Source: Escherichia phage AV112
Reading direction: 5' to 3' (one strand)
Length of the DNA stretch: 64,000 nucleotides
Sequence record: OR352942.1
Shown: positions 1 through 64,000 of the stretch, piece by piece
How positions within the stretch are numbered: position 1 is the stretch's first letter
Layout: every line of letters starts with the position of its first letter
Translations under genes and position numbers: made by a program
The notes under the pieces: model-generated
The model's database searches: none
Seen by the model: the letters and a program-made list of their open reading frames with translations, nothing else
What the model was told of the DNA's origin: nothing

Positions 1-489
1 AGGACGAGTTAGTCCAGAATCTTCAACTTTATTATAGCCATTGATAACAATTTTACCATCTTTATTTGTAATAGCAATTGTATCAATCTGAAGACCACGT
101 GAAACTCGAAGCAATTGTTGAAGGTCTTCAGCTTTAATTTCAGTAATCACAGAAGCCACTGGGAATTGAATTGGTTTATTAGGAAAAACAATGGTGCTCT
201 TGTCAGCGGCAGGCCAATAAACCGTGGAACGTGTATCTGCAATTTTAATATTACCATCGGTGTGCATTGAAATTTCAGCATCATCAGACACTAGACTCAA
301 AATGCTTAAGAAGCTATTCAAATCATAAAGTGCTACGTCAAAATCAATTTCATCGGAGATATTTGCTTCCGCATAAGTGGTGCCATTAACTGCACGAGTC
401 ATAATAAATTTACCTTGACTCAGCAGAATGCCGGAGTTAATAGAGGCAAAGTTTTTCAGAATAGCGATAGTATCTTTAGACAGTTTCAT
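1..489 (-). CDS. 45: gp45 sliding clamp (partial; C-terminal part lies beyond the window start)
   Basis: Manual reverse-complement translation from the ATG at 487-489 gives MKLSKDTIAILKNFASINSGILLSQGKFIMTRAVNGTTYAEANISD..., closely matching T4 gp45 as recalled. Not in the ORF track because it is truncated. Confidence 0.85.
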   Translation of the reverse strand, partial: MKLSKDTIAILKNFASINSGILLSQGKFIMTRAVNGTTYAEANISDEIDFDVALYDLNSFLSILSLVSDDAEISMHTDGNIKIADTRSTVYWPAADKSTIVFPNKPIQFPVASVITEIKAEDLQQLLRVSRGLQIDTIAITNKDGKIVINGYNKVEDSGLTRP

Positions 490-531
490 TTTATTTCCTT
501 TCAAGACAATTCAAAGTTTATAACAAATTTA

Positions 532-948
532 TTACGCAGCAACCATTTGCTTTTTAATAGCTTCAGGCAGTGATTCAATATATTCTGGAATTTTAGAAGC
601 AACAATTTCGCCAGCTGCAATTAGTTGTTCGTCGGCATCAACACAGTAGAAATCTTCCAGACGCTCAGAACCATCTTTATCAAGAACGATTTTTCCGCCG
701 GCTTCAATAGAATCTTTATAGTGCTTACGCATCAGATGAATCCACATATCAGATACATCATTATCAATAAAACCATAAATCATAAAACGAGTTTCTTGTG
801 GCAAAGATTGGAGTTTTTTAGCACTTGCGTCATCACAATGCAGGACCCATGCTTTACGAACACGATTATGGTTATGTGGGTTAGCGTCAGTACGGATAGA
901 AGTAACTTTCAGATCAGCAGCGGTGAAACCTTTAGCAGTAGTAAACAT
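532..948 (-). CDS. rpbA: RpbA-like RNA polymerase-binding protein (assigned by position between 45 and 46)
   Basis: 138-aa ORF in the position T4 rpbA occupies; assignment is positional, sequence not verified. Confidence 0.5.
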   Translation of the reverse strand: MFTTAKGFTAADLKVTSIRTDANPHNHNRVRKAWVLHCDDASAKKLQSLPQETRFMIYGFIDNDVSDMWIHLMRKHYKDSIEAGGKIVLDKDGSERLEDFYCVDADEQLIAAGEIVASKIPEYIESLPEAIKKQMVAA

Positions 949-960
949 ATTATTTCTCTC

Positions 961-1161
961 TTATTCGTAGAAGTCGGTAACTGTCCATGCGGAATTGCGA
1001 TTAGACATTATTTTATTATACTCATCTTTAAAAGCAGATTTGAGCATTTGTTCAGTAACAATATGTTCTTCACCTGAAAACGTATTGGTCAAAACATATT
1101 TTTTAATTTCAGGGACAACGAGAAGATGTTGGCCGGTTGAATACTCCATGTTGTTCTCCAT
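961..1161 (-). CDS. hypothetical small protein (45.2-like by position)
   Basis: 66-aa ORF between rpbA-like gene and gene 46. Confidence 0.4.
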   Translation of the reverse strand: MENNMEYSTGQHLLVVPEIKKYVLTNTFSGEEHIVTEQMLKSAFKDEYNKIMSNRNSAWTVTDFYE

Positions 1162-1203
1162 TTAATTTGATGTGGTCATTATAACCACATCTTGTTAAAG
1201 CGT

Positions 1204-2892
1204 TTATGAAACAGTCATTACCGTAAATCGTCCAACTTTGCTCATTTGAAGATGTTGTCCATAACGTTGAGGGTCATGGTCTCGATGAGAGATAATGAAC
1301 ACATTAGTATTTTGTAAACTTCCAAGAATGGTATCTATAGCCTTAACAGCCTCAGAATCGACAGCACCATCAAAAACCTCATCAAGAATCAGAGTGTTGA
1401 TTTTAACACCAGAGACCTTTTCAGCAATATCTCGCCATGTAAACAACAATGCGATATCGATACGTGCCTTTTCACCTTGACTAAATGAAGCATAACTAAA
1501 ATCTTCACGACCACGTGATTTTATAGATTCATTGAATTCTTCGTCAATAGAAAACACGTAATCAGCTTCCATGATTTTAAGATAATAGTTAATCTGCTTG
1601 TTGAACAGAGGCACATATTTTTTAATGATAGCACCTTTAATACCAGAATCTTTTAACATATCTGTGATAATACCACGATGGTATTTTTCAAGAACGATAT
1701 CAGATTTTGTTTTAATGATTTTATCAAGTTCTTTTTGAAGCAAAGCTATCTCATCAGCATGGTCGATAAATTCCGCCGAGGCTTGTTCTATTGCAGCTTT
1801 AACTTTCTTAGCTTTATCAATAGTGGCAATCATTGCTTGTTTCTTGGTACGAATATCAGATGCAAGGTCCTGTTTAGTCTTAACATTAGCTCTATATTCG
1901 TCCACTAGGACACTCAGATTATCTCTGTGGCATGTAAGTTGCTCGAATGAGTGATTACATTCGTGAAGCTTATCGGTAATCTTAGAGACAATAGGATCAC
2001 CCTGGTGCAACTGCGATGCACAAGTAGGACATGTACCACCATCATGATACATCTTAATAACTTTGTTATATGAGTCGATTTTAGATTTAATCAAGAATGC
2101 TTCTTGTCCGATCTTGTTGAATGCCTCAGTAGGGTCTTCGTCAAGAACGATATTAAGTAGACGCTCATTAGCTTCTTCAATTTCTGCTTTTAATGAACGA
2201 GCTTCTTTGGCTAGGTCGTCATACATATTCTGTAGACGCGCTACATTATCACCAGATAATTTCTTTTGTCGTTCGATATTCTCGTTATAAATCTTAATTT
2301 GTTGGATAACACCATCTTTCTTGGCATCGAGAACTTGTCCCTGGGAATTAAGTTCTCGAACTTGAGACTTATTGATTTTATCCATTTCAGCGAGTGTGCC
2401 GACTTCTAAAAGGTCTTCGACAAGTTTTCTGCGAGCAGGGGTGCTAAGAGCCATGAAAGGGGTATACCCTGCCGTCCCAAGCACAACGATTTGTTTAAAA
2501 GACGCGTATGACATTCCGATGCTGCGTTCAAATTCTTCTTGGAAGTCACGACTGCTGGCAGATTCATCAAGACGAACACCGTCAACGGAGATTTCGAAAA
2601 TATTGGGCTTTTGGCCACGTTTAATGAAGTATTTTTTACCATCGAATTCCATCCAAAGCTCAACTAAGAGCTCTTTCTTGTTCGTGCTATTAATGATTTG
2701 CCCTTTCTTAACATCACGAAATGGTTTACCGAAAAGTCCGAAAGTAATGGCTTCTAACATCGTAGATTTGCCACCACCATTTTTACCAGTGATTAATGTC
2801 TTTTGGACTTTATCTAATTGGATATCGATAAAATTTTGCCCAACAGACATTATATTTTTATAACGAACACGATTTAATTTAAATGTTTTCAC
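1204..2892 (-). CDS. 46: gp46 recombination endonuclease subunit (Rad50/SbcC-like ATPase)
   Basis: 562 aa; Walker A GKNGGGKST near the N-terminus, long coiled-coil middle with CPTC zinc hook, C-terminal LILDEVFDG Walker B/signature region; same length class as T4 gp46. Confidence 0.92.
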   Translation of the reverse strand: MKTFKLNRVRYKNIMSVGQNFIDIQLDKVQKTLITGKNGGGKSTMLEAITFGLFGKPFRDVKKGQIINSTNKKELLVELWMEFDGKKYFIKRGQKPNIFEISVDGVRLDESASSRDFQEEFERSIGMSYASFKQIVVLGTAGYTPFMALSTPARRKLVEDLLEVGTLAEMDKINKSQVRELNSQGQVLDAKKDGVIQQIKIYNENIERQKKLSGDNVARLQNMYDDLAKEARSLKAEIEEANERLLNIVLDEDPTEAFNKIGQEAFLIKSKIDSYNKVIKMYHDGGTCPTCASQLHQGDPIVSKITDKLHECNHSFEQLTCHRDNLSVLVDEYRANVKTKQDLASDIRTKKQAMIATIDKAKKVKAAIEQASAEFIDHADEIALLQKELDKIIKTKSDIVLEKYHRGIITDMLKDSGIKGAIIKKYVPLFNKQINYYLKIMEADYVFSIDEEFNESIKSRGREDFSYASFSQGEKARIDIALLFTWRDIAEKVSGVKINTLILDEVFDGAVDSEAVKAIDTILGSLQNTNVFIISHRDHDPQRYGQHLQMSKVGRFTVMTVS

Positions 2893-3754
2893 TTAAATTT
2901 TTCCTCATGAATTCAGAAACTAAAGCCTGTAAAGAACTTTGTATAGGATATCCTAAATTGACTAAATTTTTAGAAAAAGTCACATATTTAGGTTTGTTCA
3001 TTTTAACCCATTCATCGTAAAGCATATCAAAATTTTCCCAATGATATCCTTTTCTTCTAGATTTCAAATGAGTGTCTCTAACTTTAGGATTTTTCCAACT
3101 GCGTGAAACTCCAGCCGATAATGATTCTCTATATTCGGCTGTTTTAGATATTTTACGACAAGCATCCAAATGTTTTTGTTTATTAATAGGGTCACTAAAC
3201 CACTTTTGGGTCATAATAGAGACGGTTTCTTTAAATTCCTTTGAACTTGTCATAATTCTGTGTTTCTTTAAATTTTCCGGATTTTTAAACCATGCTTTTA
3301 AAGCTTGACTAATCTTAATTCTATTATCCTGATTGGAATAGTATAATGTCATTTTTATAGAATTAACTTTACAAACATTTTCGAATTCTAAAGAATACGC
3401 CTCGGCTATATTATTTAGTTCATGCGTTGTACAATTTAAATTAAATCGCCCGGTATACATTCTTTGAAGCGCGTTAATCATCTTGTGGTTGCCAGTTTTT
3501 GCCAAAATGCTATGTGCAATAAAATGGTTATAATGACTTAAATGACACAAGTTCCATTTACATGTTTTAAAATCTGGAAAAATAGATTTTGGTAGTATAT
3601 GGTGAACCTGAGTCAGTCCTTTTACTTTATTAGTTGAATTAGTTTTTATAAAGTTTAAATACTCATCAAGTCCTTCCCACGAAGGGAAGGAGGTTTTAAG
3701 AATTTTATAAATTTGAGTTTCATAATCAGTCTTCGTCATTATACGCGTCCTCAA
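2879..3754 (-). CDS. free-standing HNH homing endonuclease (Mob-like)
   Basis: 291 aa; HNH-like motif QVHHILPKS...CHLSHYNHFIAH and repeated W-x-NP-x-K-H DNA-binding modules (KAWFKNPENLKKH, KWFSDPINKQKH, SWKNPKVRDTH); overlaps the start of gene 46 by 14 nt. Confidence 0.65.
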   Translation of the reverse strand: MRTRIMTKTDYETQIYKILKTSFPSWEGLDEYLNFIKTNSTNKVKGLTQVHHILPKSIFPDFKTCKWNLCHLSHYNHFIAHSILAKTGNHKMINALQRMYTGRFNLNCTTHELNNIAEAYSLEFENVCKVNSIKMTLYYSNQDNRIKISQALKAWFKNPENLKKHRIMTSSKEFKETVSIMTQKWFSDPINKQKHLDACRKISKTAEYRESLSAGVSRSWKNPKVRDTHLKSRRKGYHWENFDMLYDEWVKMNKPKYVTFSKNLVNLGYPIQSSLQALVSEFMRKNLSENI

Positions 3755-3983
3755 TACACGCTTCAGCCATTTTAAGAATAGAGCCAGGAGTATCGTTGTC
3801 CATTATATTAAAGCTAAATTCAACAGCCCAGTCGGTGCAGACATGAACTGCTTTAACTTCATTACCTTCAACGCGTAATGGCTCAATCCAATACTTGATA
3901 GTGTTCTCGAATCCATCATCATCTTTAACGTCCATTTCAACTTCAAGCCTGAGTCCAGCATTGTTAAATTCATCTAAAGTCAT
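3726..3983 (-). CDS. hypothetical acidic protein
   Basis: 85-aa ORF between the HNH gene and gene 47. Confidence 0.4.
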   Translation of the reverse strand: MTLDEFNNAGLRLEVEMDVKDDDGFENTIKYWIEPLRVEGNEVKAVHVCTDWAVEFSFNIMDNDTPGSILKMAEACIEDAYNDED

Positions 3984-4999
3984 TGTGTTGCCTCAATATA
4001 AAGTTCGTTGGAATATTTGACCAGCGCTTCTCTGTCTTCGTCTGAGATATCTGGAATCGCGTCAATATATTCTTTAATGATATCTTGAAGAGATTTAATC
4101 TCGATTTCCTGGTCGTCATCAGATTCAACACTGTTATCAACTTTAGAAACCATACGAAGAGAGTGAACTACTTTTTCAAGTTCAGATTCAAACTTAGTCA
4201 ACTCTGAATCAATTTCTGATACTATAACACGTACGGCTAGATTAGTATAATCAGAATAATTGATTTTGCCTTTAAACGGATAAGTGATTCGTCGATGCCA
4301 TGTTGTTTCGTTAGGAATAAATTCCATACGTTCAACATCAGTGTCAAATACCCAAAATCCGCGCGGGTCGTTCTCATCACCTGCAGTAAGGGTCCATGGT
4401 GTCCCAATATATTTGACGTTAGCAGCTTCAGAGATTGTGTGGAAGTGGCCGGACCAGACTTGTTTATAGGTCTTTAAGAAATCAGGTTCAAGCCCATGAG
4501 ACTTCATTCCTTTATAGAAATAAAAACCATTCAGTTCCCAGTGCCCAACACAATACGCTGCGGAAGAAGTCTTGATGTGCTCTAAGATTTCACCTGTATT
4601 TTCTTCGCACATCCATGGAACGATATCAATCAGACATCCGTCAAAATCTACAGTAGTTGGATGCTCGTAAATAGTAAAGTTTTCAAATTGAGTTAACAAT
4701 TCAGAAACAGTGTTAGGTGTTATTGTATTCTTAAACGCCATGTCATGGTTTCCTATCGTGACATGAACGTGAATGCCTGCTTTAGAAATCATATCAACGA
4801 TTTCACGATTGAATTCCATTGTACGATGTGTTATTGCTTTACGGACGTCAAACCAATCACCGTACTGAATCCAAGTTTTAATCCCATGTTTCTTAGAGTA
4901 TTCAATTGCTTGACGAATACCATCACGTTGAATATCTTGAACCCATGGGTCGTCTTGTTTGACTCCGATATGGAAGTCGCCTAAGTGCAAAATTTTCAT
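3980..4999 (-). CDS. 47: gp47 recombination endonuclease subunit (Mre11/SbcD-like phosphoesterase)
   Basis: 339 aa; N-terminal MKILHLGDFHIG and GNHD metallophosphatase motifs; same length as T4 gp47. Confidence 0.92.
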   Translation of the reverse strand: MKILHLGDFHIGVKQDDPWVQDIQRDGIRQAIEYSKKHGIKTWIQYGDWFDVRKAITHRTMEFNREIVDMISKAGIHVHVTIGNHDMAFKNTITPNTVSELLTQFENFTIYEHPTTVDFDGCLIDIVPWMCEENTGEILEHIKTSSAAYCVGHWELNGFYFYKGMKSHGLEPDFLKTYKQVWSGHFHTISEAANVKYIGTPWTLTAGDENDPRGFWVFDTDVERMEFIPNETTWHRRITYPFKGKINYSDYTNLAVRVIVSEIDSELTKFESELEKVVHSLRMVSKVDNSVESDDDQEIEIKSLQDIIKEYIDAIPDISDEDREALVKYSNELYIEATQ

Positions 5000-5040
5000 A
5001 TTATTTCCTCATTAGTTAATTCATTCTATCATCCGCTTAT

Positions 5041-5071
5041 AAAGCAAAAAAAGGAACTCCGAAGAGTTCCT
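5041..5071 (-). terminator. rho-independent terminator (8-bp stem, UUCG tetraloop, U-run)
   Basis: Plus strand aggaactc-cgaa-gagttcct preceded by aaagcaaaaa; on the minus strand this is a hairpin followed by UUUUUGCUUU. Confidence 0.55.
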
Positions 5072-5243
5072 ATCCACATAGTACACCATACAGAGGCTCA
5101 TTTGAACTTTTAAATCGAATGGGCTTGTATGTAATAGTTCCTTCGGCTTTAGCTTTATCATAAGACTCTTTAAAACGCCTCATTCTTTCTGCTTTGCCTT
5201 TACGGATTTTATCGAAATTTTCAGAGGTCAGGTCGTTCGTCAT
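5070..5243 (-). CDS. hypothetical small basic protein (57 aa, 47.1-like position)
   Basis: Manual translation MTNDLTSENFDKIRKGKAERMRRFKESYDKAKAEGTITYKPIRFKSSNEPLYGVLCG; GAGGTGA ribosome-binding site upstream; below the track length cutoff. Confidence 0.35.
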   Translation of the reverse strand: MTNDLTSENFDKIRKGKAERMRRFKESYDKAKAEGTITYKPIRFKSSNEPLYGVLCG

Positions 5244-5282
5244 GCATAATCACCTCTCAGAAAATACCTAAATCGATTTCTC

Positions 5283-5504
5283 TCATCGTTTCCACCATTT
5301 CTTAACTTGAAATGAGTCAACCCACACGAGTTGTTTTGGGTCGGCCCTTACAACAGGTGGACAAATTTCTGTAATAGAACTGTCGTGATATTCCTTTTCA
5401 GAGATTTTAACACAAAGAGGACCTCCCAATTTAAGGGTGAACCCTGCGTTCAGCTTAAGACGTTTAAACTTTGTTTGAACTAGCGCCATTAATGATGTCC
5501 TCAA
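5283..5504 (-). CDS. hypothetical protein
   Basis: 73-aa ORF in the interval where T4 carries alpha-glucosyltransferase. Confidence 0.35.
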   Translation of the reverse strand: MRTSLMALVQTKFKRLKLNAGFTLKLGGPLCVKISEKEYHDSSITEICPPVVRADPKQLVWVDSFQVKKWWKR

Positions 5505-5787
5505 TAGCCTGACGAGTAGTAACCCACTGGATTTTAATTAACTTGTCATTATATGGTTGTCGTAGAATATCCCGAGATTTCTTAATAGCATATTCGTAAG
5601 CTTCGAAGTTGTTTTGAATTGCTGCTTCTTGAGCATGAGCATAAAGACGGTTTAGTTCAAAACGATTCTTTTTAAGAATCTTTTCGGATTTTTTACGTGC
5701 TTCAGCTTCATTTTTCTTTTGGATTTCTTGTAGCATTTTAGCTACTGCATCTTCTGCTTCTTTATTTTCAATAATCTCGGTAGTCAT
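5464..5787 (-). CDS. hypothetical coiled-coil protein
   Basis: 107-aa ORF, Lys/Glu-rich. Confidence 0.4.
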   Translation of the reverse strand: MTTEIIENKEAEDAVAKMLQEIQKKNEAEARKKSEKILKKNRFELNRLYAHAQEAAIQNNFEAYEYAIKKSRDILRQPYNDKLIKIQWVTTRQAIEDIINGASSNKV

Positions 5788-5788
5788 A

Positions 5789-5998
5789 TTATCTCATTAA
5801 ATTAAAATAAAAACGTCCATCCTCTTCAATACGGAACTCATACTCAACCGGAGTCCCATTTATCGAAAATGACACGTCATGTGGGTTCAAAGGGTCGATG
5901 TCAAAATTAATTTTAAATTCACGACCCAACAGTTTTACCAAATAAGGGATTGCTTCGTCAAAAGGTTCTTCTAAGTAGTTAGAGATGTCAATTGTCAT
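5789..5998 (-). CDS. hypothetical protein (start uncertain)
   Basis: Track ORF 5789-6082 overlaps the 3' end of gene 55; an internal Met start would reduce the overlap. Confidence 0.3.
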
Positions 5999-6545
5999 CC
6001 TCATATAAAAAATCCAAACTAGGCGAATCGCTAACAACTTCCTTCTTTTCAGCCCCAGGAGCTTTATAAGCGGATTCTTCATAATGCGTCATTTTATCGT
6101 AGATGTCTTGAATAAACGTTTCATCTACCAACGCTACCATATCATCGTCATGACTGTCGTAGACGTTATGAACGAAGTAACTATATTTCTTTGCAACTTC
6201 CTTACGTTCTTTTTTGATACGTTGGACAAAAGCATTAAAACAAGCTCGAGTTATGTATGCATGTGGGTTATTGTACTTAGTTTCGTCGAAATTATGAAGT
6301 CCCTTAATAGAGGCTTCAATCCCATCTGCAATCATCTCCTGCTTCCAAGACTGGGTATATCCTGAAAAGTTGAAACGTTTGGACAGGCCTTCGGCGATAA
6401 GCATAATTGCTAAACCGATGGTATCATTCTGACGAATAATTTTGTTTGGGTCTTTATTATTTAAGAGCTCCTTTTTCCACTCGATTATAGCGGCGAGAAG
6501 CTCTTTATTATTCACATAGTTATTTTTAGGTTTTTGTTCAGTCAT
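5988..6545 (-). CDS. 55: gp55 late-transcription sigma factor
   Basis: 185 aa; near-identical over long stretches to T4 gp55 as recalled ([71 protein letters not shown]). Confidence 0.9.
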
Positions 6546-6574
6546 AAGTACCTCTTAGCTCAATTCATAGGTCT

Positions 6575-6610
6575 ATTATATCATAATATTTAGAGACCTA
6601 TCTTAAAGCA
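6575..6610 (-). promoter_or_regulatory. candidate promoter upstream of gene 55: -10 TATAAT inside an 8-bp inverted repeat, MotA-box-like TGCTTTA upstream
   Basis: Plus strand ataggtct...agacctat flanks attata (minus TATAAT); RC of taaagca is TGCTTTA, but its spacing to this -10 is about 23 nt, longer than I recall for middle promoters. Confidence 0.3.
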
Positions 6611-6700
6611 CGAGATACTACCAAAGATACGTAACTTTCATAAAGTTGTCGACTTAAAATTCACCAAACTTTTATTCGGTTATAGTAATTCGAGATAGTT

Positions 6701-6928
6701 TCATTCTATTTCCTTTGCTGCAAATAAGGCAGCATCCAACGAATCAAATTGGTCAACGAAATCAATATTCAATGCATCGTCATCCGTAGCATATAACCAC
6801 CATTGTTTGAATTCGTATTCTAGAATAAATCCAGGACCTTCAATCTGAGGAAGACCTAGACTATTTGTACTAACTTCATAACCAGCTAGACGCAGGTCAT
6901 TAATCAAAGTTTCTGTTAATACGTTCAT
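6701..6928 (-). CDS. hypothetical protein
   Basis: 75-aa ORF. Confidence 0.35.
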   Translation of the reverse strand: MNVLTETLINDLRLAGYEVSTNSLGLPQIEGPGFILEYEFKQWWLYATDDDALNIDFVDQFDSLDAALFAAKEIE

Positions 6929-7260
6929 TTTACCGCCTTAACAATTTTCAGGTCAACGAATTTTTTCTTACGTTGATTTTTCATACGACGGATAGTCTTT
7001 TCAGAGATTTCATGTTTCTGATAAGCTTTAGATTCAACACCAAATGCAGCAACGTCAAATTCAGAAAGAATATATTGTACTAGAATTTCACGAATAGAAT
7101 TACGTCCAATTTTCTGGTCGTGTTTTTGCATGATTTCATAAAGACGGAATTCCCACGCGTCAAGAACTTGAGGAGTAACAATATTGCCGGATTCAAGAAG
7201 AGCAACAACTTTATCGAAAGCGAAAGAATTAACTACGTTTTTGATTTTAGTAGACATATT
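6925..7260 (-). CDS. hypothetical protein (start moved to internal Met)
   Basis: Track ORF 6925-7296; the Met at 7260 (MSTKIKNV...) follows GAGGAAAATAAT and lies downstream of the promoter repeat at 7276-7321. Confidence 0.4.
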   Translation of the reverse strand, partial: NMSTKIKNVVNSFAFDKVVALLESGNIVTPQVLDAWEFRLYEIMQKHDQKIGRNSIREILVQYILSEFDVAAFGVESKAYQKHEISEKTIRRMKNQRKKKFVDLKIVKAVK

Positions 7261-7275
7261 ATTTTCCTCGGTTAT

Positions 7276-7321
7276 TTTATTATCCAATGAGAGCATTATA
7301 CTCTGCTCTCAAGAGTTTGTA
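7276..7321 (-). promoter_or_regulatory. early promoter/stem-loop cassette, copy A of a 46-bp perfect direct repeat
   Basis: tttattatccaatgagagcattatactctgctctcaagagtttgta is identical to 37920-37965. Minus strand reads TTTACA-17 nt-TATAAT with inverted repeat GAGAGCA/TGCTCTC flanking the -10. Confidence 0.6.
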
Positions 7322-7326
7322 AATCG

Positions 7327-7539
7327 TTATCCGAACTTTTTAGCGCCTTTCCAGCCTTCGTACATAACTGCACAAGTCAGTAATACAGCGTGCTGGCATT
7401 CTTTGTATTTGTAAATCCAGAACCAGCGTAAAAAGTCTTCATCCTCAACACCGTTGAGTTTCATGTTGGCAAAGAATTCGGCACGTTCTTCACGAAGTTG
7501 CCATGACACAATATTTTCAGGATTCATTTTGTGTTCCAA
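7327..7539 (-). CDS. hypothetical protein
   Basis: 70-aa ORF. Confidence 0.35.
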   Translation of the reverse strand: MEHKMNPENIVSWQLREERAEFFANMKLNGVEDEDFLRWFWIYKYKECQHAVLLTCAVMYEGWKGAKKFG

Positions 7540-7751
7540 GCCCCGTTTTCGTCGATGAACTTAATCCAGTCATTTACAGACCATTTAGTTGTATCACCCT
7601 TTAGATTAACATTTAAAGTATATAATCCCTGCTTAAAAAGCATTCGTTTGATATTCATAATTTCCTCAACTGTAACGATAACATTCGTTAGCTTTACGTT
7701 TGGCTTCAGTATGAGAAGTATTATAATCATAATCTTCTTTACTGTAAACAT
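7524..7751 (-). CDS. hypothetical protein
   Basis: 75-aa ORF. Confidence 0.3.
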   Translation of the reverse strand: MFTVKKIMIIILLILKPNVKLTNVIVTVEEIMNIKRMLFKQGLYTLNVNLKGDTTKWSVNDWIKFIDENGAWNTK

Positions 7752-7959
7752 CTTTTTTCAACTTACGAACTTCTTTGCGGAGTTGTCGATTCATTTCGTT
7801 CTTGACTTCAGAATCAACGCCTTTCATACGTTTCCATTTATCCGAGCGGAAAATGTTTTCAACCATGTCTTTGTGGCTAACACCGTCAGGAGCTTTACGT
7901 TTACCAAAATAGTCGTAATCACGAACTTTCAAATCTTTACGACGATACGTTTTACCCAT
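7666..7959 (-). CDS. hypothetical basic protein (start uncertain)
   Basis: Lys/Arg-rich ORF; overlaps neighbours in the track. Confidence 0.3.
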   Translation of the reverse strand: MGKTYRRKDLKVRDYDYFGKRKAPDGVSHKDMVENIFRSDKWKRMKGVDSEVKNEMNRQLRKEVRKLKKDVYSKEDYDYNTSHTEAKRKANECYRYS

Positions 7960-7966
7960 AAGTACC

Positions 7967-8335
7967 TCAGAGGTTGATTGATACAATGCGTTTGATAAAA
8001 TTCACTTCACTTACTGAAAGGTCTTTAAGACCGATTGATTCTAAACGCTGAGTAAGCGTCAACATCGGGATATAGTCCCAATGTGTTTTAGACGTTTGAT
8101 AAGTACGGGCGCCATTAGCAATTTCAACGTTCAAATCAGAAATGGTAATGAATACCAGACGTTCGTTGTTTACATTAAGAGTTAGAACAACTTTCTTCGA
8201 ATTCAGACTAATCATTTTGTTTTCCTCTATAGTAGATGGTTTAATCTTAACACATCTATTGAGGATGTAAACTGTTTTATGAAAATATTTTCGATTTGAG
8301 AGGGGCACAAGGAGATAGTGAAGTGAAGATTCCAA
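7967..8335 (-). CDS. hypothetical protein
   Basis: 122-aa ORF. Confidence 0.4.
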   Translation of the reverse strand: MESSLHYLLVPLSNRKYFHKTVYILNRCVKIKPSTIEENKMISLNSKKVVLTLNVNNERLVFITISDLNVEIANGARTYQTSKTHWDYIPMLTLTQRLESIGLKDLSVSEVNFIKRIVSINL

Positions 8336-8380
8336 TGGATTATATTAGAAATGAGATAAAGAAGACCAGGCGGCACCTGG

Positions 8381-8704
8381 TCAATCTTCTATGATATCAG
8401 AGTCATATCCTAATGAAATCAAGGACTTTTTAAACTCTGCAATATTCTTTTGTTTCTTATCATTTAAAAATATGACAGGATAACGAATATTAAGTGAAGT
8501 GAATCCTGCACGTTTAGCAAGAGATACGATTAAAGGACGGTCATATTCAATCTTACCATTATTAGTGAGGACTTTATAAAATGTATAAGGAGCATTGAGC
8601 TCCTTTAAAAGTTTTGTAACAGTATAACATCCTGGACAACGTCCTACTTCTTCAGGGATGCCATAGATTTCAATCTTGTTCTTTAAGTTCGAGTTTTGTT
8701 CCAC
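8381..8704 (-). CDS. nrdH: NrdH-like glutaredoxin (likely GTG start)
   Basis: KIEIYGIPEEVGRCPGCYTV...GYDSDIIED with a CPGC redox motif. The track ORF extends upstream with no in-frame ATG near the conserved N-terminus; a GTG at 8702-8704 follows AAGGAA. Confidence 0.7.
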   Translation of the reverse strand: MEQNSNLKNKIEIYGIPEEVGRCPGCYTVTKLLKELNAPYTFYKVLTNNGKIEYDRPLIVSLAKRAGFTSLNIRYPVIFLNDKKQKNIAEFKKSLISLGYDSDIIED

Positions 8705-8987
8705 GAGAAATAATTCCTTGGTAAGCCCAATAAGGAGGATTAACAGAATCCTCGCCAGAGTTTTCTTCAGGAAAATAAACCTGGATAACAAATCCAGATT
8801 CATCAAAGGTAAAATAAACTGTAGGTAATTCACCTAACAATTCAGCACGATTATTAATTTCTTCGAGTTCTCGTTCGCATCCAGCCCAAAAACTAGGATT
8901 TAGACTACATTCATAGAAATAATAGTCATTACCGAACATATCAAAACCATTCCAACTCTCAACCACATACCGCTCAAAACTAATCAT
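8670..8987 (-). CDS. hypothetical protein
   Basis: 105-aa ORF whose stop overlaps the nrdH start. Confidence 0.4.
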   Translation of the reverse strand: MISFERYVVESWNGFDMFGNDYYFYECSLNPSFWAGCERELEEINNRAELLGELPTVYFTFDESGFVIQVYFPEENSGEDSVNPPYWAYQGIISRGTKLELKEQD

Positions 8988-8989
8988 AA

Positions 8990-9229
8990 TTAAGCCTTTT
9001 TATCAAGAACAGAATTCAGTTTATTAGTAATTTTGTCCAAACGTTCATTGAATTCGCTGGAAGATAAACCCTTTTCAGGAGAAATTAAACTAATCACGAA
9101 AAATACAACAGTAAAAGGAATAAGAAAAATAGCTCCAACTGCCATAAACAAAAAGAACGTTACAGTTGTAAGAAAATCAGCTAAACCTTTACGAAATTTA
9201 TACATATTTACCCTTAATTGATTAACCAA
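8990..9229 (-). CDS. small membrane protein
   Basis: 79 aa with one long hydrophobic segment FFLFMAVGAIFLIPFTVVFFVISLI. Confidence 0.45.
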   Translation of the reverse strand: MVNQLRVNMYKFRKGLADFLTTVTFFLFMAVGAIFLIPFTVVFFVISLISPEKGLSSSEFNERLDKITNKLNSVLDKKA

Positions 9230-9319
9230 ACATTGATAAACACTAAACTATATTGCGAATAAAATTCTGGACCAAAACGAAAAATCATATCATTTATAGT
9301 ATCCATAGTGTAATTCAAT

Positions 9320-9790
9320 TTAATCATGTTTCCACACCCCGTCGGTATTTGTCCAAAGTCGCTGATTATCTGATCCTCGCCACAGTTTTTTGGTCGGAAG
9401 ATTTTTCTCATACTTCCCATCAATAATAACATCAACATATTTAAGCATTTCTAGTTGTTTAATATCTTCAAACTTATATCCTGTCCACAACCAAATGCTT
9501 TTATTGGGATAAAGTTTTTTTACTGTTTGAACAATGCAATGAACAACATCTTGGTTATCAGGATAGAGAGGGTCTCCTCCAGTTATAGTTAATCCTTCTA
9601 TATAATCATTATTCAAACATTCAATTAATTGTTCCAGCGTTTCACCGGTGAATGGGATACCATTTCTAGCGTTCCATGTTGATTTATTATAACACCCCTC
9701 GCATTTATGCAAACAACCTGTAACGAAAAGAACGACCCTGCAACCGGGGCCATTCACAAAATCGCAAGGATAAAATCTATCATAATTCAT
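9320..9790 (-). CDS. nrdG: anaerobic ribonucleotide reductase activase NrdG (radical SAM)
   Basis: 156 aa; CxxxCxxC-type cluster CLHKCEGC; same length as T4 NrdG. Confidence 0.9.
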   Translation of the reverse strand: MNYDRFYPCDFVNGPGCRVVLFVTGCLHKCEGCYNKSTWNARNGIPFTGETLEQLIECLNNDYIEGLTITGGDPLYPDNQDVVHCIVQTVKKLYPNKSIWLWTGYKFEDIKQLEMLKYVDVIIDGKYEKNLPTKKLWRGSDNQRLWTNTDGVWKHD

Positions 9791-11604
9791 TGGTGTTTAA
9801 CCCTATGCATGATTTCTTTATTTTTGCCGAGATTAAATCCGCGTTCGTTCGGATTTCCAAGATAACCGCATGTTCTTCTTATTGTGTTCATCTTTTTAGG
9901 ATCAGTTTCTCCGCAAACTGAACAAACAAATCCGGTTTCAGTAGGAGTCATTTCATGAGTACTTCCACATGTAAAACATTTATCTACTGGCATATTAACA
10001 CCAAAATAATCTAAATGTTGTGCAGCATAATCCCATACAGCCTCAAGACCTTTTAGGTTATTTTTCATATCAGGAAGTTCAACATAAGAAATGTGACCAC
10101 CAGTCGCAATGAAATGATATGGCGCTTCACGAGAAATCTTTTCAAACGGAGTAATATTTTCTTCTACTGAAACATGGAAACTATTAGTGTACCAGCCTTT
10201 ATCAGTAACATCTTTTACACTTCCATATTTTTCTGTATCAAGTTTACAGAAGCGATAACAAAGGTTTTCAGCAGGAGTAGAATACAAGCTAAAAGCAAAA
10301 CCGGTTCTTTCAGTCCACTGCTTAAGACGAGCATTCATTTTAGTTAAAATTTCTTGCCCAATATCACGTCCGGCAAGAATATTCAATTCGTGAATACCAA
10401 TGTATCCTAAAGACACTGAACTTCTACCGTTTTTAAATAACTCAATTATATCGTCATCAGGTTTAAGACGAACCCCGAATGCACCTTCTTGGTAAAGAAT
10501 AGGAGCAACAGTAGCTTTAACTCCTTTTAAGGAACTAATTCTACACATCAAAGCTTCAAAACACAAATCCATTCGCTCATTGAACAATTCGATAAATTTC
10601 TGTTCATTGAACTGTGTTCCAATATAAGAATCTAACGCAATGCGAGGAAGATTCAGTGTTACAACACCGAGATTATTACGTCCATCAAGAATTTCATTAC
10701 CAGTCGAATCTTTCCATACGCTCAAGAAACTACGGCAACCCATTGGAGAAACAGGAATAGACGAACCAGTGATAGCTTTATTGTTCTTAACTGAAATAAT
10801 ATCAGGATACATTCTTTTGCTTGCGCATTCTAAAGCAAGCTGTTTAATATCATAGTTCGGGTCGTCTTTATAAAGATTAACACCCTCTTCAACGAACATA
10901 ACAAGTTTAGGGAAAATAGGAGTTATTCCATCACGACCAAGGCCTTTAATACGATTTTTCAGAATTGCTTTCTGAATCATTCGTTCAGTCCAGTCAGTTC
11001 CAGTACCAAATGTAATTGTTACAAAAGGCGTTTGTCCGTTTGAACTAAAGAGAGTATTTACTTCGTATTCATACGCTTGGAATGCATCATATACGTCTTT
11101 TTCTGTTTTAGATTGAGCATAATTCAACGCATCAGCGATTTGCCATTTTTCTGCATCTTCAATATGTTTTGCATAGGTGCGTTTAACATAAGGAGAAAGA
11201 ACTTTATCGACATTCGCAAATGTAGTTCCACCATACTGATGCGAAGCAACCTGTGCGGTAATTTGTGCCATAATTGCAGTAGCAACACCAATCGATTTAG
11301 GCGTTTCAATTTGAGCATTGCCTAATTTAAATCCATTCTCAAGCATTCCTTTTAAATCTACTAAACAGCAATTAGTAAAAGGCAATGATATACTGTAATC
11401 TAAATCATGAAAATGAATTAATCCAACATTATGTGCATTTACAATATGACTTGGAAGAATACGACAAGCGATATGTTTAGAAACAATACCGGCCATTAAA
11501 TCTCTTTTTGTTGGAAAGACACGAGAATCTTTGTTGGCGTTTTCGGTATTTAATTCTTTATCTTTATTTGAAATAAAATTTAAAACATCTTTCTCTAAAG
11601 ACAT
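9787..11604 (-). CDS. nrdD: anaerobic ribonucleoside-triphosphate reductase NrdD, uninterrupted
   Basis: 605 aa; C-terminal glycyl-radical motif RRTCGYLG and C-terminal Cys zinc ribbon; continuous ORF. Confidence 0.92.
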   Translation of the reverse strand: MSLEKDVLNFISNKDKELNTENANKDSRVFPTKRDLMAGIVSKHIACRILPSHIVNAHNVGLIHFHDLDYSISLPFTNCCLVDLKGMLENGFKLGNAQIETPKSIGVATAIMAQITAQVASHQYGGTTFANVDKVLSPYVKRTYAKHIEDAEKWQIADALNYAQSKTEKDVYDAFQAYEYEVNTLFSSNGQTPFVTITFGTGTDWTERMIQKAILKNRIKGLGRDGITPIFPKLVMFVEEGVNLYKDDPNYDIKQLALECASKRMYPDIISVKNNKAITGSSIPVSPMGCRSFLSVWKDSTGNEILDGRNNLGVVTLNLPRIALDSYIGTQFNEQKFIELFNERMDLCFEALMCRISSLKGVKATVAPILYQEGAFGVRLKPDDDIIELFKNGRSSVSLGYIGIHELNILAGRDIGQEILTKMNARLKQWTERTGFAFSLYSTPAENLCYRFCKLDTEKYGSVKDVTDKGWYTNSFHVSVEENITPFEKISREAPYHFIATGGHISYVELPDMKNNLKGLEAVWDYAAQHLDYFGVNMPVDKCFTCGSTHEMTPTETGFVCSVCGETDPKKMNTIRRTCGYLGNPNERGFNLGKNKEIMHRVKHQ

Positions 11605-12416
11605 AATTCTAATTTATCCTTTTGAAATTCTTCGTCTAAATATGGGTTCCAACCCATTTTAAACCTTTTGATGAAATTATCAATTCTAAATTTCGGTAAG
11701 TTTAAATCCGCAAAAATAGATGATTTACTTTTAAAATCTGGACCTAAATAATCATATAAAATTTCTGCGTATTTTAACCATAATATACAAGTACCAGATT
11801 TAATTGCGTTCGGAGTTTTCCAAGGTTTTACACCATACATCGGATTTCCACTTCCTTTATGCCTGATAGAAGATGAAATTCCAATTTTAATTTTAGCTTC
11901 CTTTGTATGCGAAAATCCACGATGCGGATTTTCTTTCCAGTATTTTTTAGAAGCTTCTGATATTTTCTTTCTGGCTAAATTAGTATGATGCTTTCCATAA
12001 AATCCATGATTTTTGCCTTTATTACGATTTCTTTTAATCATGGTTATTGATTGCTTTTCTCTAGTTTCTTTAGAAGGAGAAATACCATATGTCGTAAATT
12101 TGCCATCAGCATATGCTAAATTAAAATACTCTTTATTCCATACATCTTTTTCTATATTCTTTTGAAATTCAGCTTCAATGCTAGTTATTTGTTCATCTCC
12201 GACTAATTGAAAATATAATATTTCAACTTTCGGCGTTTCTTTCAATAAGGCTTTTTGAAATTCGGAAGATGACGAAGACGAATAATAAAATTTACCATTT
12301 TTATCAATAATATTCGTTCCATCAAAAGTGCAATTGGTTTTACTTCCAATGTAATAATATGGTGGGGTTTTAGCATTAATTCTATTAATAAATGATAGTT
12401 TATATACTACATTCAT
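11595..12416 (-). CDS. free-standing GIY-YIG homing endonuclease (Seg-like)
   Basis: 273 aa; N-terminal VVYKL...PYYYIGSK GIY-YIG-like motif; NUMOD3-like repeats HTNLARKKISEA and HTKEAKIKIGISS; sits between gene 49 and nrdD, stop overlapping the nrdD start. Confidence 0.65.
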   Translation of the reverse strand: MNVVYKLSFINRINAKTPPYYYIGSKTNCTFDGTNIIDKNGKFYYSSSSSSEFQKALLKETPKVEILYFQLVGDEQITSIEAEFQKNIEKDVWNKEYFNLAYADGKFTTYGISPSKETREKQSITMIKRNRNKGKNHGFYGKHHTNLARKKISEASKKYWKENPHRGFSHTKEAKIKIGISSSIRHKGSGNPMYGVKPWKTPNAIKSGTCILWLKYAEILYDYLGPDFKSKSSIFADLNLPKFRIDNFIKRFKMGWNPYLDEEFQKDKLELCL

Positions 12417-12886
12417 TTTAAACTCTTTCTAAGCTGCTTTTTGAATGAAGCTATTAATTGTGTTTTGGTATCAGATTCATTATATTCAAATCCTCTTTGA
12501 AGCATCTCGGCCATCATTTCCTCTTTACCTAGTCTTGAGAACTCTTTAGTTTTGTCTGGAACAAAATTAGGATGGATATTATTATCAGAATAATCTTGTT
12601 TCAAATAAGCGAGAAGAGCTTCAAGCCATTCGAGGTAGTCGACATCACGTCCTTTAAGACCGGAACGGTTGAACTTATGCTTCATTTGACCTTCTGCTGC
12701 GTTGCACAGATTACAGAGTAATCCACGAACTCTACCGGCTTTTGGCCCGTTTAATTCATGGTCGTGGTCAAGATGGTTACCTTGAACATCAGGGTCTAAT
12801 TCACGGTGGCAAATAGGACACTTACCGTTCTGTGCATCATAAAATTTTTGTTTTTCTTCTTTATATTTTGCGCCTGATAATAACAT
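12413..12886 (-). CDS. 49: gp49 endonuclease VII (Holliday junction resolvase)
   Basis: 157 aa; near-identical to T4 endo VII as recalled (GKCPIC..LDHDHELNGPKAG.VRGLLCNLCNAAEGQMKHKFNRSGLKG). Confidence 0.92.
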   Translation of the reverse strand: MLLSGAKYKEEKQKFYDAQNGKCPICHRELDPDVQGNHLDHDHELNGPKAGRVRGLLCNLCNAAEGQMKHKFNRSGLKGRDVDYLEWLEALLAYLKQDYSDNNIHPNFVPDKTKEFSRLGKEEMMAEMLQRGFEYNESDTKTQLIASFKKQLRKSLK

Positions 12887-12921
12887 GATAAACCCTTACC
12901 TTAAATAGATAAGGGTATTTA

Positions 12922-13347
12922 TTAACTTAAACGTCTTTCTAAATATTCAATGTATTCTGCGGCTGCTTGCATCAGGTTACCTTCATAGCCGTCGTTATTT
13001 TCTTGTCCAGCTAATTTAGCTAATGCATAAGAAATTCGTTCACCTTCGAATTCACCAAGTTTACTACCTAGCACATCCGCAATATCAGCCGAATCAATTT
13101 CTTCGAGTTCATCTATTGAATGGGATTCCCAGAAGCACCAAAGAGAAGTATCACGGTCATAGATGCAAAGTTTCTCACCTGTGTTCAACATCACTTCGAT
13201 AATGCCATGGCCGCCATAACCATCTTCGGTAGTAGTACCAATTACCTTGATGATTGTTCCTTTCTTTAATTCAGGAAACTTGTCTTGTAGTTCTTCATCT
13301 TCTTTAACAATCTTGAACCATTTACCGCGAGTTTCAGAAATATTCAT
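12922..13347 (-). CDS. hypothetical acidic protein
   Basis: 141-aa ORF upstream of gene 49. Confidence 0.4.
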   Translation of the reverse strand: MNISETRGKWFKIVKEDEELQDKFPELKKGTIIKVIGTTTEDGYGGHGIIEVMLNTGEKLCIYDRDTSLWCFWESHSIDELEEIDSADIADVLGSKLGEFEGERISYALAKLAGQENNDGYEGNLMQAAAEYIEYLERRLS

Positions 13348-13647
13348 ATCAATATCCTCTATAAAAGTTGCGATGCGTGCGTTTCGCTTTGCGAAGCTGA
13401 CGTTTAGTTGGTCGAACCGTAAATGGTCGTCCGGAGAAAAAATTTGGTTCAGTTTTAATCAACACATACCAATCGTGTTCGCCACTTTTTAATAAACGGT
13501 ACAATAATTTAACTTGCATAATAATCTCTTCCCATTTCCAAATCAATCATATCGTTTACTGTAGGTTCATCATAACACGTTTCTTTGTCGTTGTAAACTG
13601 TTTCGACGTCTGGCTCGACAGTTTCCCATCGAGCCGAATACCATGGT

Positions 13648-13983
13648 TTAACCCCGGAGTTTATTGAGCTCTTCATAATCAATCCAGGATTCTAGCCCTG
13701 ACGGCAGGTCACATTCAATGTTCCACAGAAGCTCTTCGATGGCTTGTAGGCGATTATATTCTTCAACAGTAATAGTAACCATTGTTTCAGGCTTTTTAAC
13801 CATCATGTCATTCATCAGAATGTACAGGTCTTCACAAACAGCCGGGTCGTCCCATGTCCATATTTCAGCATCTCGAACTAATGAAGTCGGAATCGAATTT
13901 AAAACTTCAAGCTTAGTAGGAGCGTCAGGGCCGAGAAGAGTTGCTACAAATTTATACGCTCTGGCGAAATCAATATCATTCAT
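13648..13983 (-). CDS. hypothetical acidic protein
   Basis: 111-aa ORF. Confidence 0.4.
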   Translation of the reverse strand: MNDIDFARAYKFVATLLGPDAPTKLEVLNSIPTSLVRDAEIWTWDDPAVCEDLYILMNDMMVKKPETMVTITVEEYNRLQAIEELLWNIECDLPSGLESWIDYEELNKLRG

Positions 13984-14243
13984 TTAAAATATTCTCGCAG
14001 TTGGTCGAATCCACCAATGTGACTTCCGTCAGGAGCAAACACTTGAGGCATAGTCAATCCGACTTGTGATTCACGTCCAAGCTTAACCAGAAGCTCAGCA
14101 ATTTTCTCATCATCAAAAACACCTTTTTCTGGCATAACATTAATGAATTCGAATGGCTGTTTCTTAACAGTCAGTAATCGTTTCGCATTATCGCAATAAA
14201 TGCATTTATGAATAGTAGAGTCATACCCGTACACTTTAAACAT
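13980..14243 (-). CDS. nrdC: NrdC thioredoxin/glutaredoxin
   Basis: From the internal Met: MFKVYGYDSTIHKCIYCDNAKRLL...GGFDQLREYFK, CIYC redox motif; near-identical to T4 NrdC as recalled. Confidence 0.9.
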   Translation of the reverse strand: MFKVYGYDSTIHKCIYCDNAKRLLTVKKQPFEFINVMPEKGVFDDEKIAELLVKLGRESQVGLTMPQVFAPDGSHIGGFDQLREYFK

Positions 14244-14649
14244 TATTTTTCCTTTCATCGATTAAATATGCAACGCCAAATACAATACATGTAATAAAAC
14301 CTGTGATACAGATAGAAACCAACAACACTGTACCAAAGAACCAAATCAAGTTATCTTTAGTAGTTTGTTTGATATCCATCTCACGAATTTCTATAGCTAT
14401 TGTATCACCTTTATTCAGAAGCGTATAAAACGACGGTGATACATGCCTGTCAAAAACTCGACCTTGTTCATCTTTATAAACTGCAATAAATTCCAGTTTA
14501 GAATATTTTCCTGTAGATTGACCTGAAATTAATTCCACTACCTCCACAGGAATTACTTTAGTTTCCATGTAAGTATTCTGGCTGTTCCAAATGAATGGAA
14601 TGATGGCAAAAACTAAAGCTACAATAAAACAACGAAGGCTATATCTCAT
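14236..14649 (-). CDS. membrane protein
   Basis: 137 aa; hydrophobic N- and C-terminal segments. Confidence 0.45.
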   Translation of the reverse strand: MRYSLRCFIVALVFAIIPFIWNSQNTYMETKVIPVEVVELISGQSTGKYSKLEFIAVYKDEQGRVFDRHVSPSFYTLLNKGDTIAIEIREMDIKQTTKDNLIWFFGTVLLVSICITGFITCIVFGVAYLIDERKNNV

Positions 14650-14954
14650 TATAATGTTCTCTCAAATTTGTGGAAGCATTTACGGCATTTCAATTTCAAG
14701 TTATCAGTGGTCCAGTTAACCAGTTGGACTTGGATAGTTCCACATTCCGGGCATGGATGTTTTGCTGCCGATTTGGCAGCATTTTCACGTCGTTCAACCA
14801 TTTTCATTATTTCGTTCCATGCCGGAGGAACGAACTCTTCTTCACCGTGGATTTTATCTCGCTGAACAAATTCAATCTTTGAACTATCGTCAATAAACTT
14901 AACCAAGCTGTGATTAGTGCTCATGTCAATATCCTCTAAAAGACGTAGTTTCAT
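14649..14954 (-). CDS. zinc-ribbon protein
   Basis: 101 aa; CPECG ... CRKC paired-Cys motifs. Confidence 0.45.
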   Translation of the reverse strand: MKLRLLEDIDMSTNHSLVKFIDDSSKIEFVQRDKIHGEEEFVPPAWNEIMKMVERRENAAKSAAKHPCPECGTIQVQLVNWTTDNLKLKCRKCFHKFERTL

Positions 14955-15904
14955 TATAAAACCTCAATGGCATTTCGTAAACCATCCGCTTTTGCATTCA
15001 GAGCTTTTAATGATTTAGTTTGTTCTGCAATCTGGGCTTCAACTTCTTTCAGACGAGATTTGAGGTATTCGCGTTCTTCTCTTAAGTTATCAACTTTTTC
15101 TGCTTTAGGCTCTTTAATAGGCTTAGGTTTATACGTATTAGGGTTCTTCAGTTTAATTAGAATGCGTGAACTGTACAGCATTGAACCATTATCTTCGGTT
15201 TCGTCATACATTTCCACTACGTCCATCATCTCCACCATCGTGCAGAGTTTATAAGACAACGAACGAATAGTTTTGTTGTGCTTATTAATTTCTTTAGAGT
15301 TCATGGTGCCTAGATTACGCGAGTAGTAATAAGGAACCTGGATATCAACTGACAATGATGCGTTACCATTGCCAGTTGGTTTGAATACTGCAGTAACCCA
15401 ATCTTTAACATGAACTTTATTTGTACGGCCATCACCGCCAGTGAATAATTTACGAGAATGTTTAAAAAGCATATTCACTTGGTTATTGAATTCACAAGCA
15501 AATTTATCAGCAAATTTAGTTTCAGGAATGGTAGATAACCAATCAGCTAAATGAGTCTTTTTAACATCGTTAATAATAGTAAATTCAACCAAATCAGTTT
15601 TAGATGTCACAGATTTAATAAAGCTCGGCTTCATAAAGTTTTTAATGTTATCGCGAGCTACAGTAGAAGATAATAAACGAGAACGTTTGAACCATTGAAG
15701 CAGTGTCCCTAATGAATGAGAATACGCATTCTGAGTATCTTTACAGATATGATTTTCTTGGCCTGTGTATGTACCAAAATCGCGAAGAATACCGCTTACT
15801 ACAACTCGGTGTGGAACATCAAATCCTAATGAACCAGAAGCACGTTGGGCATGAACGTTAGCGATAAGACCTGCAAAATAATCAATGTAATGTGAACGTG
15901 TCAT
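14954..15904 (-). CDS. hypothetical early protein with C-terminal coiled coil
   Basis: 316 aa; heptad-like tail EEREYLKSRLKEVEAQIAEQTKSLKALNAKADGLRNAIEVL. Confidence 0.5.
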   Translation of the reverse strand: MTRSHYIDYFAGLIANVHAQRASGSLGFDVPHRVVVSGILRDFGTYTGQENHICKDTQNAYSHSLGTLLQWFKRSRLLSSTVARDNIKNFMKPSFIKSVTSKTDLVEFTIINDVKKTHLADWLSTIPETKFADKFACEFNNQVNMLFKHSRKLFTGGDGRTNKVHVKDWVTAVFKPTGNGNASLSVDIQVPYYYSRNLGTMNSKEINKHNKTIRSLSYKLCTMVEMMDVVEMYDETEDNGSMLYSSRILIKLKNPNTYKPKPIKEPKAEKVDNLREEREYLKSRLKEVEAQIAEQTKSLKALNAKADGLRNAIEVL

Positions 15905-15932
15905 AATATTTTCCTCTCGTTAAGATAGAAAG

Positions 15933-15961
15933 ATTATACTCCAACCGTCCTTGGTTGTAAA
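15933..15961 (-). promoter_or_regulatory. sigma70-like early promoter with spacer stem-loop
   Basis: Minus strand TTTACA-17 nt-TATAAT; spacer contains CAACC/GGTTG inverted repeat. Confidence 0.55.
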
Positions 15962-15966
15962 CTGAT

Positions 15967-16899
15967 TTATGATTTTAATGCATTCATTGCGTTAAAAAGT
16001 TTAGAGTACTGCAACTGGAGCTTGGTAACTACTTGTTGAGCATCACGAAGCTTAGCTTGTGCTTTGTCAAGTTCAACAGACAGTTGATCCACAGTGCCTT
16101 TGATTTGATTATAATAGTAATCTTCGGCAGGAAGAAGGCCGTTAGAGATTTCCAGTTTAGTCGTCGGTGTGCCGTTAAACATAACAGGTTGTGCTGAAGC
16201 TGCATTAATCTTACCGATAGTCGGGGCGACAATAATTGACGCTTCGAACGTTGCATTTTCCTTTTTAAGATTTTGATAGTATTCAGAGTCTTTGTGCCAC
16301 CATGGCGCAGGAACCTTTTTACCAATAGATACACGAGCCTGGATAGCGATATGGCCCTTATTCTTGATAACGTCGATAATATTAAGCTCACGAGAATAAA
16401 TTGCTTTAATCTGGTGAATATTATCACCTAACACTTCCAACGCTTGGTGGAATACACGAGCAACGTTATCATTCTTAGGTTTATACGTAAGAGTGAACTC
16501 GTTCTCACTGATAACCATGATTTCTAACTTATCGTAAGTATATTTCAAATGTTTCATGTTAATTGCTTGAGGACGAATACGAGAAGCAATGGCCATCAGA
16601 TTGTTAAGGTTATTCCGGAACTGCTTAGCGAAATATTGTCCTTCACCACCAATACAAAAATTACGAAGTTTCTGTTTGGCTAATAAACGGCTGAACTCAC
16701 CGTTTTTAATGAACTCTTTAACGGGTGTGTTAGTAACGCATTCAAATTGAGTAAACTTACGAGAAGTAATCCCATAATATGAACAGATTTCCTCAATCTC
16801 TTCAGGAGTCTTTACAGGCATACGGATAGGATTAGGACCTGGGGTATATGCGTTCGAGGTAAATTCTTTGATAAGTTCTCTACGTGTAATAGAAGCCAT
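15967..16899 (-). CDS. hypothetical early protein with C-terminal coiled coil
   Basis: 310 aa; C-terminal LSVELDKAQAKLRDAQQVVTKLQLQYSKLFNAMNALKS. Confidence 0.5.
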   Translation of the reverse strand: MASITRRELIKEFTSNAYTPGPNPIRMPVKTPEEIEEICSYYGITSRKFTQFECVTNTPVKEFIKNGEFSRLLAKQKLRNFCIGGEGQYFAKQFRNNLNNLMAIASRIRPQAINMKHLKYTYDKLEIMVISENEFTLTYKPKNDNVARVFHQALEVLGDNIHQIKAIYSRELNIIDVIKNKGHIAIQARVSIGKKVPAPWWHKDSEYYQNLKKENATFEASIIVAPTIGKINAASAQPVMFNGTPTTKLEISNGLLPAEDYYYNQIKGTVDQLSVELDKAQAKLRDAQQVVTKLQLQYSKLFNAMNALKS

Positions 16900-16925
16900 T
16901 TTATATTCCTCATGTTGAAAAATTT

Positions 16926-16954
16926 ATTATACTCCAACCATCCTTGGTTGTACA
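16926..16954 (-). promoter_or_regulatory. sigma70-like early promoter, same cassette type as 15933-15961
   Basis: Minus strand TGTACA-17 nt-TATAAT; spacer shares ccaaccatccttggttg with the neighbouring cassette. Confidence 0.5.
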
Positions 16955-17950
16955 TCATTCCTTAAGAAGTTTTACTACTTGAATAAGATTAGCTCGTTCT
17001 GTTTTATTTTTACCGTTTAAGCCTGCTAATCGTGAGATTTCATCGTCAGTCTGTTGAATAGTTACATTAAGTTCGTTAATCAAAGCTTCAAAGTATTTGA
17101 TTTGCTCAGCATGTTTTGATTCAAATTTCTGAACCGGAATAACGTCTTGGTTTAGTTCATCAATAAGGTCTTTAAGAGCATCTTCTTGATTGATATCATA
17201 TTCAACTTCTTTTATTTCTTCAACGAGCTCGTCTTTATATCTAACGTCTTTTAGTCCTGGTGCTGGTCCTGAAATCTCTTCTTTAAGAGTACAAACATAT
17301 CCAATACGGTATCCAATGCCGTCTCGCTTGATATCAACTTCGTCAATAAATCCACAATGTTTAAGACCAGAGCCGATTAAGTCAAAATATCCTTGACGAC
17401 GTCCTTCAAACGTTACACGAACTACTAAGACAGTTTTACCTGCAACCTTTTGAAGCTCACATTTATAAAAGTTTGTTGAACCTGAATAACGTGGATGAGT
17501 TTTAAAGTTCATCTGACGATCTAGGCCCATTTGTAAGCGTGCTGATACGGCCATAAAACGTGTTTGGTTCTCGTTAAGATGAGCAACAATCCATTTCAAA
17601 GGCATTTTACACTGTTCACGACCGAACAAATCAGTACGTCCTAGATTACGCAGGATGTTGTTAGAGTTAATCATCGACAGAACATTAAGTTTATTCAGCG
17701 CGCTGAAGATTCCATCAGCCATTGATTTTCCGTAACCTTTACACGCTTTAATAAGCGCTCGCGGTAGATTAGCATAGATTTCAGACGGCATATGAAAATC
17801 AAATTTACTAGTCAGTAATTGATGAACTTGGATAGCAATTTGCTCATAATTAAGTGCTCTGCGATCATTATGATCTTTAAACCACACTTTAATCTGTGAA
17901 GCACATAAACCGTTAATTTCATGTTTTACCGCATCAGATGTAATGCTCAT
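16955..17950 (-). CDS. hypothetical early protein with C-terminal coiled coil
   Basis: 331 aa; acidic coiled-coil tail. Confidence 0.5.
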   Translation of the reverse strand: MSITSDAVKHEINGLCASQIKVWFKDHNDRRALNYEQIAIQVHQLLTSKFDFHMPSEIYANLPRALIKACKGYGKSMADGIFSALNKLNVLSMINSNNILRNLGRTDLFGREQCKMPLKWIVAHLNENQTRFMAVSARLQMGLDRQMNFKTHPRYSGSTNFYKCELQKVAGKTVLVVRVTFEGRRQGYFDLIGSGLKHCGFIDEVDIKRDGIGYRIGYVCTLKEEISGPAPGLKDVRYKDELVEEIKEVEYDINQEDALKDLIDELNQDVIPVQKFESKHAEQIKYFEALINELNVTIQQTDDEISRLAGLNGKNKTERANLIQVVKLLKE

Positions 17951-18012
17951 ATCTATTTCCTCAGATTGAATTGGAACTCAAAACCATTATAACCCGTCCT
18001 TGGGTAAAGCGT

Positions 18013-18540
18013 TTATGCGTGAACCGTCTTTAAACGTTCTTCAAATTTCCGAAGAGTACTAATACGTTCTGCTTTCTGTTTTGTATAGTTTGCAATACGT
18101 TCTGAAGTGAGAGCGTATCGTTCGTTTACTGTTTCTTTCATGAAGTCAGGGATTTCACGAGAAGCTTTAATTTCATCAAACTTATCGAGTACTGCCTGGT
18201 CTTCAGCGATTAAATTTTCGTACATCTCGATATCTTTCTTGATGAAGTCGATATCTTCCTGGGTTACTTTGGATAAACGAGATGCTTTATCCTTTTTGTA
18301 TTGCTCGTTAGTTTCACGAGACCAGAATAATGTACGTTTTTTGTTAGTGTTTTTGTAGACTTCCACAATTCCAACTGAATCGATGATAGCAATCCAATTC
18401 CAGCGAGATTTGAAAATCTGACCTCCGTCCACGGTAATCTCGTTACCATAAGCAACATCATTAAAGAACTTGCTTTGTGCTTCAGATTTAAATTTACCGT
18501 CGTTATAATTTACCAGGTTGAAAATATCTTTAGCGTTCAT
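18013..18540 (-). CDS. hypothetical protein
   Basis: 175-aa ORF. Confidence 0.45.
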   Translation of the reverse strand: MNAKDIFNLVNYNDGKFKSEAQSKFFNDVAYGNEITVDGGQIFKSRWNWIAIIDSVGIVEVYKNTNKKRTLFWSRETNEQYKKDKASRLSKVTQEDIDFIKKDIEMYENLIAEDQAVLDKFDEIKASREIPDFMKETVNERYALTSERIANYTKQKAERISTLRKFEERLKTVHA

Positions 18541-18564
18541 GTTTTACCTCCAGTAGTTGATAGG

Positions 18565-18597
18565 TCTATAATAACACAACCATAGACCTTGTAAACA
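18565..18597 (-). promoter_or_regulatory. early promoter with inverted repeat around the -10
   Basis: Minus strand GTTTACA...TGTGTTATTATAG; plus-strand taggtctat...atagacct inverted repeat. Confidence 0.5.
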
Positions 18598-18598
18598 A

Positions 18599-18886
18599 CT
18601 AAAAGAAACTTTTTTCGGTATTTTTTCCACTGAACCAAACCGACTTCGGGACTTTCTGTAATTTTTCGGATTTAAGTTTCTCTTCCTGTTCTTTCTTATA
18701 TGCATCCTTGTCGTACTGGAACAATTCTAAGGCATTCTTTTGTAGACGGTCTAAGGTAATTAAGGCTTTAGTTTTTCCTTTCAAGGAAGAGTCCTGGCGA
18801 ACCTCCTCGCTATATTGCATCGTAGAACTAACCATACGATGAGCATACAGTTCGACTGCGGCTTTAATTTTTTGCATAAAATCCAT
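18599..18886 (-). CDS. hypothetical protein
   Basis: 95-aa ORF. Confidence 0.4.
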   Translation of the reverse strand: MDFMQKIKAAVELYAHRMVSSTMQYSEEVRQDSSLKGKTKALITLDRLQKNALELFQYDKDAYKKEQEEKLKSEKLQKVPKSVWFSGKNTEKSFF

Positions 18887-19024
18887 AACATATCCTCTTT
18901 GATTTGTACACCATTATTTTTAAATATTTCTATGCCCTCAGTAGGTTCCTGGTGTCCTTCTTTGAGGTAAGCCATATGATTATTCATCTTTATGGCTTTT
19001 GTTACCTCAGAACTTCCTATAAGC

Positions 19025-20026
19025 TTATTTCAGTAAAGTAACTTCAGAGATTTCCTCCCAACCATCTTTATCAGTTGAAATAAAATCTGCTACATAAAGA
19101 GCCGTACGTAATGATACATTGCGAAGACGAGATACATTAGCCTTCATCCAGGACAATGCTTTATACGTTTCTGCATCTGTCAGACCACGTTTCTGCATCA
19201 TGTCAGTAGATAATATTACATCTTCAACTCGAACCATAATCTCTTCATTAGAGTGTACTCCAAGGTCGAGATACACTGAACGAGATACTAAAGCTTGAAG
19301 GTGTGGGGCAAGTTTCGAACCGCGTTCTAACTCTTTATCGATATCAACGTTTGTAATGAAAACGATAGTACCTTCAAACTCAAATTCTTTATCAATACCC
19401 TTATCATCGAGATAAGATGACGCAGTGCTCCAACAAACTTTGCGTTTATCTCCAGTATCTAATGCTGCTTTAAGAAGGTTCAAGATGTCCATATCTGAGA
19501 ATACGTCAACGTCGTCGATTAAGAGAACGCTGTCTGCATCACGGTTGAGCCAAAGTTGTTCGTAAAGGCCAATACCGGAGATTTTACCATTAATGCTTTT
19601 GTATTTGATGAAACCATTATCATTAGCGTTATTAAGTGCTTTATCCAGAGAATACGTCTTACCAATACCGGCTGCACCTGAAATAATGAGTGAACGAATT
19701 TTGCCATCGATAATGCCATTCGTCATCATGTTCATTACTTTAAAGCGTTTGTTGATACGAGTTTTCATATCTTCAGTGCTTTCAACAACTGCAACTGGTG
19801 ACGTCTCAACTCCTTCCATTACGATGTCTGATTTGAAGACCCATACTCCACGTTCAGACCCATCAATCATAACGAAAATTTTACCATCACCTAAGTGGGA
19901 ACATTCAGGATTAAGCTTTGCTGGGAACCATGTCTTTGTGGCAACATAAGAACCAGAGATTTCGTTATTACGATAAATACCTTTTTTGATTTGAACGTTG
20001 AACATTTTATTCTCCAATTTACTCAT
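19025..20026 (-). CDS. P-loop NTPase (AAA-like ATPase)
   Basis: 333 aa; Walker A ISGAAGIGKTYS and Walker B VLLIDDVD. Confidence 0.6.
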   Translation of the reverse strand: MSKLENKMFNVQIKKGIYRNNEISGSYVATKTWFPAKLNPECSHLGDGKIFVMIDGSERGVWVFKSDIVMEGVETSPVAVVESTEDMKTRINKRFKVMNMMTNGIIDGKIRSLIISGAAGIGKTYSLDKALNNANDNGFIKYKSINGKISGIGLYEQLWLNRDADSVLLIDDVDVFSDMDILNLLKAALDTGDKRKVCWSTASSYLDDKGIDKEFEFEGTIVFITNVDIDKELERGSKLAPHLQALVSRSVYLDLGVHSNEEIMVRVEDVILSTDMMQKRGLTDAETYKALSWMKANVSRLRNVSLRTALYVADFISTDKDGWEEISEVTLLK

Positions 20027-20039
20027 TTCGTTTCGATAG

Positions 20040-20072
20040 GTCTATAATAACATGTTTAAAGCAAAAGTAAAC
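20040..20072 (-). promoter_or_regulatory. early promoter (GTTTAC, 17-nt spacer, extended -10 TGT-TATTAT)
   Basis: RC reads GTTTAC-TTTTGCTTTAAACATGT-TATTAT, about 40 nt upstream of the ATPase start. Confidence 0.55.
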
Positions 20073-20074
20073 AA

Positions 20075-20293
20075 TTATTTGCGACGAGATTTTTTGGTAA
20101 GAGGTTGAAAGAACACTGCTTTACCTGCTGGGGTTAAGGTGACTCGTAATGCATTACCGATTCCTAAGGATGCTTTAACTAGACCTTTAGCTTTCAGTTC
20201 ACCGAATGCTTGACGTTGGTCTGCATCACGAGTGTTAACCATAAGACCTTTATCACCTGCTTCACGAATCATTTCTAACATTTTGGTTTTCAT
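20075..20293 (-). CDS. hypothetical small basic protein (start moved to internal Met)
   Basis: MKTKMLEMIREAGDKG... preceded by GAGGAG; the longer track ORF would run through the promoter. Confidence 0.45.
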   Translation of the reverse strand: MKTKMLEMIREAGDKGLMVNTRDADQRQAFGELKAKGLVKASLGIGNALRVTLTPAGKAVFFQPLTKKSRRK

Positions 20294-20379
20294 TTTGTTC
20301 TCCTCTTGTTTTGATAGGTCTATAATAACATATCCTAAAAGCATGTACACTACTTTTTAAAAATATTTTAACCCCCTAA

Positions 20380-20395
20380 AGGGACCCGAAGGTCC
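20380..20395 (-). terminator. hairpin GGGACC-UUCG-GGUCCC just after the stop of 20402-20683
   Basis: Plus strand gggaccc-gaag-gtcccc; minus-strand UUCG tetraloop hairpin followed by UUUAGGGGG rather than a clean U-run. Confidence 0.35.
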
Positions 20396-20401
20396 CCACA
20401 T

Positions 20402-20683
20402 TTACTTATCGCACTTAGCAACATAATTAGGCATATCACAGAATACGGAGCGAGTAACTACTCGGCCCTTTGACCATGCTTCAGTTGCTTGTCCGGCTGT
20501 GCTATTAATATAGCTTGATCTAATGTTCTCAATACCCTGAGAATGTGATGCATTTACCGAACCATTAGAAGACCCAGAAGACTGGTTACCACCAGCTCCT
20601 GCGCTACCGCTGGCTGCACCCGTGGTAGCACCAACAGAGAATGCCATCATTACTGCGAATAAACCAATTACTATTTTTTTCAT
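20402..20683 (-). CDS. small secreted Gly/Ser-rich protein
   Basis: 93 aa; N-terminal signal-peptide-like MKKIVIGLFAVMMAFSVGA, then a Gly/Ser/Asn-rich low-complexity stretch. Confidence 0.5.
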   Translation of the reverse strand: MKKIVIGLFAVMMAFSVGATTGAASGSAGAGGNQSSGSSNGSVNASHSQGIENIRSSYINSTAGQATEAWSKGRVVTRSVFCDMPNYVAKCDK

Positions 20684-20714
20684 ATTTACCTCAAGTTAAT
20701 GGTTATTTATCTAC

Positions 20715-21704
20715 TTATTTATAGTAAGAATTATGATTTTCGAGATAGACTTGTTCAAGGAAGTCATCCCAGAAACTCATATCTACTTTTTGTTGCATAC
20801 CGTTCTTGGCAGCTTGTTCTGATGCATGTTCAACTTGGTCAACGATATCTTCTAGGAATTCTTGTACAGTTTTAAACGTATGTTTACCAAGCTTAACATC
20901 GAGAATAAATGGAGCATCCTGAAGTGGGTAAACCAGGTCGCCGGTTTTATAAATTTCTAATAGTTGAAGTCCACCACGACATGCATGACTCAATGCTTTC
21001 CAGTCAATACCTTCGTTAGCTTCTGCCTTACGAGCACGTTCACCATAGTTCTCTTCCAGTTTAACCAGGATGGCATTGAACTCTTTATTGGTTAACGTGT
21101 CTTGGAATTTACGGTCTAACAGATTATAGAATGTTTGCTTACCTGTTTTCTCGTTTTCAGTTTCAACCCACGAAGCAAATTCACCTACAGGCAGAACATT
21201 CTTCATATGTGATAAACGAATTACTGCACCATTATCAAAGTATTGTCCCCATTCATTAGAACGTTTAAGGGCTTGACGAAGAACAGCCAGTCGAGAACCC
21301 TTGACACCGTATTTAGAAGCTTGTTTACGGACATACCCTAAATAAGATTTCATGTTAGTGGTATAGAAACGAGACCTGTTATCTTGAATATACTTCCATA
21401 CATCAGGCAAATCGGATTTAACTACTAAACTTGGTGGAGTGTGAAGCATATCTAATGCGACGGTTTCGCCATCTGCAGCTAGTTTAAAGAAATATTTGAG
21501 ACTATACAACTCATGGTCCACGTCGTCTTTTGTGTTCTTAGAAGATGTGTTATTTGTGTTCTTGCTCATATGTTCTTTAACGTTACCGGTCAAGATATCA
21601 CGAGCATGAGGGACATAAATTTCTTTAAAATCGACGTCAGATTCAGGAGTAGACGTTCCATAAAGGTGGCTACCAAAGTAGCCTTTCATAATTGTTTTCA
21701 TCAT
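20715..21704 (-). CDS. Pol-beta-superfamily minimal nucleotidyltransferase
   Basis: 329 aa; N-terminal GSHLYGTSTPESDVDF fits the hG[GS]-x(9-13)-D-x-[DE] nucleotidyltransferase signature. Confidence 0.55.
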   Translation of the reverse strand: MMKTIMKGYFGSHLYGTSTPESDVDFKEIYVPHARDILTGNVKEHMSKNTNNTSSKNTKDDVDHELYSLKYFFKLAADGETVALDMLHTPPSLVVKSDLPDVWKYIQDNRSRFYTTNMKSYLGYVRKQASKYGVKGSRLAVLRQALKRSNEWGQYFDNGAVIRLSHMKNVLPVGEFASWVETENEKTGKQTFYNLLDRKFQDTLTNKEFNAILVKLEENYGERARKAEANEGIDWKALSHACRGGLQLLEIYKTGDLVYPLQDAPFILDVKLGKHTFKTVQEFLEDIVDQVEHASEQAAKNGMQQKVDMSFWDDFLEQVYLENHNSYYK

Positions 21705-22174
21705 TTGGCCTTATATTCGAGAGTAGGACAGATTTTTTCTTTACGAGCTTTAAGGTATTCACCTATTAATGATTTCTTACGTTCAATAGGCTCAAGACCA
21801 TTTTTAATTCGTTCTTGGTTTTGTGCAATGAGCTCAATTTCTTTATAATATTTTCTGTCGTTATATTTGTCTAACAACCAAGACGGACCAATTACCAACC
21901 CGGTAGCAATAAAAGCCATGACTGCTACCATTAAAATGCCTACACCAATTGAGGCCGGAACTAATGTCCATAGACTGCTAAAAACAAAGAATCTAGTTAA
22001 AATTTCCTGGCCAATGATTACTACTGCTGCTAAAATAGCAAATCCAATAATTGAAACAGACAATACTGGGATTAACGTTTTCCAAAAATAAGCACACAAC
22101 GTTTTCGGGCGATTCCATGTACTATTGAACGCGGCATAAATTTTAAAGTGCCAAGAGTTTTCATTGATAATCAT
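21701..22174 (-). CDS. membrane protein (multiple TM segments)
   Basis: 157 aa; several hydrophobic segments; stop overlaps the nucleotidyltransferase start. Confidence 0.5.
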   Translation of the reverse strand: MIINENSWHFKIYAAFNSTWNRPKTLCAYFWKTLIPVLSVSIIGFAILAAVVIIGQEILTRFFVFSSLWTLVPASIGVGILMVAVMAFIATGLVIGPSWLLDKYNDRKYYKEIELIAQNQERIKNGLEPIERKKSLIGEYLKARKEKICPTLEYKAK

Positions 22175-22183
22175 AATAATTCC

Positions 22184-22714
22184 TTATTTCAAAGTCGGGA
22201 TAATAGAATCAAGATAAGCTTTAAGAGCAACTGCTTCATCTTTGTCTAATGTAATGATATGTTGACGAAGGTCATCAATTTGACGAATAACTACGACATC
22301 GCCATCTTCATAAGAAGGATTAACGCCTAAGACCGTTGTAGAGTCAGGGTTGGCCGGATTTGTAATAAAAGCATTACGGCATTTAGCCCATTGAAGTTTG
22401 GCCTTTTTGGCTGTTTCAGATTCCACGAATTCTTTCACCTTAGTGACGAATGTTTTCCAATTATTAATAGAAAAACATTCGTCTTCAGTTTCGATATTAA
22501 CCCCACTATAAAGTCCATGATAAAAACGAACTTGAAGGTCTTCGTCAATGTTAATTACAGATGCATGGCCCGGTGGATTGAGTTTCAAAATCTTGTCCAG
22601 TTCCATAGGAAGAATAGTAGCAGCATCATCTTCTTGTGTCAGAACATACACATAACCACGTTTTTCGATACATAAATCACCAAACAACTCGGTTGTTTCA
22701 ATTACAGTTTTCAT
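22184..22714 (-). CDS. hypothetical protein
   Basis: Track ORF 22184-22726; likely start at MKTVIETT (ATG at 22712-22714). Confidence 0.45.
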   Translation of the reverse strand: MKTVIETTELFGDLCIEKRGYVYVLTQEDDAATILPMELDKILKLNPPGHASVINIDEDLQVRFYHGLYSGVNIETEDECFSINNWKTFVTKVKEFVESETAKKAKLQWAKCRNAFITNPANPDSTTVLGVNPSYEDGDVVVIRQIDDLRQHIITLDKDEAVALKAYLDSIIPTLK

Positions 22715-22715
22715 A

Positions 22716-22895
22716 TTATTCACCAATTAAAGTTTCAACAAAATTCACCAAAGCATTCTGGCAAGCATCAACCTGATTTTCATAAAAGTCTCCGTTATCA
22801 TTTACCGCATGATAAGCTACATCATTCAAATCTGAATCGGCTTCACGTAAGTCACGGATAAGGTCCATCAATTTATTAGCTTGTTCACGGGTCAT
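22716..22895 (-). CDS. hypothetical small protein (59 aa, below track cutoff)
   Basis: Manual translation MTREQANKLMDLIRDLREADSDLNDVAYHAVNDNGDFYENQVDACQNALVNFVETLIGE; stop abuts the next start. Confidence 0.3.
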   Translation of the reverse strand: MTREQANKLMDLIRDLREADSDLNDVAYHAVNDNGDFYENQVDACQNALVNFVETLIGE

Positions 22896-23020
22896 TTTAC
22901 CATACTCGTTTCAATAAGATTCACTATGCCGTTTACCATGTTATAAGTAAACATCGGATAATTGTATTGTACTACAACATAAGCGATAAGCAAAAGTTTC
23001 ATTTTGTTCTCCATTTGTTT

Positions 23021-23060
23021 TGGTAGGATTACTATATCATAGTCCTACCAAGACGTAAAC
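23021..23060 (-). promoter_or_regulatory. early promoter with inverted repeat (gtagga...tcctac)
   Basis: RC reads GTTTAC-N18-TATAGT; the -10 is flanked by a 6-bp inverted repeat. Confidence 0.45.
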
Positions 23061-23293
23061 TACCGATTGTGTTTTAAATGTTGATAAAGTTCTTCAACTT
23101 GTTTAGGGTCCAAAACAATTAAGTCATTTTCTTGGCGAAGATAAATCCATCCCTTATCCCCAGGGCCATTTTTACAAAACATCACCACCGTATCATCATC
23201 TTCAGCGCTTTCAGGTAAAAGTTCAAGTACACCGTCTTCAGATTTTCCAGTATAATCGTAAAGCATAATGTCCTCACATAATCTCGTTAACAT
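23060..23293 (-). CDS. hypothetical acidic protein
   Basis: 77-aa ORF. Confidence 0.4.
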   Translation of the reverse strand: MLTRLCEDIMLYDYTGKSEDGVLELLPESAEDDDTVVMFCKNGPGDKGWIYLRQENDLIVLDPKQVEELYQHLKHNR

Positions 23294-23492
23294 ACATTTG
23301 TAATTCGGTGTGGGCTTCGGCCATCTTTTTCATAGCTTTGTTAATGTCGATGTCTCCATCTTCGCATCCATGAGCATTTTCCCAATCAGATACCGCATTA
23401 GCGTACTCTTCAATCAAAAACATTAACTTAGAAATTTTTTCTTTACGTGTCATAACGTTCTCCTCTAGTAAGTAAAGACTACTATAACACAA
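23274..23492 (-). CDS. hypothetical protein
   Basis: 72-aa ORF. Confidence 0.4.
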   Translation of the reverse strand: MCYSSLYLLEENVMTRKEKISKLMFLIEEYANAVSDWENAHGCEDGDIDINKAMKKMAEAHTELQMYVNEIM

Positions 23493-23509
23493 CCTGAGGA
23501 GAAGTAAAC
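23477..23509 (-). promoter_or_regulatory. early promoter GTTTAC-17 nt-TATAGT
   Basis: RC of gactactataacacaacctgaggagaagtaaac. Confidence 0.5.
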
Positions 23510-23519
23510 TGCTAAACGC

Positions 23520-23547
23520 AAAAAAGCCCCAACCATAAGGAAGGGGC
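23520..23547 (-). terminator. rho-independent terminator, copy 1 of a conserved GCCCC...GGGGC hairpin
   Basis: Plus strand aaaaaagcccc-aaccataaggaa-ggggc; minus-strand hairpin followed by UUUUUU, directly after the rI stop. Confidence 0.6.
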
Positions 23548-23554
23548 TAGTAAA

Positions 23555-23857
23555 TTAGATAGATGTAGGCTCTAATTTTATTTTCATGAACTCGGCAAAT
23601 TGTCTGGCAGTTTTTATGCCTTGTTCATGACATTCAAATGCATCATCACAGGGGCTATTTTTGTAATGCTTTGCCATATACTTATAGAATTTTTCAGAAT
23701 TCTCGACATTTTGAATTTCAAACAAAGTATATACGTTTTTAATCCCTGATTCCATAAAGTTATCAAAATATGGGTCGGTATACGCAGTACCAACGTTAGG
23801 AGTTGTTGCTGCAAAAAACCCCAGCATCGCCATGACAGCTATCGCTCTTAAGGCCAT
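23555..23857 (-). CDS. rI: RI lysis-inhibition regulator (periplasmic antiholin)
   Basis: 100 aa; MALRAIAVMAMLGFFAATTP signal/SAR-like N-terminus, then DPYFDNFMESGI...YKNSPCDD.FEC...MKIKLE, resembling T4 RI as recalled; sits next to tk as in T4. Confidence 0.7.
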   Translation of the reverse strand: MALRAIAVMAMLGFFAATTPNVGTAYTDPYFDNFMESGIKNVYTLFEIQNVENSEKFYKYMAKHYKNSPCDDAFECHEQGIKTARQFAEFMKIKLEPTSI

Positions 23858-23869
23858 ATAGGCCTCCTG

Positions 23870-24082
23870 TTAATTTTGGCCAGTATTTATTTTTCGCCTT
23901 TGGACGGCCTTAACATCTGTGAGGTATTTTTCCAGCTTGCGCTTGCGTGTATAATCAGCTTTAGAACCAGTTTGACGGATATCCTCGTTTAAATGAGAAA
24001 TAGAATGTCCTAATTCTCTTCGGATTTCATCCAATTGGGTTACAGTAAGATTACGAAGTTGTCTTTCGTTTAATTGCTGCAT
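23870..24082 (-). CDS. hypothetical basic protein
   Basis: 70-aa ORF between rI and tk. Confidence 0.4.
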
Positions 24083-24109
24083 ATATACCTCTTGGTTAGA
24101 TATTAGTAT

Positions 24110-24691
24110 TTATAACAACCCTGTCAAATCATTCCAATGCTTCCGGCATAATGACACATATCTATCAGTATCACCAATTTCAATTTGACTGCCATCTGTA
24201 ATTGGAAGTCCGTCTTCCGTGACTCTAGCTACCATTGTGGCCTTTTTACCACAGTGACAGACACCTTTAAGTTCAACAAGCTTATCAGCAATAGCCATTA
24301 ACGCTTGAGAACCTTCAAATAGATTACCTTTAAAATCTGTTCGTAGTCCATATGCCATTACCGGCACATTGTATACGTCAACAATACGACTAAGTTGATA
24401 CACCTTTTCAGTAGTTAAGAACTGAGCTTCGTCAACAAATACACAATGAATATCCTTTTGTGCTGCAGCCCATTTATAGAATTCAAAGATATCCATGTCT
24501 TTTGTAATTATATTGGCGTCCTGACGAATACCAATACGAGAGACTATTTCACCTTTTGAATCACGAGTATCAATAGCCGGTTTAAGAACTAATACACCCA
24601 TGCCACGTTCTTTATAGTTATGTGCGGCAGTAAGTAATGAAGCAGACTTACCAGCGTTCATAGCGGCATATGTAAAAATTAAACTAGCCAT
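24110..24691 (-). CDS. tk: thymidine kinase
   Basis: 193 aa; P-loop AAMNAGKSASLL, VFVDEAQF Walker B, C-terminal CHCGKKAT...CRKH zinc motif. Confidence 0.92.
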   Translation of the reverse strand: MASLIFTYAAMNAGKSASLLTAAHNYKERGMGVLVLKPAIDTRDSKGEIVSRIGIRQDANIITKDMDIFEFYKWAAAQKDIHCVFVDEAQFLTTEKVYQLSRIVDVYNVPVMAYGLRTDFKGNLFEGSQALMAIADKLVELKGVCHCGKKATMVARVTEDGLPITDGSQIEIGDTDRYVSLCRKHWNDLTGLL

Positions 24692-24692
24692 T

Positions 24693-24881
24693 TTAATCCT
24701 TAGTTAAATTTTCTAAATATGTTTTTAAATCATTTTCAGCTTTATCGATAGATTTTACTAATTCGTAATATGTTTCGGCATCTCCATATTCAGAAGATAA
24801 TTCAAAAGACAAATCCTTTTCTAAACTAATAATTTCACCAACTAAAAATAATATTTCGTTCTTTTGTTCGCGAGTAATCAT
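24693..24881 (-). CDS. small acidic protein, tandem paralogue 1
   Basis: 62 aa; similar N-terminal pattern to the adjacent 63-aa ORF (REQKNEILFLVGEI vs KEQKDKLFSLIHEV). Confidence 0.45.
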   Translation of the reverse strand: MITREQKNEILFLVGEIISLEKDLSFELSSEYGDAETYYELVKSIDKAENDLKTYLENLTKD

Positions 24882-25069
24882 AAGGAATTTATATAATCAA
24901 TGAGTTCTTGTTCTTTATTATCGAATTCTTTAGAAAGTTCTTCGTACTCGTTTGCACTAAAAGGACCGCATTCATTACAAACTTTTTCCAATTCACTATT
25001 TTTATCCATAACTTCATGGATAAGAGAAAAGAGTTTGTCTTTTTGTTCTTTACTTAAACTCATAACCAT
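24878..25069 (-). CDS. small acidic protein, tandem paralogue 2
   Basis: 63 aa; see previous. Confidence 0.45.
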   Translation of the reverse strand: MVMSLSKEQKDKLFSLIHEVMDKNSELEKVCNECGPFSANEYEELSKEFDNKEQELIDYINSL

Positions 25070-25287
25070 GTCACCTTTAAGCAGTATTCTTCTACATGCT
25101 GTTTACGACCTTTCTTATCAATAAAGGTATATTCAACGAATGTTCCGATGTAGTCTTTATCTACATCATGTGGACTATTAATTGGACATTTGGTACGACA
25201 AATGCGTTCCCATTGACGAATAATTACTGCCTTATTCTTTGGGTCATATGGATGTGGATAATGTATATTCATAATAATGGTTCCCAA
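25060..25287 (-). CDS. hypothetical protein
   Basis: 75-aa ORF. Confidence 0.4.
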   Translation of the reverse strand: MGTIIMNIHYPHPYDPKNKAVIIRQWERICRTKCPINSPHDVDKDYIGTFVEYTFIDKKGRKQHVEEYCLKVTWL

Positions 25288-25766
25288 TCAACAATCACAA
25301 TTTCTAGTTTAGTGGAATACGTATCTAAAATCTCTTCGATGACATCCCAGTTTCCACCACCGATACCTGCACCAATTCTTGGCATATAAATTACAGGCTT
25401 TGTTATCTTATTCTTTCCGAATTCATTTAATTCTATTATACAATTCATTAAAGCATAGTACTCAAAATTAGGTCCAGGCTCAAACTGTGTATAAAGATTA
25501 AAGCAATAAGCTTTATGGGTCTTAAAATATTTTTCATAAACCGAATAAGTCCCGAGTTTAGACTCGTCTCCGAATTCGGTTTGAAGTTTATCGGCTTCTA
25601 AAATTTTTGGATAAGCCTTTGCTAATTGTCCTGCCACACCAGCGCCCATTGTATGAAAACAATTACACCCATGAGCAATATTATTACCTTTAGAAAACAG
25701 GGCGACAATATCGCCCTTGATATAGTTTTTAATCACTTGCTGCAAGTCCTCTAGTATAAGAGTCAA
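25269..25766 (-). CDS. macro domain protein (ADP-ribose binding/hydrolase fold)
   Basis: 165 aa; macrodomain-like Gly-rich motifs HGCNCFHTMGAGVAGQL and PRIGAGIGGGNW. Confidence 0.6.
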   Translation of the reverse strand: MTLILEDLQQVIKNYIKGDIVALFSKGNNIAHGCNCFHTMGAGVAGQLAKAYPKILEADKLQTEFGDESKLGTYSVYEKYFKTHKAYCFNLYTQFEPGPNFEYYALMNCIIELNEFGKNKITKPVIYMPRIGAGIGGGNWDVIEEILDTYSTKLEIVIVDWEPLL

Positions 25767-26076
25767 CTAGACGGTCCACCATAGAATTGCATGCTGCCTT
25801 ATCTTTAGGTTCCGCCACCGAGCATTCTAATATTTGCCATTTTTTATAGTATCTTTTAATTAAGGTAGACGCCTTGAACCTACTAGTCGCCCCATCTTTT
25901 TCTCCGTCTTTATACGCATATAACAATTTTTGTGAAAAATCTACTTTACACTCTTGACTTTTACCACAATAATCAGACGCTGTTCTGTTTGTATACTCCG
26001 TTACATCAGTATATGTAGTATTAGCAAGAGCGTTAAATGAAACCAAGCCAACTATTAAAGCCAACATTTTGGTCAT
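25729..26076 (-). CDS. secreted/periplasmic protein
   Basis: 115 aa; signal peptide MTKMLALIVGLVSFNALA. Confidence 0.45.
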   Translation of the reverse strand: MTKMLALIVGLVSFNALANTTYTDVTEYTNRTASDYCGKSQECKVDFSQKLLYAYKDGEKDGATSRFKASTLIKRYYKKWQILECSVAEPKDKAACNSMVDRLVDSYTRGLAASD

Positions 26077-26615
26077 TCTTTTATTTCCAGTAGTTTGTTT
26101 GATTTAAGGTAATTAGCCTTTTCTAGGACTTCAGAAGCATATTTACTTCCAGCACTTGTCTTCCATCCCGCATTATATGAGGATATAGCTTTTCTTATAT
26201 CCCCGTTATGTATATTTAACCAATAAGAAAATTCGATATAAGCCCATCTGGCTGAATTAGACCGCTTAGATAGCATTTTCTTAATTTGGGCATCAGTCAT
26301 ATTATAACCAAGCTGGTTAATTCTTGCCCTCATTGTTGGTAGATAATTTTGGAACATTCCATACGCATGGTGACCTTTCTTATCTTTAAGATTAATACCG
26401 GCAGATGATTCCTGCCATAGTATTGCGGCCATTATGTATCCAAGTCCTTTCTTATGCATGTTTTCATGCGTTTTAAATTTTCCATCCTTAGAAAACTGTT
26501 CCCCAAACTGATAAGCATAATTCAAGTTATCGAGTTGGACATTACTAAAAGTATGCTCGGAGCTATGTGCTGATAATGAAAGAGCAAATAGACCAGCGAG
26601 TAGTGCTTTTCTCAT
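26073..26615 (-). CDS. secreted lytic transglycosylase-like (SLT domain) protein
   Basis: 180 aa; signal peptide MRKALLAGLFALSLSAHS; SLT-like motifs ILWQESSAG, GMFQ, SYNAG. Confidence 0.6.
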   Translation of the reverse strand: MRKALLAGLFALSLSAHSSEHTFSNVQLDNLNYAYQFGEQFSKDGKFKTHENMHKKGLGYIMAAILWQESSAGINLKDKKGHHAYGMFQNYLPTMRARINQLGYNMTDAQIKKMLSKRSNSARWAYIEFSYWLNIHNGDIRKAISSYNAGWKTSAGSKYASEVLEKANYLKSNKLLEIKE

Positions 26616-26623
26616 GTTTACCT

Positions 26624-27082
26624 CTAGATTTTAATCACTGCTTTAGAAGCTTTTCCTGGTAGTCGTTTACTGTTAATAATAGCCATTCTGCATTGAAGAG
26701 TCTTCATTTTGAACGCTGGATTTTCGCGACAAACTGTAAGTCCTAACCAAAGATTTCCGTCAGTTATTTCTAAACGGCCTGGGCGATATTCGACACCTTC
26801 GACAAAATCTTCATCAACATCTGGACGTGCCGGCATTGATAAAAATTCTGTAACTTCTTTAACATGATTTTTTACTTTACGAAATAATTCAAAAACGTAG
26901 TTCTCATCTATTTCTCTCTGGATGGCACGATCTAAGAGATGTTGAGAATACTTGATATGAAAGCCTGGTAGTCCAAGAGACTTTGCAGCATCTTTTATAC
27001 CGGCATTTATTTTGCGGAACTCCGTTTCAAAGATTCGACGGAGTTTATTACGGCGGATAAAAACGTCAGAATTGATAGTCAT
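26624..27082 (-). CDS. regB: RegB endoribonuclease
   Basis: 152 aa; closely matches T4 RegB as recalled (MTIN..VFIRRNKLRR.FE.EFR...KYSQHLLDRAIQREIDE.YVFELF...ITDGNLWLG.TVC...CRMAIINS.RLPGKASKAVIK). Confidence 0.85.
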   Translation of the reverse strand: MTINSDVFIRRNKLRRIFETEFRKINAGIKDAAKSLGLPGFHIKYSQHLLDRAIQREIDENYVFELFRKVKNHVKEVTEFLSMPARPDVDEDFVEGVEYRPGRLEITDGNLWLGLTVCRENPAFKMKTLQCRMAIINSKRLPGKASKAVIKI

Positions 27083-27104
27083 TTTTTATTTCTCCTCTAG
27101 TTGA

Positions 27105-27141
27105 CAGGTCTATAGTAACACATCTAGAGGAGAAGTAAACT
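27105..27141 (-). promoter_or_regulatory. early promoter with flanking inverted repeat CCTCTAG/CTAGAGG
   Basis: RC reads GTTTAC-N17-TGTTACTATAG; the -10 is enclosed by a 7-bp inverted repeat. Confidence 0.5.
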
Positions 27142-27144
27142 ACT

Positions 27145-27360
27145 TTATTGATAAAATGGAGTTAAAGCCCAAGATTCTTTAGATACCATATCGGCGAAAT
27201 GCCTCATCTCTTCGATTTGGCGACGACGCTGGTCAGCATAGTCTTCTTCGCCTTCTTCCTTACAATCTTCAAGGTCTTCTTCAAGATACTTTAAGTATTC
27301 ACTACAAATTTTGTTGATCTTTTCTTGAAAGTCCAATAACCCTGTAATAGTAGAAGCCAT
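27145..27360 (-). CDS. hypothetical acidic protein
   Basis: 71-aa ORF. Confidence 0.4.
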   Translation of the reverse strand: MASTITGLLDFQEKINKICSEYLKYLEEDLEDCKEEGEEDYADQRRRQIEEMRHFADMVSKESWALTPFYQ

Positions 27361-27626
27361 TAGTATTTTTCCTCAGGTCGAAATACTGCACGACACGCCC
27401 ACATGCTGGCTTCTTTTAGATGTTGCTTAGCATACTTAAGAGCCTGCACTGCATCCATATCTTCTTTGGTTTGTTGCTCTGATTCATTTTCTTTCAAGAT
27501 ATATGCTTCTTCAATCAGAGCATCAAACATCAATCCAAGACGGACTTCTGCATCTTTAATAGCGTTCACTTTACTGATTTTATCATCGGTATGCGGCTTG
27601 TAGCCTTTGATGTCTTCAATCGACAT
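27360..27626 (-). CDS. hypothetical protein (start moved to internal Met)
   Basis: Track ORF 27360-27794 overlaps the upstream ORF; MSIEDIKGYKP... is the likely start. Confidence 0.35.
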   Translation of the reverse strand: MSIEDIKGYKPHTDDKISKVNAIKDAEVRLGLMFDALIEEAYILKENESEQQTKEDMDAVQALKYAKQHLKEASMWACRAVFRPEEKY

Positions 27627-27840
27627 AAGGAATTTCCTCATCGGTGGCAAGGTCATATTCGACCAATTGGATAGGCTCATTAATACCGTATCCGCGTACA
27701 GTGATATCGGTTGACGGATATTTTCCAGTAATATCACCAATTCTAAATGATTCAATGAATGATTGCTCGCCTGAGCAACTAAACCAGGCGGCAAAACATT
27801 TTAAAACATCTTCAGACCCTTCTATAATCAATTTAGCCAT
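27616..27840 (-). CDS. hypothetical protein
   Basis: 74-aa ORF. Confidence 0.35.
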   Translation of the reverse strand: MAKLIIEGSEDVLKCFAAWFSCSGEQSFIESFRIGDITGKYPSTDITVRGYGINEPIQLVEYDLATDEEIPYVD

Positions 27841-28202
27841 TATAGGCTCTCAGTAAAGGTACGAGCGATAACGTCGCGCTGCTGTTCCGGAGTCAGAGAG
27901 TTAAAGCGAACTGCATAACCGGATACACGGATGGTCAGCTGTGGATATTTTTCCGGATGCTTAACTGCATCTTCCAGAGTTTCACGACGCAGAACGTTAA
28001 CGTTCAGGTGTTGACCACCTTCAATTTTAACTTTAGGTTGATGTTCAATTTCAATTTCACGGGCATTCAAACCGTAGAAAATTTCTGGGTCTACAATAGC
28101 GTCTTCTTTAAAAGTCTTAGAGACAATAATCCGGGCTTGAGCACCGTCTTCAAAATAAATAGTGCCTTTATGTACACCTTCAAGAATTTGATATGCTTTC
28201 AT
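27840..28202 (-). CDS. grcA: autonomous glycyl-radical cofactor (GrcA/YfiD-like; T4 Y06I-like)
   Basis: 120 aa; C-terminal [61 protein letters not shown] matches E. coli GrcA as recalled, including the glycyl-radical RVSGYAV motif. Confidence 0.8.
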
Positions 28203-28208
28203 ATAACC

Positions 28209-28565
28209 TCAATTAGAAAATAAATTTATCCAAGATTTTTCTTTAATCAAAAATGGGTCGGAATTAAACGCCATTAAACTTTGGGTGATTAATCCCTTAA
28301 ATGGTCCATCAATAAATTCCATTTTGAAATGTGGAATACTAGTCATCAACCGTGCATTAGGAGCAGTACAAAGAACCTGCTGACCTGCGAACGGACCTTT
28401 AGTCAAACGATATCGTTTAGGTTTAAAATGGTAAATCTCGTAATTTTCTACAAGAGCCCTTTTATTGCATACTGGGCTGTTATAACAATACTCAAAAACT
28501 TCAATAGTGGTCATCATTGCATTCCAATCACAAAAAATTGAGGACGAGCAATACCGCCGATGCAA
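28209..28565 (-). CDS. hypothetical protein
   Basis: 118-aa ORF, Cys-rich N-terminus. Confidence 0.35.
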   Translation of the reverse strand: MHRRYCSSSIFCDWNAMMTTIEVFEYCYNSPVCNKRALVENYEIYHFKPKRYRLTKGPFAGQQVLCTAPNARLMTSIPHFKMEFIDGPFKGLITQSLMAFNSDPFLIKEKSWINLFSN

Positions 28566-29053
28566 TATTTGCTTTTGCAGCAGTGCTGTATTGCTTTAAT
28601 ATGGACATTGTAAATCTTATCCATATCAGGAGCTTTAATAGGCTCGTCAATTATATACAGAATACGAGAAAGCGTTAATCCACGGAATTTAGAACCTTCA
28701 TTACCAATAAAACTACGGACAGAATCAGTAAATAAACGGAATCGAATATCATCGCTAGAATAACGTGAAAATTCTTTTTTAATGTTGCCAGCAGAAATTT
28801 TAGCATAAGCTGAAGTATTAGAAAGAACAATAACTGTTCCACCATCGAGCAGCCAATTAGCGGCAAAATTAGTTACTGCGGTAGATTTACCAGATTGTCT
28901 GCCACCGTCTAAACGAAGTGTACAGTACTGCTTGAGTACGTCTTCAAATGGTGGGGCACAACCGTTCTTACAAATTTCTTCTACTCTAGCATCAGAATGG
29001 TGTGTAAAAGCATTCATCAGGGATAGATAAGGTCCAGTTAAAAATGTTCTCAT
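28514..29053 (-). CDS. P-loop NTPase
   Basis: Walker A GGRQSGKST and Walker B ILYIIDEP; start placed at MRTFLTGPY. Confidence 0.5.
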   Translation of the reverse strand: MRTFLTGPYLSLMNAFTHHSDARVEEICKNGCAPPFEDVLKQYCTLRLDGGRQSGKSTAVTNFAANWLLDGGTVIVLSNTSAYAKISAGNIKKEFSRYSSDDIRFRLFTDSVRSFIGNEGSKFRGLTLSRILYIIDEPIKAPDMDKIYNVHIKAIQHCCKSKYCIGGIARPQFFVIGMQ

Positions 29054-29294
29054 ATTATTTCTCTTAAGGTTTGGGCCATTCCATGGCACATGTTAGGTCC
29101 TTCGATTCGCTATGTAAACCCATTACCGCACTTGGGCTCGACCTTATTACAGGTTGGCGGGAATCCCTCATAGAATCATGAGGTCCAGGTTGTTCCCATG
29201 TTATTTGAATGTAAATATTTTTGCCGTAATACTTATACCAGTGTGGCTTCGTTAAAATTTTTTCATCGAGTCATTTTACCTCTCCAAGTAATTA

Positions 29295-29328
29295 TGAATA
29301 TACTATCACAATTTTAGGAGAAAGTAAA
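29295..29328 (-). promoter_or_regulatory. early promoter upstream of the structured leader 29090-29294
   Basis: RC reads GTTTAC-N18-TAGTAT. Confidence 0.4.
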
Positions 29329-29331
29329 CTG

Positions 29332-29634
29332 TTATTTACCTTTAATTACTTTAGCTGCTTCGATAGCCGCTTGCTGAAGGTCATCCATCGACATACCGAA
29401 TTTAGAAGCAAAGTTATCAATTTTCTTTTCGACAGCATTCAAAGGCTTGGCCTGTTTACCTTCATTAGCGCCAGGAAGAGCGAGAATACGCTCTTTGTCA
29501 ATATAAAGGCTTACAAGTTTCTTACGGTCTTTATCGGACAAATCATGAAATGAATGGGCCTTTTTATTTATAGCGGCTTCTAATTTACCTGCACTCACTC
29601 GCGCTTCAGTAATAAATTCTTGATATGTTTTCAT
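29332..29634 (-). CDS. ipII: internal protein with capsid-targeting sequence (IPII-like)
   Basis: 100 aa; N-terminus MKTYQEFITEA matches the T4 internal-protein capsid-targeting sequence MKTYQEFIAE; same length as T4 IPII. Confidence 0.7.
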   Translation of the reverse strand: MKTYQEFITEARVSAGKLEAAINKKAHSFHDLSDKDRKKLVSLYIDKERILALPGANEGKQAKPLNAVEKKIDNFASKFGMSMDDLQQAAIEAAKVIKGK

Positions 29635-29675
29635 ATGTTTCCTTTAAATGTAAATAGGCCTAAATATAGGCCTTA

Positions 29676-30254
29676 TTAATTACCACGGGCTGCATTAGCA
29701 ACGGCGTAAGCGTACTGAACATTAGCGTCTTTAAACGTACCTTTAGAGGTATCTAGTTCTGCCTTAAAGCCACCTTTAGCCATAACATCGGCAAATTCTT
29801 TACGGAAGGCCATTGCATCAAGACCTTTCCATGATGATTTGTGCTTGGCGAATTCAAGACCAGCGTAGTTGACAGCCTTAGCTAATTTATTATCAATGAC
29901 CCATTTACCGGCTTTAGGCACAAACACCGGGCCTTTCTGTTTAGAGAATAGTTTTAAATTCCAGCGACGAAGATCACTGTCGGCTTTAACAAAAGCTGCG
30001 TCTAAGTTACTAGCAACAACATCTTGAATATGGCCAAATTTAAGCCCATCAACTTCAATATTTAAATCGGTACGCCAGCGAAGTCCTTCCCAAGCGAAGG
30101 CTTTAAAATCAGAAGCTTTTGTGGCTAGATATCGTTCAAGTGGAGCAGTTTTAGGGTCAAAGCCGTTACCGCCACGATAAGTCCACTCGTCCTTATTAAT
30201 GCCTTGAGCTTTTCCTGCAAAGGCCTCGGCGATAAATTCTTTATATGTTTTCAT
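29676..30254 (-). CDS. ipIII: internal protein with capsid-targeting sequence (IPIII-like)
   Basis: 192 aa; N-terminus MKTYKEFIAEA; length similar to T4 IPIII. Confidence 0.7.
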   Translation of the reverse strand: MKTYKEFIAEAFAGKAQGINKDEWTYRGGNGFDPKTAPLERYLATKASDFKAFAWEGLRWRTDLNIEVDGLKFGHIQDVVASNLDAAFVKADSDLRRWNLKLFSKQKGPVFVPKAGKWVIDNKLAKAVNYAGLEFAKHKSSWKGLDAMAFRKEFADVMAKGGFKAELDTSKGTFKDANVQYAYAVANAARGN

Positions 30255-30277
30255 TTTTGTTTCCTTGTTTGTTTTGA

Positions 30278-30314
30278 TAGAGTAATTATACCATATTAAT
30301 ACTTAAGCGTAAAC
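30278..30314 (-). promoter_or_regulatory. early promoter GTTTAC-N18-TATAAT
   Basis: RC of gatagagtaattataccatattaatacttaagcgtaaac. Confidence 0.5.
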
Positions 30315-30317
30315 TGT

Positions 30318-30578
30318 TTAAGCTTTACCGCCGGAAATAATTCCGAAGTTGTTAAAATCGTATCCAATATCGTCAACATCTACTTTAGGACTTGTAGCAA
30401 CATAAGCAATTTCACTACGTTTTGCATAGGTGTTGATTTCTTTACCATCGCCACCTAAGAAAAAATACCCATTACGTTTTAATGAGCCAAAGTCTTCCGC
30501 ATCACCAATGAAAGCTTTAACTTTAAATTTAGGACCTTTGGCATCTGCTTCAGCGATAAATTCTTGATACATTTTCAT
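30318..30578 (-). CDS. internal-protein-like small protein with capsid-targeting sequence
   Basis: 86 aa; N-terminus MKMYQEFIAEA. Confidence 0.6.
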   Translation of the reverse strand: MKMYQEFIAEADAKGPKFKVKAFIGDAEDFGSLKRNGYFFLGGDGKEINTYAKRSEIAYVATSPKVDVDDIGYDFNNFGIISGGKA

Positions 30579-30584
30579 TTTTCC

Positions 30585-30998
30585 TTAGTAAATTGATTTA
30601 CCATAGTATTTGTACCAAGTAGGACGTTGAGCAATTTTTTCATCTAAGCGTGCTTGACTTATCGCAATGGACGCTTCGGACGGGACATAATTATTACGAA
30701 ATTCGGCAGGGATGTCGGAAATATCCTGGACAGTCGTGTCCTTGATTTTGAAACCACGTTTCAAGCATTCAGCGATTAGCTCGATTTGTCGTAAACGTAA
30801 AAATTCGAGTTTGTCGTAAAAGAATGTTACGTGGCCGGTGCCTAAGATAAATGTTGGAGAGATTTTAAAATCCTTTACACGTTTACCATTTTGAACATGT
30901 TTACGGACTGCACCGAATACACGAGGTAATTCACGATACTCAGCCATAAGATGTTGGTCGGTCAGTTCAGAAACAAGTGTTAAATTGATACGGGTCAT
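30585..30998 (-). CDS. denV: DenV endonuclease V (pyrimidine-dimer DNA glycosylase)
   Basis: From the internal Met: [92 protein letters not shown], near-identical to T4 DenV as recalled. Confidence 0.92.
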
Positions 30999-31003
30999 AA
31001 TTT

Positions 31004-31055
31004 CCTCCAAGTAGTTGATGAATGTATAGTATCAAAACCCTTGGAGGAAGTAAAC
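31004..31055 (-). promoter_or_regulatory. early promoter enclosed by 8-bp inverted repeat CCTCCAAG/CTTGGAGG
   Basis: Plus strand cctccaag...tgtatagtatca...cttggagg-aagtaaac; minus -35 GTTTAC, -10 in the loop. Confidence 0.45.
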
Positions 31056-31056
31056 A

Positions 31057-31338
31057 CTATTTTTCTGAAGCGCCTGAAATATATTTTTCAAGACGTTGTT
31101 TCATCAGCGAGCCGTTCTTAGCGATTTCTTCCGGTTTATCGCACATACGCAACAAGGCTTCAAGCTTAACGATATCACTGGTGCGTTCAAATTTGCGAGT
31201 ATCTATCTTACTAGCAAGTTCAGAAATACGTGCTAATAGACTTTCGGCTTCAACCAAAGCTGCACCTAGCTTAGTTGCAAATGTGTCAGTAGCTTCGTTA
31301 AGAATAGATTCTGATAAAAATTCACTATATGTTTTCAT
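31057..31338 (-). CDS. internal-protein-like protein with divergent capsid-targeting sequence
   Basis: From the internal Met: [16 protein letters not shown]..., a diverged match to MKTYQEFIAE. Confidence 0.5.
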
Positions 31339-31823
31339 ATATACGCTTTCCAAGTTCCTGTTTTAAATGTTGAGATTACGCGTTTCGCGCGATTAGGTGT
31401 CTGACGATACCATTTAGATTGGGCTAGATTTACTGCCGCTTCGTCCCAACGTTTCTGTTGAAGCATACGAAGAGAATTAGTAAAACCGGCGACGCCTGCT
31501 ACACCCATTTGGAAGACCATATTGACCAGTGCACATCGACGAACCGCATCTAAAGAATCGTATACCGGTTTAAGTTTAGCATTACCCAAGATTCCGCGAA
31601 CGGCTTTATCAACGTCTTCATTAAATAACTTTTCAGCCTCATCAAGGGTAATTGTACCGTTGCATTTACGTCCGATCATTCTGTCAAGTTCAGCTTTAGC
31701 TACGGTTAAAGACGGGTTCTTTGTTACTAAATGACCTATGCCAATCGTCCAAAAGCCTTCAGTGTCTTTGTATAAAGTCAGTCTAAGACCTTCGTCATTA
31801 CGAAGCATTTCAAATATATTCAT
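31335..31823 (-). CDS. e: lysozyme e (endolysin, T4 lysozyme family)
   Basis: From the internal Met: [88 protein letters not shown], near-identical to T4 lysozyme as recalled. Confidence 0.93.
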
Positions 31824-31850
31824 AATACCTCCCACGTTTATAGGAGGTAT
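31824..31850 (-). promoter_or_regulatory. hairpin sequestering the lysozyme e ribosome-binding site
   Basis: Plus strand cctcc(31828-31832)-cacgtttata-ggagg(31843-31847); on the mRNA the GGGAGG site pairs with upstream CCUCC, and the loop carries a TATAAA late-promoter-like element, as in the classical T4 e arrangement. Confidence 0.6.
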
Positions 31851-31857
31851 TTATTAC

Positions 31858-32331
31858 TTATAGGAGGGTAGTGAGCACCTTATATAATGATTTGCCCATT
31901 ACATATTCCCATTGAGAAGGTTTAATTAAAGCGAATGCATCAAATTCAGGAATCTGACGTCCGTCTTGGAATGTATGATAGGAATTACAAACACTGTTTC
32001 TGAATTGCTCGTGCTCTACAGGGATGGTATATAGGAACAGATGAATATTCTTATTGTCTGAGTAATGATGTTCACCTAGGTCTTTCAGGAAGGCAGGGTC
32101 ATATTGTGTAAACCCAGTTTCTTCTTCGCATTCACGAACAGCGGCTTCGATAGGAGATTCACCTGGCTCGACACGGCCTTTAGGAATATCCCACCGATGA
32201 GCTAAAGAACCTTTAGGACGAGAACCAGTTACACGCCCCATGAATAATTCTTTATCTTCGGTAAGGAAAATAATACCGGCTGATAGTTCTTTCACTTTAT
32301 TTTTCTTACTCATCATCTCAAATTCCTGCAT
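31858..32331 (-). CDS. nudE: Nudix hydrolase NudE
   Basis: 157 aa; Nudix box GRVEPGESPIEAAVRECEEETGF. Confidence 0.85.
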   Translation of the reverse strand: MQEFEMMSKKNKVKELSAGIIFLTEDKELFMGRVTGSRPKGSLAHRWDIPKGRVEPGESPIEAAVRECEEETGFTQYDPAFLKDLGEHHYSDNKNIHLFLYTIPVEHEQFRNSVCNSYHTFQDGRQIPEFDAFALIKPSQWEYVMGKSLYKVLTTLL

Positions 32332-32804
32332 TCGGTAATAAAACGTTCAACTTCATTATTCTTGGCCTTTATCTTGTCTTTACGTTCCTGTAAACTACTT
32401 TTAACAAGATTAATAATGATGGCGGCGGTACCGCCGCCAATGATGCCACCAACAACACTTATGATACTAGATGCTAATAAGATAGCAATAATATCAACAA
32501 AACCGAAAGAACTCACCTTAGTACTGAAAAACCATATAGACGGCACAAATATAATCCATCCTGTTATCCATTGGCACTTATTGAAAAACTTTTCAAGCTC
32601 AGCTTGAGTTGTTCGTATTACTTCATCGATAGGTTTATATCCATTAATGTATCTGTTCACGATAATACCTGCTGGCTGGTCGATTTTAAATTCTTGGCAA
32701 ATATGTTTAACTAAGTAGGATGGACATCCTGTCCAATCTACTGAATAGTATGAAATACCTTCATTGCCATCGTCTATATTAGACCAATATGTTTTGTTAA
32801 TCAT
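32313..32804 (-). CDS. membrane protein with C-terminal xFIxECR tail
   Basis: 163 aa; hydrophobic segments; ends ...NNEVERFITECRNLR. Confidence 0.5.
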   Translation of the reverse strand: MINKTYWSNIDDGNEGISYYSVDWTGCPSYLVKHICQEFKIDQPAGIIVNRYINGYKPIDEVIRTTQAELEKFFNKCQWITGWIIFVPSIWFFSTKVSSFGFVDIIAILLASSIISVVGGIIGGGTAAIIINLVKSSLQERKDKIKAKNNEVERFITECRNLR

Positions 32805-33475
32805 TACCAGCCTTCCATAGGGAATTCCAGATAAACTTGAGCATTGACACGAATTTCATTGGTAATCTTTTTAACTCGGTCTGTATTACGAGATACACGT
32901 CCGAACCAACGCCATCCATTACTAATTGCACGAGAACCAGTGTGCCATGTTTGCCAATCAAACTGAAGAAGAGTACGATCTGGAGCTTCCCATTTCTCTA
33001 GTTCACCTTTTTCGATTTTTTCGAGGACTTCTTTGTGCCACTGGCGATAGATAAGTTCGCCATCAGGAATCTGACTGAACTCTGCAGTTCCTGTTGCAAA
33101 ATGAGTAGGACACACATCAGCGTTAACAAGACCAAGAATATGTTCAGAATGGTAACGAGGGTTGTCATAGTCAGGTTGTCCTGCAGTAATAAAGTGTTGA
33201 CCAACTGGAATATCAGGGCGTGGTACGTCATCATGGTGATAGCCTGGGATTGCAGGATACCAACCAGGCATCAGCATGTGGACTCGTGAATCAAATACAA
33301 CCTGGTCGGTGTTCCAATCATCAGGAAGATTTTGGATAAAGCTACGAGTAATTGGGCCACCATTATCAAAAGCAAAATTCAAATCGCAGTTAAAGAACAT
33401 AGGCTCGTTTTTAATCTGGTTGTTTTTAATCTCATGAGCAAAACCACCTACTGCACGAGCTTGGCTATTAAACAT
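32804..33475 (-). CDS. hypothetical protein (His/Asp-rich)
   Basis: 223 aa; motifs GYHHDD and YHSEH suggest metal binding; no secure family assignment. Confidence 0.4.
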   Translation of the reverse strand: MFNSQARAVGGFAHEIKNNQIKNEPMFFNCDLNFAFDNGGPITRSFIQNLPDDWNTDQVVFDSRVHMLMPGWYPAIPGYHHDDVPRPDIPVGQHFITAGQPDYDNPRYHSEHILGLVNADVCPTHFATGTAEFSQIPDGELIYRQWHKEVLEKIEKGELEKWEAPDRTLLQFDWQTWHTGSRAISNGWRWFGRVSRNTDRVKKITNEIRVNAQVYLEFPMEGW

Positions 33476-33491
33476 ATTATTTTCCTCGATA

Positions 33492-33797
33492 TTATTTTCC
33501 TCGGCATTCTTTAATGAAATTTTCTAGATTGGTAGATTCAATAGCTTTTTTACGAGCTTCTGCGTGTTCTTCTTCAGACAATTTACATTTATAATTGACC
33601 CAGGCATTATGGTCGAAACTAGTCGTGGCATATAATAACAATGCTCCGACGAATAATAAAAACGGTGATAAGAATACAAAACCAGGAACACCATCCATAT
33701 CGTAAGCCTTTTGTAATACTGCAACAGAAAGGGCCGCGTAAAAAGGTGATGCAAATATTGTTAAAAGACCAATTCGGTTGGTTTCTGTTAATTTCAT
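33492..33797 (-). CDS. membrane protein with C-terminal xFIKECR tail
   Basis: 101 aa; two hydrophobic helices; ends ...NLENFIKECRGK. Confidence 0.5.
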   Translation of the reverse strand: MKLTETNRIGLLTIFASPFYAALSVAVLQKAYDMDGVPGFVFLSPFLLFVGALLLYATTSFDHNAWVNYKCKLSEEEHAEARKKAIESTNLENFIKECRGK

Positions 33798-33826
33798 ATT
33801 ATTCTCCTCATGTTTTAATAGGACTA

Positions 33827-33854
33827 CTATAACATAGTCCTATCATGTTGTAAA
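33827..33854 (-). promoter_or_regulatory. early promoter/stem-loop cassette (palindrome ataggactactataacatagtcctat)
   Basis: Minus strand TTTACA-17 nt-TATAGT with the -10 inside a 9-bp inverted repeat; near-identical copies at 35112-35150 and 41876-41915. Confidence 0.55.
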
Positions 33855-33867
33855 CAGTTTTGTGAAG

Positions 33868-34824
33868 TTATTTGAAAGGTTTCACCATATGAAAATTTTC
33901 TTTAAACCGTTTGATGTAATCATTTTTGCCGAGCTTATGATACATAGCCACTACTTCATAATAGTTCTCGTATGCGTACTCACGGAACCAACCAGAGGTG
34001 ATGCTTGTACAGACCTTTTCCAATGCCATCATGAAACTGGCTTCAGGGTTAATTTTAAAGTCATTAGGAATCTGAGAACGTTCTAATGCTAGTACACATG
34101 ATTCTTCGTATACACCGGCCAATTTGACCATTTCTGGTAATGATTCGAACTTCTCTCGTGAGGTCATGACTTCAGAACCGTCTTTCATATAAAATGTATA
34201 CGCTGGACGGTCTGTTAGCGCAATGGCTTCATGAATAGTATCATGGTCATATGTATAGATGTCATCTTTAAAGAACGCACTTTTAGAAGTGTCAAGAACT
34301 GGGTGAGCATAGTTCAAGGTTTCTTTCTGGCGTTTCAGCATAATTTCAGTAAGTTCATCGTTCAGTGTAACACCTTTACCGCGAAGATACTGAATATGGT
34401 TCATAGTCTTTAAAAAGAATGGATTATTTTTCTTGAAACGATGAGACATCTTAATTGCAAGACACATCTCAGGAGTTGCCCAGTAAAACCCGTTCAAACG
34501 GTCTTTAGTCAAATTTTTCTTGGCGTATTTTAAAAGGTCATAAGAAGACGTGAAATCTTCAGGAGTGAGTTCACCGACTAATTCACGGACATTAGTGATT
34601 GCCGGAACAATATATGCTTCAAAATGAGTTTCGCGTCCGTTATGGAAACATTTGAAAACTTGGACACCAGGGTTATCTTGATGAACGTATACACCCATCA
34701 TTTGATTTTTGAATGCATTCCAAGAACCTTGGTCTGCAATAAAGTCCCAGTCACTATTTTTGATAGCGTTAGAATCAATAAGACCGTGATAGTGAAGTGC
34801 ACGAGAACCAATAACTAACATCAT
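33868..34824 (-). CDS. hypothetical protein (318 aa)
   Basis: N-terminal VIGSRALHYHG...SDWDF vaguely nucleotidyltransferase-like but spacing atypical; no secure assignment. Confidence 0.4.
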   Translation of the reverse strand: MMLVIGSRALHYHGLIDSNAIKNSDWDFIADQGSWNAFKNQMMGVYVHQDNPGVQVFKCFHNGRETHFEAYIVPAITNVRELVGELTPEDFTSSYDLLKYAKKNLTKDRLNGFYWATPEMCLAIKMSHRFKKNNPFFLKTMNHIQYLRGKGVTLNDELTEIMLKRQKETLNYAHPVLDTSKSAFFKDDIYTYDHDTIHEAIALTDRPAYTFYMKDGSEVMTSREKFESLPEMVKLAGVYEESCVLALERSQIPNDFKINPEASFMMALEKVCTSITSGWFREYAYENYYEVVAMYHKLGKNDYIKRFKENFHMVKPFK

Positions 34825-34852
34825 AATATTTTCCTCGGATTAATTCATTAAC

Positions 34853-35104
34853 TTAAATTTCACGACATGCGATATCATATTCATCCCATAGGTCATCGTG
34901 TGAAGCCTCTACTAATGGAACGATTGTACCATTTATGTCTTCATTATAAGGGCAAATTGTACAGTGTGCATCTTCGAATCGGATGCCTTTGTGTTCAGAT
35001 TTTTTATAACGCATATCGAATATCTTTGCAAACTTTTCACGAGTAATGGTTTTAGCAACCACTTTGGTTCCAACACTTTCGTAATAAATCATTGTGGACT
35101 CCAT
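34853..35104 (-). CDS. hypothetical Cys/His-containing protein
   Basis: 83-aa ORF. Confidence 0.4.
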   Translation of the reverse strand: MESTMIYYESVGTKVVAKTITREKFAKIFDMRYKKSEHKGIRFEDAHCTICPYNEDINGTIVPLVEASHDDLWDEYDIACREI

Positions 35105-35111
35105 TTAATTT

Positions 35112-35150
35112 GATAGGACTACTATAACATAGCCCTATCTTGTTGTAAAC
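35112..35150 (-). promoter_or_regulatory. early promoter/stem-loop cassette (copy)
   Basis: gataggactactataacatagccctatcttgttgtaaac; RC TTTACA-17 nt-TATAGT. Confidence 0.55.
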
Positions 35151-35154
35151 TGTT

Positions 35155-35352
35155 TTAGCAAGAATAACTAGATGATACCCAGCCTTGAACAGTAATACTA
35201 TTATTTGATACCGAGATTGCATTCTGGAGATTCAAACCTGCATTATCTTCAATCCACAATGTAACTTCTTCGCGTTCTTCTGTTGCAATTTGGAACAGGT
35301 TTTCTAGGGCAGCTACTGCCGTACGTACAGCACAATCCAATTCACGAGACAT
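35155..35352 (-). CDS. small protein, C-terminal W-V-S-S-S-Y-S-C tail family, member 1
   Basis: 65 aa ending ...ITVQGWVSSSYSC. Confidence 0.45.
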   Translation of the reverse strand: MSRELDCAVRTAVAALENLFQIATEEREEVTLWIEDNAGLNLQNAISVSNNSITVQGWVSSSYSC

Positions 35353-35361
35353 GTAGTTTCC

Positions 35362-35634
35362 TTAGCAAGTGTGAGAAGATGCAATCCAACCACCAGTTTC
35401 AAGGCTCAGGTTGTAGTCGTATTGGTAAACGTCAGCCCATTCAGCATAGCCGTTTTTTGTACAACGTTCAAGATCGGCTTTAAGTTGTCCGGGTGAATGA
35501 TATGTTCCACCCATACCATAAGCTGGATACAAGTCGAATGTTGTGTTTTGTTTATCAGCAATTTCTTTGGCAGCCTCAATAGCTGCATAGATTTTTGCTA
35601 CGGCTTCAGCCAGTTCGGTTTGTTCTTTAGACAT
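35362..35634 (-). CDS. small protein, C-terminal W-I-A-S-S-H-T-C tail family, member 2
   Basis: 90 aa ending ...LETGGWIASSHTC. Confidence 0.45.
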   Translation of the reverse strand: MSKEQTELAEAVAKIYAAIEAAKEIADKQNTTFDLYPAYGMGGTYHSPGQLKADLERCTKNGYAEWADVYQYDYNLSLETGGWIASSHTC

Positions 35635-35643
35635 AATGATTCC

Positions 35644-35949
35644 TTAGCACAACGCAGAAGACGAAACCCAAGCACCTTCAGTAATAACGTAACCATTACC
35701 TTCACGCTTAACATCGCCACCATTATTTTCAATTTCATCTTTCATCCACTGGGATACGATTTCACCCTTAGGATAATAAGTACGACCGCTACCATAATCA
35801 CCTACAGAAAATGATACGGCGTATTGGTCTGCGATCTTTGTTGCTTCTTCTTCGATACGTTCAGCTTGATTCAGAAGTTTATAAATTGCATCTGAAGCGG
35901 ATTTGGCATCATTAAACTCTGGTACTTTAATTTCAATAATCTTACTCAT
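35644..35949 (-). CDS. small protein, C-terminal W-V-S-S-S-A-L-C tail family, member 3
   Basis: 101 aa ending ...ITEGAWVSSSALC. Confidence 0.45.
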   Translation of the reverse strand: MSKIIEIKVPEFNDAKSASDAIYKLLNQAERIEEEATKIADQYAVSFSVGDYGSGRTYYPKGEIVSQWMKDEIENNGGDVKREGNGYVITEGAWVSSSALC

Positions 35950-36305
35950 TTTCTACATTCCTTAATAAAGTTTTCGATTGTTTCATTTTCACGTCTAGCT
36001 AGGAGTTCATTATAACTAATCATTTGAGAAGCGTAAACCTTTTTATTTTTCTTGTTATGGTTTATAAAATCGTAGTAAAAATAGACTACAGTACAAAATG
36101 ATGCGATGGATGCAAAGGCTTGGGTATACCGTAAGTCCTGCCATTGGTCTGTGAATCCACCAGTGTTCCCTATAAATCCTAACACAACGCCGTCAATAAG
36201 AAATCCAACTAATCCAAAGGCAAATCCCATGCCAATACTCATAATAAAAATTAGAATGTTCTCACCAAGAGAAGGCCATACGGTTAAGAGTTGAGGCTTT
36301 TGCAT
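35946..36305 (-). CDS. membrane protein with C-terminal xFIKECR tail
   Basis: 119 aa; hydrophobic core; ends ...ENETIENFIKECRK. Confidence 0.5.
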   Translation of the reverse strand: MQKPQLLTVWPSLGENILIFIMSIGMGFAFGLVGFLIDGVVLGFIGNTGGFTDQWQDLRYTQAFASIASFCTVVYFYYDFINHNKKNKKVYASQMISYNELLARRENETIENFIKECRK

Positions 36306-36709
36306 CTTATTTCCTTAACGAATTCCATAGCTTCTTCATATTCGTACTTTTTAACAGCTTCATCATACTGAGCTTGGGCTTTTGCGCACTGAACTTTCCA
36401 TTCTCTTAATCGGGCTCTATAATGACGTCCTTGGTGCCAATATCCTACCCAATTAATAGGCATTAATAAAAACGGTACAATAAGTGGTGCGACGAACATT
36501 AATGAAAATGCTGCATCAGACGATATAACTTCACTAGAATCTAAAACAGCTCCTATAATCGTAAAGATTAAAAATGCTAAAGCTAAAATAGGGCCAAATA
36601 GTACTTCGTTTGGGATTAATTTACGCTTGTATTCATACGCCCAGGGCTTAATTGGCATGTATAGGGTTGGCTTTGACATATTCTCTACATTCCATAATAA
36701 ATTGCTCAA
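36284..36709 (-). CDS. membrane protein with related C-terminal tail (EFVKEIRCK)
   Basis: 141 aa; hydrophobic segments; ends ...EEAMEFVKEIRCKSLNS; start probably an internal Met. Confidence 0.45.
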   Translation of the reverse strand: MSNLLWNVENMSKPTLYMPIKPWAYEYKRKLIPNEVLFGPILALAFLIFTIIGAVLDSSEVISSDAAFSLMFVAPLIVPFLLMPINWVGYWHQGRHYRARLREWKVQCAKAQAQYDEAVKKYEYEEAMEFVKEIRCKSLNS

Positions 36710-37265
36710 GGATTAAATTGTTAGTGAAATTAGGACTAACAACCATGGTTTCATAAAGCGCATCAATAGCACTTAAAGCATCAACTCTTTTAAGCAAAGG
36801 CTTGCCTTCATACATAGTTTCAGAATCGACGATTAACGTAAAGTAATATTTTTTATTATTGACCAGAACTTCTGTATCAATATAAAACATGTTAGATCTT
36901 AAAAGCTTATCTCTAAAACCATAATAATCTTCAGAGCGTTCGCTGATATATTCCAATTCAGTGTTTAAACAACAAACAGACCACGTAGGAGCAACGAAAT
37001 CAGTGAATCTAATATCATGGTCTGCAACTAGTTTAGCAATAGCTCCGATATCATGAATCATAATACCTGGGGCTAATAAAGATTTTCGGTTATTTGCATA
37101 TTCAGTTGTCTCATAAGAAGACGACCAGTACCATTTACGTCCAGTTGCAACATATCGTAATGAATCAACTAAAGACGTAGGTGGATTTACCTTATTTCGG
37201 AACTCTTCGAACATTGAGTCAATATCATTATTTTGGTTTCGCATGTTAACTCCTTTATTATCCAA
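36648..37265 (-). CDS. soluble protein with xFIMECR motif near the C-terminus
   Basis: 205 aa; ...NNLILEQFIMECREYVKANPIHAN. Confidence 0.45.
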   Translation of the reverse strand: MDNKGVNMRNQNNDIDSMFEEFRNKVNPPTSLVDSLRYVATGRKWYWSSSYETTEYANNRKSLLAPGIMIHDIGAIAKLVADHDIRFTDFVAPTWSVCCLNTELEYISERSEDYYGFRDKLLRSNMFYIDTEVLVNNKKYYFTLIVDSETMYEGKPLLKRVDALSAIDALYETMVVSPNFTNNLILEQFIMECREYVKANPIHAN

Positions 37266-37293
37266 AAGGAGGACCGGAGTCCTCCGTATTATT

Positions 37294-37887
37294 TTATTTC
37301 AAAGAGTTAATATATTCTTGTACATCAGCAGAAGTGGTTTCGACACCAGCTGGAGTGCCATTGAACGTTTCAACACGAGTCAGAGTGTCTTCGATATCAA
37401 CCTTAGTCAGTGCAGCGATTTCAATTACATCGTCAGCCGTAGAGATACCAAGGGCATTGGCTGCTCGAGTTTCACGAATGTATTCGAGTTTGATTGCCAG
37501 GTTCTGACGAGCATCGTCAAGTTCAACCACCTTACGAGCAATTTCAATTCGCATAGCAGCGTACCCGTCAGCTTTTGTATTAAGTTGTTCGGCGGTTCGA
37601 CGATACAGAAGACCAAGCTTAGCATGCATGGTAACATCTTGTCCTTCAGCCAGGAGCTTACGAATTTCAAGTTCCTTAGAAGCGGCTTGCTTATTCTTTT
37701 CATTAACAAGTTCGCGAATACGTTTTTCTTCATTAATAGATTTAACAGAAGCCGTTTTTAGTTCTTTGATTTGGGTAATCAACTTATCTGCGGCTGCGTT
37801 ATACTGTTCTTCGACAGTCAGATTTTTAGCCATAGCAGTACCCAGTTTAGTGCGGATGAATTCAACAAGTTTCTTCAGTGTGTTCAT
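37294..37887 (-). CDS. coiled-coil protein (possibly PspA/IM30-like)
   Basis: About 197 aa from MNTLKKL; long predicted helices; the PspA-like call rests on composition only. Confidence 0.4.
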
Positions 37888-37919
37888 ATTATTACCTTTC
37901 AATTGGTGGTTTATTATCC

Positions 37920-37965
37920 AATGAGAGCATTATACTCTGCTCTCAAGAGTTTGTACACTTATTTG
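37920..37965 (-). promoter_or_regulatory. early promoter/stem-loop cassette, copy B of the 46-bp perfect direct repeat
   Basis: Identical to 7276-7321. Confidence 0.6.
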
Positions 37966-38240
37966 TACGAATTAATAATCTCTTCCATTTTATCCAGAAC
38001 ATGGATATCGATTATACGAGGAAGTGCCGAAAGATTAGAACCGTCGAAAGATTTAAGGTCTTCCAAAATAATATTTTCAATGGCCTTTAAAGCTTCCGCA
38101 GATTCTGATGCAGAATTAAATTCAGGAATTTCTCCAAAAAGACGTAAGAATGAACCAAAGTATTCTGCGGCGATTTCTTTAGCTTGTTCGATATCAGACT
38201 TAAACATTTTGTTTTCCTCATTTGTTGGTGGAGTAATCAT
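37959..38240 (-). CDS. hypothetical acidic protein
   Basis: 93-aa ORF. Confidence 0.4.
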   Translation of the reverse strand: MITPPTNEENKMFKSDIEQAKEIAAEYFGSFLRLFGEIPEFNSASESAEALKAIENIILEDLKSFDGSNLSALPRIIDIHVLDKMEEIINSYK

Positions 38241-38264
38241 ATCACCATCCTTGGCGTTTGTACA

Positions 38265-38768
38265 TCATTTATTTTTAATTTTGCAAATTTTTTCTGCTTC
38301 AGCAATTGCAGCGTCAATGATGCTTTGTGCAATTTTATTACTAGTTGACCTGGCAATCACACTAAGAACAATTTCTTTTTCTTCACCACCCCAACCCCAA
38401 GTCCTTTGTTCGTGGGTACCTTTAACTACAGCTGAAACTTCAACAGAACGTCCACCATCAGAAGTTTTAACATCTACAACCCAATCACCATCTTTCTCTT
38501 CTACCCTTGATTTATCCCAAGAAATACTAATATATGATTCGTTGTCAATAGAAGTCGCCGGGTTTTTCTCTACCGTAAGACCTTCACTTTCCAGCCATTC
38601 AATAGTATTTGCGCATAAATCGGAGGAACACCTCATCGGGAACCGGCAAGATTTTTCACCTTTAGATGCGGCGTTATACATCTTTTCTAAAATACGCTTT
38701 TGCACGTTTTTAAAAATAGTTTCAGCAGATTCTTCAGATTTTTTATTCAGTTCAGTATAAAGACTCAT
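38265..38768 (-). CDS. hypothetical protein
   Basis: 167-aa ORF. Confidence 0.45.
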   Translation of the reverse strand: MSLYTELNKKSEESAETIFKNVQKRILEKMYNAASKGEKSCRFPMRCSSDLCANTIEWLESEGLTVEKNPATSIDNESYISISWDKSRVEEKDGDWVVDVKTSDGGRSVEVSAVVKGTHEQRTWGWGGEEKEIVLSVIARSTSNKIAQSIIDAAIAEAEKICKIKNK

Positions 38769-38789
38769 AACATTTTCCTATGTTGTTGA

Positions 38790-38825
38790 TAAGTCTATAG
38801 TATCATGTCCTTAGAAGAAGTAAAC
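38790..38825 (-). promoter_or_regulatory. early promoter (gataagtctatagtatcatg...gtaaac)
   Basis: RC shows GTTTAC then TATAC/TATAGA -10-like element. Confidence 0.4.
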
Positions 38826-38857
38826 ATCTTTATGAAATATTTTTATGCCCTAGATAC

Positions 38858-38885
38858 CAAAAAGCCCCAACCGTAAGGAAGGGGC
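38858..38885 (-). terminator. rho-independent terminator, copy 2 of the conserved GCCCC...GGGGC hairpin
   Basis: aaaaagcccc-aaccgtaaggaa-ggggc; U-run on the minus strand. Confidence 0.6.
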
Positions 38886-38891
38886 ATTCTA

Positions 38892-39356
38892 TTATTTAAT
38901 TTGTTTAGCAGACCAGATACGGTCTTTAATAAGTTTTTGGATATCTTCAACATACTCAAGGCTATGAGCGTGAGGATTATCTTTGAAGCTATGTGCTCGT
39001 GCCAGTTTCTGGCCTTCTGTTTTGATTACTAAAAGCTCTTTAAGAATTGCTTCATACTTAGAAATAATTCCTTTGGCGATATTTTTTTCTTGAGCGGCTT
39101 TAGGGTCCGCTTTTGGCGCAGGTGCTTTACCTGTAGCTTTCTGGAACAATTCACCTGATGCAGCTAGGCTTTTAAAAACTCGGCTAACAGTATTAGCATT
39201 AGTAAAACCTTCGGCTTTAAAATCTCTAATAAAACGGAAACGTTCTTCATCAGAGGCGTCTTTGTAAGAATATTTACCTGCTCTAATTGCTGCAATCGCA
39301 GCGGCTTTTACATCTGAACTAGATTGTTCAGTCAAAAATTCAGCGTATGATTTCAT
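38892..39356 (-). CDS. internal-protein-like protein with capsid-targeting-sequence-like N-terminus
   Basis: 154 aa; N-terminus MKSYAEFLTEQ, a diverged MKTYQEFIAE. Confidence 0.5.
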   Translation of the reverse strand: MKSYAEFLTEQSSSDVKAAAIAAIRAGKYSYKDASDEERFRFIRDFKAEGFTNANTVSRVFKSLAASGELFQKATGKAPAPKADPKAAQEKNIAKGIISKYEAILKELLVIKTEGQKLARAHSFKDNPHAHSLEYVEDIQKLIKDRIWSAKQIK

Positions 39357-39400
39357 GTTGCTTTTCCTAAGTTAATTAACTTATCTATTTATTATTATGC

Positions 39401-39428
39401 AAAAAAGCCCCAACCTTTCGGAAGGGGC
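39401..39428 (-). terminator. rho-independent terminator, copy 3 (GNRA-loop variant), downstream of the tRNA/stable-RNA unit
   Basis: aaaaaagcccc-aacctttcggaa-ggggc; on the minus strand a GAAA-loop hairpin then UUUUUU. Confidence 0.6.
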
Positions 39429-39479
39429 TATGCCTTGCGGCAACCTTGTCGGGGTTCCACCTGCTAAGGCAAGTGTTTG

Positions 39480-39740
39480 TACGAAACGCCGGGATTCGAA
39501 CCCGGTTATTAAGCAGTTGACGCTACTCAATATTTTTAAAAGGCCATATCTCGACCATATCCGAACGTTCCGTCAAAAACGCTACTCGGCTTACGGCAAA
39601 GATATTTCCTCGAATCGATAATTCTGTGCGCCGTTTCAGCTGTGATAGTAAAGAACCAGAACACAGTAAAACTGTGGGAGGAACTATACTCCAGGGAACA
39701 TCAGTCCGACGACTTACCGGTAGCGACCCGGTTTCTTGTT
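39480..39740 (-). ncRNA. probable stable small RNA(s) with tRNA-like 3' domain (T4 species 1/2-like)
   Basis: No ORF; minus strand contains a T-arm CCGGG-TTCGAAT-CCCGG followed by an acceptor-like strand CGTTTCG that could pair with CGGAACG about 85 nt upstream, but the D/anticodon region is not canonical. Confidence 0.35.
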
Positions 39741-39816
39741 TGGTCGAGACAGTAGGGGTCGAACCTACGACCTAGGACTTAGAAGGTCCTTGCTCTTCCT
39801 TCTGAGCTATGCCTCG
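39741..39816 (-). tRNA. tRNA-Arg (anticodon TCT), CCA encoded
   Basis: Manual fold: acceptor CGAGGCA/TGTCTCG, D-arm GCTC..GAGC, anticodon loop CTTCTAA, T-arm GTAGG-TTCGACC-CCTAC. Confidence 0.8.
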
Positions 39817-39820
39817 GATT

Positions 39821-39895
39821 TGGCGGACATGCATGGATTCGAACCATGGACCAATTGATTAACAGTCAACTGCTCTACCACTGAGCTACACATCC
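39821..39895 (-). tRNA. tRNA-Asn (anticodon GTT), CCA encoded
   Basis: Manual fold: acceptor GGATGTG/CATGTCC, D-arm GCTC-AGTGGTA-GAGC, anticodon loop CTGTTAA, T-loop TTCGAAT. Confidence 0.75.
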
Positions 39896-39899
39896 AAAT

Positions 39900-39986
39900 T
39901 GGTTGGGAGTGATGGAGTCGAACCACCTGAGTCGCAATGACAATGGATTTACAGTCCACACCGCTACCTCTACGGGATAACTCCCC
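39900..39986 (-). tRNA. tRNA-Tyr (anticodon GTA), long variable arm, CCA encoded
   Basis: Manual fold: anticodon stem GTGGA/TCCAT, loop CTGTAAA, about 15-nt variable arm, T-arm GGTGG-TTCGACT-CCATC; pair 1:72 appears as G-A, so the 5' end is uncertain by 1 nt. Confidence 0.6.
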
Positions 39987-39995
39987 AAATTAATT

Positions 39996-40070
39996 TGGTG
40001 GCCCTGGGTGGAATTGAACCACCATCTGGCGATTATGAGTCGCTTGCTTGAACCTTCCAGCTACAGGGCC
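39996..40070 (-). tRNA. tRNA with anticodon CAT (Ile2/lysidine type or elongator Met), CCA encoded
   Basis: Manual fold: acceptor GGCCCTG/CAGGGCC (1:72 paired, so not initiator), anticodon loop CTCATAA, T-arm GGTGG-TTCAATT-CCACC. Confidence 0.7.
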
Positions 40071-40071
40071 T

Positions 40072-40147
40072 TGGTGCTGATTGACGGAATTGAACCACCG
40101 ACCTTCTCATTACAAGTGAGTTGCTCTACCTACTGAGCTAAATCAGC
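40072..40147 (-). tRNA. tRNA-Thr (anticodon TGT), CCA encoded
   Basis: Manual fold: acceptor GCTGATT/AATCAGC, D-arm GCTC-AGTAGGTA-GAGC, anticodon loop CTTGTAA. Confidence 0.8.
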
Positions 40148-40152
40148 AAAAC

Positions 40153-40242
40153 TGGCGGAGGCGATAGGATTTGAACCTATGAGTCGCCGGAGCGACTGCC
40201 GGTTTTCAAGACCGGTGCATTAAACCACTCTGCCACGCCTCC
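40153..40242 (-). tRNA. tRNA-Ser (anticodon TGA), type II, CCA encoded
   Basis: Manual fold: acceptor GGAGGCG/CGCCTCC, anticodon stem CCGGT/ACCGG, loop CTTGAAA, long variable arm, T-arm ATAGG-TTCAAAT-CCTAT. Confidence 0.8.
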
Positions 40243-40244
40243 AG

Positions 40245-40318
40245 TCTCCATACAAGGATTTGAACCTTGGACCTCCTGATCCCAAATCAGGCGCTCTACC
40301 AAACTGAGCTACACGGAG
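40245..40318 (-). tRNA. tRNA-Pro (anticodon TGG), no encoded CCA; 2 nt upstream of tRNA-Ser
   Basis: Manual fold: acceptor CTCCGTG/TATGGAG, D-arm GCTC-AGTTTGGTA-GAGC, anticodon loop TTTGGGA, T-arm CAAGG-TTCAAAT-CCTTG. Confidence 0.8.
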
Positions 40319-40328
40319 TAAATTAAAT

Positions 40329-40402
<74 letters not shown>

Positions 40403-40407
40403 AAATT

Positions 40408-40494
40408 TGGTGCGAGAAGTGGGACTCGAACCCACAAGGAAATCATTCCGCAGCATTTTAAGTGCTGTGCCTTTACCAATTTGACCATTCTCGC
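40408..40494 (-). tRNA. tRNA-Leu (anticodon TAA), type II, CCA encoded
   Basis: Manual fold: acceptor GCGAGAA/TTCTCGC, anticodon stem CAGCA/TGCTG, loop CTTAAAA, long variable arm, T-arm GTGGG-TTCGAGT-CCCAC. Confidence 0.8.
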
Positions 40495-40495
40495 G

Positions 40496-40568
40496 CTGGG
40501 AATAAAGGACTCGAACCTTTGCATCCTGGAATCAAAATCCAGTGCCTTACCAACTTGGCTAATTCCCA
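40496..40568 (-). tRNA. tRNA-Gln (anticodon TTG), no encoded CCA; 1 nt upstream of tRNA-Leu
   Basis: Manual fold: acceptor TGGGAAT/ATTCCCA, anticodon stem CTGGA/TCCAG, loop TTTTGAT, T-arm AAAGG-TTCGAGT-CCTTT. Confidence 0.8.
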
Positions 40569-40665
40569 ATTATTAACAAAGGCTCTCAAGCAAGAACCCT
40601 TGATGATAGAGGGTATTAATCAGTGCGATATGAGTTAATAATAACAAATAATTCTTAAAGCATAT

Positions 40666-40959
40666 TTACCATTTATGATAATACATATTTACGATGCATT
40701 CAAGACCCAAAGGATTCTTGAAAATATCATATTCAAGAGGACCTTTTTCCGTTTCAATAAAGAAATCAAAGTTAACTGTGTTAAATTTACGGTCTTCCTT
40801 TACTAATTTAACTTGAGAAGATGAACGGTCAATGTAAACCTTTTCAACTTCAAAACATGTTAAAATGCCATAATCATCAATCAAGGCTTTAGCCGCATCT
40901 TGATCATATTTATATCCATTTTCAATGGATGATACTTTCGCATAAAGAATCATTATCAA
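40666..40959 (-). CDS. hypothetical protein
   Basis: 97-aa ORF upstream of the tRNA array. Confidence 0.45.
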   Translation of the reverse strand: MIMILYAKVSSIENGYKYDQDAAKALIDDYGILTCFEVEKVYIDRSSSQVKLVKEDRKFNTVNFDFFIETEKGPLEYDIFKNPLGLECIVNMYYHKW

Positions 40960-41375
40960 CCTTCATCAACAATAGTATGCGTATTGGCATTTACAATTTG
41001 CCACCAATCAAAGCGATTAGAACCATACATCAGTTTGTTTTCATTTTCTTTGATAATATCACGGAGTTCATCTTCAGTGGCGGCTTTCGCGATTAAATCA
41101 GCATATCCACCACGAGGATAATAATTATCACCTGCAAAAAGTAAAAAGTTTGGTTTAATGTTATTGAACTCTTCAAGAGTAATAACTTTTCCTGACGGTT
41201 GAACAATCTCTACATATTTATATCCCAATTTTTGAGCAGCATCTACTGCTTCAAGCAAAGTATCATGAGCCCATCCAATTTGACAACCTGGCTTTTCAGA
41301 TGGATTAGCCTGATAATCCGCATACACTTTGTACATTCTATTCACCTTTAGAAATTTTATCCATAACGATAGCAA
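40956..41375 (-). CDS. hypothetical protein
   Basis: 139-aa ORF. Confidence 0.45.
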   Translation of the reverse strand: MLSLWIKFLKVNRMYKVYADYQANPSEKPGCQIGWAHDTLLEAVDAAQKLGYKYVEIVQPSGKVITLEEFNNIKPNFLLFAGDNYYPRGGYADLIAKAATEDELRDIIKENENKLMYGSNRFDWWQIVNANTHTIVDEG

Positions 41376-41523
41376 TTAAACCAATTAAAAATGCTACTAC
41401 AAGTGAAAACACATTTTCTGCTGTAGTTAATAATCCGCATATAAATCCAACAAACATTGAAAAACTAAAAGCGGAAGCAGAAATTGCAATAGCAACATTT
41501 CGAATTAATTCACAACGTTTCAT
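41338..41523 (-). CDS. small membrane protein
   Basis: 61 aa; two hydrophobic segments. Confidence 0.4.
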   Translation of the reverse strand: MKRCELIRNVAIAISASAFSFSMFVGFICGLLTTAENVFSLVVAFLIGLIAIVMDKISKGE

Positions 41524-41581
41524 TTTATTCTCCTCTGTAGTTGATAGGGTAATAGTATCACTACCCCATCTAAAAGTAAAC

Positions 41582-41854
41582 TCATTTTAAATAAATTGCG
41601 TATTTTTTATAGCCACCAGGCTCGTGTCGAAGACCCTTATCATTAGCAAAACGCTCAATGTTGTTAATTTGATTCTGGTCAAGTTCAGAGATGTCAAACA
41701 CGAAATAGTTACGTTTGTTACCAACTGTTACATAGTCAGTTAAATCAATACCATATAGGTAATTGATGTCAGCAATCATAGTCTTGACAGCTTTGCTAAT
41801 TTTTACTTTTTCGTTAAAAGTAGCTTCATTGATAAATTCTTTAAATGTTTTCAT
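41582..41854 (-). CDS. internal-protein-like protein with capsid-targeting sequence
   Basis: 90 aa; N-terminus MKTFKEFINEA. Confidence 0.6.
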   Translation of the reverse strand: MKTFKEFINEATFNEKVKISKAVKTMIADINYLYGIDLTDYVTVGNKRNYFVFDISELDQNQINNIERFANDKGLRHEPGGYKKYAIYLK

Positions 41855-41875
41855 TTTATTTTCTTAATTAATTTT

Positions 41876-41915
41876 GATAGGACCTACTATAACATAGTCC
41901 TATCAACATGTAAAC
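41876..41915 (-). promoter_or_regulatory. early promoter/stem-loop cassette (copy)
   Basis: gataggacctactataacatagtcctatcaacatgtaaac; RC TTTACA-17 nt-TATAGT inside an inverted repeat. Confidence 0.55.
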
Positions 41916-41917
41916 TA

Positions 41918-42181
41918 TTAAATACCTGCTTCGCGCTTAACATAAGCAACATAAGCTTCGATAGCTTTCTTGCTGGTAATTTTTACCTGACCGCGTCCGT
42001 TGCCTTCTTTAGAGTTTTTCTTAACAACTACATTACCATCTTTAACACCCCATACATGGACATAAGTACCGATGTTTCGGTCGTAGAACATTGCATGGTC
42101 GTTGTTGTAAGAGAATGATTCGTAGTTCTCTGTCAGAGTAGAAGATTGAGATTCAGCGATAAATTCTTTATACGTTTTCAT
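41918..42181 (-). CDS. internal protein with capsid-targeting sequence (IPI-like by position)
   Basis: 87 aa; N-terminus MKTYKEFIAES; sits between the tRNA region and 57B, where T4 carries ipI. Confidence 0.6.
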   Translation of the reverse strand: MKTYKEFIAESQSSTLTENYESFSYNNDHAMFYDRNIGTYVHVWGVKDGNVVVKKNSKEGNGRGQVKITSKKAIEAYVAYVKREAGI

Positions 42182-42206
42182 TTTATTTCCTTGAGGTCGT
42201 TTATTT

Positions 42207-42245
42207 GATAGGATGATAGTAACACACCATCATCCTTATGTAAAC
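42207..42245 (-). promoter_or_regulatory. early promoter with inverted repeat aggatgatag...catcatcct
   Basis: RC reads GTTTAC-N17-TGTTACTATC. Confidence 0.45.
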
Positions 42246-42257
42246 TGTTTTGTGAAA

Positions 42258-42943
<686 letters not shown>

Positions 42944-42947
42944 TTTA

Positions 42948-43682
42948 TTACCTTAAGATTGTTTCAATTTTAGAATAAAGCTCTTCTAAAGAGCCGTCGT
43001 TTGTAATAACTAAATCGCCTTCTTCAATAGGCAATCCAGCTTCTGTAATATGTTTATCAGTGGATTCCGTACCAGAGCGAACCACATGAATAACTGTAGC
43101 ACCCATCGCTCTAGCGGTTTCCATTTCATGGACTTGGCGTGTATCGGTTACAACATAGTAATCGAAATCACTTCCAATATAATCCATATAGTTTAATGCA
43201 AAAAGTTTAACCCAATACATACGGTCAAATAAATTAACGACAACATCCGTACCGAGGGCTTGCATAAGACGGCGGATTGACCATGTGTCGTTGATATTAT
43301 TTATAGCTTCACGCAGTGCTTCATATGGTTTAATATCTAGATATGAATACCCACCTTCTAATGATGATAATACTTTAACATTATTAATTGGTAAATATTG
43401 ACTTTGTAAATAAATTAGCGCTTCTTCAATTAATTCAATAACATCCAACTTATTGATATTTAATGGTGTTTCACGGTCATATCCAATACCTTCAAAGTAT
43501 TCATATTTCAACTCAGTGAATACAGCAGGGTTTTCGGCGTGTCTACGTCCCCAGGCTATTGCTAGAGCGTCTTTAATCGGATATGCCAATTGGTATTTTA
43601 CGGATTTAAAGTTTGAATTGATGTAATCAGCAGTAGTGTCTTTACCACTACGTTTGATGCCGCTTAAAAAGATTAGCTCCAT
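42948..43682 (-). CDS. 1: gp1 deoxynucleoside monophosphate kinase
   Basis: 244 aa; N-terminal P-loop FLSGIKRSGKDTTAD and extensive similarity to T4 gp1 as recalled. Confidence 0.9.
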   Translation of the reverse strand: MELIFLSGIKRSGKDTTADYINSNFKSVKYQLAYPIKDALAIAWGRRHAENPAVFTELKYEYFEGIGYDRETPLNINKLDVIELIEEALIYLQSQYLPINNVKVLSSLEGGYSYLDIKPYEALREAINNINDTWSIRRLMQALGTDVVVNLFDRMYWVKLFALNYMDYIGSDFDYYVVTDTRQVHEMETARAMGATVIHVVRSGTESTDKHITEAGLPIEEGDLVITNDGSLEELYSKIETILR

Positions 43683-43735
43683 AGGTTTTCCTCATATAAT
43701 TTATGAGTGATTATAACATACGGAGCTAGAAGCGA

Positions 43736-44320
43736 TTAACGCAAGGAAGGGTGTCTAGAAATGGAGTTAGATTCGACTGCTTGACGTGGTTGTTGAGATA
43801 CAATGACCTCGCCATCCTTTTCTATCGTCATATACGCGTAGTGAATAGTTGCTACGCACGTAACGGCAGGGTCAGAGTCTTCGGTGTAACTAAATTCAAT
43901 TTCACTCAAATCAGAAATCCATGGTTTATAGAAATTTGCTGTCAAAACTACTTCGGTCTTATTGTTGTTTAAAATGTGCAAAGTAACAAACTCAGGACCA
44001 TCGGAGTGGGCCGTATTATGTCCGGTTATATAGTTATTAGTGCTGAGCATCCATTTATACATGTTCATCCAGGACGTCATGTCTTCATCAACTATAAATC
44101 GTACAACAAAAGGGTCGTATTCAAATGTGGTGCCTGCACGCATTGCACGTCCTAGCCCCATTGTGCCTGTCACAGTTTCAACAACAGGAATTCTCACACC
44201 TGGTAATGGAGCCGTTTGGGCATTGAGCACAAAACCTGAAGTTCGTGTACTATCTGGGATATCCACAACAAAGTTTGTTATATTTGTTTGGTTAAAAATC
44301 TGTCTCGCTGGACGAGTCAT
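43736..44320 (-). CDS. 3: gp3 tail completion / sheath stabiliser (by position)
   Basis: ORF between genes 1 and 2; ATG at 44318-44320 follows GAGGTG (the track start appears to be a GTG 6 nt upstream). Confidence 0.6.
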   Translation of the reverse strand: MTRPARQIFNQTNITNFVVDIPDSTRTSGFVLNAQTAPLPGVRIPVVETVTGTMGLGRAMRAGTTFEYDPFVVRFIVDEDMTSWMNMYKWMLSTNNYITGHNTAHSDGPEFVTLHILNNNKTEVVLTANFYKPWISDLSEIEFSYTEDSDPAVTCVATIHYAYMTIEKDGEVIVSQQPRQAVESNSISRHPSLR

Positions 44321-44422
44321 AAGCACCTCAAAAACGCTTTAATAAAAATGCAGTATAATGGTTTTAGGTCTCTTCCATTAATCTGGTTCAACAGAATATC
44401 AGAAGAACGGAAGAGAATAGAA

Positions 44423-45244
44423 TTAAGATTTCCAAACAGTATTCGCAGAGAAACGTTTTCCTTTTGACATAAACTGCTGAGTAGGTAACATGATTATGTT
44501 AGCCCAGTCTTTAGGAGCTATTTCTGTTATTGTTCCTCTAATGTGGCCTGGCAGGTATGCTTTAATCATTTTGTCAGCACCTTGAAATCCTTTCACCTTG
44601 CTCCAGTCTATCTTCAACTTTGTGTTATTAGTAATAGTAGTTGTGCTAGCATATTGCTTCAGCAATTCTTCAAGAAACTGTTGACGTGCTTTAGGTGGGA
44701 TATAGTGCAAGTTTAACCCATACATCAAATTATGTTTACCTAATCCTAAATAAATAATCAAAGGATATCGGTCCCAGTATGGCAGAGTATCTTTATGTTT
44801 AGCATCATACACGTAGGTATAAATTTTGCCTGGCGTAGGCTTGACTACTTTATGACCTTTTACACTTTTCTTAATTGTTTCAACAAACCACTTAGATGAT
44901 TTGTTGTTTACTGCTGCACCTTCATTTCTAATCTTTTCTCGTATTGAACTGCGAAACGAGTTTATCATCAGAAGTTGACGTTCTTGCTTATTTAGTTTAT
45001 TTTTAGGTTTAGATTCAAGCGTTTCAATTTTCTGTTCAGTTTTAATAGCTGATGCATATTTAGACATTGCAGACTTAAACGTCGAGTATTTTATTCCTTT
45101 TGATTCTGCAAATGCTTTTGCAGTGATTCCTTTCTCTTTAGCTTTCTTGTACTCTAATCCTACCTTAATCCATTTTCTTTCGTTAATAGACCTTGCGATC
45201 TTAACTACTTGCACCCCTTCAGATATAACTTGGAATATACTCAT
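44423..45244 (-). CDS. 2: gp2 DNA end-protector protein
   Basis: 273 aa, basic; length and position match T4 gp2. Confidence 0.75.
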
Positions 45245-45246
45245 AA

Positions 45247-45696
45247 TTACCCCTTGTATCCGAGTTTTCTAAGACCATCTTCGGTTAGAACTCGGAATTT
45301 TATATTTCTCTTTTCAGCAACAGCTGAGGCAGCTTTCCATTTGTCGCAGTTCACAGACCAGGTATATATTTCATTCATATAACGTTTCTTTGCTGCAGTC
45401 GTAAGATTTGCAGGCTTAATAGGTGGTTGAGTTTCTTTCTTTGGTTTTATTTCTACAAAGAACTCTTGACCTGATGCATCTTTCATCCATATGTCCATAA
45501 AGTATCGACGTTTCTTACCTTCAGCATTACAAAAATATGGAATTACTGCCGTTTCGCTGCCCCATGCAATAATTTCTGGATTTTTATCTAACCATTCGAA
45601 AAAGAATTTTTCCCAGTTTGAACGATACGTTATTTTGGTATGGTCTCCACGGTATTTTTTTAAATTTTTTGGGACCCATTTACCAGAGTAGGCCAT
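45247..45696 (-). CDS. 4: gp4 head completion protein
   Basis: From the internal Met [19 protein letters not shown]..., 149 aa; the longer track ORF would run through the divergent late-promoter region. Confidence 0.75.
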
Positions 45697-45707
45697 GTTG
45701 TCCTCCT

Positions 45708-45715
45708 TATAAATA
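45708..45715 (+). promoter_or_regulatory. T4-type late promoter TATAAATA upstream of gene 53
   Basis: Exact TATAAATA about 43 nt upstream of the gene 53 start. Confidence 0.7.
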
Positions 45716-45722
45716 GTATTAT

Positions 45723-45730
45723 TATTTATA
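45723..45730 (-). promoter_or_regulatory. T4-type late promoter TATAAATA (minus strand) upstream of genes 4 and 2
   Basis: Plus strand tatttata is TATAAATA on the minus strand, about 27 nt upstream of the gp4 start; divergent with the gene 53 promoter. Confidence 0.65.
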
Positions 45731-45757
45731 CCAATTTCATATTGGAAGGAGACTATC

Positions 45758-46333
45758 TTGTTATTTACATTCTTCGACCCAATAGGATATAGTGCTAAAA
45801 CAGTTAATAAGAATGCACCTACTATTCCTATGACAGACATATTTCGTAACTATAAAGAGTACTTTAAACGTGTTGCTGCCAATTATAGATTACGTTCTTA
45901 TTACATTAAAGGCTCTCCGCGTCCTGAAGAACTAGCAAACATAATTTATGGCAACCCTCAATTATACTGGGTCCTTTTGATGTGTAATGACAACTATGAT
46001 CCGTATTATGGCTGGATTACATCTCAGGAAGCAGCGTATCAAGCTTCTATTCAGAAATATGCTAATGCCGGCGGCGACCAAGTTCTTTATCATATTAATG
46101 AAAATCATGAGAAATTTTACAATTTGGTTTCATATCCGGACGAGCCTTTAGTGTGGTACGATAAAGGTGATGAAGCTCGTAAGTATCCGCAATATAAAGG
46201 ACCTTTAGCTGCAGTAGATACTTATGAAGCGGCAGTATTAGATAATGAAAAACTTCGTAAAATAAAAATTGTTGCAAAAGAAGATATAAACTCGTTTATC
46301 ACAGATTTGATTCGTGAGATGGAGATTGCATAA
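45758..46333 (+). CDS. 53: gp53 baseplate wedge protein
   Basis: 191 aa; MLFTFFDPI..AKTVNKNAPTIPMTDIFRNYK.YFKR matches T4 gp53 as recalled. Confidence 0.9.
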   Translation: MLFTFFDPIGYSAKTVNKNAPTIPMTDIFRNYKEYFKRVAANYRLRSYYIKGSPRPEELANIIYGNPQLYWVLLMCNDNYDPYYGWITSQEAAYQASIQKYANAGGDQVLYHINENHEKFYNLVSYPDEPLVWYDKGDEARKYPQYKGPLAAVDTYEAAVLDNEKLRKIKIVAKEDINSFITDLIREMEIA

Positions 46334-48066
46334 TGGAAATGATTAGCAGTAGCCTTAATTGGTTCGTTGGTGTTGTCGAGGACAGAATGGACCCATTAAA
46401 ACAAGGGCGAGTTCGAGTTCGAGTCGTTGGTCTTCATCCGGCGCAGAGAACACAAGGTGATGTACAAGGTATTCCTACAGAAAAACTTCCATGGATGACT
46501 GTTATTCAACCTATTACGTCTGCATCAATGTCAGGTATTGGTGGTTCTGTTACAGGTCCTGTTGAAGGAACTCGAGTATATGGTCATTTCTTAGACAAAT
46601 GGAAAACAAACGGGATTGTACTTGGTACATACGGTGGAATAGTACGTGAAAAGCCTAATAGACTTGAAGGTTTTTCAGACCCGACAGGCCAGTATCCGCG
46701 ACGTTTAGGTAATGATACGAACGTACTAAACCAAGGTGGTGAAGCTGGTTATTATTCGAACTCTAACGTAATTCAAGATAACAACTTAGATTATGGTATA
46801 AACCCAGACGATACAGATTTAGCAAATATTCCAGAAGATGATGACCCTAATTTTACAATAACAGAAATGTTACGTCGTGACGAAGGTCTTCGTGATAAAG
46901 TGTATTGGGACCATCTAGGGTATCCTACAGTAGGTATTGGACACCTTATCGTAATGGAAAAGACCCGAGACATGACTCGAATTAATAAATTGTTATCCGA
47001 TCAAGTAGGGCGTGAAGTAACAGGAAATCCGGGAACTATTACATTAGAAGAAGCAACAGCGTTATTTGAGAAGGACCTTGCTAAGATGCAGAAAGACATT
47101 CGTTCTAATTCTAAAGTAGGTCCTGTTTATGCTAAAATGAACAGATCTCGCCAAATGGCATTAGAAAACATGTGCTTCCAGATGGGCGTTGGCGGTGTAG
47201 CAAAATTCAATACTATGCTTAAAGCAATGGCCACAGGCGATTGGAAAACCGCATACAAATCTGGGCGCGATTCGTTATGGTTCCAACAGACTAAAGGGCG
47301 TGCTTCACGTGTAACAACAATTATTTTAACTGGTAACATGGAATCATATGGCGTTCCTGTTAAAACACCACCTTCACCAGGAGTTGGTGCCGATTTAGTT
47401 ACTAGAAATACCGATCCAGAAGACCCAGCTGGTCCTCCTGTTCCGTTAGATTCACGTATCCTTTTTAAAGAACCGGAATCAAGTTATCGTGGTGAGTATC
47501 CATATGTTCATGCTATGGAAACAGAAAGCGGTCATATCCAAGAATTTGACGATACTCCAGGTAATGAACGTTATCGCTTAGTTCATCCAACAGGGTCATA
47601 TGAGGAAGTTTCTCCGTCTGGGCGTCGTACTCGTAAAACTGTAGAAGACCTTTTTGACATCACTAATGGCGACGGGAACTTCTTGATTTCTGGTGATAAA
47701 CTTGTTAACGTTGGTGCTAATGAAATATATTATAATATGGCAGACCGCCTCCATCAAATAGACGGCAATGACACAATCTTTATTCGTGGTAACCAATCTA
47801 AAACTGTTGAAGGTGATGGAACTCTTTACGTTAAGGGTAATATCAAAATAGTCGTTGACGGAAATGCAGATATTCTTGTTAAAGGTGATGCTAAAACTCA
47901 GGTCGAAGGGAATCATGATTACACCGTCAACGGAAACGTTAAATGGACTGTTAATGGTAATGTTGATATGACTGTTGCTGGGGATTGGGCAGAAACAATG
48001 TCTACAATGAGCTCAGTAGCTTCAGGACAATACACTGTTGACGGATCTCGTATTGATATTGGGTAA
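46333..48066 (+). CDS. 5: gp5 baseplate hub / tail lysozyme (needle)
   Basis: 577 aa; N-terminal MEMIS..LNWFVGVVED, central lysozyme domain (DEGLRDKVYWDHLGYPTVGIGHLI) and C-terminal VxGxxxxxV beta-helix repeats. Confidence 0.93.
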   Translation: MEMISSSLNWFVGVVEDRMDPLKQGRVRVRVVGLHPAQRTQGDVQGIPTEKLPWMTVIQPITSASMSGIGGSVTGPVEGTRVYGHFLDKWKTNGIVLGTYGGIVREKPNRLEGFSDPTGQYPRRLGNDTNVLNQGGEAGYYSNSNVIQDNNLDYGINPDDTDLANIPEDDDPNFTITEMLRRDEGLRDKVYWDHLGYPTVGIGHLIVMEKTRDMTRINKLLSDQVGREVTGNPGTITLEEATALFEKDLAKMQKDIRSNSKVGPVYAKMNRSRQMALENMCFQMGVGGVAKFNTMLKAMATGDWKTAYKSGRDSLWFQQTKGRASRVTTIILTGNMESYGVPVKTPPSPGVGADLVTRNTDPEDPAGPPVPLDSRILFKEPESSYRGEYPYVHAMETESGHIQEFDDTPGNERYRLVHPTGSYEEVSPSGRRTRKTVEDLFDITNGDGNFLISGDKLVNVGANEIYYNMADRLHQIDGNDTIFIRGNQSKTVEGDGTLYVKGNIKIVVDGNADILVKGDAKTQVEGNHDYTVNGNVKWTVNGNVDMTVAGDWAETMSTMSSVASGQYTVDGSRIDIG

Positions 48067-48069
48067 CAT

Positions 48070-48585
48070 ATGGCACAAATACTTCCTTTAAATACCGACT
48101 TAGGAGAAGACATGGAAGGGGCGTCTATTGACGTCCTTTTTACTCCACAGTTAGAAACAACCGAAACTTTAGTGTCAATAAATATAACAGATTATGAACC
48201 GACACAAGGCATTACGGTAGATGGTAATCGTTTATATGGAACATATGAAAGTGTGTTTAGCTTTTCTTCGGATGCATTGAAATACCGATTAAATGACGAT
48301 TTTGAAACCGCATCTTCATGGGACGATTTACCAAAAGATGAATCCACACAGTTATATTTGTGGAGAGCTCCTCAGAATCTTCGTAAAGTGTTTAGTTATA
48401 CGGTTGAAATGATTTATAACTACCAAGAAGAAAGTTCATCAGGCGGCTCTAGAAGTGACTCTGGTACAGAACCTCCACCGGCTCCAGTACAAAAAACTCT
48501 TACTAAGGTTTATACAAAAACTATAGTAGGAAATTGGAGCAAATGGGCTCGACAATTACGAAACTATGTTTATGTGAGGCCGTGA
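48070..48585 (+). CDS. 5.1: gp5.1-like protein
   Basis: 171-aa ORF directly after gene 5. Confidence 0.6.
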
Positions 48586-48587
48586 AA

Positions 48588-48881
48588 ATGTCTGGCTTAA
48601 GTTACGACAAGTGCGTTACAGCAGGTCATGAAGCATGGCCTCCTACTGTAATAAATGCTTCCCAATCTAAAGTGTTCACCGGTGGTATTCCTGTTCTTGT
48701 GGCAGGAGACCAAATAACACCTCATACAGAAACTAAAAAACCATACGAGACTCATGGAGGTGTTACTGAACCTCGTACATCTAAAGTATACGTCACCGGT
48801 AAAAAGGCCGTTCAAATGGCCGACCCAATTTCATGCGGGGATACTGTTTCTCAGGCCTCGTCAAAAGTCTTTATAAAATAG
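48588..48881 (+). CDS. 5.4: gp5.4 PAAR-repeat spike-tip protein
   Basis: About 97 aa from [14 protein letters not shown]...; Cys/His metal ligands typical of PAAR proteins. Confidence 0.75.
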
Positions 48882-48889
48882 GAATTAAA

Positions 48890-50863
48890 ATGGCAAACAC
48901 TCCTGTAAATTATCAATTAACCCGAACAGCGAATGCTATTCCCGAGATTTTTATCGGGGGCACATTTGCCGAAATCAAACAGAACATTATCGAATGGCTC
49001 AATGGACAGAATGAATTTCTTGATTATGATTTTGAAGGTTCGCGTTTAAACGTATTGTGTGACCTTTTAGCATATAACACTCTTTACATCCAACAGTTCA
49101 GTAATAGTGCAGTGTATGAAAGTTTTATGCGTACTGCAAACTTGCGTAGTTCTGTTGTACAAGCGGCTCAAGATAACGGATATCTGCCTTCATCTAAATC
49201 AGCAGCACAAACAGAAATTATGCTCACATGTACGGATGCATTAAATAGAAACTATATCACCATTCCACGCGGCACTCGTTTCTTAGCATACGCTAAAGAT
49301 ACTTCTGTTAACCCGTATAACTTTGTTTCTACTGAAGATGTCATTGTAGTTAAAGACAAAAATAACCAATATTTTCCACGTCTTCGATTAGCTCAAGGAC
49401 GTATTGTTCGCACTGAATTAACATTTGATAGATTAAAACCTATCATTATTCGTGATAAGAATATTGACCGTAATTTGGTTAAGTTGTATGTTGACGGAGC
49501 AGAATGGATTAACTGGACTCGTAAGTCGATGGTTCACGCTGGTTCTACGTCAACAATCTATTATATGCGTGAAACAGTTGATGGGAACACTGAATTTTAT
49601 TTTGGTGAAGGCGAAATTTCTATTAACACATCAGAAGGTGCGTTAACATCTAACTATATTGGTGGCCTTAAACCTGTTCAGGGTTCTAAAATTGTAATTG
49701 AGTATATTTCTACTAACGGCGCAGATGCTAACGGTGCTGTAGGATTTTCTTATGCCGATACATTAGCTAATATCACGGTAATCGGTATTAACGAGAACCC
49801 TAGCAATAACCCAGACTTTGTTGGGGCTGATGGTGGTGGCGACCCTGAAGATATTGAACGTATCCGCGAATTAGGCACAATTAAACGCGAAACTCAACAA
49901 CGTTGTGTAACTGCTTCCGACTATGACACATTCGTCTCTGAGCGGTTTGGTTCTATTATTCAAGCGGTTCAAACATTCACAGATTCATCTAAGCCTGGGT
50001 ACGCATTTATTGCTGCTAAACCTAAGTCTGGGTTGTATTTGACTTCTGTTCAACGTGATGATATCAAAAACTATTTAAATGATTATAACTTAGGGACTAT
50101 TACACCTGTTGTTATTTCGCCTGATTATTTGTTTATCAAAATGAATATCAAAGTTACGTACGCGTTGAATAAACTCCAAGAATCAGAACAATATCTTGAA
50201 GGGCAGATTATTAATAAAATAGACCGTTATTATATTGAAGATGTAGAAATTTTTAACTCATCATTTGCAAAATCTAAAATGCTAACTTATGTCGATGATG
50301 CAGATATTTCTATTATTGGTTCTTCAGCTACTATTCAAATGGTTCGCGAAGTACAAAACTTCTATAAAACGCCTGAGGCCGGTATTAAATACAATAATCA
50401 GATTAAAGATAGATCGATGGAATCTAATATATTCTCGTTTGATTCACACAGACCTAATCCAGAAAATGCAAACGAAACTATTAAATATGGTGTTCGCATA
50501 GTATCTTCTGACCGTAATGACCGTGGCATAGGTCAAGTTATTATTGGTCCATTTGCAGACGGCGATGTTGTTGAAAACGAAAATATACAACCTTATACAG
50601 GTAATGATTTTAATAAACTTACTGTTACTGACGGACGAAACAAATACTATTCAATTGGTGAAGTGAATTATCCTGCCGATTCGATTTATTGGAACATTGC
50701 TAAAATTGACCTCACTTCAGACCGTTTTGAAGTTCAAACAATTGAACTTTATTCCGACCCTGCAGATGATATTATTTTTACAAAGGATGGTTCTTTAATC
50801 GTATTCGAAAATGACTTACGTCCTCAGTACTTAACTATAGATTTGGAGCCTATTTCACAATGA
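48890..50863 (+). CDS. 6: gp6 baseplate wedge protein
   Basis: From MANTPVNYQLTRTANAIPEIF..., matching the T4 gp6 N-terminus as recalled; the track start lies upstream in the gp5.4 overlap. Confidence 0.9.
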   Translation: MANTPVNYQLTRTANAIPEIFIGGTFAEIKQNIIEWLNGQNEFLDYDFEGSRLNVLCDLLAYNTLYIQQFSNSAVYESFMRTANLRSSVVQAAQDNGYLPSSKSAAQTEIMLTCTDALNRNYITIPRGTRFLAYAKDTSVNPYNFVSTEDVIVVKDKNNQYFPRLRLAQGRIVRTELTFDRLKPIIIRDKNIDRNLVKLYVDGAEWINWTRKSMVHAGSTSTIYYMRETVDGNTEFYFGEGEISINTSEGALTSNYIGGLKPVQGSKIVIEYISTNGADANGAVGFSYADTLANITVIGINENPSNNPDFVGADGGGDPEDIERIRELGTIKRETQQRCVTASDYDTFVSERFGSIIQAVQTFTDSSKPGYAFIAAKPKSGLYLTSVQRDDIKNYLNDYNLGTITPVVISPDYLFIKMNIKVTYALNKLQESEQYLEGQIINKIDRYYIEDVEIFNSSFAKSKMLTYVDDADISIIGSSATIQMVREVQNFYKTPEAGIKYNNQIKDRSMESNIFSFDSHRPNPENANETIKYGVRIVSSDRNDRGIGQVIIGPFADGDVVENENIQPYTGNDFNKLTVTDGRNKYYSIGEVNYPADSIYWNIAKIDLTSDRFEVQTIELYSDPADDIIFTKDGSLIVFENDLRPQYLTIDLEPISQ

Positions 50864-53800
50864 CAGTAAAAGCGCCAGCAGTCACAAGTCTCAGAATATC
50901 CAAGTTGTCCGCTAACCAAGTTCAAATACGCTGGGATGACGTTGGTGCTAATTTCTACTATTTCGTAGAAATCGCTGAGACTAAAACGTCAGACGGGGAA
51001 ATAATTCCACCTGCCAACTACAGATGGGTAAATTTAGGATATACTCCTAATAGCAACTGGTTCGAAAATAGCTTAGACCCATTAACTTCTTATATTATTC
51101 GTGTATCAACTGCCGCCGAAGGCTTCGAGAGATCTGATTGGGTATATACCGAAATATTTGAATCATTTCAGACCAACGCGTATACATTTCAACATATGAT
51201 TGAAATGCAATTGGCTAACAGTTTTATTAGAGAAAAATTTACAAATAACAACATGGCTTATGTCGATTTTAATAACGACACTATAATGGCAGCTCTAATG
51301 AATGAATCGTTCCAATTTAGCCCTGCTTATGCGGATATTTCATCTATTAAAAATTTCATTATTGGCGAAAATGAGTATCATGAAATTCAAGGTTCGATTC
51401 AACAGGTGTGTCATGATATAAACCGTGTTTATTTGATGGAATCCGAAGGAATTCTTTATTTGTTTGAACGGTATCAGCCTGTGGTTAAAGTCTCTAATGA
51501 TAAGGGACAAACCTGGAAATCGGTTAAATTGTTTAATGACCGTGTAGGGTACCCTGTATCAAGAACAGTGTATTACCAGACGGATCACACCACGTATGTT
51601 CTTGGGTATGATAAATTATTTTACGGCCGTAAATCAACCGACGTTCGTTGGTCTGCCGATGATGTGAGATTTAGTTCTCAAGATATAACATTTGCTAAAA
51701 TTGGCGACCAATTAAATTTAGGATTTGATGTAGAAATATTTGGTAACTACGCATCATTACCTGCTAACGTATCACGTATTGCAGAAGCTATCGTTTGCAA
51801 TGACGATTATGTATACGTTGCTGCTCGAGATAAAGTTCGTTTTATTAAAACTAGTAATGCCCCTATTGATTCGGACCCGTTATCTCCGACATATTCCGAA
51901 CGTTTGTTTGAACAAGAAACATTTAACATCACAGGTAACCCTAAGGCAGTTTGCTATAAAATGGATTCTGTCGGTGGTAAAATATTTGCACTGATTGTCG
52001 GTGAAGTTGTTAATCTTAATGACGACCCGAGGACCACTCCTATTGTTGATTCTGCTGATAAGGGTGTTTACGTTCTAGACCATGATGCTGGCACATTTAA
52101 ACGTGTGTTTGGTAATACTGAAGAAGAACGCCGTCGTATTGAACCTGGGTACACCAGTATGTCTACTGATGGTGTTGAGTTATCTATTTCATCTAGTAAT
52201 TTTAAATTTTTAGAATCAGATATTGTTGATGACCAAAAAACACAAGTCAAGTACGGTTTAAACGGTGCTGTTAAATACGAGTATCCTCGCGAATGGTTGG
52301 CTGATAAACATTATCATATGATGTCATTTATTTCAACTGAAGACTCTCAATGGGAATCGTTCACTCCTCAACCGATGGAATACTATGCTGAGCCATTCTT
52401 TAGTTATTCTAGAAAGTCTGGTACTCGTTGTTGGATTAATAACTCAGACAAGGCCGTTGTAATTTATTCTGATTTACTTTACACTAAGGTTATTGAGAGT
52501 CATCCACTTAGTTCTCCAGACCGTGAAGTTCATGAATATTGGAAGGACGGTGACTGTACAATAGTGATGCCTAACGTAGATTTCACCGGATTTAAAAAAT
52601 ATGCATCTGGCATGATTTTCTATAAAGCATCAGGTGAGATTATTTCTTATTATGATTTTAGTTACCGTGTTAGAGATAATGTTTCTATAATTTGGAAGCC
52701 TACTAATGTATTCTTAACAGCATCGTTACAAAACCAAGAAAAAGATACCACATGGTCTCCTGTGGAAGAGAACGGTATTGCGGACCCAGATTTACGACCA
52801 TTGCTCACTACAATGATGCCGGAGTCTTATCTTTTAGATAATACAAACTTCGAAGCATTCTGCGAGGCTTATATTCAGTATCTTTCTGACGGCTATGGGA
52901 CCCATTATAACAACCTTTTAAATCTTATTAAAAATCAATATCCGCGAGAAGAACATGCGTGGGAATATTTATGGTCTGAGATTTATAAACGAAACATTTA
53001 CTTAAACGCCGAAAAACGCGATTTAGTGTCTCGTTTCTTTGAATCAAGAAGTTATGACTTCTATTCAACTAAAGGAACTGAAGCATCATATAAATTCTTG
53101 TTTAAAGTGCTTTATAATGAAGATGTTGAAATTGAAATTGAATCTAGTTCCGGGACCGAATATGATATCATCATTGAATCTGATTCGTTGACAGAAGATT
53201 TGGTCGGACAAACCATATACACCGCTACAGGACGTTGTAATGTGACGTATATCGAGAGAAGTTACTCTAAAGGTAAATTACAATGGGCTGTAACAATTCA
53301 CAACCTCTTAGGTCGTTTAATCCAAGGACAGGAAGTTAAAGCTGAAAGACTCCCTGGTTTTGAAGGTGAAATTGTTCGTGGTATTAAAGGTAAGGAGCTT
53401 TCTCAGAACAACATCGATTACATAAATCGTGGTAGAGCATACTACGTAATGAAGATTAAATCTAAACTTCCATCATCTCGTTGGAAATCAGACGTATTAC
53501 GTTTTGTTCATCCGGTTGGATTTGGATTTATCGCAATTACCCTTCTCACAATGTTTATTAACACCGGATTAACACTTAAACATGTTGAAACCATTATTAA
53601 TAAATACAAAAACTATAAGTGGGATTCTGGATTACCGACTAAATATGCAGACCGAGTGGCTAAATTAGACCCACAAGGAAATGTTGAGTTTAACCCTATT
53701 ACAGGTGAAGCGATATATGAAATAGGCCCTATGGCTGGTCAAGATTATCCATTGCCTGAAGATTATAACGCTGAAAACAATAACTCCATATTTCAAGGTC

Positions 53801-53958
53801 AACTTCCATCGGAACGACGTAAACTGATGAGCCCATTATTTGATGCGTCCGGAACAACATTCTCTAGATTTAGAGATTTGGTTGAACAACGGTTAATCGA
53901 TAATGTAGGAAATCCAAGAGACCCCGTGAATCCACCACAGGTTAAATTAGATGAATGA
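50860..53958 (+). CDS. 7: gp7 baseplate wedge protein
   Basis: 1032 aa, same length as T4 gp7; ATGA-type overlap with gene 6. Confidence 0.9.
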   Translation: MTVKAPAVTSLRISKLSANQVQIRWDDVGANFYYFVEIAETKTSDGEIIPPANYRWVNLGYTPNSNWFENSLDPLTSYIIRVSTAAEGFERSDWVYTEIFESFQTNAYTFQHMIEMQLANSFIREKFTNNNMAYVDFNNDTIMAALMNESFQFSPAYADISSIKNFIIGENEYHEIQGSIQQVCHDINRVYLMESEGILYLFERYQPVVKVSNDKGQTWKSVKLFNDRVGYPVSRTVYYQTDHTTYVLGYDKLFYGRKSTDVRWSADDVRFSSQDITFAKIGDQLNLGFDVEIFGNYASLPANVSRIAEAIVCNDDYVYVAARDKVRFIKTSNAPIDSDPLSPTYSERLFEQETFNITGNPKAVCYKMDSVGGKIFALIVGEVVNLNDDPRTTPIVDSADKGVYVLDHDAGTFKRVFGNTEEERRRIEPGYTSMSTDGVELSISSSNFKFLESDIVDDQKTQVKYGLNGAVKYEYPREWLADKHYHMMSFISTEDSQWESFTPQPMEYYAEPFFSYSRKSGTRCWINNSDKAVVIYSDLLYTKVIESHPLSSPDREVHEYWKDGDCTIVMPNVDFTGFKKYASGMIFYKASGEIISYYDFSYRVRDNVSIIWKPTNVFLTASLQNQEKDTTWSPVEENGIADPDLRPLLTTMMPESYLLDNTNFEAFCEAYIQYLSDGYGTHYNNLLNLIKNQYPREEHAWEYLWSEIYKRNIYLNAEKRDLVSRFFESRSYDFYSTKGTEASYKFLFKVLYNEDVEIEIESSSGTEYDIIIESDSLTEDLVGQTIYTATGRCNVTYIERSYSKGKLQWAVTIHNLLGRLIQGQEVKAERLPGFEGEIVRGIKGKELSQNNIDYINRGRAYYVMKIKSKLPSSRWKSDVLRFVHPVGFGFIAITLLTMFINTGLTLKHVETIINKYKNYKWDSGLPTKYADRVAKLDPQGNVEFNPITGEAIYEIGPMAGQDYPLPEDYNAENNNSIFQGQLPSERRKLMSPLFDASGTTFSRFRDLVEQRLIDNVGNPRDPVNPPQVKLDE

Positions 53959-54955
53959 TTCAAGTGTTATCTATCGTGCAATAGTTACATCAAAATTTAG
54001 AACAGAGAAAATGCTGAATTTTTATAATTCAGTCGGGGATGGAGATGATAAGAACTCCATTTATATTACGTTTGGACGTTCAGAGCCTTGGGCGTCAAAT
54101 GAAAATGAGGTGGGCTTCGCCCCACCTTATCCTACAGATTCTGTTCTTGGTGTTACTGATATGTGGACCCATATGATGGGTACCGTTAAAGTTTTACCTT
54201 CAATGTTAGATTCTGTTATTCCTAGACGTGATTGGGGAGATGTGCGATATCCAGACCCTTACACGTTTAGAATTAACGATATAGTCGCATGTAATACTGC
54301 TCCGTACAACGCGACAGAAGTTGGAGCTGGTTGGTTAATTTACCGTTGTTTAGATGTCCCTGACGTAGGGCTCTGTTCAATAGAATCTTTAGATAATAAA
54401 GATGAATGTCTTAAATTAGGTGGTAAATGGACTCCGTCTGTTCGTTCTATGTCTCCTCCTGAAGGCAGAGGCGATGCTAATGGGGTTATCGAAACTGGTG
54501 ATGGATATATTTGGGAATACCTTTATGAGATTCCTGCCGATGTGTCAATTAACCGTTGCACTAATGAATATCTTGTAGTTCCATGGCCGGAAGAAATTAA
54601 AGAAGACCCAACCCGTTGGGGATATGAAAATAACTTAACTTGGCAACAAGACGACTATGGCTTGATTTACCGTGTTAAAGCCAATACGATGCGGTTTAAA
54701 GCATATTTTGATTCTGTTTATTTCCCTGAGGCAGCTTTGCCTGGTAACAAGGGTTTTAGGCAGATATCAATTATCGCAAACCCGTTAGAAGCTAAGAAAA
54801 ATCCAAATGACCCTAATGTTAAAGCAGAAAAAGATTATTACGACCCTAGAGACCTGCAGCGTCATTCCGGTGAAATGATTTATATGGAAAACCGACCACC
54901 TGTTATTATGGCAATGGACCAAACAGAAGAAATTAACATTTTGTTTATGTTTTAA
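53951..54955 (+). CDS. 8: gp8 baseplate wedge protein
   Basis: 334 aa, same length as T4 gp8. Confidence 0.88.
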   Translation: MNDSSVIYRAIVTSKFRTEKMLNFYNSVGDGDDKNSIYITFGRSEPWASNENEVGFAPPYPTDSVLGVTDMWTHMMGTVKVLPSMLDSVIPRRDWGDVRYPDPYTFRINDIVACNTAPYNATEVGAGWLIYRCLDVPDVGLCSIESLDNKDECLKLGGKWTPSVRSMSPPEGRGDANGVIETGDGYIWEYLYEIPADVSINRCTNEYLVVPWPEEIKEDPTRWGYENNLTWQQDDYGLIYRVKANTMRFKAYFDSVYFPEAALPGNKGFRQISIIANPLEAKKNPNDPNVKAEKDYYDPRDLQRHSGEMIYMENRPPVIMAMDQTEEINILFMF

Positions 54956-54958
54956 TTA

Positions 54959-54983
54959 GGGAGCCTTCGGGCTCCCATTTTTG
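54959..54983 (+). terminator. rho-independent terminator after gene 8
   Basis: gggagcc-ttcg-ggctccc followed by atttttg. Confidence 0.7.
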
Positions 54984-54987
54984 TATC

Positions 54988-54995
54988 TATAAATA
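54988..54995 (+). promoter_or_regulatory. T4-type late promoter TATAAATA upstream of gene 9
   Basis: Exact TATAAATA about 33 nt upstream of the gene 9 start. Confidence 0.7.
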
Positions 54996-55027
54996 GAATA
55001 TAATATCGGACAACAAAAGGCAGAATT

Positions 55028-55900
55028 ATGGCATTTTTTAAGCAAACTCCTAAACAATTAATCGATACCGGCGAAATTGGTAATGCCTCAACAGGTGATA
55101 TCTTATTCGACGGTGGTAATAAAATAAATGACGATATCAACGCTATTTACAATGCATTTGGCGATCAACGTAAAATGGCTGTAGCAGATGGAACCGGACC
55201 TACAGGTCAAACTATTCATGCCACAGGTTATTATCAAAAAGGAAAGGCGGTCGATTATCAAACTCCTATTAAACCCGGCACCATGCATGATATTGATGCT
55301 TCTGATGGTGGTGTGATTGTTATTATTGACCGTCCTGAATTAGGTGACTCTGTAGAATTCATAAACTCTAATGGGTCTATTTCTGTTAACAATCCTTTAA
55401 GTATCCAAGTAACCGATGGTTCAATTAAAGGCGTTCTTAATAATCTTGTTATTTCCACCCCTTATACCCATGTTGTTCTTCGTTGTATTGAACTTAATGG
55501 GACAACTTCAGTATGGAATTATTCTACTGATAGCATGTTTGGGCAGAAAGAATCTCCTGTCGATGGGACCTGGAGTCTTACAGGAAACACAGTTTCTATT
55601 CCTCTGTTTTATCGCACAGATTATAACATGGCTAAATTGCTTGTTACATGTCAATCCGCCGACGGTAGAAAAATAAAAACATGCGAAATAAATATTCTAA
55701 TAGATACAATTAACTCAGAAGTTCTTTCTACCGAATTTGCAGTAATGCGAGTTGGTAATGTAGATGAAACCGACGAGATTGCTAATATTAGCTTTAGTAT
55801 TATTAACAACTTTGTTACTATGACGATTACATCTGATATTATTGGATTACGTTCAGCAGTTAAAATTATCTCAACTCAGAAAATTGGGGTCGCTCAATAA
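55028..55900 (+). CDS. 9: gp9 baseplate protein (long-tail-fibre socket)
   Basis: 290 aa; LIDTGEIGNASTGDILFDGGNKIN...AIYNAFGDQRKMAV matches T4 gp9 as recalled. Confidence 0.9.
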   Translation: MAFFKQTPKQLIDTGEIGNASTGDILFDGGNKINDDINAIYNAFGDQRKMAVADGTGPTGQTIHATGYYQKGKAVDYQTPIKPGTMHDIDASDGGVIVIIDRPELGDSVEFINSNGSISVNNPLSIQVTDGSIKGVLNNLVISTPYTHVVLRCIELNGTTSVWNYSTDSMFGQKESPVDGTWSLTGNTVSIPLFYRTDYNMAKLLVTCQSADGRKIKTCEINILIDTINSEVLSTEFAVMRVGNVDETDEIANISFSIINNFVTMTITSDIIGLRSAVKIISTQKIGVAQ

Positions 55901-57705
55901 TGAAACAAAATATTAAAATTGGTAACGTCGTTGATGACGGACAAGGCGATTACCTTCGTCGAGGTGGTGAAAAAATAAATGAGAACTTTGACGAAATCTA
56001 TTATGAATTAGGTGATGGTGAAGTTCCTTATTCCGCTGGTGCATGGAAGACTTATGATGCGGCTGATGGTCTTAATCTTAATGCTGCTTGGGGTAAATCT
56101 TATGCAATTAATACTACTTCTGGGCGAGTTTCGGTAAATCTTCCTAAAGGGACAATTGCAGACTATAATAAAGTTATTCGTGCTCGTGACGTATTTGCAA
56201 CTTGGAACATTAACCCTGTTACTTTAATTCCGGCAAACGGAGACACGATTAAAGGTTCTTCATCTCCGGTAGAAATTAACGTTCAGTTCTCTGATTTAGA
56301 ATTAGTTTATTGTGCTCCTGGACGTTGGGAATATATCAAGAACAAACAAATTGATAAAATAGTTAGCTCTGACATTAGTAATGTTGCTCGTAGAGAATAT
56401 CTGGTTGAAACCCAAGGTCAGACCGATTTCATGGATGTTTTTAACGGGACCTCTTATAACGTTAACAACATTCGTGTAAAACATCGTGGCAACGAATTGT
56501 ATTATGGTGATGTATTCAGCGATAATAGTGATTTTGGTTCTCCAGGCGCTAATCCTGGTGAACTGGTTGCACTTGATGGATTTAATATTAGATTACGCCA
56601 ACCATGTAATGTTGGGGACACTGTACAAATTGAGACATTCTTAGATGGTGTTTCTCAGTGGCGCAGTTCATATACTCGTCGCCAAGTTCGCATTTTAGAT
56701 AGTAAATTGACCGCTAAAAAGTCTATTGATGGAAGTATTTACGTCACTGATTTGAGTACGTTCCGGTCTATTCCATTTACAGCATTTGGTATTAATCCTA
56801 CGGAACCACCTAACCCGAATTCGTTAGAAGTTCGCTTCAATGGTATTCTCCAAGAATTAGCTGGTACTGTTGGAACTCCTATTTTCCGTTGTGAAGGTGT
56901 GGATGCTGATTCTGAAGAGACATGCGCTAATCTCGGTGGGACATGGACTCAATCATATACAGATTATGCGATTGAATATACTGATAATATCCCTAGCGCA
57001 ATTTTGTTTGACCGTCAATTTGAAGACCAAGACATTATTACCATCACATGGTTTAATAACGATTTAGGAACTCTTCTTGAAATGGAAGAAATCCTTGATG
57101 TCGCTGATGAGAAATATGTTTCTCAAGGGTCTAACATTGAAATTACTGGTGACGTTGCATTAACCGATTTCGATAAAATTGGATGGCCTAATGTAGAACC
57201 TGTTCCTAAGTATGAACGTGAATTCTCGACTATCTCAGCAATATTTGATACAATTTATCCTGTCGGGACTATTTACGAAAATGCGGTTAACCCTAATAAT
57301 CCGGCAACTTATTTAGGTTTTGGTTCGTGGAAAATTTGGGGACAAGGCAAAGTATTAGCAGGTTGGAATGATGACGCGTCAGATCCTAATTTTGCATTAA
57401 ATAATAATGACCTTGACGTCAATGGTAACCCTACTCATACCGCAGGTGGGACCGTTGGTGTAACAACCATCACATTAGAAAATGCTGATTTACCAGCTAC
57501 ACAAACCGATGAAAAGGTTCTTATTTCTGATGATAATGGTACAGTAATTATAGGCGGTTGCCAATATGACCCAGATGAAGAAGGTCCTATTTACACTAAA
57601 TATCGTGAAGACCATGCAAAGACTAATGGATCTCATGTTCCAGCGCGTTCTATAACTAATATTCAGCCATCTATAACTGTATACCGTTGGGTAAGGATTG
57701 CATAA
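55900..57705 (+). CDS. 10: gp10 baseplate wedge protein
   Basis: 601 aa (T4 gp10 about 602); N-terminal GD-x-L-x-x-GG-x-KIN motif shared with gp9. Confidence 0.9.
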
Positions 57706-58364
57706 TGACTGTACTTAATACAAAGGCGGGAGTTATTTCCCGTCATGCTGATTTTTTGAATTACAGAAAAAATCCAGCTCAAATTGATGTTTTAAACAAC
57801 CAAGCTGTAGGTTCCGTGACTATTTCTCAGTTAGCTCGCGGTTTTTATGATGCCAACGTAGAATCTGCAATAAATGATGTCCATAATATGGCACGAGCTG
57901 ATATTGGTACTGTTGTCACAAACACTTCAGGCGTATCGCCTGAAGGTGCAGCACAAGTTGATTATTGGACTTTTTCCGGTGATGTTCTCGACGATACTTT
58001 GGACACTGGAACGCCAGTCGTTATTAACGTATTTGGACTTGCCGTTAAAGCAACAATCGGTATGACTGATAACGAATTAACGGCACAAGTTCGTATAGCT
58101 TTACAAGAAGCCATTGCTAATCAAATCGCTATTTCTTCTTATAAAGACCATCCGTCCGAAGGTAATAAACTTCAGGTGACATATTTAGATAACCAACGTC
58201 ATGTGTTGCCAACATATGCTTCGTTTGGTGTAACAATTTCGCAAGAAATTTTGTCTGAAGCAAAATCCGGATACGGAACATGGAATTTATTGGGTGCCCA
58301 AACGGTTACTCTTGATAACCATAGCACTCCTACCGTTTTCTACCACTTTGTGAGAGCCTCATGA
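57705..58364 (+). CDS. 11: gp11 baseplate wedge / short-tail-fibre connector
   Basis: From [18 protein letters not shown]..., matching T4 gp11 as recalled; start overlaps the gp10 stop. Confidence 0.9.
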
Positions 58365-59944
58365 GTAATAACAATACATACCAACACGTTTCAAACAAAT
58401 CCATTTACGTTGAATTCGACCCCGTAGGGTCGAATTTTCCAGATACAGTCACTAATGTCCAAGCCGCATTAGCTGCTATTTCTCCTTCAGGTGTTAATGG
58501 CGTACCGGAAGCAACAACTACTACACCAGGAATTATTCAAATAGCTACTCCACAAGAAGTTATTGATGGATTAGATAATAGTAAAGCTGTTACTCCGGCA
58601 ACACTGAATGCTCGTCTACAATATCCTAATGCAACCGAAACTCAATACGGCTTAACTCGTTATGCTACTGAAGATGAAGCAGTAACCGGAGCTATTGACG
58701 ATGCATCAATTACTCCGCTTAAATTGAATCAAAAAATAGACAATGTATTTCAGACAAAAGTGTCAACAGAAGCAACAAATGGTGTAATTAAAATTTCAAC
58801 TTCTGCCGCGGCATTAGCTGGTTCTGACGATACAACGGCAATGACTCCGTTAAAAACGCAACAATTAGCAATTAAACTTATTTCGCAAATTGCTCCAAAT
58901 AATAGTGACGCCACCGAATCTATTACAGGTGTTGTTCGTTTGGCTACAGTTGCTCAAGCACAGCAAGGCACCCTGCGTGAAGGATATGCAATTTCACCTT
59001 ATACCTTTATGAATTCAGTAGCGTCAGAAACTAATAAAGGTGTCGTTAAACTAGGGACACAGACTGAAGTAAATAGTAACAACTCTTCAGTTGTAGTGAC
59101 CGGTGCAACATTAAACGGGCGTGGGGCTACAACTTCTTTACGTGGAGTTGTTCGTTTAACTACACAAGCTGGTAGTCAATCAGGTGGTGATGGTTCTTCT
59201 GCCCTTGCTTGGAATGCTGATGTTATCCACCAACGAGGTGGACAAACTATTAACGGCACGCTTCGCATTAATAATACGTTGACGGTTGGTTCTGGTGGAG
59301 CTAATATAACTGGTAATGTCAATATGACAGGTGGTTATATTCAAGGCAATCGTATTGTGACTCAAAATGAATTAGACCGAATTCTTCCAGTTGGCGCTAT
59401 TACAATGTGGGCTGCGGATAGTTTACCGAGTTCTGACTGGCGCTTCTGTCACGGTGGGACTGTTTCTGCTTCAGAATGTCCGGTATATGCTTCCAGAATT
59501 GGGACACGATATGGTGGTAGTTCTTCTAACCCGGGCTTGCCTGATATGCGTGGATTATTTGTTCGCGGCTCAGGTCGTGGTACCCATTTAACTAACCCTA
59601 ATGTTAATGGTAATGACCAATTCGGTAAGCCTCGTCTGGCGGTAGGTTGTACCGGTGGATATGTTGGTGAAGTGCAAAAACAACAGATGTCATATCATAA
59701 GCATGCTGGTGGTTTTGGCGAGCATGACGATTCCGGTGCATTTGGTAATACTCGTCGTTCAAACTTTGTTGGTACTCGTAAAGGACTTGACTGGGATAAC
59801 CGTTCGTATTTTACTAACGAGGGATATGAAATTGATCCAGCGTCTCAGCGTAACTCTAAATATACCATGAATCGTCCAGAATTAATTGGAAATGAAACTC
59901 GCCCATGGAATATTTCTTTAAACTATATCATTAAGGTAAAATAA
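58361..59944 (+). CDS. 12: gp12 short tail fibre
   Basis: 527 aa, same length as T4 gp12; N-terminal [11 protein letters not shown] and repetitive Thr/Gly-rich fibre sequence. Confidence 0.9.
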
Positions 59945-61392
59945 TGACTGATATAACTCTGGTAGATTTACCATATGTTGACGGCCCACCAGACGCGGGT
60001 CAGAGTCGTATTGAATGGATTAAAAACGATGAAGAAATAACAGGTGCTGACACAAAATACGGTTCTGAAGGTGTAATGAACCGTCCTATTGTTGAAGTTC
60101 AACGTAACGTAGAAGCGTTAGATGTTAATATTAAAACTATAGCATCTTCTCTGAATACAGCCAATGAAGATATCAAAGTTATTCAAGGTATTTTAGATGT
60201 TTCTGGGGATGTTGATGCTCTTGCACAGATAGGCCAGAACACCCAAGATATCGATGTCATTAAAGTCACAGTTCAAACCCATGCTAGTGAATTGAATGAT
60301 TTGAATGAACATATTGATGCGAATACTGATGATATTGGTGTTTATAATCAGGAAACAGATTCAGTTTATAGAACTGTTCGTAACGACCTGCTTTGGATTA
60401 AAAATGAATTAGGACAATATACGGGTCAAGATATTAACGGGGTTCCTACTCCAGGAAATGATAGCACCGGTATGAAACGCCGTATTATGACTAATAGCTC
60501 CGTGATTGTTGACCACGGTGTTCGATTAACTGATTTAGAAACTAAATTTGCTGATTCTGACGTCGGCTCTTTAACTAATGAAGTCGAACACTTACGCGAA
60601 GAAATGGGACCTCGCACTTCTTTCACTACTCCAGTATTTAGTCGTCTTTCCGGTATTGATTTAACTTTGTCGCGTCAAAATGCTGACTTAGATGGCATTA
60701 AACAGTCTATTGGGTATCCTAATACGACTTCTATTATCACTACCACTAATGCAAATAGTTCAGCAATAAACGACATTAATCTTGAGCTCAATCAATCGGG
60801 TGGTATTAAACCTCGTTTGACTACAGTAGAAACTGCCATCGGCACCGATGATTTGCCTACTACAATCCAAGGACGTATTAAACTCAATACTGATGCTATC
60901 GGAGCATTGAACACTGTTGTCGGCTCTGATTCTTCGTCAGGATTGCGTTTTAATGTGTCATGGTTAAATAACGTAGTTGGTGTTGACGCTTCAGGTGGGA
61001 AACCGGAACCAGACGGCTCTTTGCTTTATCGTACTCGAGTGCTTGAAGGATCTATCAGTGAGATGAGTAATGACATTCAGAACGTTCAAACTGATGTTGG
61101 GACTAATACCACAGGAATTAAGGGTTCTGTAAACACATTAAATACTCTTATAAACGGCACCAACCCAAATGGTTCGACTGTTGAAGAACGTGGTATATTG
61201 CCTACAGTTAAAAGTCATGATACGACAATTAATGGTTTAACTTCTAGAATTGCTACTCTTGAAACTGATTTGGCCGCTGCAGAAGCTGAAATCCAAACTC
61301 TTAAGGACGCTGGATATATTGAAGATGCTCCTTCAGACGGTAAATTCTATGTTCGCAAAGATGGTGCATGGGTTGAACTTCCTACAGCTTAA
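59944..61392 (+). CDS. wac: fibritin (whisker antigen control, Wac)
   Basis: 482 aa; long coiled-coil repeats and C-terminal foldon-like GYIEDAPSDGKFYVRKDGAWVELPTA. Confidence 0.9.
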   Translation: MTDITLVDLPYVDGPPDAGQSRIEWIKNDEEITGADTKYGSEGVMNRPIVEVQRNVEALDVNIKTIASSLNTANEDIKVIQGILDVSGDVDALAQIGQNTQDIDVIKVTVQTHASELNDLNEHIDANTDDIGVYNQETDSVYRTVRNDLLWIKNELGQYTGQDINGVPTPGNDSTGMKRRIMTNSSVIVDHGVRLTDLETKFADSDVGSLTNEVEHLREEMGPRTSFTTPVFSRLSGIDLTLSRQNADLDGIKQSIGYPNTTSIITTTNANSSAINDINLELNQSGGIKPRLTTVETAIGTDDLPTTIQGRIKLNTDAIGALNTVVGSDSSSGLRFNVSWLNNVVGVDASGGKPEPDGSLLYRTRVLEGSISEMSNDIQNVQTDVGTNTTGIKGSVNTLNTLINGTNPNGSTVEERGILPTVKSHDTTINGLTSRIATLETDLAAAEAEIQTLKDAGYIEDAPSDGKFYVRKDGAWVELPTA

Positions 61393-61398
61393 TGAAAA

Positions 61399-61412
61399 GG
61401 GCCTTCGGGCCC
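61399..61412 (+). terminator. hairpin GGGCC-UUCG-GGCCC after wac (weak U-tract)
   Basis: gggccttcgggccc immediately after the wac stop; followed by taaaggattt rather than a clean T-run. Confidence 0.4.
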
Positions 61413-61424
61413 TAAAGGATTTAT

Positions 61425-62351
61425 ATGTCAGGTTATAATGCACAAAACCCTAAAGAATTAAAGGACGTAATATTACGTCGTTTAGGCGCTCCTATTGTAA
61501 ATGTTGAATTAACTACAGATCAAATTTATGATTGTATTTCACGAGCGTTAGAACTTTATGGCGAATACCATTTTGACGGGTTGAATAAAGGTTTCCATGT
61601 ATTTTTTGTTGATGACGAAGAAAAATACCGTCACGGCGTATTTGATATGCGTGGTTCTAACGTATTTGCTGTAACAAGAATTATAAGAACAAACGTTGGC
61701 TCTATTACTTCAATGGACGGTAATGCAACTTATCCATGGTTCACTGATTTCCTTTTAGGAATGGCCGGTGTTTCAGGTGGTATGGGTAGTAATTGTGGTA
61801 AATTCTACGGCCCAAACGCTTTCGGCGCTGATCTCGGGTATTATTCTCAATTAGTATCTTATATGGGTATGCTTCAAGATATGATTGCTCCTCTTCCAGA
61901 TTTTTGGTTTAACTCTGCAAACGAGCAATTAAAAGTAATGGGTAACTTTAGACAGAAAGATGTAATTATCGTTGAATCGTATGTTCGCTCTTATATCGAG
62001 ACCCATAAGATGGTAGGAAATACAGTAGGGTACGGTCAAGTAGGTCCTCGTGATTCATGGTCTATTTCTGAACGTTATGATAATCCAGACCATAATTTGG
62101 TCGGACGTCGAGTTGGTGAAGATCCTGCAACTAAACAAGGCGCATATAACAACCGCTGGGTTAAAGATTATGCAACTGCATTAGCTAAAGAGCTTAATGG
62201 ACAAATTCTTGCTAAACATCAAGGTATGATGTTACCGGGTGGCGTCACTGTTGACGGTGTTCGATTAATTGAAGAAGCTCGTTTAGAGAAAGAAGCTTTA
62301 CGAGAAGAGTTATATTTACTGGACCCTCCTGCAGGTATTTTGGTAGGTTAA
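61425..62351 (+). CDS. 13: gp13 neck protein
   Basis: 308 aa (T4 gp13 about 309), position after wac. Confidence 0.85.
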
Positions 62352-62352
62352 T

Positions 62353-63117
62353 ATGGCAACTTATGATAAAAATCTTTTCGCCAAACTAGAAAATCGTGGT
62401 GGGTATTCTCAGACAAATGAGACCGAAATCCTCAATCCATTTGTCAATTTTAATAACTATGAGAATAGTCAGACATTAGCTGATGTTCTAGTGGCAGAAA
62501 GCATACAGATGCGCGGTATTGAATGTTTTTATGTTCCACGTGAATATGTTGCTGTGGACCTTATCTTTGGTGAGGACCTTAAAAATAAATTTACTAAAGC
62601 ATGGAAATTTGCTGCATATCTGAACTCATTTGAAGGTTATGAAGGAGCGAAATCGTTCTTCAGCAACTTCGGAATGCAAGTTCAAGACGAAGTTACATTA
62701 TCTATTAACCCAGGTCTTTTCAAACACCAGGTCAACAATCAGGAGCCCAAGGAAGGTGATTTAATATACTTCCCAATGGACAACAGTTTGTTTGAGATTA
62801 ACTGGGTTGAACCATATGACCCATTCTATCAAGTAGGTAAAAATGCGATTCGTAAAATTACTGCAGGCAAGTTTATTTACTCTGGCGAAGAAATCAATCC
62901 GGTGCTTCAGAAAAATGAAGGTATCAATATACCTGAATTTAGTGACTTGGAACTTAACCCTGTTAGAAATCTTGACGGTATCCATGACATTAATATCGAT
63001 GAATATTCTGAAGTTGAGCAAATCAATTCAGAGGCAAGTGAATATGTTGAGCCGTACGTAGTAGTTAACAACCGTGGTAGACAAAATTCACCATTTGACG
63101 ATGGGTTTATGAATTAA
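62353..63117 (+). CDS. 14: gp14 neck protein
   Basis: 254 aa (T4 gp14 about 256). Confidence 0.85.
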
Positions 63118-63166
63118 TAAATAGATAAGATAAAGCAAACACCGGTCGAAAGGCCGGTTAGGAGAA

Positions 63167-63991
63167 ATGATGTTTGGTTATTTTTACAACTCGTCGTTCA
63201 GGCGATATATCACAATGATGGGCGATTTGTTTTCAAATATCCAAGTTAACCGTCAATTGTCTACAGGCAATAAATTAATTAGAGTTCCTATTACGTATGC
63301 ATCTAAAGAGCACTTTATGATGAAACTTAATAAATGGACCTCTATAAACTCACAAGAAGATGTGGCTAAAGTCGAAACTATTCTACCACGTATAAATCTC
63401 CAAATGGTAGATTTCGTTTATAACCCAACGTTTAAAACGAATATATTGAATAACTCTCTTTTGAGTAAATCGACTAAGGATATTGTAGACCAATACAACC
63501 CATCACCAATTAAAATGATTTTTGAACTGAGCATCTTTACTCGTTATGAAGATGATATGTTCCAAATCGTTGAGCAAATTATTCCATATTTTCAGCCGCA
63601 TTTTAATACGACTATGATTGAGCAATATGGGCAGGATATTCCATTTGAAAGGGATATTAAAGTCGTATGGATGTCAGCAGCAATGGATGAACAAATAGAC
63701 GGCGATAATTTATCCCGTCGACGTTTAGAGTGGTCATTAACATTTGAAGTAAATGGATGGATGTATCCTCCGGTAGGCGCAGCAGAAGGCCTTATTAAAA
63801 CGACTTATCTTGATTTTCATGCTAATGAACGAGACCTTCAATCAGCCGCCAGCGTTTTTGAATCAGTTGATACAGAAATTAAACCGAGAGACGTTGAAGC
63901 ACAAGATTGGAATGGCGAAGTTGAACAAACTTATACTCATGATATTCCAATCCCGACTCCACCAACCCCTCCTGGTCCTAGAAAACAATAA
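63167..63991 (+). CDS. 15: gp15 tail sheath stabiliser / tail terminator
   Basis: 274 aa (T4 gp15 about 272), position after gene 14. Confidence 0.85.
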   Translation: MMFGYFYNSSFRRYITMMGDLFSNIQVNRQLSTGNKLIRVPITYASKEHFMMKLNKWTSINSQEDVAKVETILPRINLQMVDFVYNPTFKTNILNNSLLSKSTKDIVDQYNPSPIKMIFELSIFTRYEDDMFQIVEQIIPYFQPHFNTTMIEQYGQDIPFERDIKVVWMSAAMDEQIDGDNLSRRRLEWSLTFEVNGWMYPPVGAAEGLIKTTYLDFHANERDLQSAASVFESVDTEIKPRDVEAQDWNGEVEQTYTHDIPIPTPPTPPGPRKQ

Positions 63992-64000
63992 GAGGTAAAT

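Follow-up and report, generated by a model that had tools for sequence, protein, structure and literature searches.

A predicted Mob-type HNH homing endonuclease gene directly upstream of gene 46 in Mosigvirus phages, with traces of recent spread

Introduction

The modular plan of I-HmuI from phage SPO1, an intron-encoded HNH nicking endonuclease, comprises an N-terminal HNH domain, NUMOD3-type helices tracking along the DNA and a helix-turn-helix domain at the C terminus. Among the free-standing enzymes of the T-even phages, T4 MobE is encoded between nrdA and nrdB by a promoterless gene directly 5' of nrdB, and it nicks the nrdB 5' region in T2 (PMC2790892). A number of the mob genes of T4 form cassettes without a promoter, and endonuclease ORFs can themselves embed promoters for downstream genes (PMC2988022).

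Here a gene of this kind, hereafter called mob, is described from the window, the whole 64,000-nucleotide stretch of phage DNA that was analyzed (sequence record OR352942.1) and that was assigned to Escherichia phage AV113, a Mosigvirus. Like MobE, the mob product is a free-standing HNH protein whose gene appears promoterless, is co-oriented with its neighbours, lies directly 5' of a conserved gene of essential function and is absent from relatives, with flanking polymorphisms co-converted. The two differ in locus and presumed target (nrdB for MobE, gene 46 for mob), and only the N-terminal third, the nuclease domain, can be aligned between them; three NUMOD3-like repeats and a C-terminal domain of its own further set the mob protein apart. 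MobE is known from experiment to make a strand-specific nick, whereas the activity of the mob protein is predicted from its sequence. MobD and MobC are its closest T4 paralogues over most of its length, at less than 40% identity, and their genes lie elsewhere (at nrdC.11/mobD.1 and at nrdG/nrdD; their targets are given as not known in PMC2988022). The predicted order of modules matches that of I-HmuI, from which the mob protein differs in being free-standing. A described endonuclease at the 46/47 locus was not found in the literature, and the paper on phage AV113 is silent on the mob gene.

Results

Reading frame and start codon

The open reading frame and the start region discussed below are as follows.

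3754..2879, minus strand: open reading frame of 291 amino acids from TTG (open reading frame analysis)
2879..3739, minus strand: mob-like ORF of 286 amino acids, from ATG 3739 to TAA 2881-2879 (annotation, PHROG 655, MobD/MobC/MobE homology)
3718..3752, minus strand: translation start region with Shine-Dalgarno sequence GAGGA (3752-3748), ATG (3739-3737) and the 7 first codons, MTKTDYE (alignment of 8 mob-positive and 7 mob-negative loci)

The frame of 291 amino acids reported in a first-pass annotation of this DNA is real, but translation most likely starts at ATG 3739 rather than at TTG 3754. The GAGGA lies 8 nt 5' of this ATG, which is the start chosen in the GenBank records of the gene and, in the locus alignment, the same start codon as that of gene 46.1 in relatives. 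The whole start region is common to mob and to gene 46.1 of endonuclease-free relatives, and the upstream homology breakpoint between mob-positive and mob-negative loci falls at 3717/3718. The gene has 46.2 and gene 46 as its neighbours, with all three in one orientation, and the 3' end of 46.2 (stop codon 3728-3726) overlaps the start region. At the other end, the overlap with the start of gene 46 claimed in the annotation was found and measures 14 nt, with the mob stop codon falling inside gene 46, whose GTG start is at 2892-2890. The annotation had also stated that only small ORFs occur at this place in T4, which indeed has just 46.1 and 46.2.

The label 'hypothetical protein' in the AV113 record and the lack of a Pfam domain in the product would suit a chance or mis-called frame without a protein product. 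This reading has a negligible probability and is already refuted by hundreds of homologues: 776 were recovered at E<=0.001 in an exhaustive HMMER search, and tblastn against homologues in other phages gave values from 1e-96 to 2e-65. The confident structure prediction and the good Shine-Dalgarno sequence and ATG also argue against it, as does the frame itself, which is kept intact in all 8 carrier phages with 0-2 amino-acid differences.

Domain organization of the mob protein

Judged by its sequence, the product belongs with the free-standing HNH homing endonucleases of the Mob family of T4 and has a predicted nuclease activity. It matched PHROG 655 ('homing endonuclease') at 7e-32, and homology was detected by tblastn to T4 MobC (36% over 59%, 2e-18), T4 MobD (29% identity over 82% of the query, 4e-13) and RB43 MobE (9e-9). 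Three regions were distinguished in the protein.

3494..3613, minus strand: HNH beta-beta-alpha core, residues 43-82 (AlphaFold2, invariant columns, Pfam HNH matches of homologues P0028 and P0034)
3053..3334, minus strand: three NUMOD3-like helical-hairpin repeats, residues 136-229 (internal repeat test, helix pairs in 137-228, NUMOD3 matches of homologues)
2882..3052, minus strand: C-terminal helical domain, residues 230-286 (helices in 232-285, homologue conservation)

The HNH motif quoted in the first-pass annotation, HHILPKS...CHLSHYNHFIAH (also WNLCHLSHYNHFIAH), spans residues 46-76 of the 286-residue protein, and H46, H47, N63, H72 and H76 do not vary across 83 aligned homologous sequences. 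The structure predicted with AlphaFold2 places strands at residues 43-47 and 64-68 and a helix at 69-82, so that the HNH assignment is upheld by this predicted beta-beta-alpha core as well as by the family matches. The pLDDT was 95.4 and 93.3, with values of 97-98 in the strands and helix of the motif. Two homologues, P0028 and P0034, do reach the gathering score of Pfam HNH, and the matched stretch aligns with query residues ~40-65. The query itself gave only sub-threshold noise (for example GerD) in Pfam and NCBIfam searches. Against solved structures no significant sequence or fold match was obtained: phmmer and two profile searches of PDB sequences gave no significant HNH match (best matches, designed repeat proteins; McrA at E = 1.2), and Foldseek with the full model returned nothing from the PDB at E <= 0.001, with weak matches to teneurin. 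The His-His...Asn...His...His spacing (46/47-63-72-76) is presumably closer to the four-residue colicin-type motif than to that of I-HmuI.

The three repeats noticed in the annotation are real, but the consensus given for them, W-x-NP-x-K-H, is only approximate. The motifs read WFKNPENLKKH, WFSDPINKQKH and WKNPKVRDTH, each within a unit of ~32 residues; similarity between R1 and R2 and between R2 and R3 exceeded that in all 1000 shuffles, and that between R1 and R3 was reached by 39 of 1000. The query had no match to NUMOD3 (PF07460) at E <= 0.1. NUMOD3 was matched by 19 of 57 homologues (best 2.1e-16), and the Pfam entry I-HmuI_NUMOD-like by 4 of the 57. P0028 contains three NUMOD3 stretches, of which the best-scoring one aligns with repeat R3 of the query. 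The repeats are presumed to bind DNA. The C-terminal helical domain is conserved in homologues at other loci (RKGxxWxN..LY..W....P....F...LV..GYP) and is presumed to be a sequence-specific DNA-binding module.

Distribution and recent spread in Mosigvirus

The mob cassette was found in 8 Mosigvirus phages, corresponding to 9 of ~144 records, and the other records have the 79-residue gene 46.1 at the same place. The comparison of the 46-47 interval across relatives proposed in the first-pass annotation showed a gene that is polymorphic rather than conserved everywhere, with its catalytic residues in place, so that the condition set there for rejecting the idea does not hold. Carriers are spread over several species that also include non-carriers, and the nearest flank relatives of AV113 and 172859UKE1 are non-carriers. 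In phages F2 and pEK20, near-identical genes are annotated as 'MobD-like homing endonuclease'.

Diversity of the cassette among carriers was pi = 0.003, vs 0.017-0.068 in the flanks. Divergence between carriers was 10-25 times lower in the cassette than in the flanking genes, and the difference between cassette and flank divergence was significant in all 28 carrier pairs (Fisher p <= 2e-4). The cassette has a GC content of 30.1% vs 37-39%. The AV113-type cassette replaces 46.1 from codon 8 on, the start codon and 7 first codons of 46.1 being kept. As to the invasion of the interval that the annotation had postulated, the mobile HNH gene was borne out, but in Mosigvirus its arrival replaced 46.1 and changed the 5' end of gene 46. 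Gene 46.1 was also considered as a decayed endonuclease remnant and rejected as such: it encodes a distinct DUF5487 protein with only the 7 first codons in common.

Outside the replaced block, the changes that accompany mob are restricted to a short region.

2831..2892, minus strand: mob-linked substitution patch, gene 46 codons 1-21 (locus alignments, diversity)

All 13 fixed differences outside the block are confined to this patch; they include ATG>GTG, S3T, Q12K, G19Q and P21F together with synonymous changes. Within the patch pi was 0 among carriers and 0.21 between carriers and non-carriers, and the substituted codons always accompany the cassette. At the level of sequence, these comparisons showed that the cassette has recently spread horizontally with its linked gene 46 patch. 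The patch may be the target or may confer immunity; the precise cleavage site and the protection are both predictions from the alignments. When IMG/VR was scanned for exact matches to the patch pattern of Tequatrovirus gene 46, only 2 loci were retrieved, too few for an association test.

Endonucleases at the same site in other genera

Related endonucleases lie directly 5' of gene 46 in 72 of 519 Tequatrovirus records, in 5 of 16 Gelderlandvirus records and on one metagenomic contig. Identity to the mob protein of the window was 45% for T6/T2, 55% for Melville and 54% for the metagenomic P0003. All of these belong to the same clade as the mob protein and have the same orientation and site, and each is polymorphic within its genus and tied to a VGQ-type gene 46 5' end. 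The carrier allele (VGQ..) and the naive allele (VGG(N/S)P) are distinguished in all three genera, and homology resumes at gene 46 codon 21/22 in each of them. In the alignments the patch is the downstream boundary of a mobile cassette, and the same boundary, with an analogous patch, applies in Gelderlandvirus and Tequatrovirus.

The cassettes differ in how they are fitted in. Unlike that of AV113, the 871-nt cassette of T6 interrupts gene 46 within its opening codons, and 46.1 is retained; the old GTG start and 6 codons are reused, and gene 46 is restored with a duplicated start. The Melville cassette, again unlike that of AV113, occupies the entire interval from 47 to 46. Among Tequatroviruses, T6 carries the gene, T2 has a copy frameshifted by a 2-nt deletion, and T4 is without it. 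Gene 46 of T4 nevertheless retains an allele of the carrier type, KYKNIMSVGQNG, and the T4 arrangement is the expected leftover of a deletion between the 18-bp imperfect repeats that flank the T6 cassette; on these two grounds T4 is perhaps a former carrier. Remoter homologues lie directly 5' of other conserved genes, those for DNA polymerase and lysozyme.

Transcription and translation signals

Three sets of putative signals were located at the locus.

2890..2906, minus strand: gene 46 initiation region, with Shine-Dalgarno sequence GAGGA (2906-2902) within the mob coding sequence and GTG (2892-2890) (locus alignments)
3000..3026, minus strand: TATGCTTTACGATGAATGGGTTAAAAT, a motif within the mob ORF that resembles MotA-dependent middle promoters, 134 nt 5' of the gene 46 start
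5023..5071, minus strand: MotA-box-like middle promoter motif (5048-5023) and, directly before it, a terminator-like hairpin (5071-5052), both upstream of gene 47

A GAGGA of its own precedes gene 46, 9 nt 5' of the GTG, and Mosigviruses without mob use an ATG start. A putative coupling between the mob stop codon and the gene 46 start that may now matter for gene 46, as proposed in the first-pass annotation, is plausible. The GTG was also considered as a sign of a down-tuned gene 46, an idea that was rejected as uninformative: T4 and the three other mob-negative Tequatroviruses examined have GTG, and the carrier T6 has ATG.

The motif TATGCTTTACGATGAATGGGTTAAAAT is possibly a gene 46 promoter carried within the cassette. 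It occurs at the same position in the Melville mob gene and is not found in 46.1 of mob-negative phages; 3 matches to the MotA-like motif occurred in 4.2 kb, vs 0.15 expected from shuffles. The MotA-like motif upstream of gene 47 is the nearest promoter-like element to mob that the scans detected. The elements at 5023..5071 are likely to mark the start of a transcription unit, 47-46.2-mob-46, that the promoterless mob gene would rely on for expression. No late promoter (TATAAATA) was found near the locus, the closest being at 20716, and a scan for sigma-70-type promoters gave no excess over shuffles.

Discussion

The reading favoured here, and held with good confidence, is that mob encodes a Mob-type homing endonuclease that would nick or cut the 5' end of gene 46 in endonuclease-free relatives and so have a ~0.9-kb cassette copied into them. 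Having no clear promoter of its own, mob would be transcribed as part of the 47-46.2-mob-46 unit and translated from the ribosome-binding site and start codon of the displaced 46.1. On co-infection with a relative that lacks the gene, gene 46 of that relative is probably nicked or cut at its 5' end by the enzyme, by analogy with the action of T4 MobE on nrdB, and the cut would most likely fall in codons 12-21, 5'-CAAAACATCATGTCGGTAGGTGGGAATCCT-3'. Recombinational repair with the carrier genome as template would then copy in the cassette, consisting of the endonuclease gene and the substituted codons 1-21 of gene 46, which are presumed to resist cutting.

A different account treats the gene as a Mob-family relic that has lost homing, through dead catalysis or a want of susceptible targets, and is kept only for the gene 46 signals it contains, its deletion being costly. 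The cassette does hold the Shine-Dalgarno sequence and GTG start of gene 46, and the MotA-like motif sits inside the ORF and is shared with Melville; moreover, the query fails the Pfam HNH threshold, and decay is known in the clade from the frameshift in T2. All eight copies are nevertheless intact, with every invariant catalytic residue present, and a near-identical cassette in flanks that differ by 2-8% points to recent transfer, not old vertical retention. Gene 46 is also expressed without mob in most Mosigviruses. The relic account is considered unlikely.

The protein could instead be an accessory nuclease or DNA-binding protein that serves in attack on host DNA, in anti-defence or in phage competition, with 46.1 replaced by homologous recombination and the gene spread by its benefit to the phage. 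Patchy distribution and low diversity suit a selective sweep as well as homing, and precedents exist in the recruitment of homing-endonuclease-like nucleases for phage functions, such as the HK97 HNH protein with terminase (PMC10448857), and in the SegB-driven amplification of anti-defence loci (PMC13096335). Such a role does not readily account for three diverged lineages of one clade at exactly the same site by gene 46 in three genera, each tied to an altered gene 46 5' end, a pattern that marks a site-specific mobile element rather than an accessory gene placed at will. The positions of the remoter homologues next to the DNA polymerase and lysozyme genes are likewise typical of homing endonucleases, and an accessory function appears very improbable.

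With homing as the preferred explanation, mob is an uncharacterized further member of the classic T-even set of homing endonucleases that has apparently been active recently. A broader proposal is more tentative, and somewhat less than an even chance is given to it: that one Mob clade specializes on the first ~65 nt of gene 46 and has cycled through at least three T-even genera, that T4 is an ex-carrier, and that the Mosigvirus cassette has become part of gene 46 expression. The last of these possibilities is raised by the supply of a Shine-Dalgarno sequence, a GTG start and possibly a MotA-dependent promoter from within the cassette.

The element is of an ordinary kind, and the known working of such elements is left unchanged by it; the traces of its recent spread are unusually clear. 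The predicted target is narrow (gene 46 codons 12-21, with VGG(N/S)P as the naive and VGQ.. as the carrier form) and can be tested, and natural donor and recipient pairs, for example AV113 with moskry or APCEc01, are already in culture collections. The cassette shows how the start signals of one neighbour can be taken over and those of an important recombination gene supplied anew, and in its light the odd 5' end of gene 46 in T4 can plausibly be explained. Gene 46 encodes the Rad50-like subunit of the gp46/47 nuclease, which is itself thought to help process the breaks that homing depends on ('possibly gp46, gp47'; PMC2988022).

Locus and start site of the endonuclease gene

Bases 1-6600 of the window were 100% identical to Escherichia phage AV113 (OR352943.1; Straboviridae, Mosigvirus). 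The minus-strand gene order was 47, 46.2/Y03C, the endonuclease ORF and 46, with the following coordinates:

3980-4999, minus strand, gene 47
3726-3983, minus strand, 46.2/Y03C (Pfam T4_Y03C, 3.6e-44)
3754 (TTG) to 2879, minus strand, mechanical ORF of 291 aa
1204-2892, minus strand, gene 46, SMC/Rad50-like

The first-pass annotation had proposed a 291-aa HNH homing endonuclease at 2879-3754. That reading frame and the motifs quoted for it were found, but translation more probably begins at ATG 3739 (286 aa), because GAGGA lies 8 nt upstream, all records annotate this start, and gene 46.1 of relatives uses the same start codon. The TAA stop (2881-2879) lies 11 nt within gene 46, which starts with GTG at 2892. 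Elsewhere at this locus, the records of S143_2, SQ17, 172859UKE1 and others annotate a 68-aa ORF (5283-5489, minus strand) equivalent to a-gt.3 (T4 y03G), and those of AV113, PNJ-9 and pEK20 leave it out, which looks like an annotation gap rather than a sequence difference.

Protein family and predicted structure

The protein had no significant match in Pfam or NCBIfam. Its identity as a homing endonuclease was supported by PHROGs (phrog_655 'homing endonuclease', 7e-32) and by tblastn against phage genomes, which recovered T4 MobD (29% identity over 82% of the query, 4e-13), MobC (36% over 59%, 2e-18) and RB43 MobE (9e-9). An exhaustive HMMER search returned 776 homologues at E<=0.001, among which the N-terminal 120 residues were the most widely conserved portion. 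Residues Y27, H46, H47, P50, N63, H72 and H76 were invariant in alignments of 56-83 homologues. The structure predicted by AlphaFold2 (pLDDT 95.4 at full length, 93.3 for residues 1-117) places the HH pair on a strand (43-47), N63 at the beginning of a second strand (64-68), and H72 and H76 on a helix (69-82); these predicted elements form a beta-beta-alpha arrangement. C-terminal to this core, the model has three helix hairpins (137-228) and then a small helical domain (232-285).

The three repeats of the protein resemble one another above shuffled sequences. Pfam matches among 57 homologues were to NUMOD3 (19), HNH (8) and I-HmuI_NUMOD-like (4). Two distant metagenomic homologues, P0028 and P0034 (pairwise BLASTP 4e-19 and 6e-22), have the same architecture and exceed the Pfam HNH gathering score over a stretch that aligns with residues about 40-65 of the query; P0028 also has three NUMOD3 stretches, the top-scoring of which aligns with repeat 3. 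Both are encoded on contigs of uncultured T4-like phages. P0028 has a NUDIX gene on one side and lysozyme gene e immediately downstream; P0034 is likewise flanked by regA and, immediately downstream, DNA polymerase gene 43. Members of the wider family seem to settle on the 5' flank of several conserved genes.

The endonuclease is an uncharacterised further member of a well-known kind, expected in T-even phages. The F2, pEK20 and SQ17 records already name the near-identical gene 'MobD-like homing endonuclease', 'HNH endonuclease' or 'mobile endonuclease', and the AV113 record has 'hypothetical protein'; no paper on an endonuclease at this locus, or on its target, turned up in a literature search.

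Distribution and recent spread in Mosigvirus

The 825 nt specific to the endonuclease were near-identical (99.4-100%) in only nine records, representing eight phages (AV113, phiEC1, PNJ-9, G2469, F2, SQ17, 172859UKE1 and pEK20). About 135 other Mosigvirus records cover the flanks and lack this DNA, its position being occupied by the 79-aa gene 46.1 (DUF5487, 4.7e-13). The clade is also polymorphic in other T4-like genera. The patchy Mosigvirus distribution and the invariant HNH residues go against an ORF conserved in all relatives and devoid of catalytic residues, the pattern that would have spoken against the proposed homing endonuclease.

When the eight carriers were aligned with seven non-carriers, homology ended at 3717, the Shine-Dalgarno sequence, ATG and first seven codons (MTKTDYE) being common to the endonuclease and 46.1, and returned at the gene 46 start. 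Thirteen fixed differences fell in 2831-2892, gene 46 codons 1-21, including ATG>GTG, S3T, Q12K, G19Q, P21F and synonymous changes; none was found deeper in gene 46 or right of 3718. Separately, PNJ-9 has a G>T change at the equivalent of 3733, in the shared 46.2/mob overlap (ATGACTAAG), which gives an earlier 46.2 stop, and its 46.2 is annotated two codons shorter (252 vs 258 nt).

Across the cassette (endonuclease gene plus gene 46 codons 1-21, 2831-3717), carriers differed at 0-5 of 887 sites, compared with 54-242 of 2909 sites in genes 46, 46.2 and 47 (Fisher p <= 2e-4 in 28/28 carrier pairs; pi 0.003 in the cassette vs 0.017-0.068 in the flanks). The closest relatives by flank were non-carriers for AV113 (S143_2) and 172859UKE1 (APCEc01), and the carrier-containing species mar005p1 and JS09 include non-carriers too. 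The endonuclease-specific DNA has 30.1% GC vs 37-39% in its surroundings, and the gene is intact in 8/8 copies. Within gene 47 (3984-4999), pi was 0.068 among the eight carriers vs 0.016 among the seven non-carriers; because PNJ-9 and pEK20 drive this diversity, it suggests mosaic recombination independent of the cassette.

Two carriers, F2 and G2469, have a second, 238-aa ORF annotated 'homing endonuclease' (1230-1946 and 1285-2001 of their respective loci, plus strand). It occupies the space between 45.2 and the gene 46 3' end on the opposite strand, is absent from the window and has only weak zinc-ribbon matches in Pfam; in these phages, putative mobile nuclease genes therefore lie on both sides of gene 46. 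The G2469 record also annotates gene 45 (sliding clamp) as two overlapping ORFs (positions 1-544 of its locus), probably a frameshift or sequencing error.

A shared gene 46 signature in three genera

Related endonucleases occupy the same site in other genera. T6 encodes a 45%-identical protein immediately upstream of gene 46, the T2 copy is disrupted by a 2-nt deletion, and 72/519 Tequatrovirus records contain the endonuclease. In Gelderlandvirus, the interval from 47 to 46 encodes a 55%-identical protein in Melville and three others, and S16 and STML-198 have none there. Metagenomic homologue P0003 (54% identity) lies between gp47-like and gp46-like genes. The T6 cassette is 871 nt within gene 46: the endonuclease ORF begins at the old gene 46 start (GTGAAGAATTTTAAACTT), its next 19 nt are identical to 46.1 codons 5-11, and the cassette ends at a new gene 46 start (ATGAAATCATTTAAACTT).

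In all three genera gene 46 of naive genomes (Mosigvirus non-carriers, RB14, UFV13, Sf24, S16, STML-198) reads ...YQNIMSVGG(N/S)PIDIQ, whereas that of carriers reads ...Y(K/S)NIMSVGQ(NF/NG/VP)(I/V)DIQ. The nucleotide changes common to carriers are at codons 12, 17 (GT[AG]>GTT) and 19 (GGN>CAA), and in each genus carriers and non-carriers are homologous again from codon 21/22. Within Mosigvirus the two classes do not differ at codons 4-11; the linked changes are therefore concentrated at codons 12-21.

T4 departs from this pattern: it lacks the endonuclease, but codons 7-19 of its gene 46 match the carrier (T6) allele nucleotide for nucleotide (KYKNIMSVGQNG), whereas the other non-carrier Tequatroviruses (RB14, UFV13, Sf24) have the naive RYQNIMSVGGNP. 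The T6 cassette is flanked by 18-bp imperfect direct repeats, and because deletion between them would yield the T4 arrangement, T4 is suggested to be a former carrier. This 'scar' reading and the cross-genus target signature are specific and easily testable.

A spurious ORF is excluded. The gene could instead be a decayed or domesticated relic, or an accessory nuclease spread by selection instead of homing; both fit less well, given that copies on diverged backgrounds are intact and near-identical and that the association, at a single site in three genera, goes with alteration of the target gene. Among studied systems, T4 MobE is the closest. By analogy with MobE, the enzyme would nick or cut the naive allele of gene 46 somewhere in about nt 34-66, and repair off the carrier genome would bring in the endonuclease gene along with the substituted codons 1-21, which are presumably uncuttable.

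Expression of the endonuclease and gene 46

No late promoter was found near the locus, and a sigma-70 scan of it performed no better than shuffles. Because a terminator-like hairpin (5071-5052) and then a MotA-box-like motif (5048-5023) precede gene 47, transcription of the endonuclease gene probably runs through from gene 47. A second MotA-box-like middle promoter motif lies inside the endonuclease ORF (3000-3026, minus strand), 134 nt upstream of gene 46; the Melville gene (67% identical) has it at the same position, and the 46.1 of non-carriers lacks it. Endonuclease ORFs can contain promoters that serve the genes downstream (PMC2988022), and this motif would fit as a candidate embedded promoter for gene 46. 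The gene 46 Shine-Dalgarno sequence, GAGGA 9 nt upstream of the GTG, is within the endonuclease coding sequence; in non-carriers an ATGA stop/start overlap joins 46.1 and gene 46. A GTG start is not unusual for gene 46, because T4 and the three other Tequatroviruses without the endonuclease that were examined (RB14, UFV13, Sf24) share it.

Follow-up and report, generated by a model that had tools for sequence, protein, structure and literature searches.

Which sugar, if any, does a T-even phage place on its cytosines when the gene for alpha-glucosyltransferase (a-gt) is not where T4 has it? The question is raised by a stretch of 64,000 nucleotides from Escherichia phage AV112 (OR352942.1), referred to here as the window, in which genes 47 and 55 are spaced by 988 bp; the RB69 spacing is 987 bp, while T6 and T4 have 2315 and 3152 bp, respectively. 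The initial annotation had placed the a-gt gene of T4, which encodes roughly 400 aa, between genes 47 and 55 and had described the corresponding interval of the window as shorter than 1 kb, devoid of a-gt and filled with ORFs of about 57-107 aa. We can confirm this view in all its parts. The T4 order is 47, 47.1, a-gt, mobB, a-gt.2, a-gt.3, a-gt.4, a-gt.5, 55, tblastn with T4 and T6 a-gt gives no match in the window at E <= 1e-3, and the interval contains only four small conserved ORFs of 57, 68 (73 from an upstream TTG), 107 and 69 aa (97 from an ATG inside gene 55), which are homologues of T4 a-gt.2, a-gt.3, a-gt.4 and a-gt.5. The interval and its borders are composed as follows.

3980..4999, minus strand: gene 47 (lower border), SbcD/Mre11-like recombination nuclease subunit of 339 aa, 100% identical to RB69 gp47 and 75.8% to T4 gp47.
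5000..5069, minus strand: spacer of 70 bp with the hairpin tail, a Mot-box-like middle-promoter match and the gene 47 ribosome-binding site.
5070..5243, minus strand: a-gt.2 homologue of 57 aa (DUF5486, E = 4.5e-28; phrog_2140), 98% identical to RB69 and 75% to T4.
5283..5489, minus strand: a-gt.3 homologue of 68 aa from the ATG at 5489 (phrog_1648, E = 2.3e-34), 95.6% identical to RB69 and 72% to T4.
5464..5787, minus strand: a-gt.4 homologue of 107 aa (DUF2654, E = 1e-27; phrog_951), 100% identical to RB69 and 58% to T4.
5789..5998, minus strand: a-gt.5 homologue of 69 aa (DUF5491, E = 3.3e-13; phrog_1169), 98.6% identical to RB69 and 47% to T4.
5988..6545, minus strand: gene 55 (upper border), late-transcription sigma factor of 185 aa, 99.5% identical to RB69 gp55 and 90.7% to T4 gp55.

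The matches to DUF5486, DUF2654 and DUF5491 all exceed the Pfam cut-offs, the first 11 nt of the a-gt.5 homologue are shared with the end of gene 55 and, going by profile match and position upstream of gene 47, the order of a-gt.2 to a-gt.5 is identical in the window, T4, T6 and RB69. These four genes owe their names to map position and not to any part in sugar transfer.

Over all 64 kb, the window is 99.986% identical to positions 103943-167942 of Escherichia phage AV113 (OR352943, Mosigvirus), from which it differs in one 16-nt patch (at 33475-33488), and all results reported below for regions outside the window rest on that record (167,942 bp). Its annotation lists gene 47 as a recombination-related endonuclease, and the a-gt.3 homologue is missing from its GenBank feature table. 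In the RB69 reference, a Sanger sequence, the genes are ordered as in the window (47, a-gt.2, a-gt.3, a-gt.4, a-gt.5, 55) and the interval proteins are 95.6-100% identical, the AV113 interval being 1 bp longer. The a-gt locus of T4 and T6 (PDB 1XV5/1Y6F) shares the flanking genes 47 and 55 and the four small ORFs at 47-75% identity, yet has an extra 2.2 kb in T4 (47.1, a-gt, mobB) or 1.3 kb in T6 (a-gt; order 47, a-gt, a-gt.2 to a-gt.5, 55) that are absent here. Judged by these sequence comparisons, the window phage is an RB69-like T-even relative of the genus Mosigvirus.

RB69 is without a-gt, b-gt and ba-gt and contains arabinose (PMC6024577); its DNA carries mono- and di-arabinosyl-5-hydroxycytosine and its gp48 has been shown experimentally to be a 5hodCMP synthase (PMC13326640). 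Outside the window, AV113 has all genes of the RB69-type set, with 97.7-99.7% identity and at the two loci that they occupy in RB69, while gene 1 is the only component of the cytosine-modification pathway inside the window.

AV113 71049..72149: homologue of RB69 gp3 (ORF003c/gp3 type), the putative second arabinosyltransferase, 98.6% identical.
AV113: homologue of RB69 gp45, 97.8% identical.
AV113 92938..93837: homologue of RB69 gp46 and gp47 in one 299-aa ORF, 99% identical to each.
AV113 93837..94553: homologue of RB69 gp48, 5-hydroxy-dCMP synthase in place of gene 42, 99.2% identical.
AV113: homologue of RB69 gp50, 99.2% identical.
AV113: homologue of RB69 gp51, phosphatase with an EcbF/BcbF capsule-type phosphatase match, 97.7% identical.
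AV113 96434..98119: homologue of RB69 gp52 and gp53 in one 561-aa ORF, bifunctional kinase/uridylyltransferase (NTP_transferase and a kinase-like C-terminus), 99.5-99.7% identical.
AV113 98301..98936: homologue of RB69 gp55, arabinose-5-phosphate isomerase (SIS/KdsD-like), 99.1% identical.
Window 42948..43682, minus strand: gene 1, deoxynucleoside monophosphate kinase, 95% identical to RB69 gp159 and 61% to T4 gp1.

Two of these products bear on the sugar transfer itself. The gp3 homologue is encoded between rIIA.1 and the topoisomerase large subunit, which is the RB69-type position (rIIA-gene 39), and the gp46:47 ORF, the candidate for the first (base-proximal) arabinosyltransferase, has a GT-B fold and lies inside the sugar-gene cluster. 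An AlphaFold model of the gp3 homologue, built from five aligned sequences, was of low quality (pLDDT 58), so that its Foldseek matches to distant folds were not relied on. The same Foldseek search nevertheless led to the solved structure 9iqz, and comparison of the sequences bore this match out: the protein is near-identical to that in the glycosyltransferase-UDP structure 9iqz/9ir0 from phage HY126 (E = 1.9e-252). Hence, one putative transferase has a GT-B fold and the other is near-identical to a solved glycosyltransferase structure. Pfam, NCBIfam and PHROGs assigned the two candidates to no glycosyltransferase family and only to PHROGs of unknown function, indicating that profile libraries miss these enzymes. 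A sequence-profile search of the PDB with the gp46:47 family alignment gave nothing significant, and hhalign comparisons of the gp3 and gp46:47 families with T4 a-gt and with each other were negative. The relationship of the putative arabinosyltransferases to a-gt is visible only at the level of the fold.

The base to be modified also seems to differ from that of T4. The initial annotation had taken hydroxymethylcytosine (hmC) for granted, a premise that is most likely wrong: the gene-42 position is occupied by the gp48 homologue, which is the sole relative found in AV113 with T4 gp42 and is 24.8% identical to it as against 99.2% to RB69 gp48. This protein matches Thymidylat_synt (E = 1.9e-15) and is near-identical to the HY126 enzyme in PDB 9iqc/9ir2 (E = 6.4e-162). 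The hmC that gp42 provides as a substrate base in T4 and T6 is therefore probably not made here.

Taking chemistry and enzyme activities from the literature on RB69, HY126, NP and Bas46, a pathway may be envisaged in which the flavin-dependent homologue of thymidylate synthase would convert dCMP to 5-hydroxy-dCMP and the gene 1 kinase would phosphorylate the latter before its incorporation into DNA; conversion of 5hodCMP to 5hodCDP has been shown for RB69 gp159 only (PMC13326640). UDP-arabinofuranose would come from the phage-encoded arabinose-5-phosphate isomerase, bifunctional kinase/uridylyltransferase and phosphatase, and two GT-B-fold transferases would attach two arabinose units, one after the other, starting at the 5-hydroxyl. 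Mosigvirus NP contains 5-ara-dC and 5-ara-ara-dC, and both transferase genes are found there at the corresponding pair of loci (PMC13390438). PMC13326640 also cites work that attributes arabinofuranosyl-5-hydroxycytosine to the Afh pathway of HY126 (He et al., Nat Chem Biol) and to Aat of Bas46 (Mahler et al., Cell Host Microbe 2025). AV113 has AfhE-like and AfhF-like genes. Single DLP3 transferases showed no activity (Lee et al.), and the roles of the two transferases, including the first transfer by a gp46:47-type enzyme, are still proposals.

Our preferred explanation, which we hold with high confidence, is that the window stems from a Mosigvirus phage without the a-gt cassette and with arabinosyl-5-hydroxycytosine instead of glucosyl-hmC. 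AV113 DNA is predicted from the gene content to carry both the mono- and the di-arabinosyl form. Mosigvirus phages would never carry an a-gt cassette in the 47-55 interval; the group is already known to be without T4 glucosyltransferases because its DNA cytosines receive arabinose on 5-hydroxycytosine through genes located elsewhere in the genome. With the RB69-type arabinosylation genes in place, the earlier suggestion of another sugar turns out to be right. To our minds, the result assigns a new isolate to a described system rather than revealing new biology, and both arabinosylation and the lack of a-gt have already been published for RB69 and other Mosigviruses (2018-2026).

It could be argued that this isolate has lost the function of its modification genes, leaving its DNA without sugar, be it as bare 5-hydroxycytosine, hmC or plain cytosine. 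Krischviruses TB34 and SAP do differ in modification despite being more than 99% identical (PMC13390438), and the modification of AV113 is read from its genes. We nonetheless consider this improbable. All pathway ORFs are intact, full length and as close to RB69 as stated above, the two that the old RB69 reference splits owing to reported sequencing errors (gp46/47 and gp52/53) are single ORFs in AV113, and two independent Mosigviruses, RB69 and NP, have been shown to be fully arabinosylated.

Even less probable is a scenario where a-gt has been relocated within the genome, as considered in the initial annotation, and alpha-glucosyl-hmC is still made. T4-like hyperplastic regions do shuffle genes (PMC4122927) and two GT-B-fold proteins are indeed encoded at other loci of AV113, but tblastn with T4 and T6 a-gt over all 167,942 bp found no homologue (best E = 1.4), and the two proteins in question share 98.6-99% identity with the arabinosyltransferase candidates of RB69, which makes them very distant, RB69-type putative arabinosyltransferases and not a-gt orthologues. 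Among 50,697 phage records, a-gt matches at E <= 1e-3 were obtained in 657; the AV113 genome itself gave no such match, and no Mosigvirus was among the 40 matches listed of the 657. Moreover, AV113 is without a gene-42 orthologue to make hmC. Within the window, sequence searches with the large ORFs that have no assigned function uncovered no hidden glycosyltransferase. For most of these ORFs there is an orthologue in T4 (nrdC.3 to nrdC.11 and others), and one of 318 aa (33868..34824), the homologue of RB69ORF134c with DUF7275/DUF7277, gave no glycosyltransferase match at the sequence level. Such searches can miss a cryptic glycosyltransferase, as is evident from the hhalign control that fails to link the gp46:47 family to T4 a-gt.

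Glucosylation of hmC in beta linkage only, or by the T2/T6-type second transferase, is similarly hard to reconcile with our data. Although most glucosylating phages have just one of the two transferases (PMC13216743), which would favour the beta-only option of the initial annotation, tblastn over the whole AV113 genome with T4 b-gt (best E = 3.7) and with T6 ggt, the T2/T6-type second glucosyltransferase (best E = 2.4), detected a homologue of neither, and the uvsX-DNA polymerase region, which harbours b-gt and gene 42 in T4, holds the arabinosylation cluster in AV113. This option is therefore wrong as far as we can judge, and we see hardly any room for it.

The sugar and the base together decide which host defences the phage meets, and the relevance for restriction evasion that had been assigned to this locus is well founded. 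With arabinosylated 5-hydroxycytosine, DNA is protected from type II restriction, from type I CRISPR-Cas and from Brig1, a glycosylase specific for alpha-glucosyl groups (PMC13216743), while GmrSD-family enzymes such as BrxU still cut DNA with this modification (PMC13390438). Since AV113 is a candidate for the biocontrol of ESBL E. coli (PMC10844046), its membership in the arabinosylating group helps to predict host range as well as how its DNA will behave when cloned or sequenced.

As for the short interval itself, an assembly or deletion artefact of a single genome can be practically dismissed: the AV113 record does carry a misc_feature 'Dupl_ends_SPAdes', which means that the ends of the assembly were manually handled, but the 991-bp interval is covered to at least 80% in one colinear piece by 147 phage records (about 150 at 95% identity or more), the RB69 interval of 987 bp has the same four genes, and the flanking hairpin and promoter are intact. 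Junction comparison among AV113, RB69, T6 and T4 shows that the spacer at 5000..5069 is the exact site where T4 has mobB, a-gt and 47.1 and T6 has a-gt. Two elements mark this site.

5052..5071, minus strand: intrinsic-terminator-like hairpin with an 8-bp stem, UUCG loop and U7, from terminator scan and RNA fold.
5023..5046, minus strand: Mot-box-like match TGCTTTA-N11-TAGAAT to the pattern TGCTTYA-N10-13-TANNNT, for which the window has 16 matches as compared to 2.5 expected.

An Rfam search of the interval gave no RNA family match. The hairpin directly follows the a-gt.2 stop codon, and in T4 and T6 a hairpin is found at the same position with the same kind of Mot-box module behind it. These two phages have a second hairpin-promoter module after a-gt, which is absent here. 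The predicted module is thus present in two copies that bracket a-gt in T4 and T6 and in one copy at the same spot in the window, a difference that fits gain or loss of a cassette. The modules of T4 and T6 have their architecture in common, the sequence similarity between the two copies being limited.

We know of no published PeSL/PmSL example at the a-gt junction. Composite terminator-promoter cassettes of this kind are known from T4-like phages (Arbiol 2010, PMC2839356; Comeau 2014, PMC4122927), and the arrangement at our indel boundary has the sequence features of a PmSL-type terminator/middle promoter, with the promoter being a predicted one: immediately behind a stem-loop come a TGCTT Mot box and, at suitable spacing, a -10 box, all at the exact site of a gene-cassette indel. 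Recombination at the a-gt modules, by comparison, is something we infer, and the a-gt indel may have arisen in this way between repeated hairpin-plus-middle-promoter modules. Extending this, we tentatively propose a model to which we give real but clearly less than even credence. T-even a-gt would be a self-contained cassette between PmSL-like modules, gained or lost by recombination between them, and the RB69-like lineage would represent the 'empty site', where gene 47 is driven by the one module present. In this model a-gt.2 to a-gt.5 would be independent of DNA glucosylation because a phage without hmC or glucosyl-DNA retains them at 47-75% identity. If true, a whole DNA-modification enzyme would be gained or lost via regulatory repeats.

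Two further genes of AV113 deserve mention. A member of the DAHP-synthase family was considered as a KdsA-like partner of the arabinose-5-phosphate isomerase and rejected, as it is clearly an aroFGH-type enzyme. In comparison to RB69, AV113 also has an extra homing-endonuclease-like ORF between genes 46 and 46.2, where it replaces 46.1.

The 988 bp between genes 47 and 55 hold no gene for alpha-glucosyltransferase (a-gt), as the initial annotation had noted, and the T4 map that it gave, with a-gt between these two genes, is correct. Four genes of 57-107 aa, all on the minus strand, make up the interval:

3980..4999, minus strand, gene 47
5070..5243, minus strand, a-gt.2: 57 aa, DUF5486; 98% identity to RB69, 75% to T4
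5283..5489, minus strand, a-gt.3: 68 aa, phrog_1648; 95.6% to RB69, 72% to T4
5464..5787, minus strand, a-gt.4: 107 aa, DUF2654; 100% to RB69, 58% to T4
5789..5998, minus strand, a-gt.5: 69 aa, DUF5491; 98.6% to RB69, 47% to T4
5988..6545, minus strand, gene 55

The 'a-gt.N' names reflect mere adjacency to a-gt in T4, and all four proteins are without assigned function. RB69 has the same layout with a spacing of 987 bp, whereas the spacing is 2315 bp in T6 (order 47, a-gt, a-gt.2 to a-gt.5, 55) and 3152 bp in T4 (47, 47.1, a-gt of 400 aa, mobB, a-gt.2, a-gt.3, a-gt.4, a-gt.5, 55). Since the interval is covered colinearly over at least 80% in 147 phage records (at least 95% identity in about 150), its compactness is a lineage trait.

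For the genome beyond the window we used the record of Escherichia phage AV113 (OR352943.1) as a proxy, and every statement on sequence outside the window rests on it. AV113 is a Mosigvirus (Tevenvirinae) of 167,942 bp from Danish wastewater. It is 100% identical to window positions 1200-8000 by megablast, and its record positions 103943-167942 align with the whole 64-kb window at 99.986% identity. It was published within a collection of phages of ESBL-E. coli, without DNA modification analysis (PMC10844046). Over the 64 kb, window and AV113 differ only in a 16-nt patch (window 33475-33488). It affects the RB69ORF132c homologue: in place of its first codons in AV113, ATGAATAGTTCTAAAGTG, the window has a duplicate of the Shine-Dalgarno/start module, CGAGGAAAATAATATG, which creates a tandem 15-nt repeat; the N-terminus reads MFNSQ in the window versus MNSSKVFNSQ in AV113. 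Possible explanations are a natural variant, a sibling isolate and a sequence edit. The a-gt.3 homologue (phrog_1648, E = 2e-34) is unannotated in the AV113 GenBank record, which leaves the stretch from the a-gt.2 to the a-gt.4 homologue empty.

Beta-only glucosylation, one explanation put forward initially, finds no support in AV113, as neither T4 beta-glucosyltransferase (b-gt) nor the second T6 glucosyltransferase (ggt) has a tblastn match in its full sequence, which was joined from four annotated stretches. Nor has a-gt moved elsewhere: with T4 and T6 a-gt as further queries, no homologue of any of the four was found in AV113 (best E-values 1.4 to 3.7), and 47.1 and mobB were likewise not found. 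In line with this, homologues of a-gt, b-gt and ba-gt were not found in RB69 by Thomas et al. 2018 (PMC6024577). By tblastn, 657 records of the phage collection have a-gt homologues, the carriers among the matches listed being T4-like coliphages, Klebsiella phages and a few others.

The remaining suggestion, another sugar, does appear to be borne out by an RB69-type arabinose gene set in AV113. AV113 has the full RB69 set of cytosine-modification genes (gp numbers denote RB69 proteins of the arabinosyl-5-hydroxycytosine pathway) outside the window, and one pathway component lies inside it:

AV113 record 71049..72149, between rIIA.1 and gene 39: gp3 homologue (98.6%), second arabinosyltransferase candidate
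AV113 cluster from uvsX to polymerase: homologues of gp45 (97.8%, kinase-like), gp50 (99.2%, Peptidase_U32-like) and gp51 (97.7%, phosphatase)
AV113 record 92938..93837: gp46 + gp47 homologue, one 299-aa ORF (99%), first arabinosyltransferase candidate
AV113 record 93837..94553: gp48 homologue (99.2%), 5-hydroxy-dCMP synthase by RB69 homology
AV113 record 96434..98119: gp52 + gp53 homologue, one 561-aa ORF (99.5-99.7%), nucleotidyltransferase / kinase
AV113 record 98301..98936: gp55 homologue (99.1%), KdsD-like isomerase
Window 42948..43682: gene-1 dNMP kinase, 95% identical to RB69 gp159

Pfam and NCBIfam matches fit the proposed pathway roles. The genes that the RB69 reference splits into ORF046c/047c and ORF052c/053c are each one intact ORF in AV113 (299 and 561 aa), which supports the published view that the RB69 splits are sequencing errors. 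The initial assumption that the base is hydroxymethylcytosine (hmC) most likely does not hold: there is no gene-42 orthologue, and the sole AV113 match to T4 gp42 (dCMP hydroxymethylase) is the gp48 homologue at 24.8% identity. Read from its gene content, AV113 would thus arabinosylate 5-hydroxycytosine, not hmC. Separately, AV113 record 34730..35722 encodes a full-length aroFGH-type 3-deoxy-7-phosphoheptulonate (DAHP) synthase (NCBIfam TIGR00034, E = 6e-128) adjoining dCMP deaminase; the synthase gene is an auxiliary metabolic gene and is not obviously connected with the arabinose pathway.

AV113 has two arabinosyltransferase candidates at other loci and, by tblastn, no a-gt orthologue. Profile libraries do not recognise the two candidates, and no sequence method ties them to a-gt. 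For the 366-aa candidate, five homologues were found and the predicted model was poor; a fold search with this model exposed the solved 'phage HY126 glycosyltransferase', in structures both with UDP and free of it (9iqz, 9ir0), to which the candidate is near-identical by sequence search (E = 1.9e-252, one difference in the displayed alignment). The gp48 homologue matches the solved HY126 structures 9iqc and 9ir2. Distant structural relatives of a-gt are encoded elsewhere in the genome, but they are not a-gt orthologues. Large window ORFs without known function, most with T4 orthologues, gave no glycosyltransferase family match by sequence methods, which could miss a cryptic transferase. With two candidate transferases in place and no more than two arabinoses in RB69 DNA, there is no need for a third. 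The largest Mosigvirus-specific ORF of no known function in the window (33868..34824, minus strand; 318 aa, DUF7277 + DUF7275, phrog_2141) shares 95% identity with RB69ORF134c and lacks a homologue in the T4 region searched.

The absence of a-gt and the alternative modification are already known and explained in the literature for the genus Mosigvirus. In RB69 DNA, Thomas et al. 2018 (PMC6024577) detected arabinose, for which they suggested ORF003c as the transferase. Lee et al. 2026 (PMC13326640) identified mono- and di-arabinosylated 5-hydroxycytosine in RB69 DNA, ether-linked without a methylene bridge, and showed that gp48 forms 5-hydroxy-dCMP using O2 and flavin and that gp159 phosphorylates it; sequential transfer from UDP-arabinofuranose by gp46:47, then gp3, is their proposal, as are the transferase roles of both. 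DNA of Mosigvirus NP contains 5-ara-dC and 5-ara-ara-dC, and the same Durham-collection paper (PMC13390438) places two transferase genes at exactly the two AV113 loci. Papers citing the work (PMC13326640, PMC13216743) also mention AfhE and AfhF enzymology for UDP-arabinose steps and a deletion phenotype for the Bas46 transferase Aat.

By its sequence, the interval is transcribed leftward with genes 55, a-gt.5, a-gt.4, a-gt.3 and a-gt.2. Directly on the a-gt.2 stop codon sits a hairpin (5071..5052; 8-bp stem, UUCG, then U7; terminator scan, RNA fold), and 3' of it follow TGCTTTA-N11-TAGAAT (5046..5023), a ribosome-binding site and the gene 47 start. This motif probably serves gene 47 as a MotA-dependent middle promoter; the Mot-box pattern has 16 matches in the window versus 2.5 expected (0/100 shuffles reach 16). 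While AV113 and RB69 show a single module at this junction, T4 and T6 carry the same hairpin and Mot-box module 3' of a-gt.2, driving a-gt (mobB in T4), and a second of the same architecture after a-gt and before 47.1 and 47. On this view a-gt would be a cassette that brings its own promoter and terminator and is flanked by two similar regulatory modules, and it may have been either gained or lost. PeSL/PmSL elements, proposed mediators of indels in T4-like genomes, have the same arrangement (PMC4122927). An element of about 46 nt, TTTACAAACTCTTGAGAGCAGAGTATAATGCTCTCATTGGATAATAA on the minus strand, recurs almost unchanged at 7275..7324, 37910..37957 and AV113 record 65916..65965; with a TTTACA -35 box and TATAAT inside the loop of a GAGAGCA/TGCTCTC stem, it resembles the promoter-early stem-loop (PeSL) elements published for T4-like phages.

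Between genes 46 and 46.2 lies a 291-aa ORF (2879..3754, minus strand) with hits to homing-endonuclease PHROGs (phrog_655, E = 7e-32); its identity is 45% to T6ORF054 and 29% to T4 MobD. No homologue of 46.1 (DUF5487), a gene of T4 and RB69, is detectable here. For many other Mosigviruses the alignment covers just 88% of window 1200-8000, which suggests that this element is polymorphic within the genus. T4 nrdD carries the I-TevII intron, whereas nrdD here (9787..11604, minus strand) is one uninterrupted 605-aa ORF. Directly upstream, next to gene 49, is a 273-aa homing-endonuclease-like ORF (11595..12416, minus strand), for which the part of T4 that was searched (30-80 kb) has no counterpart. 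Finally, about ten consecutive ORFs at ~13980..21700 (AV113 record 117922..125643) are named 'thioredoxin' in the GenBank record; at most one is nrdC, the rest being homologues of T4 nrdC.3 to nrdC.11, and with Pfam assigning DUF7235, an AAA/HTH protein and an RlaP-type nucleotidyltransferase among them, the naming looks like annotation carry-over.

Follow-up and report, generated by a model that had tools for sequence, protein, structure and literature searches.

A repeated 46-bp sequence in an RB69-like Mosigvirus is probably a conserved early-promoter cassette with a stem-loop around the -10 box

Two identical 46-mers lie on the minus strand of the window, a 64,000-nt stretch of the genome of an RB69-like Mosigvirus (Escherichia phage AV113 in this analysis). 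We consider it likely that both represent, as paralogs, one conserved early-promoter cassette, a promoter-early stem-loop (PeSL) in which the stem-loop overlaps the -10 box, and that this cassette is an exchange substrate for adjacent gene modules. The cassette belongs to the known PeSL kind, and no new kind of system is revealed.

The window holds exactly two copies of the 46-mer TTTATTATCCAATGAGAGCATTATACTCTGCTCTCAAGAGTTTGTA, which show 0 mismatches and are spaced 30,634 bp apart (Table 1). A preliminary description, made from the sequence alone, had reported a perfect 46-bp repeat with the right spacing, but its position for the second copy (37920-37965) was off by 10 nt. It had also judged the identity unlikely to arise by chance. 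Indeed, none of 100 dinucleotide-preserving shuffles gave a match to the repeat, which argues against coincidence, and the 46-mer is present at 351 places in 160 independent phage records, which rules out a sequencing or assembly error as its source. A chance match or assembly artefact therefore has practically no probability left. In AV113, a third copy of the cassette precedes ndd and a fourth, diverged one is found in the pseT region, giving a family of three near-identical members and one diverged member.

By sequence match, each copy appears to be a near-consensus promoter of the sigma-70 or T4-early type. TTTACA-17 nt-TATAAT had been proposed for both copies; this is correct for copy 1 (11/12 to consensus), whereas copy 2 has TGTACA at -35 with the same spacer length (10/12). 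The -10 box is preceded by GAG, and there is no TGn extended -10. The inverted repeat that had been noted around the -10 box is real: it forms a hairpin with an 8-bp stem (TGAGAGCA/TGCTCTCA) and an 8-nt loop holding the -10 box (predicted fold -11.8 kcal/mol, context z about -3.5). The 5' arm of the stem lies in the spacer and the 3' arm spans -7 to about +1. Transcription is predicted to start near 7288 in copy 1, judging from spacing only, and near 37922 in copy 2. The Shine-Dalgarno (SD) sequence and ATG are located 18-35 nt 3' of the stem, and the SDs (7264-7269 and 37895-37899) are unpaired in centroid folds. In 14 of the 36 early-promoter candidates of AV113, the -10 box is enclosed by a perfect stem of 7 bp or more (2.1 and 3.3 in two controls). 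Other early promoters of this genome (e.g. window 23458-23503) pair their spacer with the SD. The cassette sequence is annotated as a host-type promoter in one record.

Each minus-strand copy makes up the whole gap from the stop codon of the gene upstream to the 55.2 or e.6 leader; the -35 hexamer of copy 2 is 1 nt from the stop codon. The 20-22 nt upstream of the cassettes still belong to the preceding ORF, as its 3' end, with no separate spacer, and their A+T content is about 59% at copy 1 and about 75% at copy 2 (hand count in a low-GC genome). The downstream ORFs had been given as 6925-7260 and 37294-37887. The second is exact, but the first starts at the SD-supported ATG at 7257; its annotated start at 7296 is an ATG inside the TATAATG of the -10 box. 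The two ORFs are unrelated, as had been stated, with no alignment in a BLASTP comparison of one against the other.

Table 1. Positions in the window of the two repeat copies, their predicted promoter and stem elements, and the adjoining genes
Feature	Position	Strand	Remark
Copy 1 of the 46-bp repeat, promoter cassette of gene 55.2	7276..7321	-	exact match
Copy 1 -35 hexamer TTTACA	7318..7323	-	promoter scan, 11/12 to consensus, spacer 17; first two bases outside the repeat
Copy 1 -10 hexamer TATAAT	7295..7300	-	promoter scan; within the hairpin loop
Copy 1 stem 5' arm, sense TGAGAGCA	7304..7311	-	within the -35/-10 spacer
Copy 1 stem 3' arm, sense TGCTCTCA	7288..7295	-	starts at the final T of the -10 box, ends at about +1
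Gene 55.2 homolog (DUF7570)	6925..7257	-	SD GAGGAA at 7264-7269
Upstream gene 55.3 homolog (DUF5490)	7327..7527	-	stop codon 3 nt from the copy 1 -35 hexamer
Copy 2 of the 46-bp repeat, promoter cassette of gene e.6	37910..37955	-	exact match
Copy 2 -35 hexamer TGTACA	37952..37957	-	promoter scan, 10/12, spacer 17
Copy 2 -10 hexamer TATAAT	37929..37934	-	promoter scan; within the hairpin loop
Copy 2 stem 5' arm, sense TGAGAGCA	37938..37945	-	
Copy 2 stem 3' arm, sense TGCTCTCA	37922..37929	-	
Gene e.6 homolog, 197 aa	37294..37887	-	
Variable 82-aa ORF upstream of copy 2	37959..38207	-	between two promoter cassettes
Neighbouring cassette TGTACA-N17-TATGAT	38236..38264	-	predicted promoter of the 82-aa ORF

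Relatives of the cassette are found in T4 (upstream of motB), VR5, TH41, Marfa and Kosakonia 305. In other genera (Dhakavirus, Gaprivervirus, Kanagawavirus and Marfavirus) they stand at different genes and are 82-86% identical, with variation confined to covarying arm positions. The anatomy of this PeSL subfamily comprises GTTTACAAACTC at -35, 8-bp arms that covary, GAGTATAAT as the loop and TGGATAATAAA as the leader. In a hand-collected set the arms are 94.6% paired (0/500 shuffles), and both sides have changed in 6 of 8 pairs. An exact-core scan of IMG/VR returned 3 loci, all of them the ndd copy, and was superseded by an unbiased skeleton scan in which the search left the arms free. The 22 distinct sequences of the latter are 96.6% paired (0/500 shuffles; slid registers, 36-56%), with a covariation score of 0.522 versus 0.247. 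Cells changed on both sides number 26 versus 8.6 expected, and since the sequences in the covariation sets are related, such cell counts overestimate how many events were independent. Across genera the arms covary against a constant -35 region, loop and leader, and the comparison therefore indicates that arm pairing is under selection across at least five genera.

The pairing also differs between strands. Across genomes, the sense strand has 16 G.U pairs and is 96.6% paired, versus 2 G.U pairs and 88.6% on the antisense strand; within AV113 alone, there are 4 G.U versus 2 A.C, and the difference in minimum free energy has a p-value of 0.09. The wobble bias, which the cross-genome set brings out clearly, points to a hairpin in read-through RNA. 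Taken with the covariation, which is the other comparative evidence, this strand-specific bias suggests selection for the stem as a structure of the sense strand.

PeSLs are cassettes of T4-type phages (Arbiol 2010, PMC2839356; Comeau 2014, PMC4122927), and the AV113 cassette resembles them in several respects. It is intergenic, combines a predicted strong early promoter of the sigma-70 type with a stem-loop, is bounded by an upstream stop codon and a downstream SD/ATG, is repeated in variable regions among small accessory genes, and lies at indel or replacement breakpoints between close relatives. Its stem-loop overlaps the -10 box, and among the five positional stem-loop subclasses of PeSLs this layout is one of the commonest in phi1/RB49 (PMC2839356). 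The 2014 description places the stem upstream of the promoter, an apparent conflict that is resolved by the 2010 paper, where stems overlapping the -10 box are listed as a main subclass. Other features differ. PeSLs have been published for RB49/phi1, T4/PST and KVP40/nt-1 but not for RB69-like Mosigviruses; the stems of the AV113 cassette are not polyG/polyC; and coding sequence rather than a distinct AT-rich spacer lies upstream of its -35 box. Stems in PST/T4 were described as lying just upstream of the promoter, whereas those of AV113 and T4 motB enclose the -10 box. Finally, published PeSL mini-circles formed between neighbours 0.4-1.4 kb apart (Arbiol 2010, PMC2839356), in contrast to the 30.6 kb between the AV113 copies.

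Two further T4 systems are close to the cassette. With T4 early promoters (Hinton 2010, PMC2988021) it shares a GTTTAC-type -35 region, a 17-bp spacer, a perfect TATAAT, a location before early genes and a homolog upstream of T4 motB. These promoters are described as having 'additional regions of consensus' of unknown meaning (PMC2988021), but covarying arms around the -10 box are absent from that consensus, and the AV113 cassette lacks the TGn extended -10. For T4 e, soc, 49 and I-TevI, a promoter inside a hairpin gives translational control (Uzan and Miller 2010, PMC3014915). As is predicted for the AV113 cassette, the promoter there lies in the 5'-strand sequence and the helix exists in read-through RNA, not in local transcripts. 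However, the 3' strand of those helices masks the SD/AUG, and their internal promoters are late (PMC3014915), whereas the SD of the AV113 cassette is unpaired, about 20-27 nt downstream of a stem whose 3' arm ends at about +1. The SD-pairing feature of the e/soc/49/I-TevI type is found at other AV113 promoters.

The preliminary description had tied the repeat to PeSL cassettes and module shuffling and had proposed looking for rearrangement breakpoints in related genomes. We found such breakpoints exactly at the cassettes. Where Mosigviruses differ by gene indels or replacements, the junctions fall within the TGTACAAAC/-35 boxes of these cassettes at both loci. The ORF075c cassette is present or absent among relatives at window 7317-7321. 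In RB69 and PTE-Eco05 the 82-aa ORF is replaced by frd.3 and ORF145c; this replacement begins at about window 37956, and its other junction is the neighbouring cassette (Table 1). Recombination of the two copies that deletes or circularises about 30 kb, which had also been put forward, found no support. Neither the deletion junction (55.2 through the promoter to the frd.3 side) nor the circle junction (e.6 through the promoter to the 55.3 side) was present in any of the 162 matching records at a query coverage of at least 80%; the search covered assembled genomes, where rare lysate events would not show. The 121-kb phiE142 record, considered as a natural deletion between the copies, keeps the whole interval, including nrdD, 49, tk, e and e.6. 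Besides the genes for endonuclease VII (gene 49, essential in T4) and lysozyme (e), the interval holds about 65 more, so that by T4 genetics a 30-kb deletion should not be viable alone.

We weighed other readings of the inverted repeat. It could work in DNA, as a hairpin or cruciform, making the cassette an active hotspot for long-range deletion or circle formation; the options would include modulation of promoter opening, or a target for recombination or resolution enzymes such as endonuclease VII. The location of indel junctions at the cassettes fits this proposal, as do the mini-circles that Arbiol 2010 detected between nearby PeSLs, with speculation on a stem-binding recombination protein. 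Yet the junctions fall in the -35 box, outside the stem, and no long-range recombinant junction was seen in the 162 records. A symmetric role of double-stranded DNA would not predict the 16-to-2 wobble asymmetry, although DNA hairpins tolerate G.T mismatches and the non-template strand could account for the asymmetry. Moreover, an inverted repeat with 8-bp arms and an 8-nt loop is poorly suited to forming a cruciform. Overall, a DNA-level role of this kind seems unlikely. G.T is the least destabilising DNA mismatch, so that a hairpin of non-template-strand DNA could also fit the wobble pattern. More doubtful still is the reading of the stem-loop as an ordinary terminator of the rho-independent type that serves the upstream gene and overlaps the following promoter only incidentally. 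It is a stable hairpin about 10-15 nt past the upstream stop codon, and exactly this hairpin is annotated as a rho-independent terminator in the related SA79RD record (TransTermHP/WebGeSTer). However, the tail after the 3' arm is UUGGAUAAUAAA, without a U run, and the terminator scan gave no match at either copy. The cassettes of other genera likewise lack a U-tract, whereas true terminators in the window (repeat family D11) combine a GC-rich stem with a downstream T run. Classical intrinsic termination by the cassette hairpin is thus unlikely, and we rejected it for want of a T run. The palindrome might instead be an operator at which a dimeric DNA-binding regulator shuts off the promoters, and operators classically take the form of an inverted repeat across the -10 box. 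Recognition by a sequence-specific protein would preserve the sequence rather than the pairing, while here the arm sequences differ between orthologs and paralogs and complementarity is kept; the operator reading was rejected as very improbable.

A further alternative concerns the identity of the copies, which could come from recent gene conversion or recombinational copying (concerted evolution) rather than from selection at each position. This has a real, if minor, chance of being correct. One copy 1 allele equals copy 2 (AV113, AV109, phi25-307 and NHEP11), the RB69-type copy 1 allele differs at 4-5 positions (RB69, SA79RD and phiE142; 77 records), and that of JN02 is intermediate. In each of the five genomes read for both, copies 1 and 2 agree in their terminal stem pair (A/A in AV113 and JN02; G/G in RB69, SA79RD and phiE142), which hints that conversion between copies contributes to their identity. 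However, JN02 has private single-base variants in copy 1 and in copy 2 that are absent from the other copy, and its intermediate allele also fits stepwise compensatory evolution (G to T, then C to A). Since variation in other genera, at other loci, is confined to the covarying arms, strong constraint alone can keep copies identical.

For the conserved early-promoter cassette that we prefer, we suggest the following mechanism. Host RNA polymerase would start about 7 nt after the -10 box, so that the cassette's own transcript would lack the stem. The hairpin would form only in RNA reading through from upstream promoters, where it would most likely attenuate or pause read-through, or shield the 3' end of the upstream cistron, and would thereby insulate neighbouring gene modules. 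Attenuator activity has been shown for one PeSL stem-loop (Arbiol 2010, PMC2839356). Copy identity would derive mainly from common descent and purifying selection at nearly every position, with occasional conversion between copies possibly adding to it; the 46-bp identity needs no recent event because the cassette family is old, conserved by selection and shared with T4 and other genera. The short shared sequence would serve as a substrate for swapping adjacent gene modules and not for a productive 30-kb deletion.

This brings RB69-like Mosigviruses into the PeSL concept and precisely defines the anatomy of one PeSL subfamily, with the same cassette conserved at different genes from Mosigvirus to T4 (motB), Dhakavirus, Gaprivervirus, Kanagawavirus and Marfavirus. 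For annotation practice, it points out errors in which a CDS start was placed inside a -10 box, and it marks such repeats as expected genome features rather than misassemblies. Covariation and wobble bias make the proposed attenuator or insulator role testable with few mutants. More speculatively, and at somewhat long odds, the hairpin and the -10 box in its loop may act without a U-tract as a conserved device of T4-like phages (Tevenvirinae and allied) that stops or marks read-through complexes; sigma-dependent pausing on the non-template TATAAT would be an example of such cooperation. If so, one module of about 35 nt would be both promoter and insulator, and the same constraint would keep the copies alike enough to act as portable recombination linkers.

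The window is 100% identical to positions 103943–167942 of the record of Escherichia phage AV113 (OR352943.1), an RB69-like Mosigvirus of the Straboviridae, and in the region of interest nearly all genes lie on the minus strand. We confirmed the 46-bp repeat reported in the preliminary description, correcting slight errors in its coordinates: the two copies are exact direct repeats 30,634 bp apart, and the second had been placed 10 nt too high. A chance match of the 46-mer appeared in 0 of 100 shuffles, and the window holds no additional copy at ≤3 mismatches or with half-repeat queries. The identical 46-mer is found at 351 places in 160 phage records, which rules out an assembly artefact, considered earlier as a source of the repeat. 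TTTACA-N17-TATAAT, described for each copy, applies to copy 1; copy 2 has TGTACA-N17-TATAAT (both minus strand). The distance from the –35 hexamer to the upstream stop codon is 3 nt in copy 1 and 1 nt in copy 2, and the Shine-Dalgarno (SD) sequence lies 6–10 nt past the repeat end, so that the repeat spans essentially the entire intergenic region.

Copy 1 is preceded by 55.3 (DUF5490) and followed by a 55.2 homolog (DUF7570), whose ATG is at 7257, not 7260 as first described; copy 2 lies between a variable 82-aa ORF upstream and e.6 downstream. The downstream genes were correctly described as unrelated: no relatedness was found between the 55.2-homolog and e.6 proteins. The AV113 record starts the copy 1 gene and the 82-aa ORF inside –10 boxes, and these annotated starts probably overextend the CDSs by 13 and 11 codons, respectively.

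Positions of cassettes, promoters and other features (plain coordinates, window; "record", OR352943.1)
Feature	Position	Strand	Remarks
46-mer, copy 1	7276–7321	minus	exact match, 0 mismatches
46-mer, copy 2	37910–37955	minus	exact match, 0 mismatches
Third cassette copy	record 65916–65961		upstream of ndd; identical from –35 box through 3' arm
Fourth cassette copy, diverged	record ~38224–38256		pseT region; arms AGGAGCA/TGCTCCT
Annotated CDS start, copy 1 gene	7296	minus	ATG of TATAATG, inside –10 box
Annotated CDS start, 82-aa ORF	38240	minus	ATG of TATGAT, inside upstream –10 box
SD-supported starts	7257; 38207		copy 1 gene; 82-aa ORF
Short-loop stems around –10 box, other arms	33818–33843, 35112–35139, 23020–23051, 18562–18589	minus	arms ATAGGACTA, GATAGGGCTA (one G.U), TTGGTAGGA, AGGTCTAT
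Long-loop example	23458–23503	minus
Long-loop examples	record ~88843, ~75934, ~89276		beyond the window
Promoter family with spacer ACCAAGGA(T/C)GGTTGGAG	~15938, ~16931, ~38241	minus
Same family	record ~76882, ~77439
Three-copy terminator-like repeat	23512–23547, 38850–38885, 39393–39428	minus	GCCCCTTCC...GGTTGGGGC, then T run
Homing-endonuclease gene	11595–12416	minus	AV113, between nrdD and gene 49
nrdC.x-type ORFs	~13980–21700 (record 117922–125643)		~10 successive ORFs
ORFs opening with MK(T/S)(Y/F)xEF(I/L)xE	starts 42181, 41854, 39356, 31338, 30254, 29634	minus

The inverted repeat noticed around the –10 box is present as an 8-bp stem, reading on the sense strand TGAGAGCA, loop GAGTATAA, then TGCTCTCA. 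The 5' arm is within the –35/–10 spacer, the loop holds the first five –10 bases, and the 3' arm opens with the final T of the –10 box and ends near +1. Predicted hairpin energy in isolation is –11.8 kcal/mol, and the in-context fold has z ∼ –3.5. As the stem is not followed by a T run, a terminator scan gave no match at copy 1 or copy 2. A separate three-copy repeat resembles canonical intrinsic terminators, in contrast to these promoter hairpins without a U-tract.

Outside Mosigvirus, the cassette is found at 82–86% identity (word-11 blastn) in T4 (between motB.1 and motB), VR5 (Dhakavirus), TH41 (Gaprivervirus), Klebsiella phage Marfa and Kosakonia phage 305 (upstream of ndd). What stays constant across genera is GTTTACAAACTC, GAGTATAAT and the leader TGGATAATAAA; the arms diverge yet pair, as TGGGACCA/TGGTCCCG in T4 and TGAGGAC/GTCCTCA in Marfa. 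In a collected set of 14 sequences, 94.6% of cells are paired, both-side changes occur in 6 of 8 pairs, and the observed covariation score was reached in 0 of 500 shuffles. To avoid selection bias, IMG/VR was scanned with the skeleton TACAAACTC-N9-GAGTATAAT, leaving the arms unconstrained. The resulting 38 sites (22 distinct sequences) have 96.6% of cells paired, both-side changes in 26 cells versus 8.6 expected, and a covariation score of 0.522 versus 0.247 (0/500 shuffles); pairing falls to 36–56% when partner columns are slid. The reverse complement is 88.6% paired with 2 G.U, versus 16 G.U on the sense strand. The pairing and this G.U asymmetry argue for a structure selected in one strand, with sense polarity. 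Judging from spacing, the cassette's own transcript would start at about the 3' arm end, near 7288 (copy 1) and 37922 (copy 2) on the minus strand; hence read-through RNA from upstream promoters is the simplest candidate for the selected strand, and in it the hairpin may serve as an attenuator or stabiliser. The selected strand could also be the non-template DNA.

The copies themselves vary among Mosigvirus relatives. Copy 1 has two alleles among the relatives compared: one identical to copy 2 (AV113, AV109, phi25-307, NHEP11) and an RB69-type allele, (c/t)GAGAGA-tgagtataat-TCTCTCG, in 77 records including RB69, SA79RD and phiE142. The latter differs at 4–5 positions with pairing kept, one pair changing from C-G to A-T and the outer pair from T-A to C-G with T.G intermediates; JN02 has just one of these changes. 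At copy 2, a private single-base variant in JN02 gives a G.U on the sense strand, and one in SA79RD, RB69 and phiE142 gives a terminal U.G. In each of the five genomes in which both copies were read, copies 1 and 2 agree at the terminal position of the 3' arm: it is A in AV113 and JN02, and G in RB69, SA79RD and phiE142. Other private variants are not common to the two copies. The equal terminal state may be a trace of inter-copy conversion or of shared lineage history. Nearly all positions of the 46-mer are constrained (the promoter boxes, the paired arms and a cross-genus conserved leader), and therefore common descent with purifying selection suffices to explain copy identity, to which conversion may add.

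A 30-kb deletion or circle between the copies had been predicted, and as direct repeats they do have the right geometry. The interval contains endonuclease VII (gene 49), nrdD/G, rI, tk, regB, denV, e and ∼60 other genes; because gene 49 is essential by T4 genetics, such a deletion should not propagate alone. Deletion-junction and circle-junction queries were covered by 0 of 162 records, their halves matching separately, and the short phiE142 record, a candidate natural deletion, retains the whole interval. Assembled records could miss rare recombination in lysates. Overall, long-range recombination between the copies is unsupported.

Comparison with related genomes did reveal breakpoints at both cassettes, where the neighbouring gene content differs among Mosigviruses. 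At copy 1, ORF075c lies between 55.3 and 55.2 in RB69, phi25-307, NHEP11, SA79RD, JN02 and phiE142, and has a cassette of its own that is arranged alike (TGTACA, 12-bp stem ACGATAGGAAGA/TCTTCCTATCGT, loop containing the –10 box). This ORF is absent from AV113 and AV109, and the break in homology falls at 7317–7321, within the –35 box. The copy 2 locus of SA79RD carries 145c, frd.3, the 82-aa ORF and e.6; AV113 is without 145c and frd.3, and RB69 and PTE-Eco05 are without the 82-aa ORF. The junctions fall in common promoter heads, TGTACAAAC(GCCAAGG...) or TGTACAAAC(TCTTGAG...). The cassette flanking the 82-aa ORF belongs to a separate multi-copy promoter family, which has the tabulated spacer ahead of TATAAT and an internal CCAA...TTGG repeat.

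Elsewhere in the window, the homing-endonuclease gene is missing from its AV113 location in RB69 and phiE142. The nrdC.x-type ORFs are all called 'thioredoxin' in the AV113 record, a name that RB69 gives to nrdC only, and the labels probably reflect name propagation. Six small ORFs share a start (e.g. MKTYKEFIAE) that we take to resemble the capsid-targeting leader of T4 internal head proteins. These starts explain the repeat families D3–D5, which combine the conserved N-terminus, SD and promoter.

Promoter-early stem-loops (PeSLs) are defined as intergenic elements that combine a strong sigma-70-like promoter with a stem-loop; attenuator activity was demonstrated for one stem-loop, and mini-circles form between neighbouring PeSLs 0.4–1.4 kb apart (Arbiol 2010, PMC2839356). 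The published frequency of PeSL mini-circles is roughly 1 in 10^5 virions. That paper contains no occurrence of 'RB69' and leaves RB69-type phages untreated; PeSLs were later extended to T4/PST and KVP40/nt-1 (Comeau 2014, PMC4122927). The 46-bp element appears to fit the structural and comparative criteria for PeSLs, and breakpoints at cassettes are the pattern reported for them. The PeSL-type reading is both sharpened and supported. A promoter embedded in the 5' strand of an RNA helix has precedents in T4 e, soc, 49 and I-TevI (PMC3014915). The promoter-in-helix logic is alike, but there the helix masks the ribosome-binding site, which it does not in the 46-bp element.

AV113 carries two further cassette copies, and the arms in the pseT region differ from those of copies 1 and 2 by two compensatory pair changes. 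We defined candidate early promoters by a T[TG]TAC-type –35, a 16–18 nt spacer, a TAnnnT –10, and an SD and start codon downstream. A perfect stem of ≥7 bp encloses the –10 box in 14 of 36, versus 2.1 with flanks shuffled and 3.3 with downstream flanks swapped between promoters (200 trials; maxima 7 and 8, respectively). Arm sequences vary between these promoters, which form two groups. Short loops, as in copies 1 and 2, characterise one; a downstream motif, (A/T)GTCCTATCAAA, is common to many of the further short-loop promoters with other arms. In the long-loop group, the 5' arm (TTCTCC...) immediately follows the –35 box, the 3' arm is the SD sequence itself (GGAGAA), and stems reach 13–14 bp. 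Read-through RNA of this class would mask the ribosome-binding site, resembling T4 e, soc and 49 except that the promoters are early ones.
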